64,000 nucleotides of DNA from Yuukianura sp. NJ FZ-2021 (lineage: Eukaryota), in the NCBI GenBank assembly GCA_046563655.1, contig CM102287.1, forward strand, positions 4,588,001 through 4,652,000, in the 5' to 3' direction. Numbering within the stretch: the stretch's first letter is position 1; every line of letters begins with the position of its first letter. This document shows positions 1 to 64,000 of this stretch, piece after piece. A program made the position numbers and the translations under genes. The notes under the pieces were generated by a model. The model ran no database searches and was not told the DNA's origin. It saw only the letters and a program-made list of their open reading frames with translations.

Positions 1-30
1 AGTTAAATTAAATATTGAAGAATAGCTTAC

Positions 31-3000
31 CAAGAATGGCTTCAAATTCTGGATCAGGCTAAAAACGACAAGAGAAGTTAAAGTACAGTTTACCCAAGTT
101 GTTTTAAAAGTTTTCACTTACTTGTCCCTCCTCCACCATCGGTAAATCATAACCCAGTGCACGAAGACAAGATTTGAATTCTTGTTGGTTCAAACGTCCA
201 GATTTATCCTTGTCGAAGTGCCTAAACACAGATAAAACAAACATTCCATTTATACAAATCTCGTCAAACCACATGTTTCCATTGGCTGTAGGATAACTTA
301 CTTGAACATCATCGAGAACTCCTTCAATGCATCTTCAGACACACCGGATTGGTTGCGAGCTTGAATCTGTTGCTCCAAATTGTGCTGCATACGCATTCCC
401 AATTGGTCCAGCTGATCCCAAGCCTAGACATGCCAATACAGAACCATTGTTTTCGTGTTTTCGCAATACAGGTTAAAGTAATTCTAATGTTGTAACCGCA
501 ATGTTACCTGCGCCAAACCAACAGTAGAGTGCTCAGTATAACGGTTATCCAGAATCAGATGTTCCTCCAAAATGGCTCCCAAGTCTTCAATCTTCTTCAG
601 ATCCGAACGACGAGCTCGAACCTCAGCAGCCTTACGCTATTATTCAAGCAATAAAGTAATGAAAGCTACGAAGTTATTGAATTCTGTATTTGTAACTTTG
701 CAATTTGACTTACTTTCGTTGCTTCCAACTGTTGTTCCAAAGTTCCAGAGCCTTCCATCATAGAAGACCTGCAATCCAAGAGATGTTCATAACTGATCGA
801 TGCTCACAACTTGCGCAAGAGGCTAAAAAAAATGCAATTCTTTTACCTGGTCTCCGTCAACCATTGGTGGAATGCGTTTGCAATTCGAGCAAAGTCCTTC
901 CTCAACTTGTCATTCTCCTCTTGTCGCTGGAGTTCCTTAGTCAAGTCCACATCGCGTTCCCGGATGATCTTTTGCAGATTCTTCCAAGTATCTTCCAGAG
1001 CTTCCATTGTAAACCAAGTGTAAGGATTGGGTCCCACGTTGAATGACTTGATTTGCTTATCCAAGGCTCCGAGAGCTTGAAAGTCCGATTCCGCCGTTGT
1101 CAATGAAGATTGGAATTGGGCATGGGCCTCACGGAGCGCTCTGGAAATTTAAACCGGAATTAAACTCAGTGAAGTATATTTTCTAACCTAGATCAGTACA
1201 GCATAGTATTATTCTTACCTTATTTCTTCAATTGAATTACAACGAACGGGATCTGTCAAGTCCTCTTCAGCATTTTCAAACCAAGAGTTGAATGCACTCG
1301 CCTTCTTGGCAAATGTCAAATACAATTCCTCAATTTGCCTAAACTGATCTTGCATGTGAAGTAGGCGAGCTTTACGTGCTTCGGAGGAAGCAAGCAAGTC
1401 GTTCCAGCGTTTTGACACGTCCTCATATCGCTTCTGAATTTGTTGACTTTGGAAGTGCTGAGACGAAGTCAGCTGATCCTTCAAATTGCGAATGTTGGTG
1501 ATTCCCTCTTGTTCAAAAGCGGCCAATCCAGCGTCGAAAGTATCCTGCTTTGTCAACAGTGTTTGTACAGTTGACAAGTCACGTCCAAATTCTTCACTTC
1601 GGACATGTGCCTCTTTGTCTGCGATCCAAGACTCTACGACATCAGCCTTCCACATGAATTGAAGGTAAGCAGAGTTATCCAAAAGCCCAACTTTCCTCTT
1701 CTGTGCCAACTGAGCCAAGTTTTCAATCTTTGATTGAAGTTGTTTGCAGCGCTGTGAAATGGCTTCGCTGTTATGATTCTCTTGACTTATCAATTCATTT
1801 CCAGCTTGGGTAATTTCTTGACAGTTTTCACGGTGCACGAGAAGATCAGTTTCAAAGGCGTCGTGCTTCTTGAGTAGACCCTGAAATTATTCAAAAGTCA
1901 GTTCAACTTCCCAAGTTTTGTTTCAAATCAAATAAAAACCTGCAACTCACCTGAACAGCAGCCATCGAATCTCCCAAATCGTCCACAACAAGTAGTTGCT
2001 GCTTCTCACTAATCCAAGCCTCTTCTTCTTCAACTTTAGCCAAAAATTGTTGAAATGTCAAACTCTGGTTGAGTTTCTCTCCACGACTTGCGCTCATTTG
2101 TTTCTACAAGAAAGTTTAACATAGTAAATTAACATTGCTGTATGCCTTTCTTTTAAATTGGTTACTGTACCAGTTCTCCCCAAGCTTGGTTCAGTGCCTT
2201 TAGACGTTGTTCAATTTCTGGAACACCAATGTTGGCAACATCCATCAATTCGAGTCCAGCATCTTGAACGGCCTGGATTGCCGGTTCATGCGAAGCAAGT
2301 TCCGCTTCGAGCCGCTTATGCTTCTTCTTCAAGTTTTGGACGCCTAGGATTATAAAATTATTGTTAGAATTTAAAACATAAAACACTACGTTAAAATCCA
2401 AGTTTAATGTATTAAAAAATTACCAGTAAGGTCACGTCCATAATCGGCGGATCCAACCAGAAGTTTCTTCTCTTTGATCCATGATTCCTGGTCAGCGATG
2501 TCTCGAAAGAATTGATGAAGAGTAAACGCTTCATTGAGGCGAGACTGACGATGTGCGGCCAGATTCTTGACACGTTCGAATCGACTGTTGATGGACTGTC
2601 TCTTCTCATGAATTGCTGCTGCATCAAACTGCTCTGACTCAATCAAACTGTCGGCTTGAGAGTTCATATCTGCACAAACGAATACAAAAACGTCATTTAA
2701 AAAGTTAGTCCGATAAAGACAAGCCGATAATAAAAGAATTATTAGTTAATTTGAGATAATCTATCCGTACTACGTAAGAATAAACCTAACCTTTGATTCT
2801 ATCCTCATGTGCGTTGATGTCAGCTTCCACAAGTTGTTGTTTCTTCATCAAATTCTGGACAGAAGCAAGATCCTTGCCAGCATCTTCTGAGGTCAAAAGA
2901 CTCTCGACTTCACCCAACCAAAAGTCCAAATCCTTCACTGCTGCGATGTACGTCCGTTGCTTATTTGCTTCCTTCAACTTCATGCTCTTTTCACTAGTCT

Positions 3001-6000
3001 TCTGTGTCAAAGTTTCCCACTGTTGTGCAATAGAGTCCAAGCGATTTTCCACGGCGTCTTCACTTCCACCGCATTGACGTTTTTCAATCAAGTTGTGACC
3101 CATAGCCAATACTGCTTGAATTCTATATACAAAAATCAAAATTCAAACTTTCATAAAAAGTTCCTTTCAAAACCTTTGAAATTTAAAAAGTCTCCTTACC
3201 GATCAGCATTTGCGGCCAATTCAGCTTCGAATGCTTGATGCTTCTGGTGTTTGGATTGAATGTTGGCAGGGTCTTTGTAGGACTCTTCAGTAGCAAATTG
3301 CAGTTTCTCCGAAATCCAATTTTCAATTTCGTCAGCATCTCGTGAAAATTGTTGAAGGGTCTGTGACTCGCCCAATTTCGATCGCTTCTCAATCAAAGCT
3401 TCCTTCAACTTCTCCCATCGCTGAAGCACTTGATCCTTCTTCTTGTCAATCTGGGGCGAGGCGTAGTGGTCACCAGAAACGAGCTGATCAGCAAAAGCAG
3501 CCAGTTGTGCCATTTTTTCTTCCTGGCCATTGATAGCCTTGTCAAAATCTTCGTGTTTCTTGATCAAAGCTTCAACATTGTCAGCATTGTCTTTCTCTTC
3601 GTCTTGCAAAAATGCCTCTCGGCTTCCCATCCAGTTTTCAGCCTGTTCGCAGTCACGATAGAACAACTGCAATTCGAGGCATTGATCCAACTGCATTCGT
3701 CGAGCAATCCACTGCTTCTCCAACTCTTGTCGTGCCTCTGACATCGATTCCAACTTCTCCCCTATTTCGACACTGGCGTAATGCTGGGATTCGAGCAACT
3801 GTTTTCCGAACATTTCAAAAGCTTGGAACGTTCCAGCTCGAGCGTCCATTTCCGTTCGATGCTCTTGGTGTCGTTCAAGCAGCGCCTCGGCTCCAGTGAC
3901 ATCCGTTGCCAATTCATCGCTTGACACAAGAGCCATGATGGAGTTGATCCATCCCATCAAATCGCTGAAAAAGGCAAAAACAAGGTCAGTTCAAATTCGT
4001 TATCAAACAAGTTTTCATAAATGTTGACAACTCACCGATAATCGCTGAGAAATCGCTGCAAGTCATAAGAGTCCAGCAACTTTTCCTTTCTGCTTGTGGC
4101 CTTCGTTTGAAGTTGAGTCCATTCCGTATTGATTTCTCTCTGTTTAGAGTAAATTGTTTCGCCAGACTCTGGATGGGTTTGCATCAATTTCGTTGCAGTG
4201 TCGTCCAACTGTCGAATTCGATCTCCCAAAGCAGCCAAATCTCGTTCCAAACCTTCATGTTTTCGCTGCAGAGCCTGAACAGTTCTCAAATCCTTTCCAA
4301 GATCATCCTTTGACAGTGCTTCGTCCTTTTCAGCAATCCAGTCCTTGGTTTCATCAACATCTCGGTGGAAACGTTGCACTTGATGGGCATTTCCCAATTT
4401 ATCGGCCTTTTCTTGTGTTGTTTGTTGAAGGGAGCTCCACTTCTGATTCAAATCTTCCAATTGTGTCTGGATCTTGACAGCAGCTTCTGTTTGTCCCAAA
4501 CTCATCAACTGCATTGCAATGACATTCATTTCGGCAAGTCGGACTTCGTTAGCTTTCAAATCAGATTGAAAGTCATCAAACTTCTTCTGCATAACTTCGA
4601 CTTGTTCCAAGTCAGCTTCCGGATGAACCTCAGCCACCTAAAAAGATAAAAACCATGACAAAATTATTATTTTATCACTTTTTCACAAATTTCAGATAAG
4701 CAGTACTTTATATTCTAAGTTTTTACCTGAACCTGAGCATATTGCTCTTTGTCTTTAATCCACGAAGCGAGTTCGGAAGCTTCACGAACTAGAACGTAGG
4801 CTTTGCATGCTTCATTCAGTTTGTCTTGTCGTACTCGTCCCAGATTCAGTAGTTGATTGTACTGACTCTCAATTTGGTTTTGACGAGCAGAGATAGAAGA
4901 TTTGTCGGCCAAGTTTTGCTGTGATGCAGAAAGTCCAGCGTCGATGCGCTTCACATAAGCTGCTGGTACAAATCCTTGACGATCATTGACTTCAACTTTC
5001 CACCAATCCTTGTTGTTTGAGTTCAGCAAAGTCAAAACATCTCCCTTCTTCATGCTAACTTCCCTTGGACTCTTCTCCGTGTAATCATAAAGTGCCATCA
5101 CTGCTTCCTTGCCACCAAAATCTCCCTGTGGAGCTGCTCTGCAAGTCTCGGCCTGTTAATTTTCAATTAATCCGTAATTAGCTTAAACGTTAACTTATAA
5201 ACTTAGGTTACGTTACAGTCTTAAGTATCTTACCTGTTCTCGGAGCCCCTCGATTGTGGATTTGAATGCCTCCAAATCTGACATGAGAGCTTCGTTTTTC
5301 TTGAGAAGTGCTTCACTCGAATCTTCATCTTTTCCGTATTCTGTGGACAAGACCAACGGTTCCTTCTCCTTCATCCACGACTCGGCTTCATTGGCATCAG
5401 CAAAGTATTGATGAGCTAGTAAAGCATCATCCAAATCTCGTTTTCGCTTATCTGCCTTCTCCTTGAGTCCAATCCAGTGATTCTGAAGTTTGTTGACGCG
5501 ACCATTGACATCATCAGCCAAAAAGTTTCCAGGTTGACCCAAAGATGCTCCACTTTCACAAACAGACGTCAATCTGGGTTCGTGGTTTGAAATTTCAGAA
5601 GTAACTGCTTGATGTTTCTTGATCAAGTTTTGAACTCCGATCAAATCTCGTCCTCTGTTGTTGCTTGCAGCGATTGGCTCCTTTTCACGAATCCTAAAAC
5701 AGACGACCCAGCCAAGAGTTAGCTTAACATCTCCAGGACGTAATTATAAAGAAGCATTTTAAATTACTAACCAAGCTTCTTCATCTTCAATGTCGCGGAA
5801 GAGCTGTTGAACACGGAGACTGTCGCTTAGCTTCTTGCGTCTCGTTTCAATCGGTCCTTGTAGAGCGGCATAACGTTTTTCAACGCTATCTGCCTTTCTC
5901 TTGATCGTGTCGCCATCGAAGTGTCCTTTTTCGAGAAATTCTTGAGATGTGACATGAACTGAGTCAACTCGTTCTTGGTGACTGGCAACGTCAGACTCCA

Positions 6001-8769
6001 AAAGTCCATGTTTCTTCTGTAGGTTTTGGACAGACGTCAAATCCTGTAAGAAATCAAAGGATTATGAACTATTTTCAAAGCTACCAACATGATAAAGTCT
6101 ACATTGTGCTATATACATAATTAAGTAATTAGTTAAGGTAACTAACCTTTCCGTAGTCTTCACTGTTGAGACTCACTTCGACTTCGCTCAGCCAGAGTTC
6201 AATGTCTTCCACAGTTCGATTGAACTGTTGCTGTTGAGACGCTTCAGCTAAACGTGACTCCTTCTTATCTGCAGCTTCCACCAGTTGTTGCCAAAGTTCA
6301 ACAATTTCTTCAAGGCGAGACTCCACTCGATCTGCTCCGTAATGACTCGATTCGATCAGCTGTTTTCCAGATTGGATAATTTCATCAATCCTGGTCTTGT
6401 TTGCTGCCAATTCCTTTTGAAAGTTAGCATGTTTCTGAACTTTTCCGTTTAAGTTGGTAGGGTCCAAGTATGAATCGTCGTTGGCAAACTTGAGTTTTCC
6501 ACGGATCCAGTTCTTCGTTTCATCACAATCTCTCTCGAATTGCATTAGTTTGAATGCAGCATCCAAAGTTGCTCGTCGTCTTCCACTCTTCTCAAGTAAG
6601 CCATTTCTGCGTTGTAGTAGAAGTGCTCTGCGTTGACTCACGTCTTCAGCAGCATAATGTTGACCTTCGATCAATTTGGAAGCAAATTCATCCAGTGCTC
6701 GAATCTTCTCTTCTTGTGCTGCCAATGATTTCTCGAAATCTTCATGTTTCTTTATCAGAGCTTCGACTGAGTCCAAAGAATCTCCCAAATCCTGATTCTC
6801 CAGAAATGCCTGCGAAATAAAAAATAAAATTTTAGTAACACACAAAACAAACATTTTCAGCTGATTTAACTTTTTGCATAATTTGAAATTACCTCTTGTT
6901 TAGCCATCCAAGTGTCTGCCTGCTCTGTATCTCGATAGAACAATTGCAAATCCATGCACTGTTCGTACAGAATCCGACGATCTTCCCACAGAGCCAATAG
7001 AACACGCTTCTCATCTTCCAAGTATCCCAACTTGTCACTGATGTCTCCAGCAGCAAAATGTCGCTTCTCAACTAGCTGCTGCCCAGCCTCAGAAATCAGT
7101 TTGAACGAATCTTCACGAGCATCAATCTCTCCTTTGTGTTCCTGATGTCTCTCCAAAAGAGCTTCAGCTCCAGCAACGTCTTTTGCCAGCTCATCAGCAG
7201 AAATGATACTCTTGGTATCGTTGATCCAGGAAATCAAATCTCGAAACTCGGCCAAAAAGCGATGAAGAGAATAGCTGTCATCGAGTTTCGATTTGCGATC
7301 TTTGGCCTTATCCACAAGCATTCCCCAGTTTCCAACGATTTCTTCATGCTTTTGACGAATTTGCTGACTGTGATCAGGATGGATTTGACACAGACGGTCA
7401 GCTTCTTGTCCAAGTGTAGCAACTTTGTCTTGAAGAGCTGCCAAATCACGTTCGACGCCCTCATGTTTCCTTTGGAGAGCTTGAATGGAAGCCAAGTCAC
7501 GTCCAAATTCATCTGAAGACAAAATGACATCCTTCTCATTGATCCATGCAATGGCCTCATCAGCATCTCGATTGAATCGCTGAATTTCATGAGCTCCAAA
7601 AAGTTTTTCCTGTCTCATAACAGCAAGTTGTTTCAATCGCTGCCATGCTTCGTTCAAATCGTCCTTCTTCTTTGCAATTGTTTCAAATTCTGGATGGGCC
7701 TCTGCGATTAGCTTATCTCCTTGGGCGTTGACGTCAACAACGCGATACTCCTGACTGGCCATATCTTTCTGGAATTCATCGAATTTCCGTTGTAGAACTT
7801 CAACATGTTCCAAGTCGGTTCCGAATTCGTCAGCTGTGACAAAAGTTTCTTTGTCTTGAATCCAGAGCAGAACTTCGTCGCATGATCGGAGATATTGAAC
7901 AAGGACCAAAGCATGTTGGAGACGAAGTCCCTTTTCGGCCAGGCGATTCAGCAGTAGCTCCCAGAGTCTGTGAAGTTCTTCCAATCGTCGTCGAATGGCT
8001 TCTGAAGAGTAATGTTGCTGTTGAATCATTTCTTGTCCAGTGTTGTCCAGAGCTACGATAGCGTTTGAATGTGCTGCCACTTCAGCTTCAAAGGCCTAAG
8101 AATAAAAAAAAACGATTTGTAAACGGACCGATAATCTACCTTATATTCAACAACTGTTTTTAAGAATTAACCGAATCTACAGAAAAAGTGTAAATTATTT
8201 CATTCGTCGTCGTAGTTTATTACCTGATGCTTTTGGATTTTGGCCTGAAGATTTGTGACATCTTTGAATCCTTCGTCACTGGCTGCTTGCAACTTCTCAT
8301 AAATCTGAAACGAAAATAACGATATGCATGTTATTAATATCGATGGTTAAAGCTTCAGGCTGATAATGTACTACTATCTGAAAGATTTTAAACTAGAACA
8401 TATGTTATACACCCATCTAAATTAACTTACCCAGCTCTCAAGTTCATCTGCATCTCTCTTGAAGTATTGGTAACGACGAGAGTCTTCCAATTTCTCCCGT
8501 TTCAATTTCGCATCGTTACGAAAAGCCGAATATCGTCCCAGGACTTGGTCTCTTCTCTCCTGAATATCCTCAGCTGTTTCTAGAATCTTGACCTCCTTGG
8601 GTGTCGGCATTGGGTTCTGATGATGTTGACCCGCAGAGTCTTGATCTGTCTCAGTAGAAAAGTGTGGTGTTGGCGATGGATTAGATTCATCGTGATCATC
8701 GTGCCCATCATGTTCATGTTCCTCTTCGTAAGATCCTTCGTGTTCGTTACGTTCACGAGTAGTCTCCAT
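31..8769 (-). CDS. alpha-Spec: Alpha-spectrin (non-erythroid type), multi-exon, 3' end continues beyond window start
   Basis: Spectrin repeats throughout, N-terminal [24 protein letters not shown]3 domain ([48 protein letters not shown]), and EF-hand region near 122-423. In-frame GT-AG exons: 8431-8769, 8224-8304, 6893-8095, 6147-6809, 5772-6043, 5234-5693, 4727-5152, 4036-4637, 3200-3964, 2791-3122, 2424-2669, 2171-2343, 1951-2103, 1219-1880, 847-1140, 714-768, 508-636, 302-423, 122-221, 31-58. Confidence 0.98.
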
Positions 8770-9292
8770 TGCCGATTTTTGTATCGTATCTCTCAAAACT
8801 ATAAACGAAAATACAACACGATTAGTTAAGGTCACTTTTTCTAAGACGTATTCTAATTGTACCGTGAGAATAATGAATGATTAACTTAAACTTTTGATCG
8901 GTCTTACCTACCTTATTAGCTGTATTAATTGATCACTCCACTGCTACAATCTGGTAGTCGTTGTTTCCGGTCAGCCGGATGTATGGCGAAAAGTTTTCCT
9001 TCGTATTTGGCTGGCACTAGCAGTTATCGATGGAATTTCCGTAGTGTTTGATCAGCTAACTTGTTCCACTTTTGCTTTATGTACAGGAACCGCAGACAAC
9101 CGCAACTAATTGATTAATCGATTACTTGTTAGGGAGTTTACCCACTCACTCGCAGTACACAGTTATACTAAAGAACACTCCCTGTCCTTCTCCTTCCTTC
9201 TGTTATCTGTACCACTTACCATGAGTAGCCAGGGTGTGATAATCCTCTCAAAGTGGAGGTGACTCACAAATCATTGAAGCCGCACCCAACAA

Positions 9293-9302
9293 CGCATGCG
9301 CA
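9293..9302. promoter_or_regulatory. NRF1/Ewg-like palindromic site (CGCATGCGCA) upstream of the alpha-spectrin 5' exons
   Basis: Matches the NRF1 consensus GCGCATGCGC and lies about 70 bp upstream of a strong donor (ATG|gtaagt at 9220). A similar site (ACGCATGCGT) lies upstream of PDK. Confidence 0.45.
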
Positions 9303-9926
9303 AACTCGCGATTTTTTCTTCCCTTCAATGTCAAATGCTAACCAGCGGATCTTCCAGCATCTAAATTCCAGAAAATTCCAGTGTAGACAAAAACAATTGA
9401 AGTAATAAAATAAATTAAAACAAATTACCCAATTTTAGTCGAATATACGTCGCTCCAGTTTTAATTCGGATACACAAAGTGACCTGACAAAGGCAATAAG
9501 TCAGTCGTCATTGTCCAAATAGTTTGACCTGACCTTTGACCTAGTCCATTTAAATATAACGATTCTCTGCGAGACATAGATACGATACAAATCCCTTAAC
9601 TGATAAAATTTTAACTCAAAATCCTTAACAAAAAAAAAAGAAAACTAGAATGAGCAACTAAATTGAATTGACAGAATTAAAATGGAGTAAATTGGAGTAT
9701 CCTTAACTTCACAAACTTAAAACTCAGGGGTTTTGAAAACGATTTTCTAAACAAAGCTGCGTATTTTCTAAAACATAACATCGCTTACGTACAAACCTGC
9801 AACTAAACCACCCTCAACAGTTTGGTCTAAAGTTTGATATGACTAATCTGATGCCAATTTAGTTTTAAACAAAGGACAGTGTCACACGACCTGCCGACTC
9901 TACCCCTAAGGTCAAAGGTCAGCCTA

Positions 9927-11721
9927 TTAAAATCGACTACTTAGTTGACTACTGGAACCATTCCCACTGAGTCCTCCTCCAAGTATTCTTCCACCGGCTG
10001 ATCCTGAACTCCAGTCTTTGGCTGGAATGCTCGTGGTGTAGTGCCTTGATGAAGCTTTGTTGAAAATTGGCAACAATTCATTGGCTTCATCCGACAAGGC
10101 CTTGAGATAAATCGCTGCATCCGTCCCATAGCCATCGTAGCTGGTTAATATGAGGTCACCCTGAAAATATCTTGCGTAGAGCCGGGAGAGAGGTAATCCA
10201 TATCCAAAGCCTATAAAAAGTTAAAAACCGGGTTAATCAGTAATCGAAACAGTAATTGACAAATGTTGAATCCTCACCAGCTAACGGTGCCGTATTGCTA
10301 TGTAAATCTGCCGGAGGTTCTAGAAATTGACGAAACAGATTGTGTTTTAACATTCTTATTGTAGAATGTTGAATCGTTACGTTAACTTCTTACGAGGAGC
10401 TGTAGAATACATATACTGAAACAGAAGATCGATACAGCTTCGCGGGATTCCACCACCTCGATCAGAAATCTGGAATGCAGCGATTAGTAATTGACATTAA
10501 TCTATAATTAGCCAACTAAAAATTTGTTGATACCTTGATACTAATATCTTCCTTTCCGGTGACAACTAGGACTTCAACAGGCGGTAATGTAGTAGCTGTA
10601 TCGCCGTGGTGTTCGACAACAGCACGTAGAGCATTTTTGAACAGTTCAAAGAACATGTGGTACAGATGTGAAGGAACGTAGATGATGTGGATAGGTTTCC
10701 CAGGATTCACCTCTGAAATTCAGAAAACTCTCAATGTTAGTAAAATTCTTTGGCTAAACATTGGCAAATGGCAATTGGAGTTCATGATTAATCAGTTGTT
10801 ACCGTTATGCTCCTTGATAACGAGATCAGGAGAATGACAGTAGTACTGATCACATAGGAATCGAGCATTCTCGTAAGCATCTTGTATAACTGCCACCACG
10901 CTGCAATTGGGGTCTATCCCTCCGACATGTCTAGATGGTGTCTGCTCCTTGCCGAATAAAAGAGCTAGGGAAGAAAATTAAACGGAAATAATTCGATTGC
11001 TAGATCAAAACTATTCTTCGTCCATTGTAAATACAGTGTACTAATTCGGGGAAGTTCTTACTGTGTTGATTGATTAACATTCGAATTGAAATGCGTGACA
11101 TGTAAAATCTGTCCAGGAAGTACTGGATGCTGTGTTCCATACTATTGTCCACGGGATGTGACTCTTTCATTTCCATGATTCCTTGCGCCATTGTTTGCAC
11201 CACATCTGAATGTCGATTTCTGATCTTCACTAGAGCTTCACAAAAACTGAAATATTGAGAAAACAATCGATATGTTGCTTATACATTGAAACATTTGATA
11301 ATTTGGAATCCTTCAGTACTTGTTCAGCATATAAACGTCATCGGCCTCCTTGTCCTCAAATTCCAGTATTTCTTTGAAGCTCTGAATGTACCAATTTTGA
11401 ACAATGCTAACGGACGGCATTCGTTGCAAGTTCTCTGGAAGCAGATTGATTTCTTTCATGATATTTGCCAGGCGTACTGGCAGTTCCTTCTTCAGGAATG
11501 TAAATGATGTCTTCTCACACGCATTTCGACCTGTAATTAGTTAAAATAAACATACATATTTAAAAGAGATTAGATTAGAAACTAGGTCAATGATTGAGTA
11601 AATTCTAATAAAAATGTTTACCAAAATCAATGAATTGCTTGATTGACAACGGAGAAGGATTGAATTGAGAATAAGTATCCAACATCTTCGTCAACCGAAA
11701 CATTACACTGCTAAGCCTCAT
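9927..11721 (-). CDS. Pdk: Pyruvate dehydrogenase kinase, mitochondrial
   Basis: Motifs [43 protein letters not shown] (N box), ISDRGGGIP (G1) and [22 protein letters not shown] (G2). Exons 11622-11721, 11320-11530, 11062-11246, 10803-10964, 10534-10712, 10394-10469, 10278-10319, 9927-10210. Confidence 0.97.
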
Positions 11722-12670
11722 CGTTCCGCCTTATTAATGTCAACGGTGATCCCGAAAACTGCAGTTCTATCACTCAAATGGCCAAACCGTATCACTCAGC
11801 TTACCACAGCTGACTTCCTGCCCGGAACCGAGAGGGAATAACCGGAAGAATGAATAATCCCCACTCTTCTTGTTCTTCTTCAATGAAGTGGCAATGAGTA
11901 TGTAGAAAAAGAAACATCCAGATTAATTCGTTCCTTATTGCGTTCTCTGGTGCAATTGATGTTCCCAACTGATGGTTGCGTCCTCTTCTATGGAATATTT
12001 TAAATGACCCTGGAATATTAGCAAACAAGTGGAGTCAGATAAATTGAATGTGGACACTCACACTACCTTACTAGTATCTCTGGAGAGTCCGTCAACCTTC
12101 CTTTCTTCCAGAAATCCAGATAGTGCGTAGTTTACAAAGAATTGAGTGGTCAGATGATCCAAGCAGGATCGAGATGATGACGACAATCGTAATTGGCAAA
12201 CCAAGCAAACCCAATAAGGTCATAAGGTTACGCTGACTCTATTACGTGAAACAGCTTTATCCAAATTTAAATCAATACCCTTTCGGTTCCGATTCCGCTC
12301 GCAATCAAATCAAAAGCAATTACCTTCAATCAATCGAACACTGCCAATTACTTAGCGGCGTACTTAACTTAAGTAACGGGGACGAGGACATCTAACTGCT
12401 TCATGTAGCGCTTCCACATCCACACTACTCCAAATGCTAACTACGATTTAAATTAATCAATTACCTTGAACTCTTGGATCCTATTTGTAACCTTATAACT
12501 ATAAACGGATGTTGATTGATGAAGAATGACGAAGATGATGATAATAATGAAGAGGAAGACGAGTGATTGTTGACATTGATTGAGTGAAAGAAAAAAGTGA
12601 AATTTTCCACTAATGAAACAAAAGTAAACAATAAGCTTCTTTATGAATGAAAACGACGCACCCAGCGACT

Positions 12671-12680
12671 ACGCATGCGT
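12671..12680. promoter_or_regulatory. NRF1/Ewg-like palindrome ACGCATGCGT, likely PDK promoter region
   Basis: Perfect palindrome upstream of several minus-strand donor-like sites (about 11803, 12323, 12464) that suggest non-coding 5' exons of PDK. Confidence 0.4.
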
Positions 12681-13017
12681 GGAAGAAAATGTCACGCATT
12701 TTTTCATGCCTGCCATGACCTACCCCTTACTATCGTAGTAAAATTATCTCTGAAAAGGTCGTTCACCCCGGACTAACCTGCTCTTCATGAAACTAGACCA
12801 ATTTTTAAAGCAGGACTTTTAACTTGTTAAAACGGAACTTTTTAACTTGTTAAAAGTTCTGAGCCTTTTCAATTTTGTACAGTTAAACACATTTGAATTG
12901 AAACCCCCTAAATATTGTTGCACCATGCTTAACTAAATATTGTTTATTGATCATGCATAATAAATTAGTAATCAACAATTTAACCAGAAGCGGGTAAACT
13001 TTTGGTAAGTTAGCCCT

Positions 13018-15554
13018 TTACCCCTTGGTTGTTCGGCACCAAGTGGCTCCTACGGAGTGGTACTCCACGAACTGCTGCAGTTCAGTAACTCTTGCGTACA
13101 TTCCCTACAGCCAAGTTATATTAATTATCATTCTATTTATAATTAATTATCTAAAATTCATTAAAACTTTCATACCGGTTTATGGTACTGAGCACAGCCC
13201 TCACCCCAGCTCACAATCCCAATTTGAACCCATTGGTTATTCGGCTGCTTCAGAGAAAGTGGACCTGTGTCAAAGGTCAACAGGTCAAACTCAGGTCAGC
13301 AGTTTATAAAAACAGAAACTCCAAAAAGTTTGAACTCACCTCCAGAATCACCCTGTAATCAAATTAAAAAAAACGTAATCAATTTTTCCAAAAGCAAATA
13401 TTTTCGAAAGTTACTCGACAAAGAACTTACAGTGCAAGCATCTTTGACACCATCCTCGTAACTGAGAAAACGTGTTGTAAGTTTTAAAAAGTTTGACCTT
13501 TGACCTTTCCAGATTAAAGAAAAGCTTACCCAGCACAAAGCATTCTGGGGGTCAGCACATTTTCAGTCCAACTCTGGCAAGTCTCAAGGTTAAGGACAGG
13601 AACAGCCAGTTTCTGAAGAGCTCGACTGAAAATTGTCAAAAATTGGGCCTGATCGTGTTAAAATTATCAAATTCAGTGTAAAATTTTTATAAAGCAAATC
13701 CCTGTATCATACGTAGTTGCACCAGCACTTTCATGTCCCAGGCCCCACCCGACAACCATCGGCATTTCCTTTTCGTAGAGGTCAGTGGTCCCCACAGGGG
13801 GAAGGCAGAGTGGCGTAGGTGCATCGGGGTGGGTAAGGTCAATCTTTCTGTCCAACTTAAGCAGAGCAACATCGTAGTCATAGCTGTCAGTGAACAACGG
13901 ATGCCCAATGATGTCCACCACTTTGAATCGCTGCGTCTTCTCCTCAATGTCGGTCAACCGCGTTTCGTTCCATCCAGAGGCCTGAACTGACCCACTCTCT
14001 CTACAGAAATAGTTAAATTGGTCAATAAATTGGCAAACACTGTAATTAAAATGACTGTTAATTGCGGACCCCAATTTGACACTTTCGTTGTGGTGTGCCA
14101 AGATGGTCATGTCCAGAAGTCGAGCGTGGAACAGCACATCGATGTCCACCGGCTTCGTTTTGGCAAAGTAAAAACTAAAAACACAGAAAAAAAAACATTT
14201 TGGAACTAAGTACTTTGGCAGCATTTTTTGTCGCAAATATTTTGTCTTACCAATGAGCGGCGGTGAGGACATATCTGGAATTGATAATACCTGGAAAGGA
14301 GTTAATTAGAAATTATACGTTATGTATTAAATATATTATAAAATATAATATTAAAATCTAGATTTAACTAGACTTACTGCCTCCGCAGATCGGTGACCGC
14401 GTTCCACTGGTGACAATTGCAACTTGCCAAGGAAATTCGTTCATCTTGGCATTTTCTCCGCCCACAATTCGATCATCCTTATTCTGCAATCCACAAACTA
14501 AAAAAAACATAATAAAATATTTGATTTAACTATTTTAAAATAAAAAGTAAAGATTTTAATACAATTGTAATAAAACTGGACGTACCACATCGAAATTCTT
14601 CCTTCTTTCCAGTGTCGCCTGACTGCAATACGTTGGCATTTCCTTGAAATCAAAATTCCATTTAAGCTGAAAACTAGTACCTACACATTTTTCTAAAAAA
14701 AAAACGGTGATTTCGAAAACTAAAACTTCTTATTTGAAATGCTGACCTCCGGAGCATCTCGCCTCACACTTGAACCCTGTGTGCCCATCTCCTTCAACTG
14801 TTGCTTTGAACTTGACGTAGAGGTCACGTTGGTTCTGTGACGCCCTGACTGGTTTGGCGAACTTGTCTTTGCCACAAAGCTTCTCAACTCCGCCCACTCC
14901 GTCAGAAATTTCCAGCGACTCGGCGTCACATTCCTCCGTCTGTGCCAAGTTGAACTCATGGCACACAATTTCCGGAGTACAGGTCTTGTCACCCTAAATA
15001 CACACAAAAAAACACATTGACCTTTGACCTCAACTTGACCTTTGACCTTGAAATTCCTGTATTTACCACAAAAGTCCATGCGCACTCGAGAGAACTCGGA
15101 TGTTTCTGGTCTGAGCCATAAAACGGGGAGGTAAAGGTCACGCTTAAAAGTTCCTGCAACTTGTAACCAGCTCCGCATCCCTCTAAAAATATATTATACA
15201 AATTCATACATCAATTATAATAGTAATATGTTTTTGGTTGACCTTTAGAGGTCAACAGGTCACCAAAGTTTTTCACCTTACCCAAGTACTCCTGAATTGT
15301 CGCAGCTTTGTCATCCGCTCCGCGTTTCTTCTCCGCAGCAGCCGCTCCTGGGTCAATTTGCACCTTGTTCACAGCAGACACACTTCCAGTACTTTTCCCG
15401 TCAATTTCCTACAAATTCAACAACAAATTCAAATTCATATAGTTTCCATTAAAATAATACAAAAACACATAATAAAGTATTTCGAAGCAATTTTTACAAT
15501 TAAACTCAGAAGTAAGAAAGTGCAACAAAATTCAATCCAGCGTTTCCGTTCCAT
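13018..15554 (-). CDS. Secreted CUB-domain trypsin-like serine protease
   Basis: Signal-like start MERKRWIEFCCTFLLLSLI. CUB domain (FTSPFYGSDQKHPSSLECAWTF...CDAESLEISDG...KLCG...GFKCEARC). Activation site CGLQNKDDR|IVGG. Triad VLTAAHC, DYDVALLKL, DACTGDSGGPL. Ends GMYARVTELQQFV...WCRTTKG*. About 13 short GT-AG exons. Confidence 0.92.
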
Positions 15555-16245
15555 TTTGAATTTGAAATTAATTTCAAAATGTAAAACAGAAATCCACGTA
15601 TGGCCCAACTCAACTGAAAAAAAGTTCGTCGCTGAATGTAATACGTCCAGTTCAACCTACTTTGTGGTTCGATGGAACAATTACGACTATTTTTACGATT
15701 ACTTTTACCATTTCTTAGAAAATACATGCGGAAGCAATATGGACTTCACAAGAAATCGGGGTCAACTTACTTCCTAGTTTCATCCTATTAATTTGTATTG
15801 TAATTTAAGTAATTAAAAATGAAATGAAGAATTACTTTATTTAATTAATTTCAATCTTTAAAACAAAGCTATCGTAATGCCAGCTCGAAATAATTGAAAA
15901 ACTGAACGACACATAATCTCTTCAAAATTCTTGCGAAAGAATTTCTGCATCTCAGAAACTCCTGCAAAAGAATTTACGAATTTCAAAATTCTGGCAACAG
16001 GATTTTTGCAATTTCAATTCCATGCCTACTGTAAATTGCAAATTCAAATTCCCATGGAAAACGAAAACGATGATGAAATAAACTTACTACCAAAGTTAAA
16101 TAATTTGAGTTCCAAATTTTCACCAAAAAATGATTATTTTTGTGATGAATTGAATATTGGAGCGATTGTTTCAAAAGATTTCATCTACATTCGCGCATAA
16201 ACTGAAATTAGCTATTTCGTCAGAACTTGAATTTGAAAACTAAAA

Positions 16246-19200
16246 ATGGCTTCTGCACAAGCAAAGGCAAAACCGGGAGCCAAAGATGCGAAACGTCGTA
16301 AGGAGGAAGCTGACATGGATGTTGTCATTCGTTTTTTCGACTCTTACTCCCGAACTATGGAGGGGATTCGGAAACCGCTGGAAGAAATGCAGCAAAAGAT
16401 GGATGAGCTTGACGATGCCGTTTATCAGGGGCTGGGGCTCGTTGAGGACAAAGTTCTCACGCAAGGAATCACGGAAGGAGCCTCCCGAAATGGAATCTAT
16501 GGCGTCGCTGACCTTATTTTCAACTCACATCTCCAGGTTTCTCCCAAGAAATTTGAAACTTTCAAAATTTTAATTTCAAATTTCAAAAATCTACAAAAAT
16601 CTAGGAGTACTTTGGAATCACCAAAGACGGAGAATTGCTTCATTTTGATTGGACAGGCAACACTTTGCCTGCGCCCAAACCAACTAAACCATTTACCAGA
16701 TTCATTCACTGCGGTGCCACTCCAATGTACATTTGCTGGACTGCCAAAAAATCTGGATTCTTTCTAGCCAGAGAAGACTGGACATTTGTCATTGACGCTG
16801 TGGCCATAGCCCCTATTGCGTAAGGTCAAAGGTCAAGGTCACCAAAATTTGGTCTCCGAAGTTAATTTAACATAACTTTCGCTGTAGAAACATTGTTTCC
16901 GGTGGGCGAAAAAGTGACGACGGATTTGAGTTTTTCATCATTTCGGGAGCAACGCTGAACGTAAAAATTTCACTTCAGCGTCATGTGACTGCACAGATTT
17001 TTCAAAATTTCACGCTTTTTTCACTTTTCAGCGCTACAGTTACCATGCATCTACCAATTTGATGACTCTGCAAGACGCTTTGACTTTGTCAGATATTGAA
17101 GCTGAAGGATCAAGTATTGAACTGACATGTTTCGATGACCCCAAAGATGACCGGAAACAGTGGATCTACTGTACTTTTGGAACAAGCTGTACAATCATAG
17201 ATGTCACCGGCAGAGTTCATGGAACCAAGAGAAATCTTCACCGTTACAAAATCACTGCAATCGCTGCCACTGGCGGATCCGATTTTGTGGTCACTGGAGA
17301 TGACAAGGGGCTCTGTAATCCAGAAAACCAAAAAATTCATGACCTTTTTGTGACCTTTGACCTTGTGACCTTTTGCAGTAAAAATATGGGGTCAACGCTG
17401 GGCTTACCTCGGAGAAGTCCAGGCTCACCACGGCCGTATTACGCATGTCATTGAACATCCAGATCCATTCGCTCGTGCTTCCATTTCGTTCGGAAAAGAC
17501 CAAAAACTCGTAGTCGTTTCCTTCAACAGTCTGAAAGAAGTGAGTTAAAGGAGTATAAGTTTCCAAGTAACATTGACCTTTGACCCCGAGCGACCATTTG
17601 ACCTTGACCTTTGACCCTACAGATCGAATCCTTGGAAATGCCAGAAGTAGCTACCCGGGTAGTTGTAAATCCGTTTAGAAAAGGATTTATGACACAAGGA
17701 CCGAGAAAAATCATCATGTGGAAAATGAATTCACTTCTTTCTCTGCGCCAATCAACCACGTAAAATTTTCTTCAAAAATTTCAGATCATTGGGTTCAATA
17801 ATTTAGTTTTCATTTCATCATGATAATCTACGAAACGTAAATTTTGAAAACGAAAATTTCATAAGAGTTCTATTTGATTGAATTTTTTAATTGATTTTAC
17901 TTCTCTTCAAAATTTTATGAACTAAACCAGAAATTTTTGGGATTTTTTTTTCCAAGAGCACCGGTTGTCCGGATGCTGCTGTCAGCTGACTGTGGTTTGC
18001 CACGACAAGTTGTTGCGACATGTTCAGACAACGCTGTCCAAATCCTAAACGCTGCTTCTGGACAAGGAATGACTTCTGTGCTCATTCACCCAATGGAACC
18101 AACGACACGAAGTGTCGCCTACCGTCGTCAAGTTAATGCAGACACTCTCTATGCCCTGGTTGACAACGACGCCATGTTAGACCTACAACAGTTCGACTGT
18201 CGCGCAAATCCAGCTCGTTTGATTGAAACATGGCCAGAATCCAAGTGGAACGTTGGTATCACTTGCGTCACGTTTTTTGAACACAATCCAAAAATTACGA
18301 TCGCAGAGAAGGAACTGGCGTTTACCAAAAGTAATTCAAAATTTCAAAAAGTTCAAAACACACAAGTTATTGGATTTTAAAATTTCGGAATTTTGAAAAT
18401 GTAATTCTTCCAGGACGAAAAGCAAAGCAAATGGCTAAGCAATTCTTACTCTGCGGTCGTCGTGACGGTTGTTTGGTCATAGTTGACATTGACACAGGGG
18501 CAATGGACAGTGTCACTCAAGGTCACACGGGAAGTGTCACCTATATTGAAATTGACCATCAGCTGAACCAATTCATTTCACTGGGAACTCTACCATCTTT
18601 ACGTCTATGGAAAATTGGACAAACTGAAGATGAGCGATTGCTTCCACTAATGGACGTCACGTGGAAGCATCATCCAATCAGCATGGGATCCATTCTGCGC
18701 AATGTCATTGCGTTCGTCCTTGACCACAAAGAGTCCAACCAGTACAAAGTCGTCATGTTCAACACTCTTCTAGCCGGTACAACGAAAATTTCAAACAAAA
18801 AATAAGTTCTCCAATTTTCAAAAACTTGCACATTAATTTTCAAAATTTGCCAACATTTTCAGAAAAATTTGAACACGACGCTGAAAACGGCCACAAAAAG
18901 GAGATTTTATCCATTTCGGCTTGCCGAGAGTTGTCTATTTTCTGTACAGCGTCGCTAGATGGAACTCTCATGGTCCGGAGCAACAAGAATATCGTGTATC
19001 GCGTAAGTTTGTAAATTTACGTAAAAATCGTAAATTTTTACGGATTTACAAAACTCCTAAACTTTTACAAATTTTCGTCGTTGTGACTATTTGTTACAGG
19101 TGATTGTTCTTAACGCAATTCCGAGTTGTGCCATATTCGCTACCGGGCAAGGCGACATTTTCGTTGGAATCGAAAAGGAGATTTACGCCATCCCAGCTCA

Positions 19201-19713
19201 AAAACGTTAGTACTTTTCCCCAGGAAGGTCAAAGGTCAAGGTCACCACTAAATTTCTCACCTTGCCCCAATAGATTTGTCAATCGTAGCAAGAAACCGTG
19301 CGCTGGACATGGGTCCAACACCAGGAGCCGTTGAACCGCGAATCAGCGCTTCCTCGAGAGCTGTACGAGACAAACGGTTCCAAGCCGAGGAAGAAACTCA
19401 TCGTGACCTTGAGGCTTTACCGGTAGTGACTCCGATTGATCCTGAGCCTGACTCTCAACAAGCTCGTGACCTTGAGGTCATGCGGCTCATCAACGACGAC
19501 ATTAAGAAGATCATCAAAGGTCAGCATCCCCTTGACCCCATCATTCCAGACTTCCACAACATGTCCAAGAAAGAGTGGGACGACTTCGGAAAAAGTATTT
19601 ACGGAGACGACGGAGAGAATCGCAAATTCTTCGCTTCCGAATCCCGTCTCGCGGCTGCGATGAAAATGCAAGCAGCCGGACCCGATTTGGACAATTTTGC
19701 AAACATTTCCTAA
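16246..19713 (+). CDS. WD40-repeat protein, resembles WDR97/WDR87 family
   Basis: Spliced exons 16246-16536, 16605-16819, 16888-16960, 17032-17314, 17379-17539, 17623-17759, 17957-18330, 18414-18776, 18863-19002, 19100-19205, 19274-19713 keep one frame. WD-type motifs: VVTGDDKGLLKIW, QGHTGSVTYIE...LRLWK, GHKKEILSISAC...CTASLDGTL, and RVIVLNAIPSCAIFATGQGDIFVG. Family assignment is from memory of WDR97-type sequences. Confidence 0.75.
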
Positions 19714-22697
19714 AAAGAAACAAAATGTTAAAAAAAAATCGACCAAAAATAAATAAATCATAAAAAAAAAACTACAGAAAAATTTGACTAAAAATACTGT
19801 AGTTGCAATATTCCTTGCTGTATCCTGTTGACCTCATTTCTGTTGAACATTTTCAACATAAAGGGTGCCGTTTGACCAATCCTAGTAATGCATTTTCTAA
19901 AAATACAAAAGAATAGTATTAAATCAATAAAAAATACAACAACACCATAAAATAAAAATCTTTGATTCGTTCCTCAGAATGTAGATCTCATTTCTGTTGA
20001 ACTTTTTTCCACAAAATTCATCAAGTATCATTTGATCTGTGCTAGTTAAGACTTTTGTTGGATGGAACAGGAGTTATAGGATCGTAATTAGGTTTGTTCC
20101 GTGAGGTTACATCCTAACGAGGTTTGTTTATTCCTTGAATTAAGGCTAGGAATAGGCGTGTCTCTCTGACTTCATAATAATAATAATTATACCCCTCTTC
20201 TTCAAACCAAAAAGTTACAGCAAGGGACCCCTTCCCAGAGCCCTTAAGTCCCTTGCTCCAACGCATCTAACTACTCAATTCTCAATTGCTTCTTACTTTT
20301 CATTTCTGAATTTCTATGCCTCATTTCACTTACTTTATGCCCTCACATGCTACGCAGCATTTCTGACTGGAAATGCTACTTTTTTCAAATTCTAAAAACA
20401 CATTATTTTAGACAACCTCCTTAACGATTCTTCCTGCTTCATTTACAAAACAGAAATGCTTTGGCACATACTTTCATACTTGAACTCATTACCTCAACCG
20501 CAAGCCCTCAATGAACCCTTTCATACAAAATGATCAACAGAAAATTTATCAACACGTTTCCTCAAAAAAGTGTGTAAAAGTAAAACTGGAAAATAGATGG
20601 AAGAGGGGAAACTAATAAAACATCAAACAGTTTTCAGTCGTTGAAATTTTTGACGTTTGTGAATGGCGTTTAGTCCAAATCAATTTTTGCCTGGTCAGGA
20701 TTTGAAACACAGAAAAAGCAAACGTCAACGTTTTCAAAAAATCAAAAAGTGTGTCTTTTTTTTAAATCGGAAAATGTTGTTTGTTTTCAAAAACTTCAAA
20801 ATATCAAAATTTAGTTTTCCTTTCATTTAAATTGTTGCTTTCCAATAATTCCTCGTCCAATTTCAAACTGCTCTCAGTTTGAACCTTGTTTGTAGAGTTC
20901 GTGCTTCGTATTTTTTTTTTACTTTTCTCGTTTAGTGTAGAAATGTTGAAATGCTGAGGGAGTTTTGTGCCCCCTGAGGGAAGGTCTAAGCCTATCTCGT
21001 TTGTAGAATGATTTATGACCACAAAAAATCCTAAGGGCCCTCGCCCTTCATCCCTTAAAAATTCACAGCTTGAACAACCCCATCTTCCCTCCTATTGTTA
21101 CATCCAAGCACAGCATTGAATTACAAAAAGAACAACTTCCACCACCACTACAAAAAATCAAAGATCTTATCCAACGTTACTTTGGAAATGGAAATCCCAG
21201 AGCCCTTAGCAAGCATCGCCAGCATCCCAAAGTATTTTCAATTCCACTCCTCCGCCCATCCACTTGCTCTTGAGCAGAGTCAAGGGCTCAAGTGGGCCCT
21301 TAACCCTACCACCACGAAACTGGACCCAAAAAAGACTAAAACCAACAAAAAGTCACACAAGTAGGGAGATCAAATGATACTTCTCCAGCACATCACGTGA
21401 GTGTGCACCCAGCATAAGATGTGCTGGCTGCACACATCATGATGTGCTGTCCAGACCAAAACAGATTTTCATTTTTCTTTCAAAAGAAATCTTGTTTTGC
21501 TTGTCAGTCACTCAGGGGTGGGAGAGCAATTTAGCATTTCCTCCCCGTGGTTATGAAAAACCTGCCAAAAATGTGAAAACTCAAACTTCTTTAGAATTTT
21601 CATGAGTAATTACTTTGGTAGTTCGTAATTATCCGATTAGCAACTCGTTTTTTCCACATTTCCACCTTACCTCTTAGCAACAAAGTAATTAATTTTCACA
21701 AATCCACTTCTCAGGTTTAACAAACACAAAAATTATGGATCCACCCTCATCCTAAATCTTTCAAATCTTTAAAAACTTGAAAAATTCCATCATCTCCTCC
21801 TTTTTAACTCTGGTTATGATTTACCACCAAGACCAGTTTTGACTCCCTAAAAGTCAAGGACTACTCAACTCCAAACACTTTTCGTCAATTACCTACAATT
21901 TGATCAACAACAATTTCGTCAACAACAATGCGTTCAACAAAACCACACTATCCCCAATCTTGAATCTCAAAACAGAACTACTACAAAAACTTTTAAACTT
22001 TTTTGTTGACCTTTTTGTTGTCGACATAATTGCATCCAAAAACTAGTTTCAAATGTCAATTCAAGTGGCCAAGTGAAAAGGCAAATGTGTCTGTCCATAA
22101 CTCATTCTCCCTTCTTCAAAAACCAAGTCTGGATGTGGATTTATGAGTTTTGGAAATACACTCCTGTCTTTTCAAAAAAAAGAAATGTCGACTGAAACAA
22201 AACGAAGTAAAACGAGATTCGAAGGGAAGGAGAGGGGGACTTAAGGGTCCCTTCGAAAAACCAGATGAGTGTGTGTCTCTGCAACACTGTCAGTAATTTT
22301 CAAGACAAAAGAGAAGCAAACAAAGGGGACTCCAAAATAAACACAACATCTCGCCTCCAAATCTCGCTTTTAACTTTGTTGCATCCCAAGCCGAGAGACT
22401 CACAGAGTCACACAAAACCTAAGAAAACTTTCAAATTTTTTTAATTCTTTCAAAAACTTTGAAAATTTTTAACTTCCGATACTAAAAGAAACTTAACTGT
22501 ACTAAAATTCTAAACATCTCTACTTCTGCTTAAACATAACTCTAACCAACCTCATATTCGAACTAAACAAACTACAACGTAACATCAAGTTCAAAAATTT
22601 GAACACAAGTTCAAAAATTTGAAAATACCTAGTTAAAAAATTTTGTCTAAACTTCTAAAATCTAAAATAAATCTAAAAACTTAACAAAAAAGTAAAC

Positions 22698-25600
22698 TTA
22701 CACAATCGTCTCCGTTTTCCTCCAGGCTTCCAGCGTCAGCGGTTCTGGATTTCTGGCTGGCAGCGGCGGGAGCGGTGGCTGGTGATACCTCGGCCTCACA
22801 ATTCCCGCAAACTGCTTCGGGCAGTGACTGTGTCCGTGACCTTGCTCTTCATGGTGACCTTGACCTTCAAAATGACCTTGACCTTGACTCGTCCTCCCCC
22901 CAAGTGACACATAAGTCGTCGCTAAAGAGTTGACTGGCACTGGAACATGGAGTGGCATGGTCTTTGACCCCGCCCCCAGGGGGCACTGACTACCATCCGA
23001 TATCACTTTCGTCTCTTGTCCTCCAGTTAGACATTGCATTTTGGCTGTCCATGTTTCTGAAACAGCCTTCCAGGAAATCGTAGACAGTACCCAGGCACCT
23101 GAAAATGACAAAATAAATTACATAAACACGAAAATAAATTTGAAACGTCACAAAATAAATTTGAGCCGTCACAAAATAAATTATTTGAAGACAAGCAGAA
23201 GCTGTTCTTTCTCAAGTGGACCGAGGAGTGAAAAGTCCACAGTTTTGGAGGTTCTTGTCCAAACAAAAGGAAGAAGGGCTTTCAAAAGGTCACAAGAAGA
23301 GTGATGTGACTTGACACTTTTCAAAAGCCTCTTCTTCAACACGCTGCATTCCTCTCCATCAAACTTTCATCTTCAAGTCCCGCTTTAAAGGGGACTTCAA
23401 GTCCCTCTCTTCTTGAAAAAGTCACATCCAGAACAGTTCTTTTCCAAAACAACCGCGAGGGAAGTCAAGCGCAGAGTCAAGGAGTATGAAGGGAGTAACT
23501 ATTTTGTTTTTACCTGCAGTCAGGCCTGGAATTAGACTCATGTTGAGACGGAGCAGTAAAATCTCAAGATTCGGTCGTCCATGACCGCTTTCCCAGGAGT
23601 CTCTGTGCTCGTATTCATAGGCCAATCCACCCACCTAAAGAACAAAACCACCAAAATTAGCTTATTTTGAAATTTTAAAACTGGGATAACACATTTCCAC
23701 TTTTAGGTTGCAAAAATAGTACGAAATTCTTTCAACACTTGCAAATTCGCCATTTCAATAGATTTCGAGATTGAATTCCACTCAAAAATTCAATGTAACA
23801 ACATATGCAATTTTTCTTTTGAAACGATTAGTTAGGAAACTTAGATGAATGTGAAATACATCCTTGAACAAGTCAAAAAAAAAACTGCACTTCGACTTTT
23901 TCGAAATATAAATTTCAAAATTTTGAAACTCTAACCTGAGAAGCCAGTGGAATGATATGAACGAACGCAAAAATGCCAATTCTGTTCCAGCTTGCTTTTC
24001 CATCCACAGCGTCTCTCCTGCGCTGAAAGCGATTCACCGGTTGCGAATTGAAGAAACTCGGACTCGTATCTTCCTGATCCTGAAGCGAATCCTGCCTGTA
24101 ACTCTGATGATGATGGTGACACATTGAGTTATGCGTTGGTGGCAGTACGAGTACTGGCGAATAAGCATGATTTTGCCTAGCAGTACTTTCTGGATTAGAA
24201 GTTTTCGTTTTTCTGAAACAGCAAATGGTCGGAATCCAGTTCGGACAGACTCGTGAAACTCCGCCAAGGAAAAGAGCAGTTGAGCCCAGAAAGAGAGCAG
24301 TGCCCATCGGAACCAGCACAAAGACCGTCAGAGCATCCGAATCCTACCGGGAAAAAAAGAAAAACGAAATTAAATCCAAATCAAAAAAGCCAAAAGACAT
24401 CTCAGATTACGAAACTTTTTCAAAGAAATTTCAAAGAGTAGAAAAAAGTTCAGCTGCTCGGAGTTGCGGCGAAGCTTAAAGCGGCTTCTTCTTGAAGAAA
24501 TTTAAGCCATTGTGCCCATTGTAACGAGCGTTCTGGACGGAATCGCTTTGAAAATTTCTTCATTTCTCTTTCAAAATTTTCATTTTCGTAATGAAAAGAG
24601 TGAAAAAACTGAAAAACGACCAAGTTTACCTGGAATCCGATTCCACAGAGTCCACTGAGCTCATCTGCTTCTACTTTTTTGTAAATCAGGGCCGTCGCAG
24701 ACAGGATAAAGGGCGTTGCCCAACACACGCAGTGAGACCAACTTTGTTCTTTCTGCTCAAAACAAATTCGGACGTTCATCGACAGAGATAGCATCCAGGA
24801 CAGGGCCAAAATGAGCCACCTACAACAAATTCAAAATCAAAATGATCAACATCAAAAATCTCAACACATTTCCATTAATATTTACATTTTACATCAATAA
24901 TTCAAAAACTAAACTCCACAACATCCGTTCATTTTCCAAAAATGCTTTCATCATATTCGGAAACCCACAAACACAAGCTTTTTAGTTCCAATTTTCCACT
25001 CCCGTTACTCTTTTGTCAATTTTCCTTTTCCAAAATTTTCCAAACTGTCAAATCTCATTTGGGTTTTCAAAAAACGAACAAAAGCTTTTTTTGAAAAAAA
25101 AAAATCAAAAAAGTCTCCCGCCCCTACGTTCTAAGTACCAAATTATTCACAATTTCAAACAAATCTTCCACCAGAGTAAACCTAACCTTAGCCTAACACG
25201 CTGCTCAAAATTAGCCTAATTTTACTCCACAACCTAACCAAAAATAGAAAAAACTTGAGCACAAAAGTTACAAAAATTTTCATCTTAACAAAAACCTCTA
25301 ATCTCAAAATCCGTTCACTGTCACTCTCTCTATTCTCCTTAATTTTCCTAAAATTCTAAGAAGATTTAAGATTTGTAGTCAGTTTGGTCCGGCCCTTAGC
25401 ATTAAGGGCCCCCAGACGCCTTGCTGTGGATTAAGGGCTCCCAGAGAAGGACACCTTAACAAAAAGGTGACAAATGACAAATGGACCCCGTCCACCAACA
25501 ATGCATTCTCATTATCTGCCATCTTTAAAGGAAATGTGTGTCTCTGTCTCCTTGAGACACAACTTTTCAAAATTCAACTTAACGAAGCCCGAGAACATCT

Positions 25601-28600
25601 TTATCGTCCCCTCCAAAACATCTTATGCCTAAGTGCTCTCGTTAACTTTTCAATTCTCATCAAAAATGACAGAAGAAGGACCAGAGCCCTTCACTTTTAC
25701 GACGCCAATAGCACCAGGAGTCCCACCGTCCGGAGCCCCACCGTGGGACTCCGTCTGTCCAAAAAGACAAAGTTAAGGGCTCACCAGAGATTTGTGGCGA
25801 GGCCAAAGAAGTAAGTGAGGATGAACGTAAGGGCACAGGATGAAGGGACGGAGCCCTTGGCTGCCAACAGTTCAAGTCCTGATGCCTTATCTGGGAAGCA
25901 CGAGAAGGACATGGTCGTTCCAATTATCGTTCCCAGGCCAAACATCATCTGGCAGAAGGCGATATACAGAATTGGTCGTTCAGCGATACTCAACTTCTGT
26001 TCAAACAATTCACAAAAAATGATCATTAGTTCAAGGATTAACGACTTTTTAAAACATTTTCAAAATCTTCTCAAGATCTTTTCAAAAATGACACTCACAG
26101 AAGATCGAAATCCAAGAACGAGTGCAATTGAAGCTGAAACGAGTGATAGGATGGCCCACGGCAGAGTATAATTCCGTACAAAGTCCATTTCTGCTTTTTT
26201 GAACAAACTTGACCCGTCGTCTTGTTCTGTCGGACACTTTTTCCAGCATTGACCTTTGGACCAAACACGGTTCGGTCCGACACATTCCGTTACCGATACC
26301 GGCGGTTCGTCACGGTTTCTTCCCGAATCAAGTCTCGTTTCGCCGGAAACTCTCGGAATTTTCGGATTCTGCGGTACAACTTCTTCCGGTATTCTCAGAA
26401 TCACTGGTGATTTGACTCTTTCCTTTGGTGGTATAGCCGGTGACCTCCCGTGACCCGTATCCATCGGCCCCGGAATGCACATATGCTGATGATTATTCTC
26501 AGGATGGAACTTTGAACAGTCCAGAGACGGTGGCCACTTGAAACCGAATTCTGTCAACACGGGTTCACAATTGCGCCGAACAGATTCACAGAGAGATCGA
26601 CACGGACCTGAAAAAGACAAAAAAAAATCTGAAAATTCCAATTCATGCAATTCCCAATTCCGCTCACGTATTGCTTTTTTCTATTGCAATAAATTACGTT
26701 ACCAATTGGCTCTGGCGTCTTATCCGTGCACATTGGAGCATGAGATGAACAGAGAAAAAGTTTGAGATGCTGAGAACATCCGTATCTGCAAGACAAAAGA
26801 AGTTTAACATAAAAAAAGAACAATAGAATCTTCACAGATTATTGAACTGTAGGAAGGAGGCATTTTGATAAAAATCTTTCATCATTCCGCAATCACTCAG
26901 ACGAAAAATTCTATTGTCTTTTGCATTCGTTTTTTCTATAATTAGACCATCATCTGCATCATCTCTCACTCTCAACCAAATCTTGAATTTTTCGGATTGT
27001 TTTTGAAGAATCTCTCAACTAAATCTTGAATTTTCTCGATTGTTTCCGAATTTTTGTATTCGTCTCTCAACTGAATCTTCGTTCTGATTGTTTTAGTTTT
27101 CGATTCATCTCAACAAATTTTGAATTTTATTTTCCCCATTCTTTCAAATTTTTCCAACTTCCTGAAAGCCTCCCACTGGTGAGTATGTAAAAATACATAA
27201 AAATATAAAAATATATTATTCTAAAATATATTTTAAAAAACCAATGACACATGAAATGAGACACTTACTGAATGAGCGGCGTAAACGTTTGAAGCAGTGC
27301 ATCCGCATCTGCCTGAGCATCATGACCAACCAAATTTGGCATTGTCGTTTCGTTATAGCCCAACTCCATGCACATTCCTGTAAAAAAGTAAAATAAAATG
27401 AAAATTTCGAGAAACAGCTTCCCATGTTTTAAACACGCGTTTTGTCAAAACTGTTTGTTAAACTTTTGCATTTTCCAATTTAAAAATTCTTTTTGTAGAT
27501 TCTTTTTAACAATCCAGAGAACTCCAAAAAACTTGACCAATTTTTTCATTACTTCCTTATAAAACGCTCCCCTAATTTCTCCATTTCTATTCACAGATTC
27601 TTTGTAAAGCCCCACAAAGGAACTTTTGTTCCCACAATTTTTATGAAAGAGAATAAAATTCTTTCTTTTCATAAAATCCGAGCCTGTTAAACTGCATTGG
27701 CGGCTTGGAAGAAATAACAGCTCCACTGCTTTAACAGAGGAAGTTGTGAATTAATTTTGATGATTTCGTAATTGAGTGTTGGACTGAAATCGTGTGTGGA
27801 CATACTTAGGGAAAAGATGCGGACAAAACAAAACAAACACAATGGAAAATTGGCCCTTAGTGTAAAGCGCAGGCGCAGCGTCTGCGCAAAGCCTGAATTC
27901 AGTGTAGCTCCTCCCCTTACATTCCCTTACTCCATGCTGTTTTGTTCTTTGTTCTTATTCTTCCACGTTAAACTTTAACTTAAGTGAAGTGTTGAATATT
28001 TTATATGATATATTAATTAATTACTATATTACATTATAATATTATATGTATCATATTATATTGTAACGTTATAAACTTTATAAAATCTCATGCTATAAAT
28101 ACAACGACATTTATAATAATATATTAGTATTAATAATAATACATATTAATTATATAATTTAATTATAATAAGTATAACATTATAATGTAATACAAAATGT
28201 TATTATATAAATGTAATCACTCTTCTATTTATTATATATAATATATAATATTCAACACTGCACTTAGATTTTAATTATTTTAGTGTTATTGTACCAAAAA
28301 ACGAACAAAAAAACTCATCAATTTTGATTAAAAAAAACGAAATCCCCATCACCCCCAATATCCCCACCTCCGAGCCTGGGTAAAACCCCAATAATCCCCA
28401 TCCCCGTCCCCAGTGGGGAGGGGGTAAGGAATACACTGAATTGAGTGTTGGACTGAAATCGTGTGTGGACATACTTAGGGAAAAGATGCGGACAAAACAA
28501 AACAAACACAATGGAAAATTGGCCCTTATTATATAAAAAACCGAAAGTCAAAGAAGCAAAAGATTCTCAAAAAAAAAGATTTACAAAAAATCTTTTTACT

Positions 28601-30740
28601 AGTTTCTGCTTTACAAAACATACAACAATTGCAATAAAAAGTGACTTTTATACCTTCACCACCTAATTTTCTCTTCCACAAAATACCAGTTTCAAAGACT
28701 TCCAGTCTCTTTATGCACAACTGCATAATCACAATCATTTCACCAAAATCATCAAATTTCGAATTCCAAAAACTTCAAAAAAAGCCGATCCGAAAAACGA
28801 AAAACCCGATTTTCATGTCAACTCTAAATCAATTCCGTTCACTTCTGTTAAATAACGCACTTTCAAATTCGATAATCGAATTATCGTTTTATCGAAACTT
28901 CGATAAACAATTTTTTCCATCGGAAATCTGAAAATCAAATTCAATGCCGCATTAATTAATGCTACCACAATTCTGCCGCCTTGATTTCACAAAAAGAGTT
29001 CAAAGGACTACCGAAACTTGAAATTGCAATTTACTCAAATTGGAATTGATTCGGAGATGATCAGAGATAGGCAAAACGGCAAAAGCAGTTGCAAAAATTT
29101 CACCCCAGTCAAACCACAATAATTGGCGCAATAATCCACAATCTCACGACTTTGTATTATAAAAATTGCTAAAAAGATTGTCCATTAGGATTCGCATTTA
29201 ACAAAGAAAAAAAGTGATGGAAGCCGATAGCCAATGGTCGTTAAATTTAATAGTTACTCCCTCAGCTCGTCATTTTCCTAACTGCTAAACTCGAAGTCGA
29301 AGAAACGTGACTTTTCGATATAATTTTTCCTAAACGTTGCTGGTGCTGCTGGCTGAGAAAACAAGGTGTGTTGAAAAATGTTGTAAGCTGTTAGACTTTA
29401 GCCAAGTTCCTGACAAGGAGCTAATCGAAAGGTAAACAGAGTTGGAAGACAAATAACAAGTCCACAAGCTTACTACTCTTCAGTCAGCCCTCGTTGTTAT
29501 TTTGGCAGCTGTAGAATCTCTGGTTTATTTTAAGTCTCTTCACGATCTACTAGTCAAGACACACTCCGCCAAACTTTCCCTGGAACATGCACCATAAAAA
29601 CCAAAAAACGAAAAAAAAAACGACGAACTTGTCAAAATTTTGACTCAATATGCCCATGAATCAAGGCTAAAACGGAGTTTAGAAGGAACATCGACATTTG
29701 AAATGTGGAATGTGTCAAGGAGTTGGGTGTAAACATGCGGTTTACATTATGAACTTTCTACAACCATGCATGTCCTCCCCCACACACTTCAAAAAACGAC
29801 GACTGTCATCTCTCCAGAAATTTTGAAAAAAGATGTTCAAGCATGTTTGAAAAACAAGGTTTTTAAAAAAGAGAAATTAGGGCCGACAGAGGAGGAGATG
29901 AGCAGCGGAGCAGAGAGGAAATGGGATATTTTGAAAGATCAGAATCTCCATTTTTCCAGTTCATCTTTCATCTTTCTTCCCACAAAAATTCCTTTTCTGG
30001 AACAACCACGACTTAAACAACCCGATATGCTGTGGAGATGGGACAGACACTTATGAAAACCACAAAGTTTTAGAGATCATATCCTTAGAGAACCTAAAAT
30101 TATGAACCTAACTTGGTAAAATATGAAATTTCGAAACAAAAAACGAAAAACAAAACCAGCATTGATGATCGTTCTGAGAATTTGAAAATCAACAGGAAGT
30201 CACGTACGAATGCTTCTAAAAATCTTCTCCCCCATTCACTACCCCCTACTGAAAGTTCCACGTTCTAAATATGCCGTTAATCAGAGGATACTTAACGTCG
30301 TTGACTTTAACTTCTGTTCATTCAAGGAGTTAACTTTGGTTATTGACAATTTAGATCAACTCGGCATTCGGAAAAGAACAATGAACTTTGACCTTACCGA
30401 TTTTGATGGGTTCACAGCCTCCTTGTGACGACGATGGATGAAGATGATGATCCACGAGTGAGATCGTATCGAGTCCACTGTTGTGAAACGATGAACCAAA
30501 TGATGATGATGATGACCCCGGAAAAGAATCATCGAATCCCTCCAGGTCGTGTCCATGTCCTTCCTCTTCTTCTTCCAGATCATGATGGATGATTCCGAAG
30601 GGAGGTGATGGAGGTTGAGATCTTTGTTGTTGTAAAGTGGTCCAAGTAGTTTCAACTAGATCACTCACCATTACCATAATTAGCACTGTAACTGTCCATC
30701 TACTCAACCAATACACACTTTTGGATGACCGTTGACCCAT
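22698..30740 (-). CDS. fz4: Frizzled receptor, Frizzled-4 class, divergent transmembrane/cytoplasmic part
   Basis: [68 protein letters not shown]...[34 protein letters not shown] is typical of Fz4. Other motifs: [23 protein letters not shown], and PDZ-binding end TETIV*. Exons 30398-30740, 27269-27377, 26703-26785, 26099-26607, 25785-25996, 24630-24819, 23936-24343, 23514-23634, 22698-23098. Confidence 0.9.
23108..23185. repeat. 21-bp-period tandem repeat at the 3' end of the last Frizzled intron
   Basis: Four imperfect copies of (c)acaaaataaatttga..cgt. Confidence 0.6.
27770..28528. mobile_element. Foldback/MITE-like insertion (27860-28438) flanked by a perfect 90-bp direct repeat
   Basis: 27770-27859 is identical to 28439-28528. 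Inside are nested inverted repeats: aattcagtgta (27896) / tacactgaatt (28432), taagtgaagtgttgaatat (27981) / atattcaacactgcactta (28248), tattacattataat (28027) / attataatgtaata (28179). The core is AT-rich. Confidence 0.7.
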
Positions 30741-31319
30741 TTTGAATGAACTCACTGATGGAGACAAAGGACGAAAACAAAATGGCGACAATCACAAAAA
30801 CAAACACATTCTCCTCCTTTCAAAAGTTTCGTTTTCCCGGCTACGATGAAAAGATGATGTTCGTTGTCTCATACAGAATGAAATGGAAGATGACTGCCAC
30901 ACACTCTTGTTGTTAATTAGTTTTAGTAGTTAGCAAGTTAGTCACTTTGATTAATGTTAGACAATTGTTACTTTCTAATTGGGAAACTGTTGAGTGATTG
31001 ATGAACGAGAGAAAGCGAACCTACCCCTTCGAACTCTGGCAAAAGACTGGAGGAGAGGGAGAGAGGGAGATTCGATGACTCTCCTATTGCACTTCAATTT
31101 ATTCACCTGGTTGAAGTCAACCAAAGTTGTATACATTGTAACCACGCTAGGATAAAGTGGTAAATGGTGAATTCTAATTGAACAATATGAGATGATACAT
31201 ATTTTTAACAACTTAAATATTTAATAAATATTTTTTAAAAAATTGAAAGACTTTTCTTTTCAATACCGGGAAAATTAAATGTTTGAAATTTTGTGGTGTT
31301 GAATAGAATTATCAGTAAC

Positions 31320-31575
31320 ATGCATTATCCAGGAAATTTTTTCGTACTCAATGCGATTAGCAAGGTCTAATACTAGTAAAAAGAAATTTTTATCGTATTC
31401 AAGGGGATTACCAAGTTAATTTTTTAGTACTGAAACTGAAGCGGATCAGCAAACAGTATTATCCAGCAATTTTTTTTGATACTCTAGGGCATTCGTCAAG
31501 TCTAATATCTGAGAAATTGTTTTGGTACTCAAGATTAGATTAGCAAGGCCTAATACTTGTCTGGGAAATTTTTTG
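31320..31575. repeat. Degenerate tandem repeat, unit about 45-55 bp
   Basis: Recurring consensus like 'gaaattttttcgtactcaa..gattagcaaggtctaata', about 5 diverged copies. Confidence 0.6.
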
Positions 31576-32022
31576 GTAAAAAAAATATTTCTTGGTTAAA
31601 AAAATATATTTTTTGGTTTTAAAAATATGTTGTTTCTGTTTCTAAATTTTTTTGAATCTTACCCTGTTATCGATGTATATCTTAAAAACCTGTTTTTCTT
31701 TGTTTACAATTGAACTATGTCCTTAAAAGAAAATTAAAGCGATGGTCACAATGGATACAGAATTGGGTGACTTCAACCTTTCACCCTCTCGACGCCGCCA
31801 TTTGATTGGATGTGGCGGGAATCACAAATTTCAAAACAAATCGTATTTTAATTAAACACCTTTATGGTCAGTTTTTGAAATAAAATTATAACTAAAACTA
31901 AATTAAACAATAAATATAACATTTCGTACGAAAAATTCCGGATTTGATCAGCCATAGGTTGATTCCTTAGCAGCGAGTACCCTTTTCCTTCCTTATGCAT
32001 CGCTTGGCCTCTTCTGTTTCGC

Positions 32023-34452
32023 TTAGTGAATAGTGACACGTTGAACCATTTGGGTCACCGCTTCTTCCAGACCATACGCCTCCTTTTCCAAGGCTAAAGC
32101 AACCGATTCAGGCATCCTAACAGGCAAACAGTATTTCATCAATTGACAATTGAATACAGATATCATTTAACATAAGATCATCAATACTCTTAACCATCTT
32201 CGTCGCCATTGTGATTTTGAACTTTTTGAAAGCTTACTTTCCCTGTAGTTCTTTCATTCTAGCTTGAAGTAATCGAGATTCAGTAAGGAGTTCCTTGATT
32301 TCAGTGCTGCTTGGCTGTAAACACGGCTGAGGTTGAGGAGCACCGTGGCCACCGTGGCTGTGCGGTTGAAGACTAAAATGTCGTGGATGTGGTGCCCTCA
32401 ACTGTTGGTACTGGAGAGGGGGAAATCCATTTGCAGTATTAGGTGGTAGACACCGTGGTAGTAGTTGTTGTTGTGGTGAGAAATATTGCTCCGGGGGAGG
32501 AGGTGGCATGAGGGGTATTGACGGTGGGGCCATTGCCGTATTGTTTCGATTGCCCATCGAAGCACCTAGTATTGCCTGTTGTTGTGAGTTCCTGCGTCGC
32601 TGCTGCTGGGAGTTATGGCTTTGCTTGGTCTTGGAGGCAGTGAACTTGAATAAACCCAGAAGGACGCAATGGACTGCTTCCACAATTTGGTTGACATAAG
32701 ACCATGGTAGAGGTGGTGAATCTGTAGAATAACATAGCATTTAACTAATTTTTGATTAATTGATTACTTTAAGCTAATTAACGACTAATCACCTGGAAGG
32801 ATTTCAATGGATGCCAACATTTGAAACTTTGGATGGATGGAGAGAAAGAAGTTTGTATCCTCAGAGTCAGACAGCCTTTGAATTGTTACAAGAAATTCTG
32901 TTGTCATCTGGAGAAACGTCTGCGGAGCCTGGAGCTTGTCGATGATACTTTGCATCTAAAAAGTATGAAAAGTTGAAAGCATATGAGGACAATCAAGTAA
33001 GAACAAACATCAAAGCAGTGAGCAACTTGTACTAAAATGGATTTATACTCACATGTGGTTTATGATTGCTATCACCATAAAGAATAGAAGACCACTGCTC
33101 AGGTGAAACTGGAAAAACAAAGTTTACATGTTGGAAATGTATAGAGTCAGATTCAGTATAAAATTCTAAAGTTCAATAAGCAACTTACACCGAATACCGC
33201 ACTCGAGAGCAATTTTAACAATTTGTGCATCGTGTTCTCTCCGTAGGGATTCGTAGTTCCTGTATTCTGGACGAAGTGTCATCAATGAAGAGGCTTCAAG
33301 TCGCTTCGTAACGTCGAAACACGAAGCTCGATACAAAAGTTGAATGACGTGTCCAATTGACGTCTTGGATGCCTACAAACGTCAGTGTCAATTACAACAT
33401 TCATTTCTTTCAAAAAACACAACTAACAGAATTCATTCTAACCTGTGGAAATTGCGGTGCGAGTCTTTGAACGACGAACATGACGAGAACTTTTCGAGAA
33501 AGTGGTGAACCGTCTTCAAGGGCTAAAAGTACGAGCTTGAGCGCTTCTTCCTGAGTGGCTGGACCCATAAATTGACAAGCTCGAGATCGAATTGCACCCT
33601 GTACGTTGGTTTAAATGTTGCTAAATTGGCTTGGTTCAAACAGTAATTGCAAGGTCAAGAAGATCGCTTACCCATAGCTGCTGCTGCGCGTGGTAATGAC
33701 TTAAATGACTACATGCAGCACAAAGTTCCGTCAATACTCGTTCCCCAATACCTCTCGCAGCTTTACAAATTCGGTTTTGTCCATTGAACGTAAGCGAACA
33801 GATTAAATTTAGCACCTAAAACGTACAGAACATCTTATTTTAGAGCTAAGGAGGAGGCGAGAAGGGAAAAAGAGAATTGACCGGGAGTGGAGTGGCCATT
33901 GGCCAATTACCTTTCTGTGAATAGCACGGGATGACGTGTTCGACTTGAGTAGTAAAGCGATGTCACTCAAACGGTAAATCACGGCACAACAATCTAAAAA
34001 CGAAACAAATGTTGATCTTTTAGGTTCCTGAGACGCAGACGTCATGCTTATTTGAGAAAAGCTAATTTCGATCTAGACTTTACCAGGTTCTAGCAGTGGA
34101 AGTGGTATCATGGGGAACTCCAGAAACGACAGGAGTGCAGCATTCGGTATCGCTTGCGAGTCAGGATGAAGTCTAGCGGCACATCGTCTGTCAAAAAGAA
34201 AATTTAATGAACTTTTTGCAATTTGGTCACTTTTTTGAGTGTTTCATAACAAACTACTAAATACCTGCAAACAGTATGGCCACAATGAAGACCCATGGGT
34301 ACTTTAGCGCTGCAGTCATACTTCCCAAGACATACGGCACAAAAGGAATGATTTTCATTGGTATTGTTCACAGTAGCGGGACATCCACACCAACTGGGGG
34401 GCTGTTGAAGTTGCACTGGACAAGCCGTCATTCCCAGTCGTTCTTCGTTCAT
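32023..34452 (-). CDS. Roquin-like protein (degenerate RING + ROQ domain, truncated C-terminus)
   Basis: ROQ core [78 protein letters not shown]...[50 protein letters not shown]-terminal CAVC...CGHTVCRRC. Ten GT-AG exons from about 34266-34452 to 32023-32117. Confidence 0.9.
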
Positions 34453-35025
34453 CCTCTGTTTTAAGAAACGATAAACTTCAAATCGAAATCGTCATTACCA
34501 CTGATTGATTCTTATTACCGAGATTTGGATTTTCGATGATTTAGTGAAAATTAATGGTAAAAACTTACGTTGTAAAGCAGGCCGAAGTGATCCCGGAACC
34601 AGCAGCAGCAAGGAAGGGGCACGAACAGGAGACAAGGCTCTGATCAGCTGGTTTTCCTTTTCGACCTTTTGTTTGTATGAGGAGTCAAGTTTGAATTTTC
34701 CGCAATTTCGTCATTAAAAATTGTAATTAGAAATTGAGTTGAGCAATTACTTGATAATTCACAAATCACAATGTAAACGATTTATAAACAATAATTTAAT
34801 TTCAGCCAGAAAAGATGAAACAAGAATACAAAAACTGTGGACTAATAAGTCTGTGAGAATGAATGTCATTTAAATCTAAATGGGATTAACAAGGTACCGT
34901 ATAAAGCGCGAGGGAATGTTTGGAATTTAGCGTCATCTTAGGTTCTTATCATCATAATAAATTAACTGAAAACGTAATTATTGAATAAACTATCTTGATA
35001 TTCATTTAAAAGAATTTCTATAGTT

Positions 35026-36049
35026 TTACAACTTATCAATAAGTGTTCCCCTAACACGACTTTTCTTGGCCTCCATGTCGATCTGTGCTTGCTCAATGAG
35101 TTTCCGCTTATTCATTCCCTTCCGCTCCAACTGCTTTTCAATTATACGGGCATTGCTGGCATAAGAATCTGCGACTTCCCTCTGCAAAATTAAATGACAA
35201 GCGTCAAGTTAAAGACAAGCGACAAGTTAAATGACAAGATTTAGCTTTACAACATCCTGTAAAAAGTGCAGGTATTGGAGATAGAAGGAACTTACGGCTT
35301 CAATTTCATCCTCTTCTTCGTCCACTGTGGACACGGTGACAGAGCTGAACTTGCCCATGTTTTTCTATAAAACCAGAACGAGATGCAAAATGAAAAGAAC
35401 CTAAGATGACACACTACAAACAAAAGTTATGAATTGAGTGTTTAGAGATCACTTACCGTATGTTTCGTCACCATGATTGGTTTATGTTCTTGGACGACAG
35501 CAACTTGTTTGTAGATGTTGTCCACTCCTAATGTGCCTTCCCCACTCTTTGTCAGAGCTCCTCGGACGATAAAGACGATGTTCCCAACGATGCTGTTCAT
35601 GTAATATAGCAGTAACGCACATCTGCAAAGACAAAAAAGTGTCGGAATAAAATGTCAACTAATACCCTCTGCCAGCTCTGCCCTGAGATGACGACATGTC
35701 AATTACCGTTTGCATTTGAGTCGATGTTGCTTTTCAATGCCTTCTTCCCTTTTCAGAAACACTGTTTCATCTGGATCAGCTGTGATTTTATGTGCATGTT
35801 TACTTCCGTCGATTACTCTCGCTCCATCACGTTTCCGCAGTGGAAGATTCTCTAATGGTGAATCTATAAAATGACATGAAACGTTATTAAAAACATAAAT
35901 CCACCACTTAAATTAACCTTAACCTTACCTATGATTAACGCCATTTGTCCACACAAACAGTAGTAGGTCAAAAGTGGTTTGTCACCCGAATACTCCTCTT
36001 GGTCTCGAGTATCCGAGCAAACGATACTTCTGGACACAACTTTAGGCAT
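35026..36049 (-). CDS. STEEP1: STING ER exit protein / CXorf56 (UPF0428) homolog
   Basis: [39 protein letters not shown]..., [46 protein letters not shown]..., end GTLIDKL*. Exons 35929-36049, 35707-35863, 35457-35622, 35296-35364, 35026-35181. Confidence 0.95.
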
Positions 36050-36384
36050 CGCAGTCAAGTCGGCAATTAATCAGTTAAAAAAGTTAAACACTACGAAAAA
36101 CGAAACCAATGTGAATTAATCGTAACTTCTTCATTTTGTGTACTGATTTCCTATCCCTTTGGTTTTCACCAATTGTCGGCAGACTCTGTTCTGCTCAAGC
36201 CCTCTCCGCTCACCTAAAGATGACAACAATAAAAAACTGTTCAAGTGAGTCTGAACGTTCCGCTTGCTTTTATTGCAGTCAATTTAAAATTTTGAGTCAG
36301 TCGTTACGAAATTTAGAATCTTCACATTAAAAACGTTTTCGAATTTTGTAAATTCGTTGGACCTGGAGCCTCATGCTTCCAGAC

Positions 36385-39300
36385 TCACCAACGCCATCGG
36401 GGTTTGGGTGGTGGGCCGTGTGACATTTTGCGACTTCCATTTCCGGGTTGCTTCCGGGCAATTTTGCTCATCGCGCGTTTCGGAAGTTGCGATGGAGCAC
36501 ATTCTTCCTTCTGAACTGGAACTGGTGGCCAGGGGAACTCCTCCTTCAACGCTGGAATTGGCGGCAGCAGACAGTTAGCATTCTGATCCTCAACAGGCTT
36601 TACAGGACATGTCTCCTCTCCTTCTCGAAATTTTGGCAGTGAACAACTTTCGTTCAAAACGTGAGGCTGCTGTGGACTGTCTTCCTTGAATTCTGGCTCC
36701 TTCTGTCGTGAGTTTCCTCCCATGCGAGCTGGAACTGGTGGCGGTGGACACTCCTGTTTCGGCTCCTCCGAAATCTAAAAAAGAAAAAATAACTTTGGTA
36801 AACACTTTCCAATTTAATTTTTCTAAAATTATGCAAAACCTTACCACCTCGTTACTGTTCTGTGGCTCAATGAAGTAAGAATCCGTGAGAGCAGCCAGCT
36901 TCTGAATTTCTGTGGTCAGGTACTCCAAGTCCCGTGGATTTCCGTTGAGGTCTTCAACTAAGGCAGTGAGGTCACTGGGATTGCGCATGTCCACTTCGTC
37001 TCTGGAACTGCACTGAGATTCCCCGAGAATTGGGGTTGCACCAGTACCTTGCAGTCCTTTGAACACTCCTTGTGTCTTATTCAACAAGTTCATTGCCAGC
37101 GCCTAAAAGTATAAGAGAAGTGATTACAAAATCATCAAATTAACCAATTGTTCAAATTTTGAGAAGCTTACACGGCAAGCACTGTTGAAAACAGAAGTGA
37201 TTGGGTTCTCTGATTCCGGAAGTGGCGCTTCCATGAACGCATCTCTCGTCAATTCCACACGATTTGTTGCATCAACGACCGATCCAAGTGAAATACTTGC
37301 CAAATCTTCTTCCTGAACCTGCCCAAGGTCATTACCTCCCGCAGAACTGCTGTCAGAATTTGTCGCCGAGGAAGATGTCGCTGTTGGAGTAGTTGAGACA
37401 GGTGAAGACAAACTTGAAGCTTCAGCTGGTCCTCCCGTAGGATTCAACTCCGTCAAAGCCAAAGAGTTTGGTTGAGTGAGGCTTGCCAAAACTAAAAGAA
37501 AGTCAAATCTAAATGACACGGTTTCATACTTAATACTCAATTATTAATTGGTTTTAATCATACCTGTTTTGCTGCAGTGACGAGCAACTGCATAGCCTTG
37601 CTTCATCACCTCACCGACAGTTTCTGTGAAGGCACAAAACTCATCTTCAAATTGGTACCAAGTTTCCGAGTCTGGCTGGATATCAGTCGTAACGGACGCA
37701 AGACGGCGAAGACGGTTGACAATTTTCTTTCCTCCGTCTCCATCTCCTTCACAAAGCTACAAAATATAAAATTGATAAGTATTTTTTTCAAAAATATATC
37801 AAAATAGAATTGGACATACCCAGTCGATAACATGGTTAATCACAGAGACTGTCTCGGTCGAGATTTCTTTGATTGCTTGGATAGTGTGAAGAGCTTCGTT
37901 ATAAATACTGTGTCGAAGTTGCTGCGGCACGCCAAGAAGTCGCATGACGGAAATCCCGAGTTTTCCTTCTCCTTCCGCCAGTTCTTCTTCTGTATAGTAG
38001 TTATCATCTGAAACAACAATGATAAATAACGAAAATCAGTTCATGAATTGCTTTTTTTAAGATTGTAGAAATTATGGACCAACCAGGAAGAAGAATGTAG
38101 TTGTTCAGGATGTGATCCGCCGTTTGGATGATTGACTTCATTGACTCCCCGGTGTAGGCAACCATAGCAGGAAAATCGAGGTACTCGTCCAACGAAAGCA
38201 GCTTGGTCTCAGGAATACACACGGCATTCTCACTCGACTTTTGTCGCTGGCAATTGTGACGTGACTGAAATGGAATAAAGAAACGCAGTTAGCACATTTT
38301 CAAACAGTTTGATAACAGAAATATAAAGAAATTGAAAAAGTACATGACTTGGGTAACTTACTGGGATGGTTGAAGGAAATTCTGAGGTCGAGTCCACGTC
38401 GTAGCCAATAGCAGGAAGCTGAACGTGTTCAGTGTGACTGGAACCAGCAGTCAAGTCCGACAAAGAATCGCTGTCTGTCTGAATAGCAATCTCGGCTTTT
38501 GGTTTCTTCACGCTTGTTCGAATACGTGGTGGCTTCATTGGTTGAGCATCAAAAAATGGAGGCGGATCCGATCTCCCGCCGTTCAAATACTGTCCCTGTA
38601 ACACAAAACATAAAAATGAAGTTTCAATTCCTGAGAACTTAGAAGAAATTAGGTTTTACCATTGCAAAAGTGAGATTGATATTGATGTTGTTGCGATTGA
38701 CATGATTATTTTGGTTGTCCTCCGTCAGGAAGTTGGAATTCAAGTCGCCGGCTGTTGAATTTGTAACATTGGAGGATCGTTGCTTAGATTCTTGAACGGT
38801 CGCTGGAACGAATGACTGTGTTTGAGGTTTTCCACTGTAAATGTCCTGCATCTGACATGATGGTAACGTCTCCTGAACTGTTTTGAGTTCACAAGGGACC
38901 ACAGACTGCGGAGGAAAAAAACTGTGGAAGCGTGGGAAGCCTTGTGCCAGTTGATCCGAAGGAACGTAAAACGGTGATCCGCCAGGGTAGAATTGGGATT
39001 CGGGTCCAATTGGAGAATAGTTGGCGGCCTGCAATATTTAACAACAATTAGGTTCACAAAAGTCGTAAAACAAACAAAAAGAAGATAAATTATGTATTTG
39101 ATTACCTCTCCGACAATATCCGAATGCCGTTGGACCACATCAAATCGTCTGGACGGAGGAATGACCAGTTTTTCGACTTGATCGTCATCTCCTAGGACAC
39201 AGTTGATTCCAGAGAAGCATTTCTTTGGCATGGAATGAGCTGTAGAAGCGGACTGGCCACGAGTGTTCCCTTCGCCTTCACGTCTCGGTTCCAGTCCAGG

Positions 39301-39550
39301 AAGGGCCGTCTGGAGGTCCGTCGAGCTGCCTTTGATAGCATCAGTGGACTAGACAGAAAATTATGTATTAGTCCATTAATATCGCAAAATTAATAATTAT
39401 TTTATCAGTATGTACTCGATTTACTACCTTTGCTTCTCGAGCATGAATCATGTTCCAGACTTGAAGATAGATGGATTCATCAACTTGGGCGGAGCTGGGA
39501 CTTGGAAAAGGAGTTTCTCCAGGCACGTTAGCAGAATTGAAGTGTTCCAT
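36385..39550 (-). CDS. Uncharacterised multi-exon protein, mostly low-complexity, with a possible perilipin-like central region
   Basis: About 10 exons splice in frame via GT-AG (roughly 39428-39550, 39105-39347, 38660-39028, 38362-38595, 38085-38247, 37819-38007, 37564-37757, 37172-37491, 36845-37102, 36385-36774). The perilipin similarity is by eye only. Confidence 0.65.
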
Positions 39551-40291
39551 TTTCTGCAAAGAAAAGTAGATGATTAAAATGTTATTTAACATAATAAATA
39601 TTTTTTTAATCTCGACATTATTGTTGGCAATATCTGTCACTCATTATGAACGTTAAAATCGTGATTGGAAAATGCCGACGACTGTTACGCGGGAAATATC
39701 TTTCAAATATTGGAAATTGTATGGCAAAATGCAATGTTTCATAGAAATGTCAAATACAATCGTCCAGAATGCTTTTCTGCAAATTTCTACATTTACAAAA
39801 CCGAATATCTCACATTATCTGTCCAGTGTCCAAACAAAACCGATTTTCAAAAACGATTAGTTGTAATTTAAAAACGTCCAGGAAGGAGAGGACGGAATTT
39901 AGATGTCGACTGATGAAGGAGCAAGTTGAGAAGCGAAGGTCAGATGATGAGTCAAGCCTTTCCCATTACCAAACAAATGTCAATCAACATATTTATTTTG
40001 ATTACCATGGCAATAAAAAACTAAATCGTGTTTTCTTAGTTTTCGAAATACTCACTTTAGAAGCCATGTTTAACTTGCTTAACAAATTGATTAATTTTAT
40101 GGTTAACTAAATTAGTCAATTAAAATTTTAATTTCTCACCTCTTCGTAATTTGCAATTTGGCTAAATTGTATTCTGTAAACAGCAATTGCATTTGCTATC
40201 ATCACTTCAAATTCAAAACACCTCGTGCTTGCTTCTTTACCTCGGTCATCTGTCTTTGCAAATTGCATGTGCTTTAGTACTCCGTCCGACT

Positions 40292-40405
40292 TGGAGGAGG
40301 AAGATGAAGGCTGTCAAGAGAGAACGTTATGGAGCAAAGGAAATGAAGCGATTGAACGAAATGCTCATCAAAGCTGGCGACATCCAATTCCTTCCAGGTA
40401 ATTCG
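40292..40405 (+). pseudogene. Exact 114-bp duplicated fragment of LLPH exon 1 plus donor site, flanked by 16-bp direct repeats
   Basis: Identical to 41552-41665. It lacks the ATG and includes gtaattcg of the intron. Flanked by gtactccgtccgactt at 40277-40292 and 40405-40420. Confidence 0.93.
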
Positions 40406-40492
40406 TACTCCGTCCGACTTCCCTTCACTTTTCCTCCCATCTCACCCCCACATGAACCATCGCAATTTACGACTTTCTCGCTGTGATTCTTG

Positions 40493-40705
40493 GAGTAGAG
40501 GGTAGGATCGTACTTTGGGACCAACTTAGTTTTAGCCCTCCGAAAAAAGAGTCCCTCAGATATGGCAAACTTAGAAACTGCCAGATAACAAACTACCGAC
40601 AAAATTTCAACAACAACAATATCAATAAAACGACAAAAACTGACGTACCGTATTTCGGAGGGCTAACAATATATAGTAGGCCGACTACTATCCTACCCTC
40701 TACTC
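40493..40705. mobile_element. MITE-like element, about 213 bp, with bipartite terminal inverted repeats
   Basis: Outer perfect IR gagtagagggtaggat / atcctaccctctactc, and inner IR ttagccctccgaaa / tttcggagggctaa. No coding capacity. TA target duplication is possible if the termini are GAGGG...CCCTC. Confidence 0.65.
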
Positions 40706-41527
40706 TTTGGGCATATAAAAGTGCACTAATTTTTTATAAATTACAAAATTTTTTAAATATATCTGTTGCTCCAATAACTAAAATTTCAGTCTGTCAAGCA
40801 AGAAGGAAACCCAACTTGTACGTAATTCAAATCAATTATTGAAATGGAAGTTTGAAGAAATGTGTTAATTCACTTGTTTTTTCAACTCAATACTATTAAT
40901 TTACTTGTTGTTTAAATTCATTACAACTTACAATGCTTAACATAGTATAAAGTTGAGAATGACAACTTTTGTGTGAATGGAATTTTATTCATTGTATTCA
41001 TTAGTAATAGTATGCTTGTTCAATTTCTTTCCTTATTAAATATAATGTTGTTCCAACAGGTAACTATAATTAGTACTTGAGTGTTGTCGACAACATTTCT
41101 TTCTATTAAAAGCTTATTATTTTATGTTCACTTACTTGCGTTTTTGTTTCTATTTTAAAAAAAAATTATTATAACTAATACGTAATTGAAACATTTTTTA
41201 TTAATTAATAATCGTTCTTAAGCTTTTGTCACGACGATGAGGTATTAGTACAAAAAAAACATCCGTGAATATACTATATTCATAATTCGCGTTTTGCAAC
41301 AGAAGCCCCTGCTCAAACCTGGCGGAATCCGCCGGATTCCTATCTCCTCTGTGTTAAGGTAAAATGAGGGGGGAACCCGTCCCAACCTAGTTTGAGTGAG
41401 AGTGAGTGAGCGAAAAACTTGGTTGGGTCTCCTAACAAGTGCTTTAGTATTTTTTGGAGAGTTTGCTAATTAATTGAAGTAGTTACTAATTAAATTCATA
41501 AAGTAGTTTTGATTTAGTTTCATCACA

Positions 41528-44500
41528 ATGGCCAAAAGTCTCCGAAGCAAATGGAGGAGGAAGATGAAGGCTGTCAAGAGAGAACGTTATGGAGCAAAGG
41601 AAATGAAGCGATTGAACGAAATGCTCATCAAAGCTGGCGACATCCAATTCCTTCCAGGTAATTCGCAATTTTTAGTTTTTAGTTATTAATCTGTATACTG
41701 GAAGGCAGAAATAACTAACTACAAGCTGTCAAAGGACAACGTTCGAACGTTCCCAACTAACTGTTTGTTGTCATTGTGGTGGTCGGGTCCAGATTTCGTA
41801 ATGGGGTAAATGGCGTCGGTCGATGCTACCGCGTATGAAACACGGATTTGCCAAATTTTGTGTAGATTTGGGTGTCAAAATATTCTGATTTATTCGTATA
41901 GGCTTTATACATGTATTTGTTTTCCTAGATAATCGTTGTGTCCATTTGACATCGAAGACTCTTTGAGGCAGGAATTAAGTTATGGTTTCTGTGTCCACAT
42001 ATTAGGATATAAAAGTAACAACAATGGAGGGCGAAGGGAAGGAAGAAGAGATTGTTGTGCTGAAGCTGGATTGAATTAGTGGTGGACCATTTTAATACTT
42101 GGTAGTTCGTTTTGTGACTAGAATGGCAACAGTAGTAGTAGATTGGCATTCATCTCTTCTGGCCTTTTTTAGTTTACAGTTTCCGGATTCCTCGAAGTTG
42201 GCTGTCTTCTTCGCTAAGTAACGTTGGCCATGATCCAGTCAGTGAACTTACTTATTCGAGTACAGACACCAGGCATGTTTGCCTCGGCGCATCCAATGCC
42301 CCAAGAAATGATGCCGCCTAGGAAGTACCTTCCGTCTCGACCTTTGACCTGGAGTGGTCCACCACTGTCACCCTGACAGCTAAAACGGAACAACAAAAAG
42401 TCACAACCGACTGTCAGTATCATGATGCTGATTCGGCAGTCTTTTCAAATGTCATGTTGTACCTGTCTTGGCCACCTTTTTCATATCCAGCACAAAGGAA
42501 GATGTCAGGAATATGTTCGACACGGTTGGATTTCAGAAACAGTTCGCGACATTTTTCATTTGACATGATCGGAACAGTTACATGTTGAAGGCGAGAAGGA
42601 AGTTGTCCATTTTCTGTCAGTCTTCCCCAACCTATGAAGAAGATTGTTGAGGTTTCAAAAAGTTAGGTTGAGGTATTGGTAGGTTAACAATTTTGATTAG
42701 GTTATTTACCTGCTACTGTCGCATTTTCTCCAATGAGCAAATCTTGATTTCCAGGTAGACAAATTGGCCGAATGTACTTGGAGAATTGAATGGGTTTTTC
42801 AAGTTTGAGTAGAGCCAGATCGTTTTCGTACGTGAAGAAATTGTAGGACGGATGTACCACCTGAAATCGTTACAAAGTAGCAATAATTTCAAAATTGAAT
42901 TGAATTCTTCCAAGTTTTTTGTCAACTTCTTTTGATTCTCGGGAAAAGCAATTGAAAAGTTGCTACTTTTTGTAAGTATGCGTAGGAATTTGACACTCAC
43001 CTTCTTGACAATTCCGCTTTCAACATGCGGGTACTTTTCATCAGTACCACTAAAGTCCCACTCTCCCAAGCGAACTCTGATTTGCGTCGCTAAGAGGTCA
43101 TCGACACAGTGACCTTTGAACAGCCAAAATCAAAATTTCATTTCAAGATTATCAAAATTTCAATTTTTGTAAACTTTTTCAGCGTACCTGCTGTAGCTAC
43201 CCAGGCTGAGTTCAGCAGTGCTCCGCCACAACGATGTGTCGAAGAGAATCCAAAAAACGACGTCCGTCTCACCGAGGCTATCCACGGAAACTGTCCAAGC
43301 GCCGCTAATATTTAAAAATTTCGAAAACGTGTCAATTCGGAAGCAAAACGTTTTAAGAACGTTTTCAAAATGTGGCCTTACATTGCTTCCCGCCAACGAT
43401 TCGCATTTGGGGATACAGTGGAGCTTTACCACAAAAGTCACTTTCTGCAGATCCCGTTGTCGATACTTCCGGTATCATCGTCGTGCTGTGTGTCGTCGTA
43501 GGTGGCTGCGTTGTTGTTGTTGTCGTTGGTTGTTCCGTTGTTGTGGTTGTCGTTTCTGGTCGACGAGTAGTCGATGTCGTTGTTGTACTTGTAGAAATTG
43601 GTAATCGTTGTGGTTGGATTTGGAAAAATGAGGAATTGGAAGTCACAAAAGGAAGAGTTTCTTCAATTGGCTGATTTTGTTGTGGTCTTGTTTCCATTTC
43701 AATTGGTTGCGCCGTTGTAGACGGCGGTGTCGTCAGAACCGTGACGGCAGTAGCTATTGTGCTGGGAACCGTCCGAACAGTGGTTGTCGGTAGAGCAAAG
43801 GTGGTCGGTATACTTGGAATGACCGGTCGCGCTGGAATCAACGTTTCTGTGTTGACCGATGTCGTTGACGACATTTTGTCAAGGTCGTCGTCGTCAACGT
43901 CTATTGGATGAATGTCATTTGCAGTGTCGTTGTGACCACAACACGAACCGAACATGAATCCATCGACGCACATACCGAGATGTTTCCCTTCGGATTTGAG
44001 ACATTCCCAGACAAACATGCACGTACCGGTTCGTACATTCGGTTCGTCTCCTATCCGACACGGTTTGGGTGAAATTTTATAAGCTCCTGTGATTCAACAT
44101 TCAAAAAAGACAAAAGGAAATTTCAATTATTGTCATGTGCTGAGGAGTTTCATTGTTTTGTGTGTAATTGGTTAGGTTATGCGCATGTGTCCGAAGTGAA
44201 CTTAAGTGAACATAACCTAAGTGTCCAAGTAAGGAGTTGGTGGTTATGGCTTAAGTGGAAAGTAATTAGTAATTAGAACCACCTAAATTGGTGTCATTCT
44301 TAAAACTCCTTTTAGCTCTTGGCGTAACGCACTTTCTCTTTTTTTTCCTGGCTGTCATCGTCATCCTGTTTTAAAAGTCAAACTAAACTAAACAAGAAGT
44401 TAACGCAACAACATCCGTTTTGCAACAAACAACAATCGTTAACTTTTTTAATTGTTTGTACTTGTACAATTTTGTGGTGGAGGAGGACGTAACATGACAG

Positions 44501-46372
44501 TTTTACTTGTTACAACAAAATGCTTTGCAAGCACCTTCAATAGAAAGCCGGATATTGGAAACAAAACATTGCGTAAAAATTGCAACGTGCAATTTGCTTT
44601 TTGTTGCCAATTTGGAGATACGCGGGGTGAAATTGTTTACGTGCTTTTTTGGTTTTTTGCAAACCAAAACTGGAGGGTTCCTCCGTTTAAGTTCATTTTT
44701 AAAAGGAAATGTTAAAAACGCAAAGGATTTTTGAGAACTGCTTGTTAGAAAGTTCCGTTTTTCTGCTACACGGATTTTTTGGCTGAAATGTTTGTGAAAA
44801 ATGCGAAAAAATTGGCAGATGAAGACGCAGCTCTCAGTGAGTGCGATGCCATTTCCTCTCTCGCTGCGTCTTCTTCCTTGTTTTTTACTTTTTTCTTCTG
44901 TTTTTGCACGGGAACTTTTGCAAATCTTGATTTTAATGAAGGTAAAAGAAAATTTACGTTTCCGCCTCATAAGTTTTTACTTTCTGCTCTGCTTCACTTT
45001 ACGATCGAAGGATTTATTTTGAGGCAGATGCATAAATAAAAAAATATTTGAAAAAATAAAGTTCTCTATCTCCATTGCTTCTATACTCTGAAAAATTTAC
45101 CTGAATTTGGAAATTTTGAAAACAAAACCACGTTTTTCGAAATTTTCAACAAATTTTTGAAAAGATTACCTTCTGCTCGCCTAACGTAGGGCGTAGCGTT
45201 GGCGTCTTGTTTTGAACTTAATTGTAACGTGAGAACTGAAATGAAAAAAACTGTGAGAAGGTGAAGTGTGACTTTGTTGGAGCGTGGACCCATCTTCCAT
45301 GCCTCTCCCGGCAGTAGTACTGTCCAAGTATCCAGTCCAGTTGATTTGAACAGAGTGAGAGACTTAAGGGCTGTGAAGTGTTGGAGACCCTTAAGGGCCC
45401 TGCTCAGTTTCTAATTGTTGTGGTGATTGTCAGGGCGTGAATGAGTGGACAAGACCTACTAACACAGAGAGCCTTCTTGGCAACTCATCACGTTCACTCT
45501 CAAGGAGACTCTGGTCCACTTTTGAGTCTCTGAGCCAGGTCGAACCACAAATCGTGTCTAAACCACCCCCAACCCCCTCAAATCTTTCCATCTCAAAACA
45601 CAACTTCATCCCCCGTCAGCATCTTCTGTGTAAACTGTTTTGTTAAGGGTGAAGGCATGATGATGAAGTTGACTCCAACTGCGGGGCAAAAACTAAGGTG
45701 ATTGAAGGCTACTTGGAGATTAGGAGTTGAAAAAACTGAAACTCTGGACAGAAAGTGGGTCAGGAGAAAAATATAAAGGTCATTCCCACAGGGGAGCCTG
45801 TTTGAATAGATCTAGAAAAAACAGGGGCATCTCGGTATGTTTTTGCTCAAAATTGTGATCTTTTGAGGCGAAATGATGATTTGACAAAAAAAAAATCAGG
45901 GAAATGACTTGAAAAAAATGTGGGGGGAAATGACTTGAAAAAGACTCTGGGGAAATTTCAGCAAAAAAAAAAGCAAGAGATTTTATTTGATTTTTTCAGT
46001 TTTTAATACTTTTTTCGTTTATTTGCAGAGATCAAGGAAGAAAAAGAGGAGGAAATGGCTGTCGATGGAGCTGAGCTGGAAGCTGACACGATCACTACTG
46101 AATCTTCCAGAAGATCCAGGATTGACATTGCCAAGAAGCAGCGGAAAAGTGGAAGCGTCGACGCAGAAGTGGATTTGACGCAGACCAAGGACAATGACGC
46201 AGATGAAACACTGGAGAAGATGGCCGTTGATGGAGAGAGAATTTTCCGGAGAAAAACGATGCGAGATCAATTCGGCCAGTATCCGAATTGGATGAACAAG
46301 AGGAAAATTAGAACGCAGCAGAACAAAAACAAACGATTGAAAAAGAGAGCCAAGTCACTCAAACGAAAATAA
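41528..46372 (+). CDS. LLPH: Protein LLP homolog (LAPS18-like), 2 exons with a 4.4-kb intron
   Basis: Exon 1 41528-41657 encodes [29 protein letters not shown]. Exon 2 46029-46372 encodes ...[21 protein letters not shown]...KRK*. The phase-1 GT-AG junction restores the frame (G+AG=E). Confidence 0.93.
42214..45293 (-). CDS. Sb: Stubble-type clip/disulfide-knot serine protease, nested in LLPH intron
   Basis: [30 protein letters not shown] knot, Thr-rich stalk, [26 protein letters not shown], triad TAGHC / ENDLALL / [10 protein letters not shown]. Exons 45170-45293, 43382-44086, 43188-43304, 43001-43113, 42710-42860, 42463-42631, 42214-42379. Confidence 0.93.
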
Positions 46373-46865
46373 GTAAAAACTAAACTTTGTTTTAAAAAAT
46401 TCTTAAGAAGTGTTGCTCGAATTATTCCTGTTTTAAAAAGTTGGTTTTCTTTTAGAAACTGTTTTTTCTAAAAATGTTAAGACGAGCACCACCTCTGTGT
46501 TAGCCTCCGCCCTATTTTTCTCTAATAAAAAGTTCAAAGTTGTTATACATTTTCAGTTTATAAGCTTTCTGTGGAACGGGATTTCTCAATGGGGAAAAAA
46601 TTTCGAGATATTTCAAAAAAATGTGGGCAATTTTTTGAAATATTTCGTAATTTTTTTTTTGCTAATGATGTGTTTGTAGTTGAGGTAATTAGCACCTTTA
46701 TTCAGAAGAAGTTTGCAGTAGGGAAAGCAAGTGAAGCGTGCACGGGTTACAGCAAACCTGAAGATATGCATTTTGGAATGGATAGATTCAAGAGGTCAGA
46801 GGTCAAAGGTTGCTGCTGCTGAGATCAGAAAGGCGTTTAGCCCTGGAGGTCAAAGGTCAAGCGTG

Positions 46866-49032
46866 TCAATCGGAGTCTTCTATGCAGGAATTGGCCAAAT
46901 CCACCGGAGAAGCGTCTGCCCAAGGTTGTGGTTCTCCAGAAGCCAGCAAAGCGTACACGACTCCACCAATGAAGTAAATTGTTCCAGAAATTGAAAACAC
47001 GCCACGCCACTCTGCTGCTGTCTGCTAACGTAAGTCAAATTCAAAATTTTTAAATTTTCCAAAAAAAAACGAAAACCGATGTGTTTTTTCTTTTCAGTTT
47101 TGTTCAAATTCTTCTTACCGCGTTAGTTCCCACCATCCAACCAGCGATTATTGGAGAAACCATGCCAGGAATCGTTGCAAACTAAAACAAAAAGTGAGTT
47201 AAAATTGGAAGTTAAAAATTTTCGAAATTCAGAATTTTCAAAAGTTATAAGTTTTTGTTTTTTGAAAAGGTCAAAGGTCACTGACCGTGTTGGAGATGCC
47301 CATGAGTAGACTGGAGTATCTAGGGGCAATGTCGAGATGGTTGACGCTGAATCCAGCCCAAGCGAATCCTCCCAGTCCTACTGCAATCGTGAGGAACAGA
47401 ATCGCTCCAATTGGATTCGTTATAAATGCTGCTCCGATGATAAATGTCGTCTGGACCAAAAATGCACCGCAAGTGAACAACTTCCGAACAGAAGTTGTAC
47501 TCAAATGACGAATTCGGAGCCAATCGGCAAGTATTCCCGCCAATTGAACAACAATGGCCATGGCCAAGTATGGCAAAGCAGAAATGAACCCAGATTTGGA
47601 CAAGTTCATGCCAAAGGAGCCTACCGGTAACAAAATAAAATTTCGAATCTTGCTAAAAATTCAATTTTTTGAAAAAATAGTTAATTAATTCGTGTGGAAT
47701 GTAAATTCTCTGACTGGTTTTACTTTTCATGTAGGTTGGTAGCATGGTGAGAAGCGTGTAGAATCCCCAATTTTCTGCAAAGTGTGCAGCGTTGATAGCC
47801 CAGACTGGTCCAGATTTCAGCATCTGCCTCCAGGGAAGTTTTTTCTACAAAGTAAAAGTTTAGAAAAGTTGATCCTACTTTCAAAAAGTTCTAATTAAAA
47901 AGTGTGTTTGAGTTTTGCAAAGTTTTTGAAAGTTTTACAGTTAGACTGGGTGATGGTGGTGACAAACTGCATGTGATGTAGTTGACCTCTGCCTCTGAAA
48001 TCCACTTGTCATCGACCGGTGACTCCGAAATGTTCCACATCCAAAGTGCTGTCCACAGTAGCGCCACTATGCCAAAGACGTAGAACACACTCGGCCATCC
48101 ATACACATCCGCCAACAATCCAGACACTGGAAGCGATATGACTGTTCCAGCGTAGGATCCCGAAAATGCAATCGTCACCAGTCGGCTTCTCTCGGACGCT
48201 GGAGCCCATTTACTCCACTTTTGTCAACAAAAAAAGTAAAGTTAAAAATTCACAAATATCTACAAATTGGTCAATCGATGAATCTTACAATTGAATGCGC
48301 CGCAGGGTAACTGACTCCCTAAAATCAAAATCCAAAATTTTGAAAAACTTTTGGTAATTTTCGTTTTCATTTTTAGTTTCTACCTCTGCCAATCCTTGAA
48401 GTACCCTGAGGATGACCAAAGGTACGACGCCTGCGCGAGCAGCCAGAGGAGTCAGAAGTGTCAGAATTGACGTAATCAGGACTCCATAACCGAGCACTTT
48501 TTTCCCGCCATATTTTGTGGCCAACCAACCTAAAACACCGGACACCAAGACGTAAGGAAACTGGTCTAATTTTTCGAAATTTTCGTGCAGTTACGACAAT
48601 TGCTCGAATCCTGTTGACTGTGCTTATGGTGACGTTTTTTTTATGTAATCATTTTTTATGCATTATATTTCAGATTAAATAATCAATTACCTCCAGGAAT
48701 TTGAGTGACAATGTATCCATAGAAGAAGGAGCTGAGAATGAGTCCCTGCGTGGAAGCGTCCCAGTCAAAGTCCTTCTTCTCCGTCATGGACACAATGGCC
48801 ACAGACAAGTTGACCCGCAAGGAATAGATGTTACAGAATCCCAGAAAAGCCAACACTGCAACTCCATAACGTCGTGGCAGTGAAAACGGCCAGTACTTCC
48901 TGTCAAGCCAAAGGTCAAAGGTCACCTCTTAAGCCCAAGTCAACTTCAAATGTCAATTTTCAACTCACCTTCGTGGTCCCTCCGTCCCGTCATCTCTTGC
49001 ATCCTCTTCAGATTCTTCCTGAACTGGAGCAT
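46866..49032 (-). CDS. Sialin-like SLC17 anion transporter (MFS)
   Basis: [118 protein letters not shown], and end ASGEPQPWA...DSD*. The start codon is uncertain. Confidence 0.93.
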
Positions 49033-50659
49033 ATCCTCCACCGCTGCTCTTTCCAAGCAACTTGTCCGTGGCAGCCATTTTCCCGGAAGGAGTCCACTGT
49101 CGATACGCTCAAAAAGTTTCACAACCACTTCAGTTGTCCATTGTCTTCTTCTTGTCACTGCTGTTCCCCTGAGGAGAGAAAGTCAGCAGCAGAGCAACAG
49201 CTTTCCAGCGGCTCCAGCTGGAAGTAACTCCCAACCTGTTGTAAAATTCAGCGTACAGACAAGCAGGAACCACCAACATATGGGAAACAACTCTTAAATT
49301 CACACCTTACGAAGAGGTATAACTTTCTCTTTTCCTGTACCACACAAAAAGTGCGTCGACGTAGTACTAAAGAGGTAGTACATAAGTTATAAGTGGTACA
49401 CTTAACTTTGTTAAGTGTAACATCCCAGGCTTACAACTTGTAAGTTCTTACAAGTAGCAACTCCTGCGGTTAGCTCAAAATTATGGTTTTTGACACGTCC
49501 GTGTGAATGAGCAGGGCAAATGAACTTAATTTTTAGTTAAGGAAAAAATTAGAGCAAGTTTTGGTCAAATTCGGACCAGATTCTTTGAAATTTTGAAACC
49601 AAACAATTTGCAAATCCATTTTGGGGCATTGCAATTTTACAATTTTATTTATAATTTTTGTAATTTTCCATTTCACATTTTGAGTGACGAGTTTTGTACA
49701 ACTAGGGTTTATTAGCACCGAATTCACAGTTTCTAAGTTAATATACATAGTAATTAAAATTTTTAGTTAAACTAGTTCCACTAGTCAAGAGATGCGTAAG
49801 TTGCGCTTGCGCAGCATGCTCTTTGTCTACTTCATTTTGGTTGAGCTTTGTCATGTACACGGTGGGTTTTCAAAAGAATTAGAAGGTCAGAGGTCAAAGG
49901 TCAAGTGAAATTGCAGGAAAAGTGTTTACGCAGGTACATTTGTGTGCTAAATTCAATGTTAGGCTAACTAGAGTAAACATTGTGCGTTACGCTAATGTTG
50001 AGACACGAGTGCTTCAAATGTTTGTAGTAAGACATGAGTACAATGCATGACATGTTGACCTGGGAGGTCAGAGGTCAGTGACCCCTTGGCTCCGTCAACC
50101 ACGTATTTCTGCGGTACTGGACCTAACTAAACTGTAGTCTAAACAACATCAAAATTTTAGCCTAGTTGTCTACTAATTTAGCCTACAACACAAATTTACA
50201 TGACTAAAAATTTTAGCAGTTTCGGTTAGGACTAATTATGGTTAGGTTAATTTACCCCTAACTTTTTAGCTGCATTGTAACAAATTGTGGTGTTAGTAGC
50301 TTGTAACATTGTTTTTCGAATTTTGGAAAAATTCAGATCAAATTTCTAAAAACACTTTTTTTTGATGAATTCTTTTTTGAAAATTGCATTGAACAAATTT
50401 TGAGCAGTAAAATCTTAGGCGTGCATGTTAGAGTTTAGCGACGGTTAAATTTTCTTTTCTCTGAATGTAGTCGAACTGTTTATTTAAACGTAGTTAATTT
50501 TTATCCTCGCCCAGATTAAAACGGAGGTGAAAGTTCGTGTTGTTGTGTTCAAAATGCTTTGCAAATTTTGAAAACTGGCGCGGTACTGGACAGTAGTTGG
50601 ACATTTTGAAATTTCGAAACGGAATGAAAGTGACGATTTGTTGGTTTGTGTGTTTTGAT

Positions 50660-52665
50660 TTAGAGCTGGAGCAGGATAATGAGGTAGGTGGTGACGATGG
50701 AGAAGAACGTCAGAATCGTACTTCCTTGGATCTGGAAGCAAAGTCAAAGGTCAACAACCTCGGAAACTCAACAATTCCCAACAACCTCAAATACTTGCAA
50801 GTACTCACATCGTAGTAGTCTCCGCAGTTGATTCCGAGGACTCTGCAAGCATGTAGCTTGACCTCAGCCGTTTCGTAGGGCTTGCCTCCGCGCAGTAGCT
50901 TCGGAATTTCCTCGAGCCAGGAGTAGATGAAGATCTCCGAGTCCTCGCCCATCTTGCCCATGAACGGCAGGAGACAGCAAATGCGCAGAGTGAAGAAGAC
51001 AGAGTACGTACTGAAGAGGAGGCTGGTGAAGATGGAGTTGGAGTCAGAGGATCGGAGGAACACGAAGATCAGGATACACATCATTGCCAAGTACAGCGTC
51101 TGGTGGGCCAGGAAACTCCCGGAGAAACAGTCGTTCAGATTCTCCACCACGAATTCAACGCGTCTAGAAACAAACAAAATCAAAAATTTCGAAAAACCGA
51201 AGCTTAGACTAGAAAGAGAATCATTTCTTCAACCCGAAAGTTCAAAAAATCCTAAGATTTCTATCGATTTTTGTGTTTTTAGGATTCGAAATTCTTTAAA
51301 CTTTTTTGAATAGGCAAAACTGCAACTGGCAACTGTAAGAATTCAACTCAAATACTTTCTAATTCTAAATTCCATTTTTGGTTGGAGTTGAACTTGAATT
51401 TTTTTCAATTTCAGATTTGACCTTTGACCTTGTGCTGACCTGTAGTTGTCCGTAGCATCCTCCACTTGCATTTCCTGTTGACTTCCGTACTGCGTAGCAT
51501 CTCGCTTCTCAATATTTTCTGCAATGGTAGCGACATCCAGTGTGTCGTTCTTCGGCTTCTTCCGTCCACATACTGCTCGGCGTTCCATCGAAACCGAGTT
51601 CAGGTTACTCAGACTCTCAATGCTAAAAAGTTGATATTAGATTTAATTAAACGTTTAAATTAATTTATTTTAATTAATTAATTTATTTTAATCAATTTGT
51701 TACCAGTGTCGGACGGATCGCACGGTAGCCATCATGAGGATTTCGAATGATCCTGTGTGGACGATACAGAGTGAGATCATGTAGAATTCGAGGAAGGTGG
51801 ATGCTGCGAGGAGGGGCAACGGTGGCTCCTCCATCAGACTCGTGATGTAGGCAGGGAACTGCGGATTCGTCACGTTGTGGGTAGCCACGACAATGCCCGT
51901 GAACAACGTCACGAACATGTACATGCGCAGAAGTTTGTTGAACGTCTTGGTTTGAGCCCTAAGTAATTCAAATTAATTTATAATATTTAATTAATTAATT
52001 TAATTATTTTTTTCATGAATTCCTAGTTACCAGTAGCAGTACATTCCCCGCCGGAAGTCGTCGTACTCCATGTCCTCCTTCTTCTCCTTCCCAGAGTCAA
52101 AGATGGTCGACACCTTCGTGTTTTCCTTAATGTTTGCTCCCGTGTCCTTCCCTGGACATACACATCAACGCTAAGCATAAAGGTCAAAGGTCAAGAGCTC
52201 AAATTCAAAATTTTACCGCCAATGAGATCTTTTTCAAGTTGGATCCACTGTGTCAGGACATCGCAGAGCTTCTGTCGCTTCTTTCCGTACAATGTGATTG
52301 ATGGCAGAGGAAAGATGGCCATGATGAGCCAGCAAGACTGCGAGAACCATTCGACCTTGTTGACCTTCCCCAGCACACTGGACACAGTGAGCAAGAACAG
52401 TTGGTAGAACAGGTACAGGAACAACATCGTCGTGTTCAGACGTGCCCTGTGACATATTTTATTATAATTATGTAAAATATAATATGATAAATTGATATAA
52501 TATAATTAATTAAAATTATAATAATACTGACCAGAGCTTGATCGGTCCCGACCGATGATGGTCCACAACCGTCCCATCCTCCTTGATATGGAACGGGAAA
52601 ATGCCGATTTTGGTGGCCAAGCTGAAGAATTTAGAGTACGCTTTGGAGTAAACGCGGCCCGACAT
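50660..52665 (-). CDS. Gustatory receptor (7tm chemoreceptor family)
   Basis: N-terminal IGIFPF, multiple TM segments, and C-terminal GINCGDYYDIQGSTILTFFSIVTTYLIILLQL* with the GR TM7 signature TYxxxxxQ. Seven GT-AG exons. Confidence 0.88.
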
Positions 52666-53374
52666 CCTCAAAGGTCAAAAGTTTTGACTCAAAATCCAAA
52701 GTTTTTGTGACCTCTTGACCTGAAACTTTAACTTTTTAGTACTTTTAGTACTTTTTCAATTAGATTATGACAATTAGATGCTGAGTGCCGGAGGTGTCTG
52801 CCAGACTGCCCACCTTCGACTGATGACCAAAATCCGAAATTCGGACCAGCGTCTCCTTCTTTGTCCTTCAAAATTTCGTCGATATCCAAATATCCATTTT
52901 TCTCTTGAATTTTTGAATTTCGATCAAAGTGAAACCTTCGGCGAAAAGCGTTCTGAAAAAAATGGAAACTTCATGAAATAGCCCAAATTGGTCCATTAAC
53001 TGAATAATTAACTTAGGTTTTGGCCAGGGGAGAGGGCCAAGCTAAGTCCACGTCAGCTCCAAAATTTTTGTAAATTTTGGTGAAAACTGGGAAAAGGTGG
53101 AGTTTACATTAAAAATTCATAACTGTAACTCCGCCTCTGTTCTGTTTCCAAAAATTAGAAAACTGTTGACGACCTGGTTGGAGCCTGTTGGCGCTCTCTG
53201 ATTGGTCGAGCCCGGGCCGTTTTCTGGCTCCAAGGTCACACAGGCCAACTTGGACGTTTTGCGTCGTAGATTTGCCAGCGGTGGCGTCTTTTCTGGAAAG
53301 TAGTGCCCAGTTCCTATTTGCAGGACGAGGGAAGAAGACGTAACGTTAAGCCACAAAACTACGCTAAAATCAAG

Positions 53375-55210
53375 ATGGATGACCAAGGATTCGGAGTTTA
53401 CAAGTTCTACTTCAACTTTTTGAGGAATTTTGGCGCCTTTCCGTTCCGTATCGAGTATCCCGGTACGAAACTCGGGTATCACCGAACCGGTCTTTTCAAA
53501 TGGATGTACTACATCAACTTTATCGGTGTCGTATTCGGAGCGGCGTTTCAATTTGCGCAACTCATGTTAACCATAACGTACGATCCGCAACCGATGCATG
53601 TCATTGGTCAATTGGCTTGGATGTTCGCCATTTGCATTCCGCTGGCCAATTACATGTCGTTCATCCGGAGAGAAGATCGTGTCGTCAACGCACTGGACAA
53701 TTGGTGCCATCTTGAGAGGAGTATCATCGGTAAATTTTATTTTCTATAAATTACTAATAAAATATGTTAATTAATACTAAATTATTGAAAATTATGCTTA
53801 AATTTCAACAATTTTACGTTATAGGATCCACTCTCCGCGGAATGGCCAACATGCCTAAGGGCCCAATGCCGTCCATGTCCGCATGTCACATGAAACAGAA
53901 CCGACTTTTCCGGAAAACGTCCAACCTTTATCTGCTGATGGGCATCATAACTGTGGGAGCAATGTCGGCTCAATGCGTCGTCCAACCGGAATTCCCAGCG
54001 TATATTTACTCCGTCGCCCAAGAAACTGACGACATTTTCCGCTACGTGGCGACTGGCTACCAAATCTGGATTGTCGTCCTCGTGTGGGTCCATTCGTATT
54101 GCACCGAGGTCATTTTCATTGTTGCCGCTGGAAGTCTCACCCACTGTCTCGAGAATCTGAGCTACAAGGGCTCCGTGGTCATGGCCAACCGACAGTGCGA
54201 TGTGCCCAATATCAATGACCTCATGATCCGAAACTGGAATGCTTTTGAAGGTAAGTGACCTCTTTTCCATAATTTGTTTCTTTTTTCAAAATTTCAATTT
54301 TCTCTCAAAATTTCACTTTTCTTTTCAGGAAAATCTAAAGGTGGAAGTGCAATGGGCGGACAGGGGGAGAAAGTCGGTAGCGCGATGGACGGACGAAAGG
54401 AAACGCAAATTTCGAAAGCCGGTTACAACCAGGAAACGTACTACTTGGCTCATGTCGTGCAGAACGTTGTGGTAAGTTCGTCGTGACCTTTGACCTTCTT
54501 GACCTTTTACCTTCGTGACCTTTGACCTTTGACCTCGTGACCTTCATTGCTTTTTGCTTTGCAGGACATCCAATACGCACTGGATCGCTACAAAGATGTA
54601 GAGGGCGTCGTGGACAACATCAACAACACTTTCGGTCGGATGCTCTTCAACCACATGTCGGTCTACATGAGTAAGAAACCAAAAAATTCAAAATTTTGAA
54701 TCAGAATTTCAGAAAACGAAATTGAAATTTTGAATTTTTCGAAACCTTAGGCCTGATGTGTACCTTGTTCTACACGCCAATTCGTTACGGAACGTCCGTG
54801 CCATTTGAAGCGAGCATCCTGTTCTCCATCGTGGCTCTGTTCTACCTCGTCCGTCTCTTCATGTTCTTTCCGTCCATGGGGAAAATCAACGTCCTTTCGC
54901 AGAAGTTCGTCGAGTCGTGGATGGAAGGGCTACGACACATTCCGAAAGGGAAGTACGCCTACGAATTCTACATGCACAAGCTCGAGAGTTGCCGCAAACT
55001 GGCTTTTGACGCAGGTAAACTACGCTGACCTCAGAAAAACACACATAAAAATCCATCATTCCAAAAAAGGAAACTACAAAAATTACAAAAATTTCGAAAT
55101 CTTTTTCAATTCAAAAATTAGGTGGATTCTACCTCATGCAGAAGGGAACAGTACTTACGTTCGTGTCAATCGTGACAACACACATCATTGTGTTGCTCCA
55201 GCTCTACTAA
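53375..55210 (+). CDS. Gustatory receptor (7tm chemoreceptor family), divergent paralog
   Basis: FGAFPF N-terminal motif, QPEFPAYI shared with the neighbour (NPQFPAYI), and end LAFDAGGFYLMQKGTVLTFVSIVTTHIIVLLQLY*. Exons about 53375-53729, 53825-54250, 54329-54471, 54564-54670, 54751-55014, 55122-55210. Confidence 0.88.
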
Positions 55211-55265
55211 AAACAACCTCAAAAGATCAGCATCAGCATTCCACTGCACCGTTACACCGCTTTCC

Positions 55266-55355
55266 AGCGTCTAAGGTTCTCGGAGCGCTTAAACTCTTTT
55301 CGAGCTCCTAAATTTTACCTTCGAGCGTCAAGAATTCTTCGGAGCGTCTAAATTT
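55266..55355. repeat. Degenerate ~20-bp tandem repeat downstream of the GR stop codon
   Basis: About 5 copies of '(c/g)gagcgtctaa(a)ttt..tt'. Confidence 0.55.
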
Positions 55356-56791
55356 TGCTTAGGAGTGTCTAAAACCCTGCAAGAAGCACAAAATCAGCGT
55401 TCGTATTTCCATAATCGGTGGGAGGCGGGAGCAATTCCGTTTCAAATTGGATCATTAGCCTCTCTTTGTACCTGGATCTTCTCTTTCGGAATGATGTGAA
55501 CTCAAGGGCGACTTGAAGTCTATGTGTCTGTCCCTTTGAAAACACTTGGAATGGCCCTTTGAAATCCAATGTCTAAATTCATCGCACGTTCGTCTTTGCT
55601 AGTCCCCCATTCTGATATTGAACAAATAGCTCAAGCCCTTCACTCTAATTCGATTCATGTCGAACAAGAGGCGGAAGAGCGCAATAGGAAGAAACAATCT
55701 TCAAAAGCAAAGCACACGTACCTACTTTGCCAAAGTCTAAATTTTCAATTGTATAATGTAGAATTCAAAATTTTGAAAAACTACAACAATTGATCAGAAT
55801 AAAAATTTGGAAAAAGTGATTTCTCCCAATCGCAATTTGCAAAGGCTCTATTATAACTTACAACTTTCCAAAAAAAAAATCACAGAAGCAAAGCAGAGTT
55901 TTTCAAGTGACGTTTAACTTGACCTTTGACATTTTAGATTTAGTTAAACCGTCAATTGTAAATTAAAGTAACCTGTTGATTCGTAAAAAGTAAATCCGTA
56001 AATCGTAAACTGTAAATCTGTAAACCGTAAACTTTAAACCTAATATAAGTTTCATTCCAGGTGGACCGTGTTGATTGGCCTTCGGGAAATAAAATTGACT
56101 TTCACTCAAACGTAACTTTCTTGTGAGTTTTAGATTAGGTTTTTCGTTAGGTTGGTTAGGTTTACTTTCTCCCACGTTAGGTTTACTAACCTACTCACTC
56201 GTTTTTCCTAAAACTCCAAATCTCAACCTTGTCATTTCGTCCTGGAGGCTACAAACATCCTGAGAAATCCCAGGAAATTCTTCAGTCATGCATCATAATT
56301 CTGTACTTCGCCTGTCTCTTCTTCTCTCTCGGAAGAAGGTAGGATTTCGGAGGAAATGAAAACGGAAACCCCTTGAGTCGTTTCTCATTTGATCCCATGC
56401 AATTTTAAGCCCAATATTTTCAAAAACTTGTTTTTTAAGCAACTTTTTTTTTAAAACGTGCTTGCATGAACATCCAATTTCCTGGAAGCTGGTTCCTTGT
56501 AGGCAGAGGATTCCAGGAGTGTTGCTTAAACAACTTTTTTTGTGCTTGTCGTCTGAAAGTGCTGAGCGGTGGGACAAATATTGGTTTTCATCAATCTCTT
56601 TCTTGAGCTGCTGGAAGATGCTCCCGGGAAGTGACACTCTTCAGATGGCACAGCTTTAGGTTAGGCCGTTAGGTTGGTTAGGTTTTTGCTGGGACGTTAG
56701 GTTGGGATGCTGGAGAAAGAGAAAGTTCAGTTGAGTTGTGGCAATGGAGGAGAGGGGTTTTGCAGGACCGAGGCTGAACAGTCCATGTGCT

Positions 56792-59700
56792 ATGCCCAAT
56801 TGTTCCTACACACCGCTACTGATTCAAAATACTGACGGTACCGGTACCGGAAGTACCGAAACACGCAAAACCGAAACTCGGTGTACCGGAAACAAGCCTC
56901 AGCGACCTTTGACCCTCAATGCTACACAACCTGCGAGGGAAACCGGAATCTGCGAACGAATTGAAGCTCAATTGTCGAATCTCGGGAAGGGGTAAGACAA
57001 TTTCTCAAAAGAAAAACAAAAAATTCCGACATTTCAAGAAAAAAAAAACTCAAAAACTACCTTAACTTTGACTTTTCCAAAAAATTTGAGTGAAATTCTT
57101 GTGTTGAAATGTGAAAGTTCTGGAAATCCGGAATATAAAAAAATGTCTTCCCTACTGAAATGCCTTTCACCCTAGAGAAGTTAAAGAGCAGAACACGAGA
57201 ATATTAAAGTAGGTTAGTTTTTGTTAGGCTAGGCGAAAAGTAGGTTAGTTGTTGTGATGCTGGGCATAAATTAGGTTAGTCTCAGTTGTTAGGTTAGGTT
57301 TTTGCGTTGGTAGAAACAGAATCCATTGCAGTGTCCAAAAGGACTGTACGTGAACCTTAGTAATTCGACCCGTGGGAAGTGCTTAAGTCCAGTGTGGCTT
57401 TCTCTTTCCATATTTTTCACACGCAGCATCGTTTTCTCTTTTTTTCGTCTTTTTTTTGAAAAGTGGCGCTTCCCCTGGATAGTTGCTTGGGCACGCAGTA
57501 GGGATTTGTCCATTCCACTTTCACTTCGCACTCTCCCTTCCGGAATACAATTGAGAACCAACGAGCTTCATAACAGACGAAAAATTACACCAACTGTCTC
57601 TCCTTCCACAAACCCACACGCCGCACTCTCCATAATCCCCTTTTTATTCAACAAAATTCTACGTTTCTAGTCATAGAAATATTTTTTAAAAAGATTTTTT
57701 AAAATTTCAGATTCTTTCACCAGCTCAGATTATGTTTTCTACAGAAATTTTTCTTTTTGGGGTTTTTCGAAAGTTACTACCCCAAAATTTTATTTTTGGG
57801 ATTGTCAGAATCAATAAACTTTCCTCAAAATCCGTTTCTCGATTTTACTTCAAAATTTCATTTTTTTTCATCTCTCTACAAAATTCCATTTTCCTCAAAA
57901 TTTGAATGTTTGGATTGATAGAAACTTTCTTCAAAATTGAATTTTGTGACTGTCCCTCAAAATTTTGAATTTTGGGGCATTCGAACATTGGAATTTACCT
58001 CGAAATGAAATTTTGAGAGTCCTTCAAAATTTGATTTTCATTTCTTTTCACAGTAGTCAAATTGTTTCTTCAAAATTTCAATCCTAAAATTGCCAATGAT
58101 TAGGTTAACTTCCCTTTGTGTGAACTTCTAGCTCAGTACTGTCAAAGGTAGAATTATTTTTCGAAGTTCTAATGGCACAACACCTTGATAAATTCGAAAG
58201 TTGAGATTGATGAAAATAGTTCCTCCATCCATCCTCGTCGTGAGTCTTGTTTATTGGAAAGGACAGTGCGGTTAATTAATGGAGAAAGTAAAAGTAAATT
58301 CCAAAGGTAAGGACAATAGATGGTTAGGTTTTAGCTGGAAAAGTACAGGAATGTTAGGTTTACATTAGGCTACCGTTAGATTCTGGGCCTAATGGCTAGG
58401 CTTGGGTAACCAAAAAGTGTAGTAAAAGTGGTGTTTTAAAAGGTTATGCGTCTGGAGACAATAAATTACTGTTGTCAGTCCCTCCCCTCTCCTTTAGTTC
58501 CCATTACTCTATTGTTCAAATTAATTTCAACCCTGCCACATAAACAGAGGAACAGGAGAAAGCAGCTTTCTCCACTTTTTCACAAAAAAAAACTTTTTTG
58601 AAAAAAAAATTTAACAGCCCCCGTCTCCCGCTTTCGCTATCTCACAAATCATCCGACTTTCACCAAATTTCACCAACTGCCGCTCCTTTTTTTTACTGGC
58701 CATGTTTTATATTTTGCATAGTAAAAACAAACAGTTTTTAATTTTATTCTTGTTCTACTTTCTCGTTTTTTGGTGCACATAAATTTTTATTTCCGTGTTT
58801 TAAAATTTTGAAATTTTAGAACTCTCCTGGCAAATCCTAAAAATGAATTGTGGTAGGTTTTCGTCTTTTCTTTGTAGACGTTAAACGCCACACAATACAA
58901 AGTCTAAAATTTGTTTCACAAAAAAATTTTTTGAAGCAAGTTGACATACGCCAAAGTTTTCTCAAATTTTTTTTTGTATTCCTCTTTGAAAAGGCTTGTT
59001 TTGATTTTGAATTGAGTGAAACAGTTTGTGTTTGTTTGCTTTGATGACAGTCGAAGGTACTTTGATCTTCTAGGACTTCCACTGCTTTCTCCTTAATACT
59101 TTCTCCGGCTTAAGAACAAATGGAAAGGAAGAAACAGTTTTGGAAAAGGAGCTTGTCTCGATGGAGACATTTCTTAGAGTTTAGGTTTTAGACTGCTGCT
59201 GCAGTTACGTTAAAGCTACCAGCTTTAAGTTAGGTACCAGAAATAGTTACTCCCTCTGCTCCCACCAAAAATCCTTTCTTCCTACTTGAACACATTTCAT
59301 TTTACGACAAAGAATAATTCCAAGCTCAAAGGAAACAAAAAGCAAAGGACCAGGGCACAGTTGGGAGTAATGAGCTTCTGGATAGGAAAAAAAGAGTGAA
59401 AAGATTTCTCCTGCTCTTTACTTTCTCCTAGTTTTGTTTTCTTTTATGAGAGAAAGCCATGTTTTTTCAAGTGGAGAGACAATGAGCTCAAAAATTAAAA
59501 TTTGGCTTGATGATTATGACTTTTGACCCCCCTCCTACTCATTTCCTCTCACTTTATACCCCCCCCCCTTTATTTTTGAACCCCCACCCCTGATTCTCGT
59601 TTTTTTTTTGTTTCTTACAGGAAAACGTGGTTGGGGATTTTCTTGGGTCAAATCTGCTCAATCCTCCTCTGCATCTCGTCCCTCACTTCGGTCATCCTCA

Positions 59701-62560
59701 TTGACCTCAACGTCCGTCTTCCAAATGGTAATTTTGAAAAAAATAATTTAAAAAAAAATTAATTTCAAAAAAATTTTGAAAATATAAAATTAAATTGGCT
59801 TAATAAAAAAAAGCGTTCATCAGTTCTTTATGATTTTCGTCTTTCCGCGCTCAATTACCTATGTTAACAATGTAGATAATTTGAAGTGTCATAAAGAGTA
59901 ATTTTTAATGGCGTTTTCACAGAACAAAATTTTTAAAATTCGAAACCTTTACAATCTTTTCAAATTTTTGAAAATCTGTAAAATGAACAGAATTTGCATT
60001 TTTTGAAACGCGGAGTGTTGGATTCGTCGGAATTGAGTTATTTTTGTAAAGAAAACTTCGGGACTCTTTTTGAAGTTTGTGAAAGGAGTGGATTAGGACG
60101 CAGATTGTATTTGTTTTTATGATTTGAAGTGGAGCTTTTTCAAAAGCCGGAGATAATAAGAGTCCTAGAACCTCGTTTGGATTTGAATTCCAAAATTTTG
60201 AAAAGACTTCAAAAAAAGTCTCGCGTCCAAGGCTCTGCTCCTTCGAAGCGCATAGTAAAGCCTTAATCCCAGTTCCAAATCCGGGGGAATAGGAGCTTTC
60301 CCTTGGCCTAATTGCAACTATTCAGCACTACATTTCCAACCGATTTCGGAGGATAGAACCTTTTCCCACTAGAGAAAAAAGAACCGAGTCCCGATCAATA
60401 GAGCGCTTAAAACATTCAGAATCCATTAAATTTCAAATTCAGACGAAGAGCCTCTCCCTGGCTTCTGTCGAAAGTCTAAGCGTCTCCATCCAGAGTAGTA
60501 CTAAAAATGGAACTCAAAATCCCATCCAGGAGTATTCTTGCTTCAAAAGTGGAGACGAATTAGGAACAGGAGTCTAACGTAACCTGACGCAGTCTTATGT
60601 AGGCTAACTTTACGTAAAGAAATGAAACTGTAGTTAAGGGAGTCCTTGGAGGGGACAGACACAGAGCACAGGAAAAACGTAAATGAGAAATCACTCTGAT
60701 TTCCCTCATGACTCTTAAATTTTAATGCTTCTCCTAAAAACTCCTGCTCTCTCAACTTTCACCTTCGAAAAATAAAATGTAACTTTCTTTTCGCAAAACT
60801 TTTACCGAAAAAAGGAACACAAAAATGACATACGGAATGCTAGTCCAAAATTTTGAATTCATACTGCGACACTAAAACCGAAAAATGTCAAACACTTTTT
60901 TAAAAATTATATTTCGTCCAAACTGAAAAAAAGTGAAAGTTACGCTCCGGGATAAAAATTGGCAAACGCGTTCCAAAAAAATGAAGTTAATGTTAGGTAA
61001 ATAATCCACACTGACGTATATTGTACTTTGTACATTGACTAAGCTTTGGCTAACTTAGTAAAGCCTAGCATGTGAAGTTATTTTCAATTTTAAATAGAGT
61101 TGATGTGAATGAAAGTGTAGTAGAGTGAAATTTAAAATCAAGTAAACCACAAAACCTCAAAATTGCAGCAAAAAAATTGTTGGTGTTTTGAGAGCCTTTG
61201 GACTGTAATGATTTGACAGATGAAAGGTAAACTAATTACAGGTCCTACTTCCTCCTTTCACTCTACTTTCTCTAACCTTGTGCTTTAAGCACCAACCTAA
61301 CATAAGCATACGCGCAAAAGTAGAACGGGAGTTTAATTAAATGCATAATTAAAAGGACGGAATCCCCAGGCAAAGCTTCAACTAATTTCTGGAAGAGTCC
61401 TTGGTATTACAGCGTCCCTTTGCATTAGGAAACTCATCAAGGGAAATCTCTTTTCTATTCATTTCACAAACTTTTCTCTTTTCTAAAAACGAATTTTCAA
61501 AAAAGACAATGGAGATGGATTTCAAATTATGACTTTGAGTGAAGGAAGAGAGAAAGCACAATTAAGTCTCCGCCGAGACACGAATTAATACCAACCAAGC
61601 TCCCTCTCCAACTTTTCCTTTCTTGCCAAATCTACAACTAGCAGAACTCTATTAAAAATTTCAAAAAACAAGTCTAAGCTTTTGAGAACTTCAGAAAAAA
61701 TTCATTTTGATGTTTTCCAACTTTCAAAAACTTGAGAAAGTGAATACCCAATTAGTTTGAAAACATAAGACTCCTTGCTTTCACCGGAAATGAAAAAAAA
61801 AATGCTCAGGGGAATTTATCCTTCACTTTTTTTCTTTTAAAATTTGAATTGAAAAGTGATATTTTCTGAAAAGGTTAAAGGTCAAGTAAGCTCTTTGTGT
61901 TTGTGGAGTGTGGTTTTGACTGATGGTTTTGAAGTTGTGTTAGGCTATTCAGGAGGTTGTTGTTGGATGGAGAAAGTGAAAGTGAGAAGATTGACACCTT
62001 GATAAGTGGGATGGATCTCAGAATCTCCATTTCCCTTAAGGCTTTTCCCTCCTAATTGAAAAATACAACAAAGACACACACTTTTCTCCCTGTCACTCCT
62101 ACTTTTTCAAAATCCTTTTCAAAAAATACCTTTTCCGAAATCGAAATTTCGAAAAAGTCGTTTTCAAGAAAAAACGCCGTGTAAAAGTTACTACACTATT
62201 CGCTAGTAGTAACTAAATTACGAAAGTAGTTAGAGTTTACTTGATGTCACGTGCCAAACTTAAATTCCGCGCTTCCAATTCGGATTAATTTTTTGAAGTA
62301 CTTTGAATTTGAAAATTCAACCAAAAAATTTCAATTTCAATTTTTTTTCTTTGAAAATTTTGCAGCTCAAAATTTTGCCTTCTACCTGCTGTTGTCGCTG
62401 GTGTTCACGAGTGTTTTGGCGTGTCGCCGCGGGGAACGTAATCTCTTTCCTGTTCTGCGTCTGCGCGGCTGGAAGTACGTTCTGGTTGCCCTTGCAGACG
62501 TCGAGGGAAACTTCCTCCTGGCCAAAGCCTACCAGTTTACAACGCTCACCAGCGTCCAGG
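56792..62560 (+). CDS. SLC35F1/F2-like solute carrier, 5' part (continues beyond last identified exon)
   Basis: Exons about 56792-56991, 59621-59727 (IFLGQICSILLC...VRLPN) and 62367-62560 (AQNFAFYLLL...GWKYVLVALADVEGNFLLAKAYQFTTLTSVQ) splice in frame. LGQ..S and DVE.N....AYQ.TTLTSVQ are SLC35F signatures. Confidence 0.85.
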
Positions 62561-63499
62561 TTAGGTTTTTCACCTAAAAGTTAGGTTTAAGTTATGTTAA
62601 GGTTATGTTTTATGTTAGGCTACTTGTGAAAAGCCGTTTTCAATAAGGAAGAGAGGAGCAGGTTAAGTGAAGGGGCGGAGACCCAATGATGATAGATGGG
62701 CAACTTAATAGAAACGCGGGCTCTCGATTCCTTAATCCTCCGCAGCTTTCGCTTCCTTTCACCCTGGAAACTAAAACTTTTTCATCTCACAACCCTCATT
62801 ACCTTCTGGTTCACAAAAGTAAGAAAAAAGTGAAAGTTTTTGTGCACCAATTCCTTACACGTGCCTTCGTTTTTTGAATTTTGAATTTTGAAAAGAGAAA
62901 GTCTAATTGGAACGAAGAGGATGAAGAAATAAATTATGAATTTTGGACAATAGAGGGAAAAAAGGAAAGTAGGAGATGTCAAATCCAGAATTTCAATTAC
63001 GCTTGGATACGAAAGAAAAGCTCCAAGGAGAGAGATTTTTTTCTTAGTTTTCTCCATACTCCATTCTGCTTTCTCCTGACTTTTCTCGTGTAGGAGATGA
63101 ACATCATGATGGCTTACGCCAGAAGCAAAATTTGAAATCTGAGCTTTTTTCAAAAATCTCCGAATTTTTTTTTGTTAGGGAGTTGTTTTTTGTAAGAAGT
63201 CTTTCCTTGTTCCATTTGGAGAAAACAGAGAAAGTTCTTAAACCCATCCACGTATGAACGTATGGATTTCTCATGCAGGAGCAGTTTAAAATCCTAACAT
63301 GACTTTGAGCTCAATGCCTAAATCCATTTCCTCGTTCTCTCAAAGTAATAATTCATGAATAATAAAGAATTGATTCACAATTCACTTTGATCAAAGTCCC
63401 TTCACTTGCACACGCTCCACTACCTTTTGACCAACTTCCAAAGACACAGATTGAAAATATACATACTGGGCTAAGAATAGACTGAAATGCAGACATAAT

Positions 63500-63990
63500 G
63501 TACAAGTCGAAGCTGAAAACGCTGAAACACCTTTGAAAAACACAATGGTAGGTTGAAACAATTGAAAACACACTGAGAAACGCTTCCTTGTTGACCTTTG
63601 TTACAAATTTTAACTTAAAATACATTACAAAAAAACACTGAAATCCGATCTATCCTTAAAAAAGTTTAAGAAAACTTAAGGAAAGATGTCTTTAAAAACC
63701 ATTTTTTAGTTAAACTGGAAAGCACTAAGAGCGTAAACTCTAGAGAAAGCATACTTTTTGTGTAAAAACACTGAAACACCCTAAAAGAAAACACACTTTT
63801 CGTTTAAAAACACTGAAACACTCTAAGAAAACACACTTTTTAGTTTAAAATCGCTGAAACACGCTGTTTTTGTGATAAAACACCAAAACAGGCTGTTTGG
63901 TTGAAAAAGTTGAAACATGTAAAACAAAAGTATGTAAAACAACAAAAAACACTCAAGGGCTAAATCACTTGAAAGTGTTTTCTGTCTGTA
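63500..63990. repeat. Degenerate short-unit repeat region (aaaacactgaaacac motif)
   Basis: Many imperfect copies of aaaacactgaaacac / aaaacgctgaaacac, including a ~40-bp tandem triplet at about 63765-63865. Confidence 0.6.
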
Positions 63991-64000
63991 ACTTTGAAAA

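Follow-up and report, generated by a model that had tools for sequence, protein, structure and literature searches.

Short arrays of the hexamer AGGTCA, or of its reverse complement TGACCT, recur in and around the genes of a 64,000-nt stretch of Yuukianura sp. contig CM102287.1 (hereafter the window, with positions counted from its first letter). The original prediction took them for a genome-wide code at exon edges, and the question is whether the positions of the arrays bear this out. Our answer is a tentative one: the arrays are possibly lineage-specific, genome-wide, bare micro-tandem repeats of AAGGTCA, filtered by splicing, and not a general exon-edge code.

Inventory and composition of the arrays

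In total, the window contains 114 copies of AGGTCA/TGACCT compared with 31.0 ± 5.8 in dinucleotide shuffles, none of 100 of which reach this number; in the comparison with one-mismatch variants the expectation was 30.8 (z 15). Defining a cluster (array) as at least two hexamers within 30 nt yielded 23 arrays and 47 singletons (Table 1), and Tandem Repeats Finder picked up about 19 of the arrays. All clusters listed earlier are present, but those at 50742 and 55920 each consist of a single perfect hexamer with an adjacent near-copy, and three arrays were missing from that list (22837-22884 with five hexamers, 19467 and 43095). The hexamer pair at 43095..43115 is probably due to chance and the palindrome at 19467..19480 probably does not belong to the array family.

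The repeat unit is the heptamer AAGGTCA, usually present in two to four and up to eight units. The main spacing is 7 nt (20 of 42 hexamer pairs), and spacings of 6 and 8 nt occur at times (5 pairs each). Neighbouring hexamers up to 12 nt apart lie on the same strand in 39 of 42 pairs, and the commonest triple of the window is AGGTCA-A-AGGTCA-AGGTCA (2 of 6). The perfect 13-mer AGGTCAAAGGTCA occurs 17 times with 0.0 expected; one-mismatch copies number 11, where 0.2 are expected, and two-mismatch copies 7, where 2.1 are expected. Of the 18 one-mismatch variants of the hexamer, none is enriched like the exact form except AGGTAA, the donor consensus, and the permissive variants GGGTCA (25 versus 20.5 expected) and AGTTCA (65 versus 61.5) show no enrichment.

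AGGTCA-N-AGGTCA is the established DR1 consensus (PMC3384313, PMC1785376). The arrays may be DNA sites under selection, i.e. homotypic DR1/DR0 clusters for a nuclear receptor or another sequence-specific protein, with HNF4, USP/RXR, Svp/COUP-TF or monomeric receptors reading A-AGGTCA as candidate binders. They would then make up a layer of regulation or chromatin organisation particular to the lineage, within and next to genes that are inducible and tissue-specific. We consider this unlikely, even though the 17 perfect 13-mers speak for it. Receptor half-sites tolerate RGKTCA, yet the two permissive variants are not enriched; nearly all pairs are head-to-tail (opposite strands in 3 of 42), although receptors recognise inverted and everted arrangements too; and the density of about one array per 3 kb would exceed any plausible regulon.

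Table 1. Arrays of AGGTCA/TGACCT in the window, with distances (nt) to the donor and the acceptor of the host intron
Position	Strand	Array	Location	Donor	Acceptor
9525..9542	-	3 AGGTCA	~385 nt downstream of PDK stop, upstream of spectrin gene; three neighbour genes all minus		
9909..9921	+	perfect DR1, PDK sense TGACCTTTGACCT	3' UTR start, 2 nt past TAA-TAG stop of PDK		
13274..13298	+	3 hexamers, sense TGACCT	CUB-trypsin protease, 75-nt intron 13265-13339; occupies branch-point window		9
13494..13506	-	perfect DR1, sense AGGTCA	68-nt intron 13462-13529	23	32
15018..15048	-	two DR1 units (4 hexamers), sense AGGTCA	73-nt intron 14994-15066	18	24
15239..15262	.	mixed, sense TGACCT x2 then AGGTCA; 7-bp inverted repeat with 4-nt loop	99-nt intron 15183-15281	19	
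16823..16841	+	AGGTCA-A-AGGTCA-AGGTCA, gene sense	WD-repeat gene, 68-nt intron 16820-16887; GC|GTAAGGTCA	3	
17340..17371	-	4 hexamers, sense TGACCT	64-nt intron 17315-17378; remainder 32 nt		7
17574..17610	-	3 perfect sense TGACCT plus TGACCC-type variants	83-nt intron 17540-17622		12
19226..19244	+	19-mer identical to 16823 array, sense AGGTCA	intron 19206-19273; alternative acceptor at 19288 equally in frame	20	
19467..19480	.	TGACCT-TG-AGGTCA palindrome	last coding exon of WD gene		
22837..22884	-	5 hexamers	139-codon putative open frame with GQGH-type repeats on minus strand		
43095..43115	.	AGGTCA and TGACCT 15 nt apart	acceptor/exon start, second trypsin gene		
46793..46805	+	AGGTCA-G-AGGTCA (MFS/sialin sense TGACCT x2)	3' UTR, ~60 nt past stop		
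46847..46859	+	perfect DR1, MFS sense TGACCTTTGACCT	6 nt past TGA stop of MFS/sialin		
47268..47280	+	perfect DR1, sense TGACCT	104-nt MFS intron 47182-47285; donor ACG|GTCAGT	5	
48912..48924	+	perfect DR1, sense TGACCT	69-nt MFS intron 48900-48968		12
49884..49903	+	3 hexamers	spacer between MFS 5' end and 3' end of minus-strand GR-like gene		
50056..50077	.	TGACCT-GGG-AGGTCA-G-AGGTCA	same spacer		
51418..51441	-	3 hexamers, sense AGGTCA	exon-intron junction, minus-strand GR-like gene; in-phase donors CAG|GTCAGC at 51439 and AAG|GTCAAA at 51421		
52181..52193	+	perfect DR1, sense TGACCT	middle of 65-nt intron 52152-52216	23	29
52672..52721	.	AGGTCA-AG-AGGTCA (-56..-43) and TGACCT (-12..-7), gene sense	upstream of minus-strand GR-like ATG 52665; divergent spacer common to both GR-like paralogues (minus and plus strand)		
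54484..54543	-	7 perfect sense TGACCT plus one TTACCT; longest array	plus-strand GR-like paralogue, intron 54472-54564; 60 of 93 nt	12	21

Arrays, genes and splice sites

Gene models were built and curated, resulting in 11 genes with 88 short introns, whose spliced products give open frames. One gene owes its name, PDK, to a match to Pfam BCDHK_Adom3. Every position test depends on these models and on the 13 arrays that lie within introns. These 13 of the 23 arrays fall into the curated introns, which occupy 12% of the window (p 3.6e-7), and 10 lie outside introns, some of them in intergenic and upstream DNA. Array introns (13 of 88) are confined to five of the 11 genes, while the six remaining genes with 48 equally tiny introns have none (permutation p 0.021): spectrin (0/19), PDK (0/7), the second trypsin gene (0/5), the genes at 35-39 kb (0/12) and 32-33 kb (0/3) and frizzled (0/2).

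Introns with an array are not longer than those without (median 71 nt versus 80 nt for 70 array-free introns). Without their arrays, 11 of the 12 short array introns would retain 32 to 56 nt, and 15183-15281 would retain 80 nt; the long cases are a 276-nt GR intron and 47182-47285, which would retain 91 nt. As this remainder is mostly so short, the arrays seem to contribute to the length that an intron requires and do not look like simple recent insertions. In the two GR-like paralogues, they occupy paralogue-specific intron positions.

The choice of host genes would suit selected receptor sites: GR-like genes, proteases and transporters carry arrays, as does the 3' end of PDK, but spectrin and the 35-39 kb gene carry none. 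Further arrays occur in intergenic DNA and, ahead of the GR-like start codon, in the divergent spacer. On the other hand, the seven-fold concentration in introns of 64-104 nt over other non-coding DNA and the link between orientation and splice signals are unexpected for sites acting at the DNA level.

With respect to exon edges, an array end lies within 12 nt of an edge in 8 of 13 intronic arrays, which does not significantly exceed the 5.65 that uniform placement within these introns would give (P 0.13); the proximity follows from host introns of only 64-104 nt. The predicted polarity, with TGACCT before acceptors and AGGTCA after donors in gene sense, holds as a trend only (9 of 13, P 0.125; Mann-Whitney p 0.12-0.14 per array). 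TGACCT arrays do end shortly before acceptors at 13274, 17340, 17574 and 48912, and further upstream at 52181; for the single hexamer at 50748 the distance to the acceptor is 16 nt. Likewise, AGGTCA arrays follow donors at 13494, 15018, 16823 and 19226. At 51418-51441 the hexamer does not follow the donor but forms it (AG|GTCA). The one exception conceded earlier, 47268, is real, but 15239, 52181 and 54484 are also nearer the donor, and so are two solitary TGACCT hexamers (54256, 55026). Just past stop codons, the predicted arrays of PDK and MFS/sialin were confirmed; for a pair of DR1 arrays to begin as close as 2 and 6 nt past stops, random placement gives a post hoc P of 0.0014 to 0.012. 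The hexamers just upstream of the GR-like ATG at 52665 are present as well. Taken together, a genome-wide exon-edge code finds no support in the window: most introns and six whole genes do without arrays, intergenic and upstream DNA has arrays as well, and edge proximity and polarity stay within the expectation for tiny introns.

The solid part of the polarity is the distance of sense-AGGTCA arrays from the acceptor, as all five stay at least 24 nt away (P 0.06). Sense-TGACCT arrays approach the acceptor to 7 nt and are placed without bias, 4 of 8 being nearer the donor. An AG exclusion zone extends upstream of acceptors, together with a branch-point word and a pyrimidine tract (PMC1431707); such a zone would produce the gap of at least 24 nt. 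TGAC fits the branch-point consensus yUnAy, and in array-free introns yTGAC is an ordinary branch-window word (10 in the branch window, 3 elsewhere). The sense strand of introns carries an excess of TGACCT (30 versus 15 hexamers) that base composition, with a predicted ratio of 1.08, does not explain; counted by transcribed unit, it amounts to 16 versus 5 (p 0.027), or 16 versus 7 including two junction hexamers.

These observations raise the possibility, which we regard as quite unlikely, that selection maintains the arrays as splicing elements at the RNA level, which would help some genes to have their very short introns recognised. Here, (UGACCUU)n would provide stacked branch points and a pyrimidine run near acceptors, and AG|GUCA a U1-like signal near donors. 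The concentration of arrays in short introns of usual length, the sense-strand excess, the branch-window use of yTGAC and three AG|GTCA donors among the 88 all fit. Judged by reading the sequences, 5 of 8 sense-TGACCT arrays contain the sole yUnAy candidates within the final 15-40 nt of the intron, and for these the earlier idea of stacked branch points survives in a narrow sense. Against such elements, half of the sense-TGACCT arrays are nearer the donor, and an array is lacking in 75 of 88 introns, among them the 48 of the six genes. In addition, 10 of 23 arrays are not intronic, the polarity is not significant and simple AG avoidance near the acceptor accounts for the sense-AGGTCA pattern. 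Ordinary introns need one branch point, unlike the arrays with their stacks of 2-7 copies, half of which (sense TGACCT) lie outside the branch window.

Flanks, carriers and relatives

No real similarity was found between the flanks of the 23 arrays in the window; four arrays do match another, but all of them belong to pairs separated by 54 or 172 nt, whose flank windows physically overlap. Target-site duplications gave no signal at these arrays either (mean 2.4 versus 1.6 in the control; at least 6 nt in 2 of 23 versus 5%), nor did the 64 kb show an element with a tail of the (AAGGTCA)n type. Thus, the comparison within the window does not resolve the arrays as fragments of a known transposon or satellite, an outcome that would have spoken against the exon-edge code. 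The absence of a carrier is also consistent with selected receptor sites.

A different picture emerged from metagenome contigs retrieved by the AGGTCA motif (loci L001-L123). They share nothing with the window beyond the arrays, namely the hexamer and the preferred composite AGGTCA-A-AGGTCA-AGGTCA, their commonest triple (49 cases). Unlike in the window, flanks match those of another array in 115 of 183 cases, with several arrays per contig, which indicates that these arrays are carried by repeats, and one array-bearing contig has a reverse-transcriptase frame (RVT_1). This would favour remnants of mobile elements, for example an extremely 5'-truncated retroposon with an (AAGGTCA)n 3' tail or solo DNA-transposon ends with subterminal AGGTCA repeats, as would the need for a copying process in motif-specific dispersal. 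We nevertheless hold such an origin to be improbable for the window, given its unrelated flanks, array introns of ordinary length and the lack of a tail-bearing element or a target-site duplication signal. Many foreign contigs with unrelated flanks align on the array at 15018-15048, and their loose ends disagree (agreement of only 0.39-0.55).

In a second organism, diverged by about 2-4%, contigs span five of the arrays with 8 and 14 gap letters in all. These five arrays therefore predate the split, and foreign array contigs of that organism show that the family is present there too. Presence in both organisms and the near-perfect mismatch spectrum would also fit constraint on selected sites.

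Introners are intron-generating mobile elements in some algae, fungi and other eukaryotes. The arrays resemble them in recurring in many introns, in being able to supply a donor (AG|GTCA) or a branch point (TGAC) and in their paralogue-specific intron positions in the two GR-like genes. Unlike introners, they lack a shared whole-intron sequence, terminal repeats and target duplications, and some are extra-intronic. Among the literature matches listed, no springtail paper mentions introners. Primate Alu repeats multiply nuclear-receptor elements, as reported for DR2 retinoic-acid elements (PMC1785376) and HNF4alpha sites (PMC3252374). Both systems comprise AGGTCA-type direct repeats in very high copy, across genes and introns and beyond a classical regulon. 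The primate elements ride a SINE of about 300 bp with similar flanks, whereas the window arrays are bare, with unrelated flanks, the exact hexamer only and 2-8 units mostly in DR1/DR0 head-to-tail order.

A possible bare micro-tandem repeat filtered by splicing

The best reading of these data is that the arrays populate non-coding DNA in gene-dense regions, chiefly, in some genes, the tiny introns and the beginnings of UTRs, and have no recognisable transposon carrier. Like a 7-nt microsatellite, they are head-to-tail with a dominant period of 7, and the imperfect longer ones resemble expansion products. Unlike ordinary microsatellites, most consist of two units, below any slippage threshold, and a single motif, AAGGTCA, makes up 18 of the 70 period-7 near-duplications in the window. 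Ordinary slippage is not motif-specific and does not account for a single word turning up at so many loci.

We suggest that copies were seeded through a motif-specific process, that tandem duplication then made arrays grow or shrink and that splicing filters where either orientation can persist. In RNA sense, AGGUCA would be excluded between branch point and acceptor because it contains AG and GU, and it could itself act as a donor (AG|GUCA). UGACCU, a yUnAy word followed by pyrimidines, would be tolerated anywhere and is probably the branch point where it fills the branch window. We know of no mechanism by which a single exact heptamer could be planted at numerous loci with neither flanks nor target-site duplications. 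Moreover, the top-heavy mismatch spectrum and the strict hexamer could equally reflect purifying selection on a protein-binding site, the absence from housekeeping-type genes fits enhancers of regulated genes as well as purging, and two DR1 arrays so close behind stop codons are unlikely under random placement. The short remainders of the array introns and the sense-strand excess of TGACCT speak against this reading as well. Whatever their origin, the commonest form of the arrays is a textbook DR1 site, and receptors of the HNF4, USP and Svp type would be expected to bind it on naked DNA.

The AGGTCA word and its arrays

The hexamer AGGTCA/TGACCT occurs 114 times in the window, compared to 31.0 ± 5.8 occurrences in dinucleotide-preserving shuffles, and none of 100 shuffles reached the observed number. 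All of these hexamers fall into 23 clusters of at least two hexamers within 30 nt, here called arrays, and 47 singletons. Every cluster named in the original prediction was present, and its list lacked the five-hexamer cluster 22837-22884. This array lies inside a 139-codon open frame (22701-23117, minus strand), a putative exon in which it would encode Gly-Gln-Gly-His-type repeats. Among the 18 one-mismatch variants of AGGTCA, enrichment was observed for AGGTAA only, which is the splice-donor consensus; AGGTCA itself reached a z of 15. The perfect 13-nt direct repeat with 1-nt spacer (DR1), AGGTCAAAGGTCA, was found 17 times (0.0 expected in shuffles), and copies with one and two mismatches were found 11 times (0.2) and 7 times (2.1), respectively.

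Neighbouring hexamers at most 12 nt apart are arranged head-to-tail on the same strand in 39 of 42 pairs, with a spacing of 7 in 20 pairs, 6 in five and 8 in five. In close pairs, the spacer base is A 17 times and G three times, and an A also precedes 15 of the 23 arrays, indicating that the repeat unit is the heptamer AAGGTCA. This heptamer accounts for 18 of the 70 period-7 near-duplications of the window. Tandem Repeats Finder picks up ~19 arrays and, as expected of a microsatellite, the units follow each other head-to-tail at a constant period.

Opposite-strand pairs form short palindromes at three places (TGACCT-CTAA-AGGTCA at 15239-15262, TGACCT-GGG-AGGTCA at 50056-50070 and GGTCA-G-TGACC at a donor, 47280-47290), all of which look similar to hormone response elements of the inverted-repeat type or to small RNA hairpins. 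Just past the 3' end of the GR-like gene on the plus strand, at 55982-56040, ~8 copies of the heptamer CGTAAAC form an array that is unrelated to AGGTCA. Twelve short near-duplications belong to the pentamer class AACCT (complementary to TTAGG, a telomere-type word of insects), which ranks third in frequency among the period-5 classes of the window.

Gene models and the placement of arrays

Genes were named from Pfam searches on single reading frames together with the frame list, and were modelled by an exon-chaining program followed by frame reading around every array by hand. The curated set consists of 88 GT-AG introns that together cover 7650 nt (12 % of the window). Once these introns were removed, the CUB-trypsin protease, the two parts of the WD-repeat gene, the two GR-like genes, PDK and the transporter each yielded a single open frame (353 to 473 codons) containing the motifs expected. 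Because a homologue search with one WD-gene exon returned no match, the model of this gene is based on frame continuity alone. The GR-like genes form a divergently oriented pair of paralogues that agree at 112 of 348 aligned residues. Their label 'GR' was not confirmed by Pfam on single frames and is based on the original prediction and a C-terminal TYhhhhhQ-type motif. Rfam detected no family across the window.

Several proposed introns were discarded. Frame reading placed a 57-nt intron (15111-15167) inside a CUB exon, showed the acceptors 13245 and 13455 to be wrong and spoke against a split of the 276-nt GR intron. The introns 17659-17784 and 17793-17956, with an 8-nt exon between them, and 53463-53540, within a continuous frame, were dropped, as were 44087-44216, every proposal in 8944-9958 and in 11686-13021, 5 of 17 in the 35-39 kb gene and all weak plus-strand chains. 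In the CUB-trypsin protease, a 13-nt micro-exon (13340-13352, minus strand) codes for G-D-S-G, the catalytic serine motif; the introns on either side of it measure 78 and 75 nt, and the downstream one holds a three-hexamer array.

Predicted genes with their array-bearing introns, and arrays grouped by location
Feature	Position	Strand	Array introns/introns	Remark
Alpha-spectrin	to ~8.8 kb	minus	0/19	
PDK	stop at ~9925	minus	0/7	
CUB-trypsin protease	13.06-15.4 kb	minus	4/12	
WD-repeat gene	16246-19713	plus	4/9	
32-33 kb gene	32-33 kb		0/3	
35-39 kb gene	35-39 kb		0/12	
Frizzled		minus	0/2	
Second trypsin gene	42.2-44.1 kb	minus	0/5	
LLPH		plus		
MFS/sialin-type transporter	46.87-49.08 kb	minus	2/8	
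GR-like seven-helix gene	50671-52665 (50.67-52.67 kb)	minus	2/6	
GR-like seven-helix gene, paralogue	about 53318-55207 (~53.3-55.2 kb)	plus	1/5	
Branch-window arrays	13274, 17340, 17574, 48912, 54484			predicted from sequence
PDK 3' UTR array				starts 2 nt past TAA-TAG
Transporter 3' UTR arrays				start 6 nt and ~60 nt past TGA
Intergenic/upstream arrays (4/23)	9525, 49884, 50056, 52708			52708 upstream of ATG at 52665
Exonic or unclassed arrays (3/23)	19467, 43095, 22837			

Thirteen of the 23 arrays are located in curated introns (binomial p 3.6e-7 against 12 % of the window) and three in 3' UTRs, one of PDK and two of the transporter. The array introns are unevenly spread over the genes (permutation p 0.021; see table). 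For the two arrays starting at +2 and +6 nt after a stop codon, such a placement is unlikely by chance (P 0.0014-0.012, calculated post hoc).

These counts do not agree with a genome-wide exon-edge code, as had originally been proposed, with TGACCT before acceptors and AGGTCA after donors: only 13 of the 88 curated introns carry an array, and both edge proximity and polarity stay within chance. Array-bearing introns measure 64 to 104 nt, with one exception of 276 nt, and equally tiny introns are spliced without arrays in other genes, which rules out a general code of this kind in the window. The supposed hugging of exon edges amounts to 8 of 13 arrays ending within 12 nt of an edge, compared to 5.65 under uniform placement in the same introns (P 0.13).

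In gene sense, i.e. on the strand of the host gene, eight intronic arrays read TGACCT and five AGGTCA. The polarity rule is obeyed by nine of the 13 (P 0.125, uniform placement), and only its AGGTCA half held up: none of the five AGGTCA-sense arrays comes nearer than 24 nt to the acceptor (P 0.062), while just four of the eight TGACCT-sense arrays lie closer to the acceptor. Mann-Whitney tests on relative position and on both distances gave p 0.12-0.14 per array; the lower p of 0.024 per hexamer refers to hexamers that are not independent. It is established that AG is avoided in the stretch separating the branch point from the acceptor, the AG exclusion zone (PMC1431707). Since such a zone bars AG-containing words only, it accounts for AGGTCA being kept off the acceptor and TGACCT being free.

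A serious rival is that the arrays are DNA-binding sites kept by selection for nuclear receptors. With two direct AGGTCA half-sites and a 1-nt spacer they have the sequence of a DR1; the perfect DR1 is the commonest array form, the mismatch spectrum is top-heavy and housekeeping-type genes are avoided, all of which would be in agreement with binding. A strict hexamer, a monotonous head-to-tail order and a concentration in introns nevertheless make this reading less likely. Moreover, degenerate RGKTCA half-sites are not co-enriched in the window, in contrast to what is expected of sites maintained by binding alone, and receptor-permissive half-sites stay near expectation there (GGGTCA 25 vs 20.5, AGTTCA 65 vs 61.5).

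Splice signals within the arrays

Array-free introns contain yTGAC 10 times in the region 10-40 nt upstream of the acceptor and 3 times outside it, which marks TGAC as a usual branch-point word here. Among the eight TGACCT-sense arrays, with introns read by eye, five fill the branch window and supply the sole yUnAy-type words in it. The suggested role as stacked branch points thus fits these five, with a yUnAy word 15-40 nt before the acceptor. Branch-point seeds were rejected as a general origin of the arrays, as 18 of 23 are not sense-TGACCT in the 3' half of an intron.

The junction AG|GTCA is the predicted donor in 3 of 88 introns (14746, 47986 and 51439), and two hexamers of the array 51418-51441 are candidates for alternative in-phase donors. 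Judged from these motifs, arrays may act in places as a candidate branch point or donor. A C at donor position +3 (GTCAG, GTCAA or GTCCG) was noted in 6 of 88 predicted donors (14746, 14069, 47986, 47285, 52531 and 51439), all of them in array-rich genes and none in spectrin.

Array-bearing introns are no longer than array-free ones, with medians of 71 and 80 nt, respectively (p 0.098). Subtracting the array would leave 32 nt of a 64-nt intron and 33 nt of a 93-nt intron; these short remainders indicate that arrays count toward the length these introns need. Hexamers in introns show an excess of TGACCT on the sense strand (30 vs 15), where composition predicts a ratio of 1.08. Counted as units, i.e. 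introns plus UTR arrays, the excess is 16 vs 5 (p 0.027), or 16 vs 7 once two donor-junction hexamers are included.

Origin and meaning of the arrays

That the motifs resolve as fragments of a transposon or satellite, the alternative against which the original prediction was to be judged, is not borne out in the window, where neither shared flanks nor target-site duplications were found. An all-against-all comparison of 100-nt flanks matched 4 of the 23 arrays, all four being neighbours 54 or 172 nt apart with overlapping flank windows, so there is no real flank similarity among the 23. The best direct repeat around an array averages 2.4 nt, compared to 1.6 nt in 2000 random controls, and direct repeats of at least 6 nt surround 2 of 23 arrays versus 5 % of controls. 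An introner, one element running along most of the intron, does not describe the arrays either, as the array introns are unrelated outside them. Intron positions differ nearly throughout between the two GR-like genes and between the two proteases, arrays present or not: the GR-like pair has one clearly homologous position of 6 and 5, the two trypsin-domain genes have almost none in common, and the largest arrays of the GR-like pair occupy positions missing in the other copy.

As a positive control for shared flanks, metagenome contigs were scanned for three hexamers with 0-2 nt gaps; at least 124 stretches were condensed to 123 loci (311 kb). Among the matches listed, flank similarity to another array was seen for 115 of 183 arrays. 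Metagenome arrays thus lie mostly inside shared-flank repeat families, so that in at least one other genome this array is carried by repeats. These contigs have nothing in common with the window except the arrays. Their commonest triple is AGGTCA-A-AGGTCA-AGGTCA (49 cases among the matches listed), which is also the commonest in the window (2 of 6; 16823 and 19226). Apart from a few bacterial proteins, Pfam identified only a single reverse transcriptase on the frames of these contigs. Their G+C content is ~0.40-0.48, and several arrays per contig are usual (five in 8 kb in locus L021, five in 5.4 kb in L070).

When DNA contigs from public runs were aligned to 9000-24000, foreign contigs piled up on the array 15018-15048, with a summed depth of ~15,000 vs ~160 alongside, and their continuations past the array agree at 0.39-0.55 only. 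Contigs of a second organism cover 14357-15825 (26 differences, 14 gap letters) and 16795-17752 (36 differences, 8 gap letters). With so few gap letters, the five arrays there (31, 24, 19, 32 and 37 nt) must be present in the second organism too, which carries the array family itself, as seen from the high-depth foreign array contigs. A contig of public run X1 spans 14733-15255 with 7 gap letters; among the indels listed is a 4-nt gap at 15031, in a row dominated by foreign contigs.

We tentatively favour the idea that the arrays are a bare, dispersed AAGGTCA micro-tandem repeat, whose placement within transcribed regions is governed by the constraints of splicing and which locally provides a branch point or donor. 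Plain slippage is insufficient for the seeding of such arrays because it is not motif-specific; the same is true for classical transposition, which leaves flanks or duplications.

A more speculative and, in our view, improbable idea drawn from the motifs is that of a self-spreading, two-faced intron module, which would offer an AG|GUCA donor in one orientation and a UGACCUU branch point with pyrimidines in the other. On arrival in transcribed DNA, its copies could rebuild tiny introns, displace them or even give rise to new ones. Such a module would explain why several introns consist of array for a third to two-thirds of their length and yet are not longer, the three AG|GTCA donors, the two largest GR-like arrays at paralogue-specific intron positions and the array starts just past stop codons. 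In a variant at the DNA level, the same words could form a dense receptor-binding layer on regulated genes.

We found no printed description of such arrays in the literature, which was searched by listings and abstract starts. Among the matches listed, full-text searches for AGGTCA/TGACCT with springtail terms returned only primer-type or unrelated occurrences, no paper retrieved with intron and arthropod terms contained the DR1 word, and none retrieved with springtail terms contained the word 'introner'.

If the micro-tandem repeat is neutral, it would provide a clean natural experiment on how splice signals filter sequence in introns near the minimum length, with one word tolerated or excluded by strand and acceptor distance, and would illustrate how a perfect transcription-factor site can be dispersed across a genome with no transposon in evidence. 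If it is selected, a hexapod group that branched off early would possess a lineage-specific, dense layer of splicing elements or receptor-type binding sites. Either way, annotation pipelines and hormone-response-element scans in this lineage should allow for a perfect DR1 about once per 4 kb, a density whose causes may have nothing to do with hormone control.
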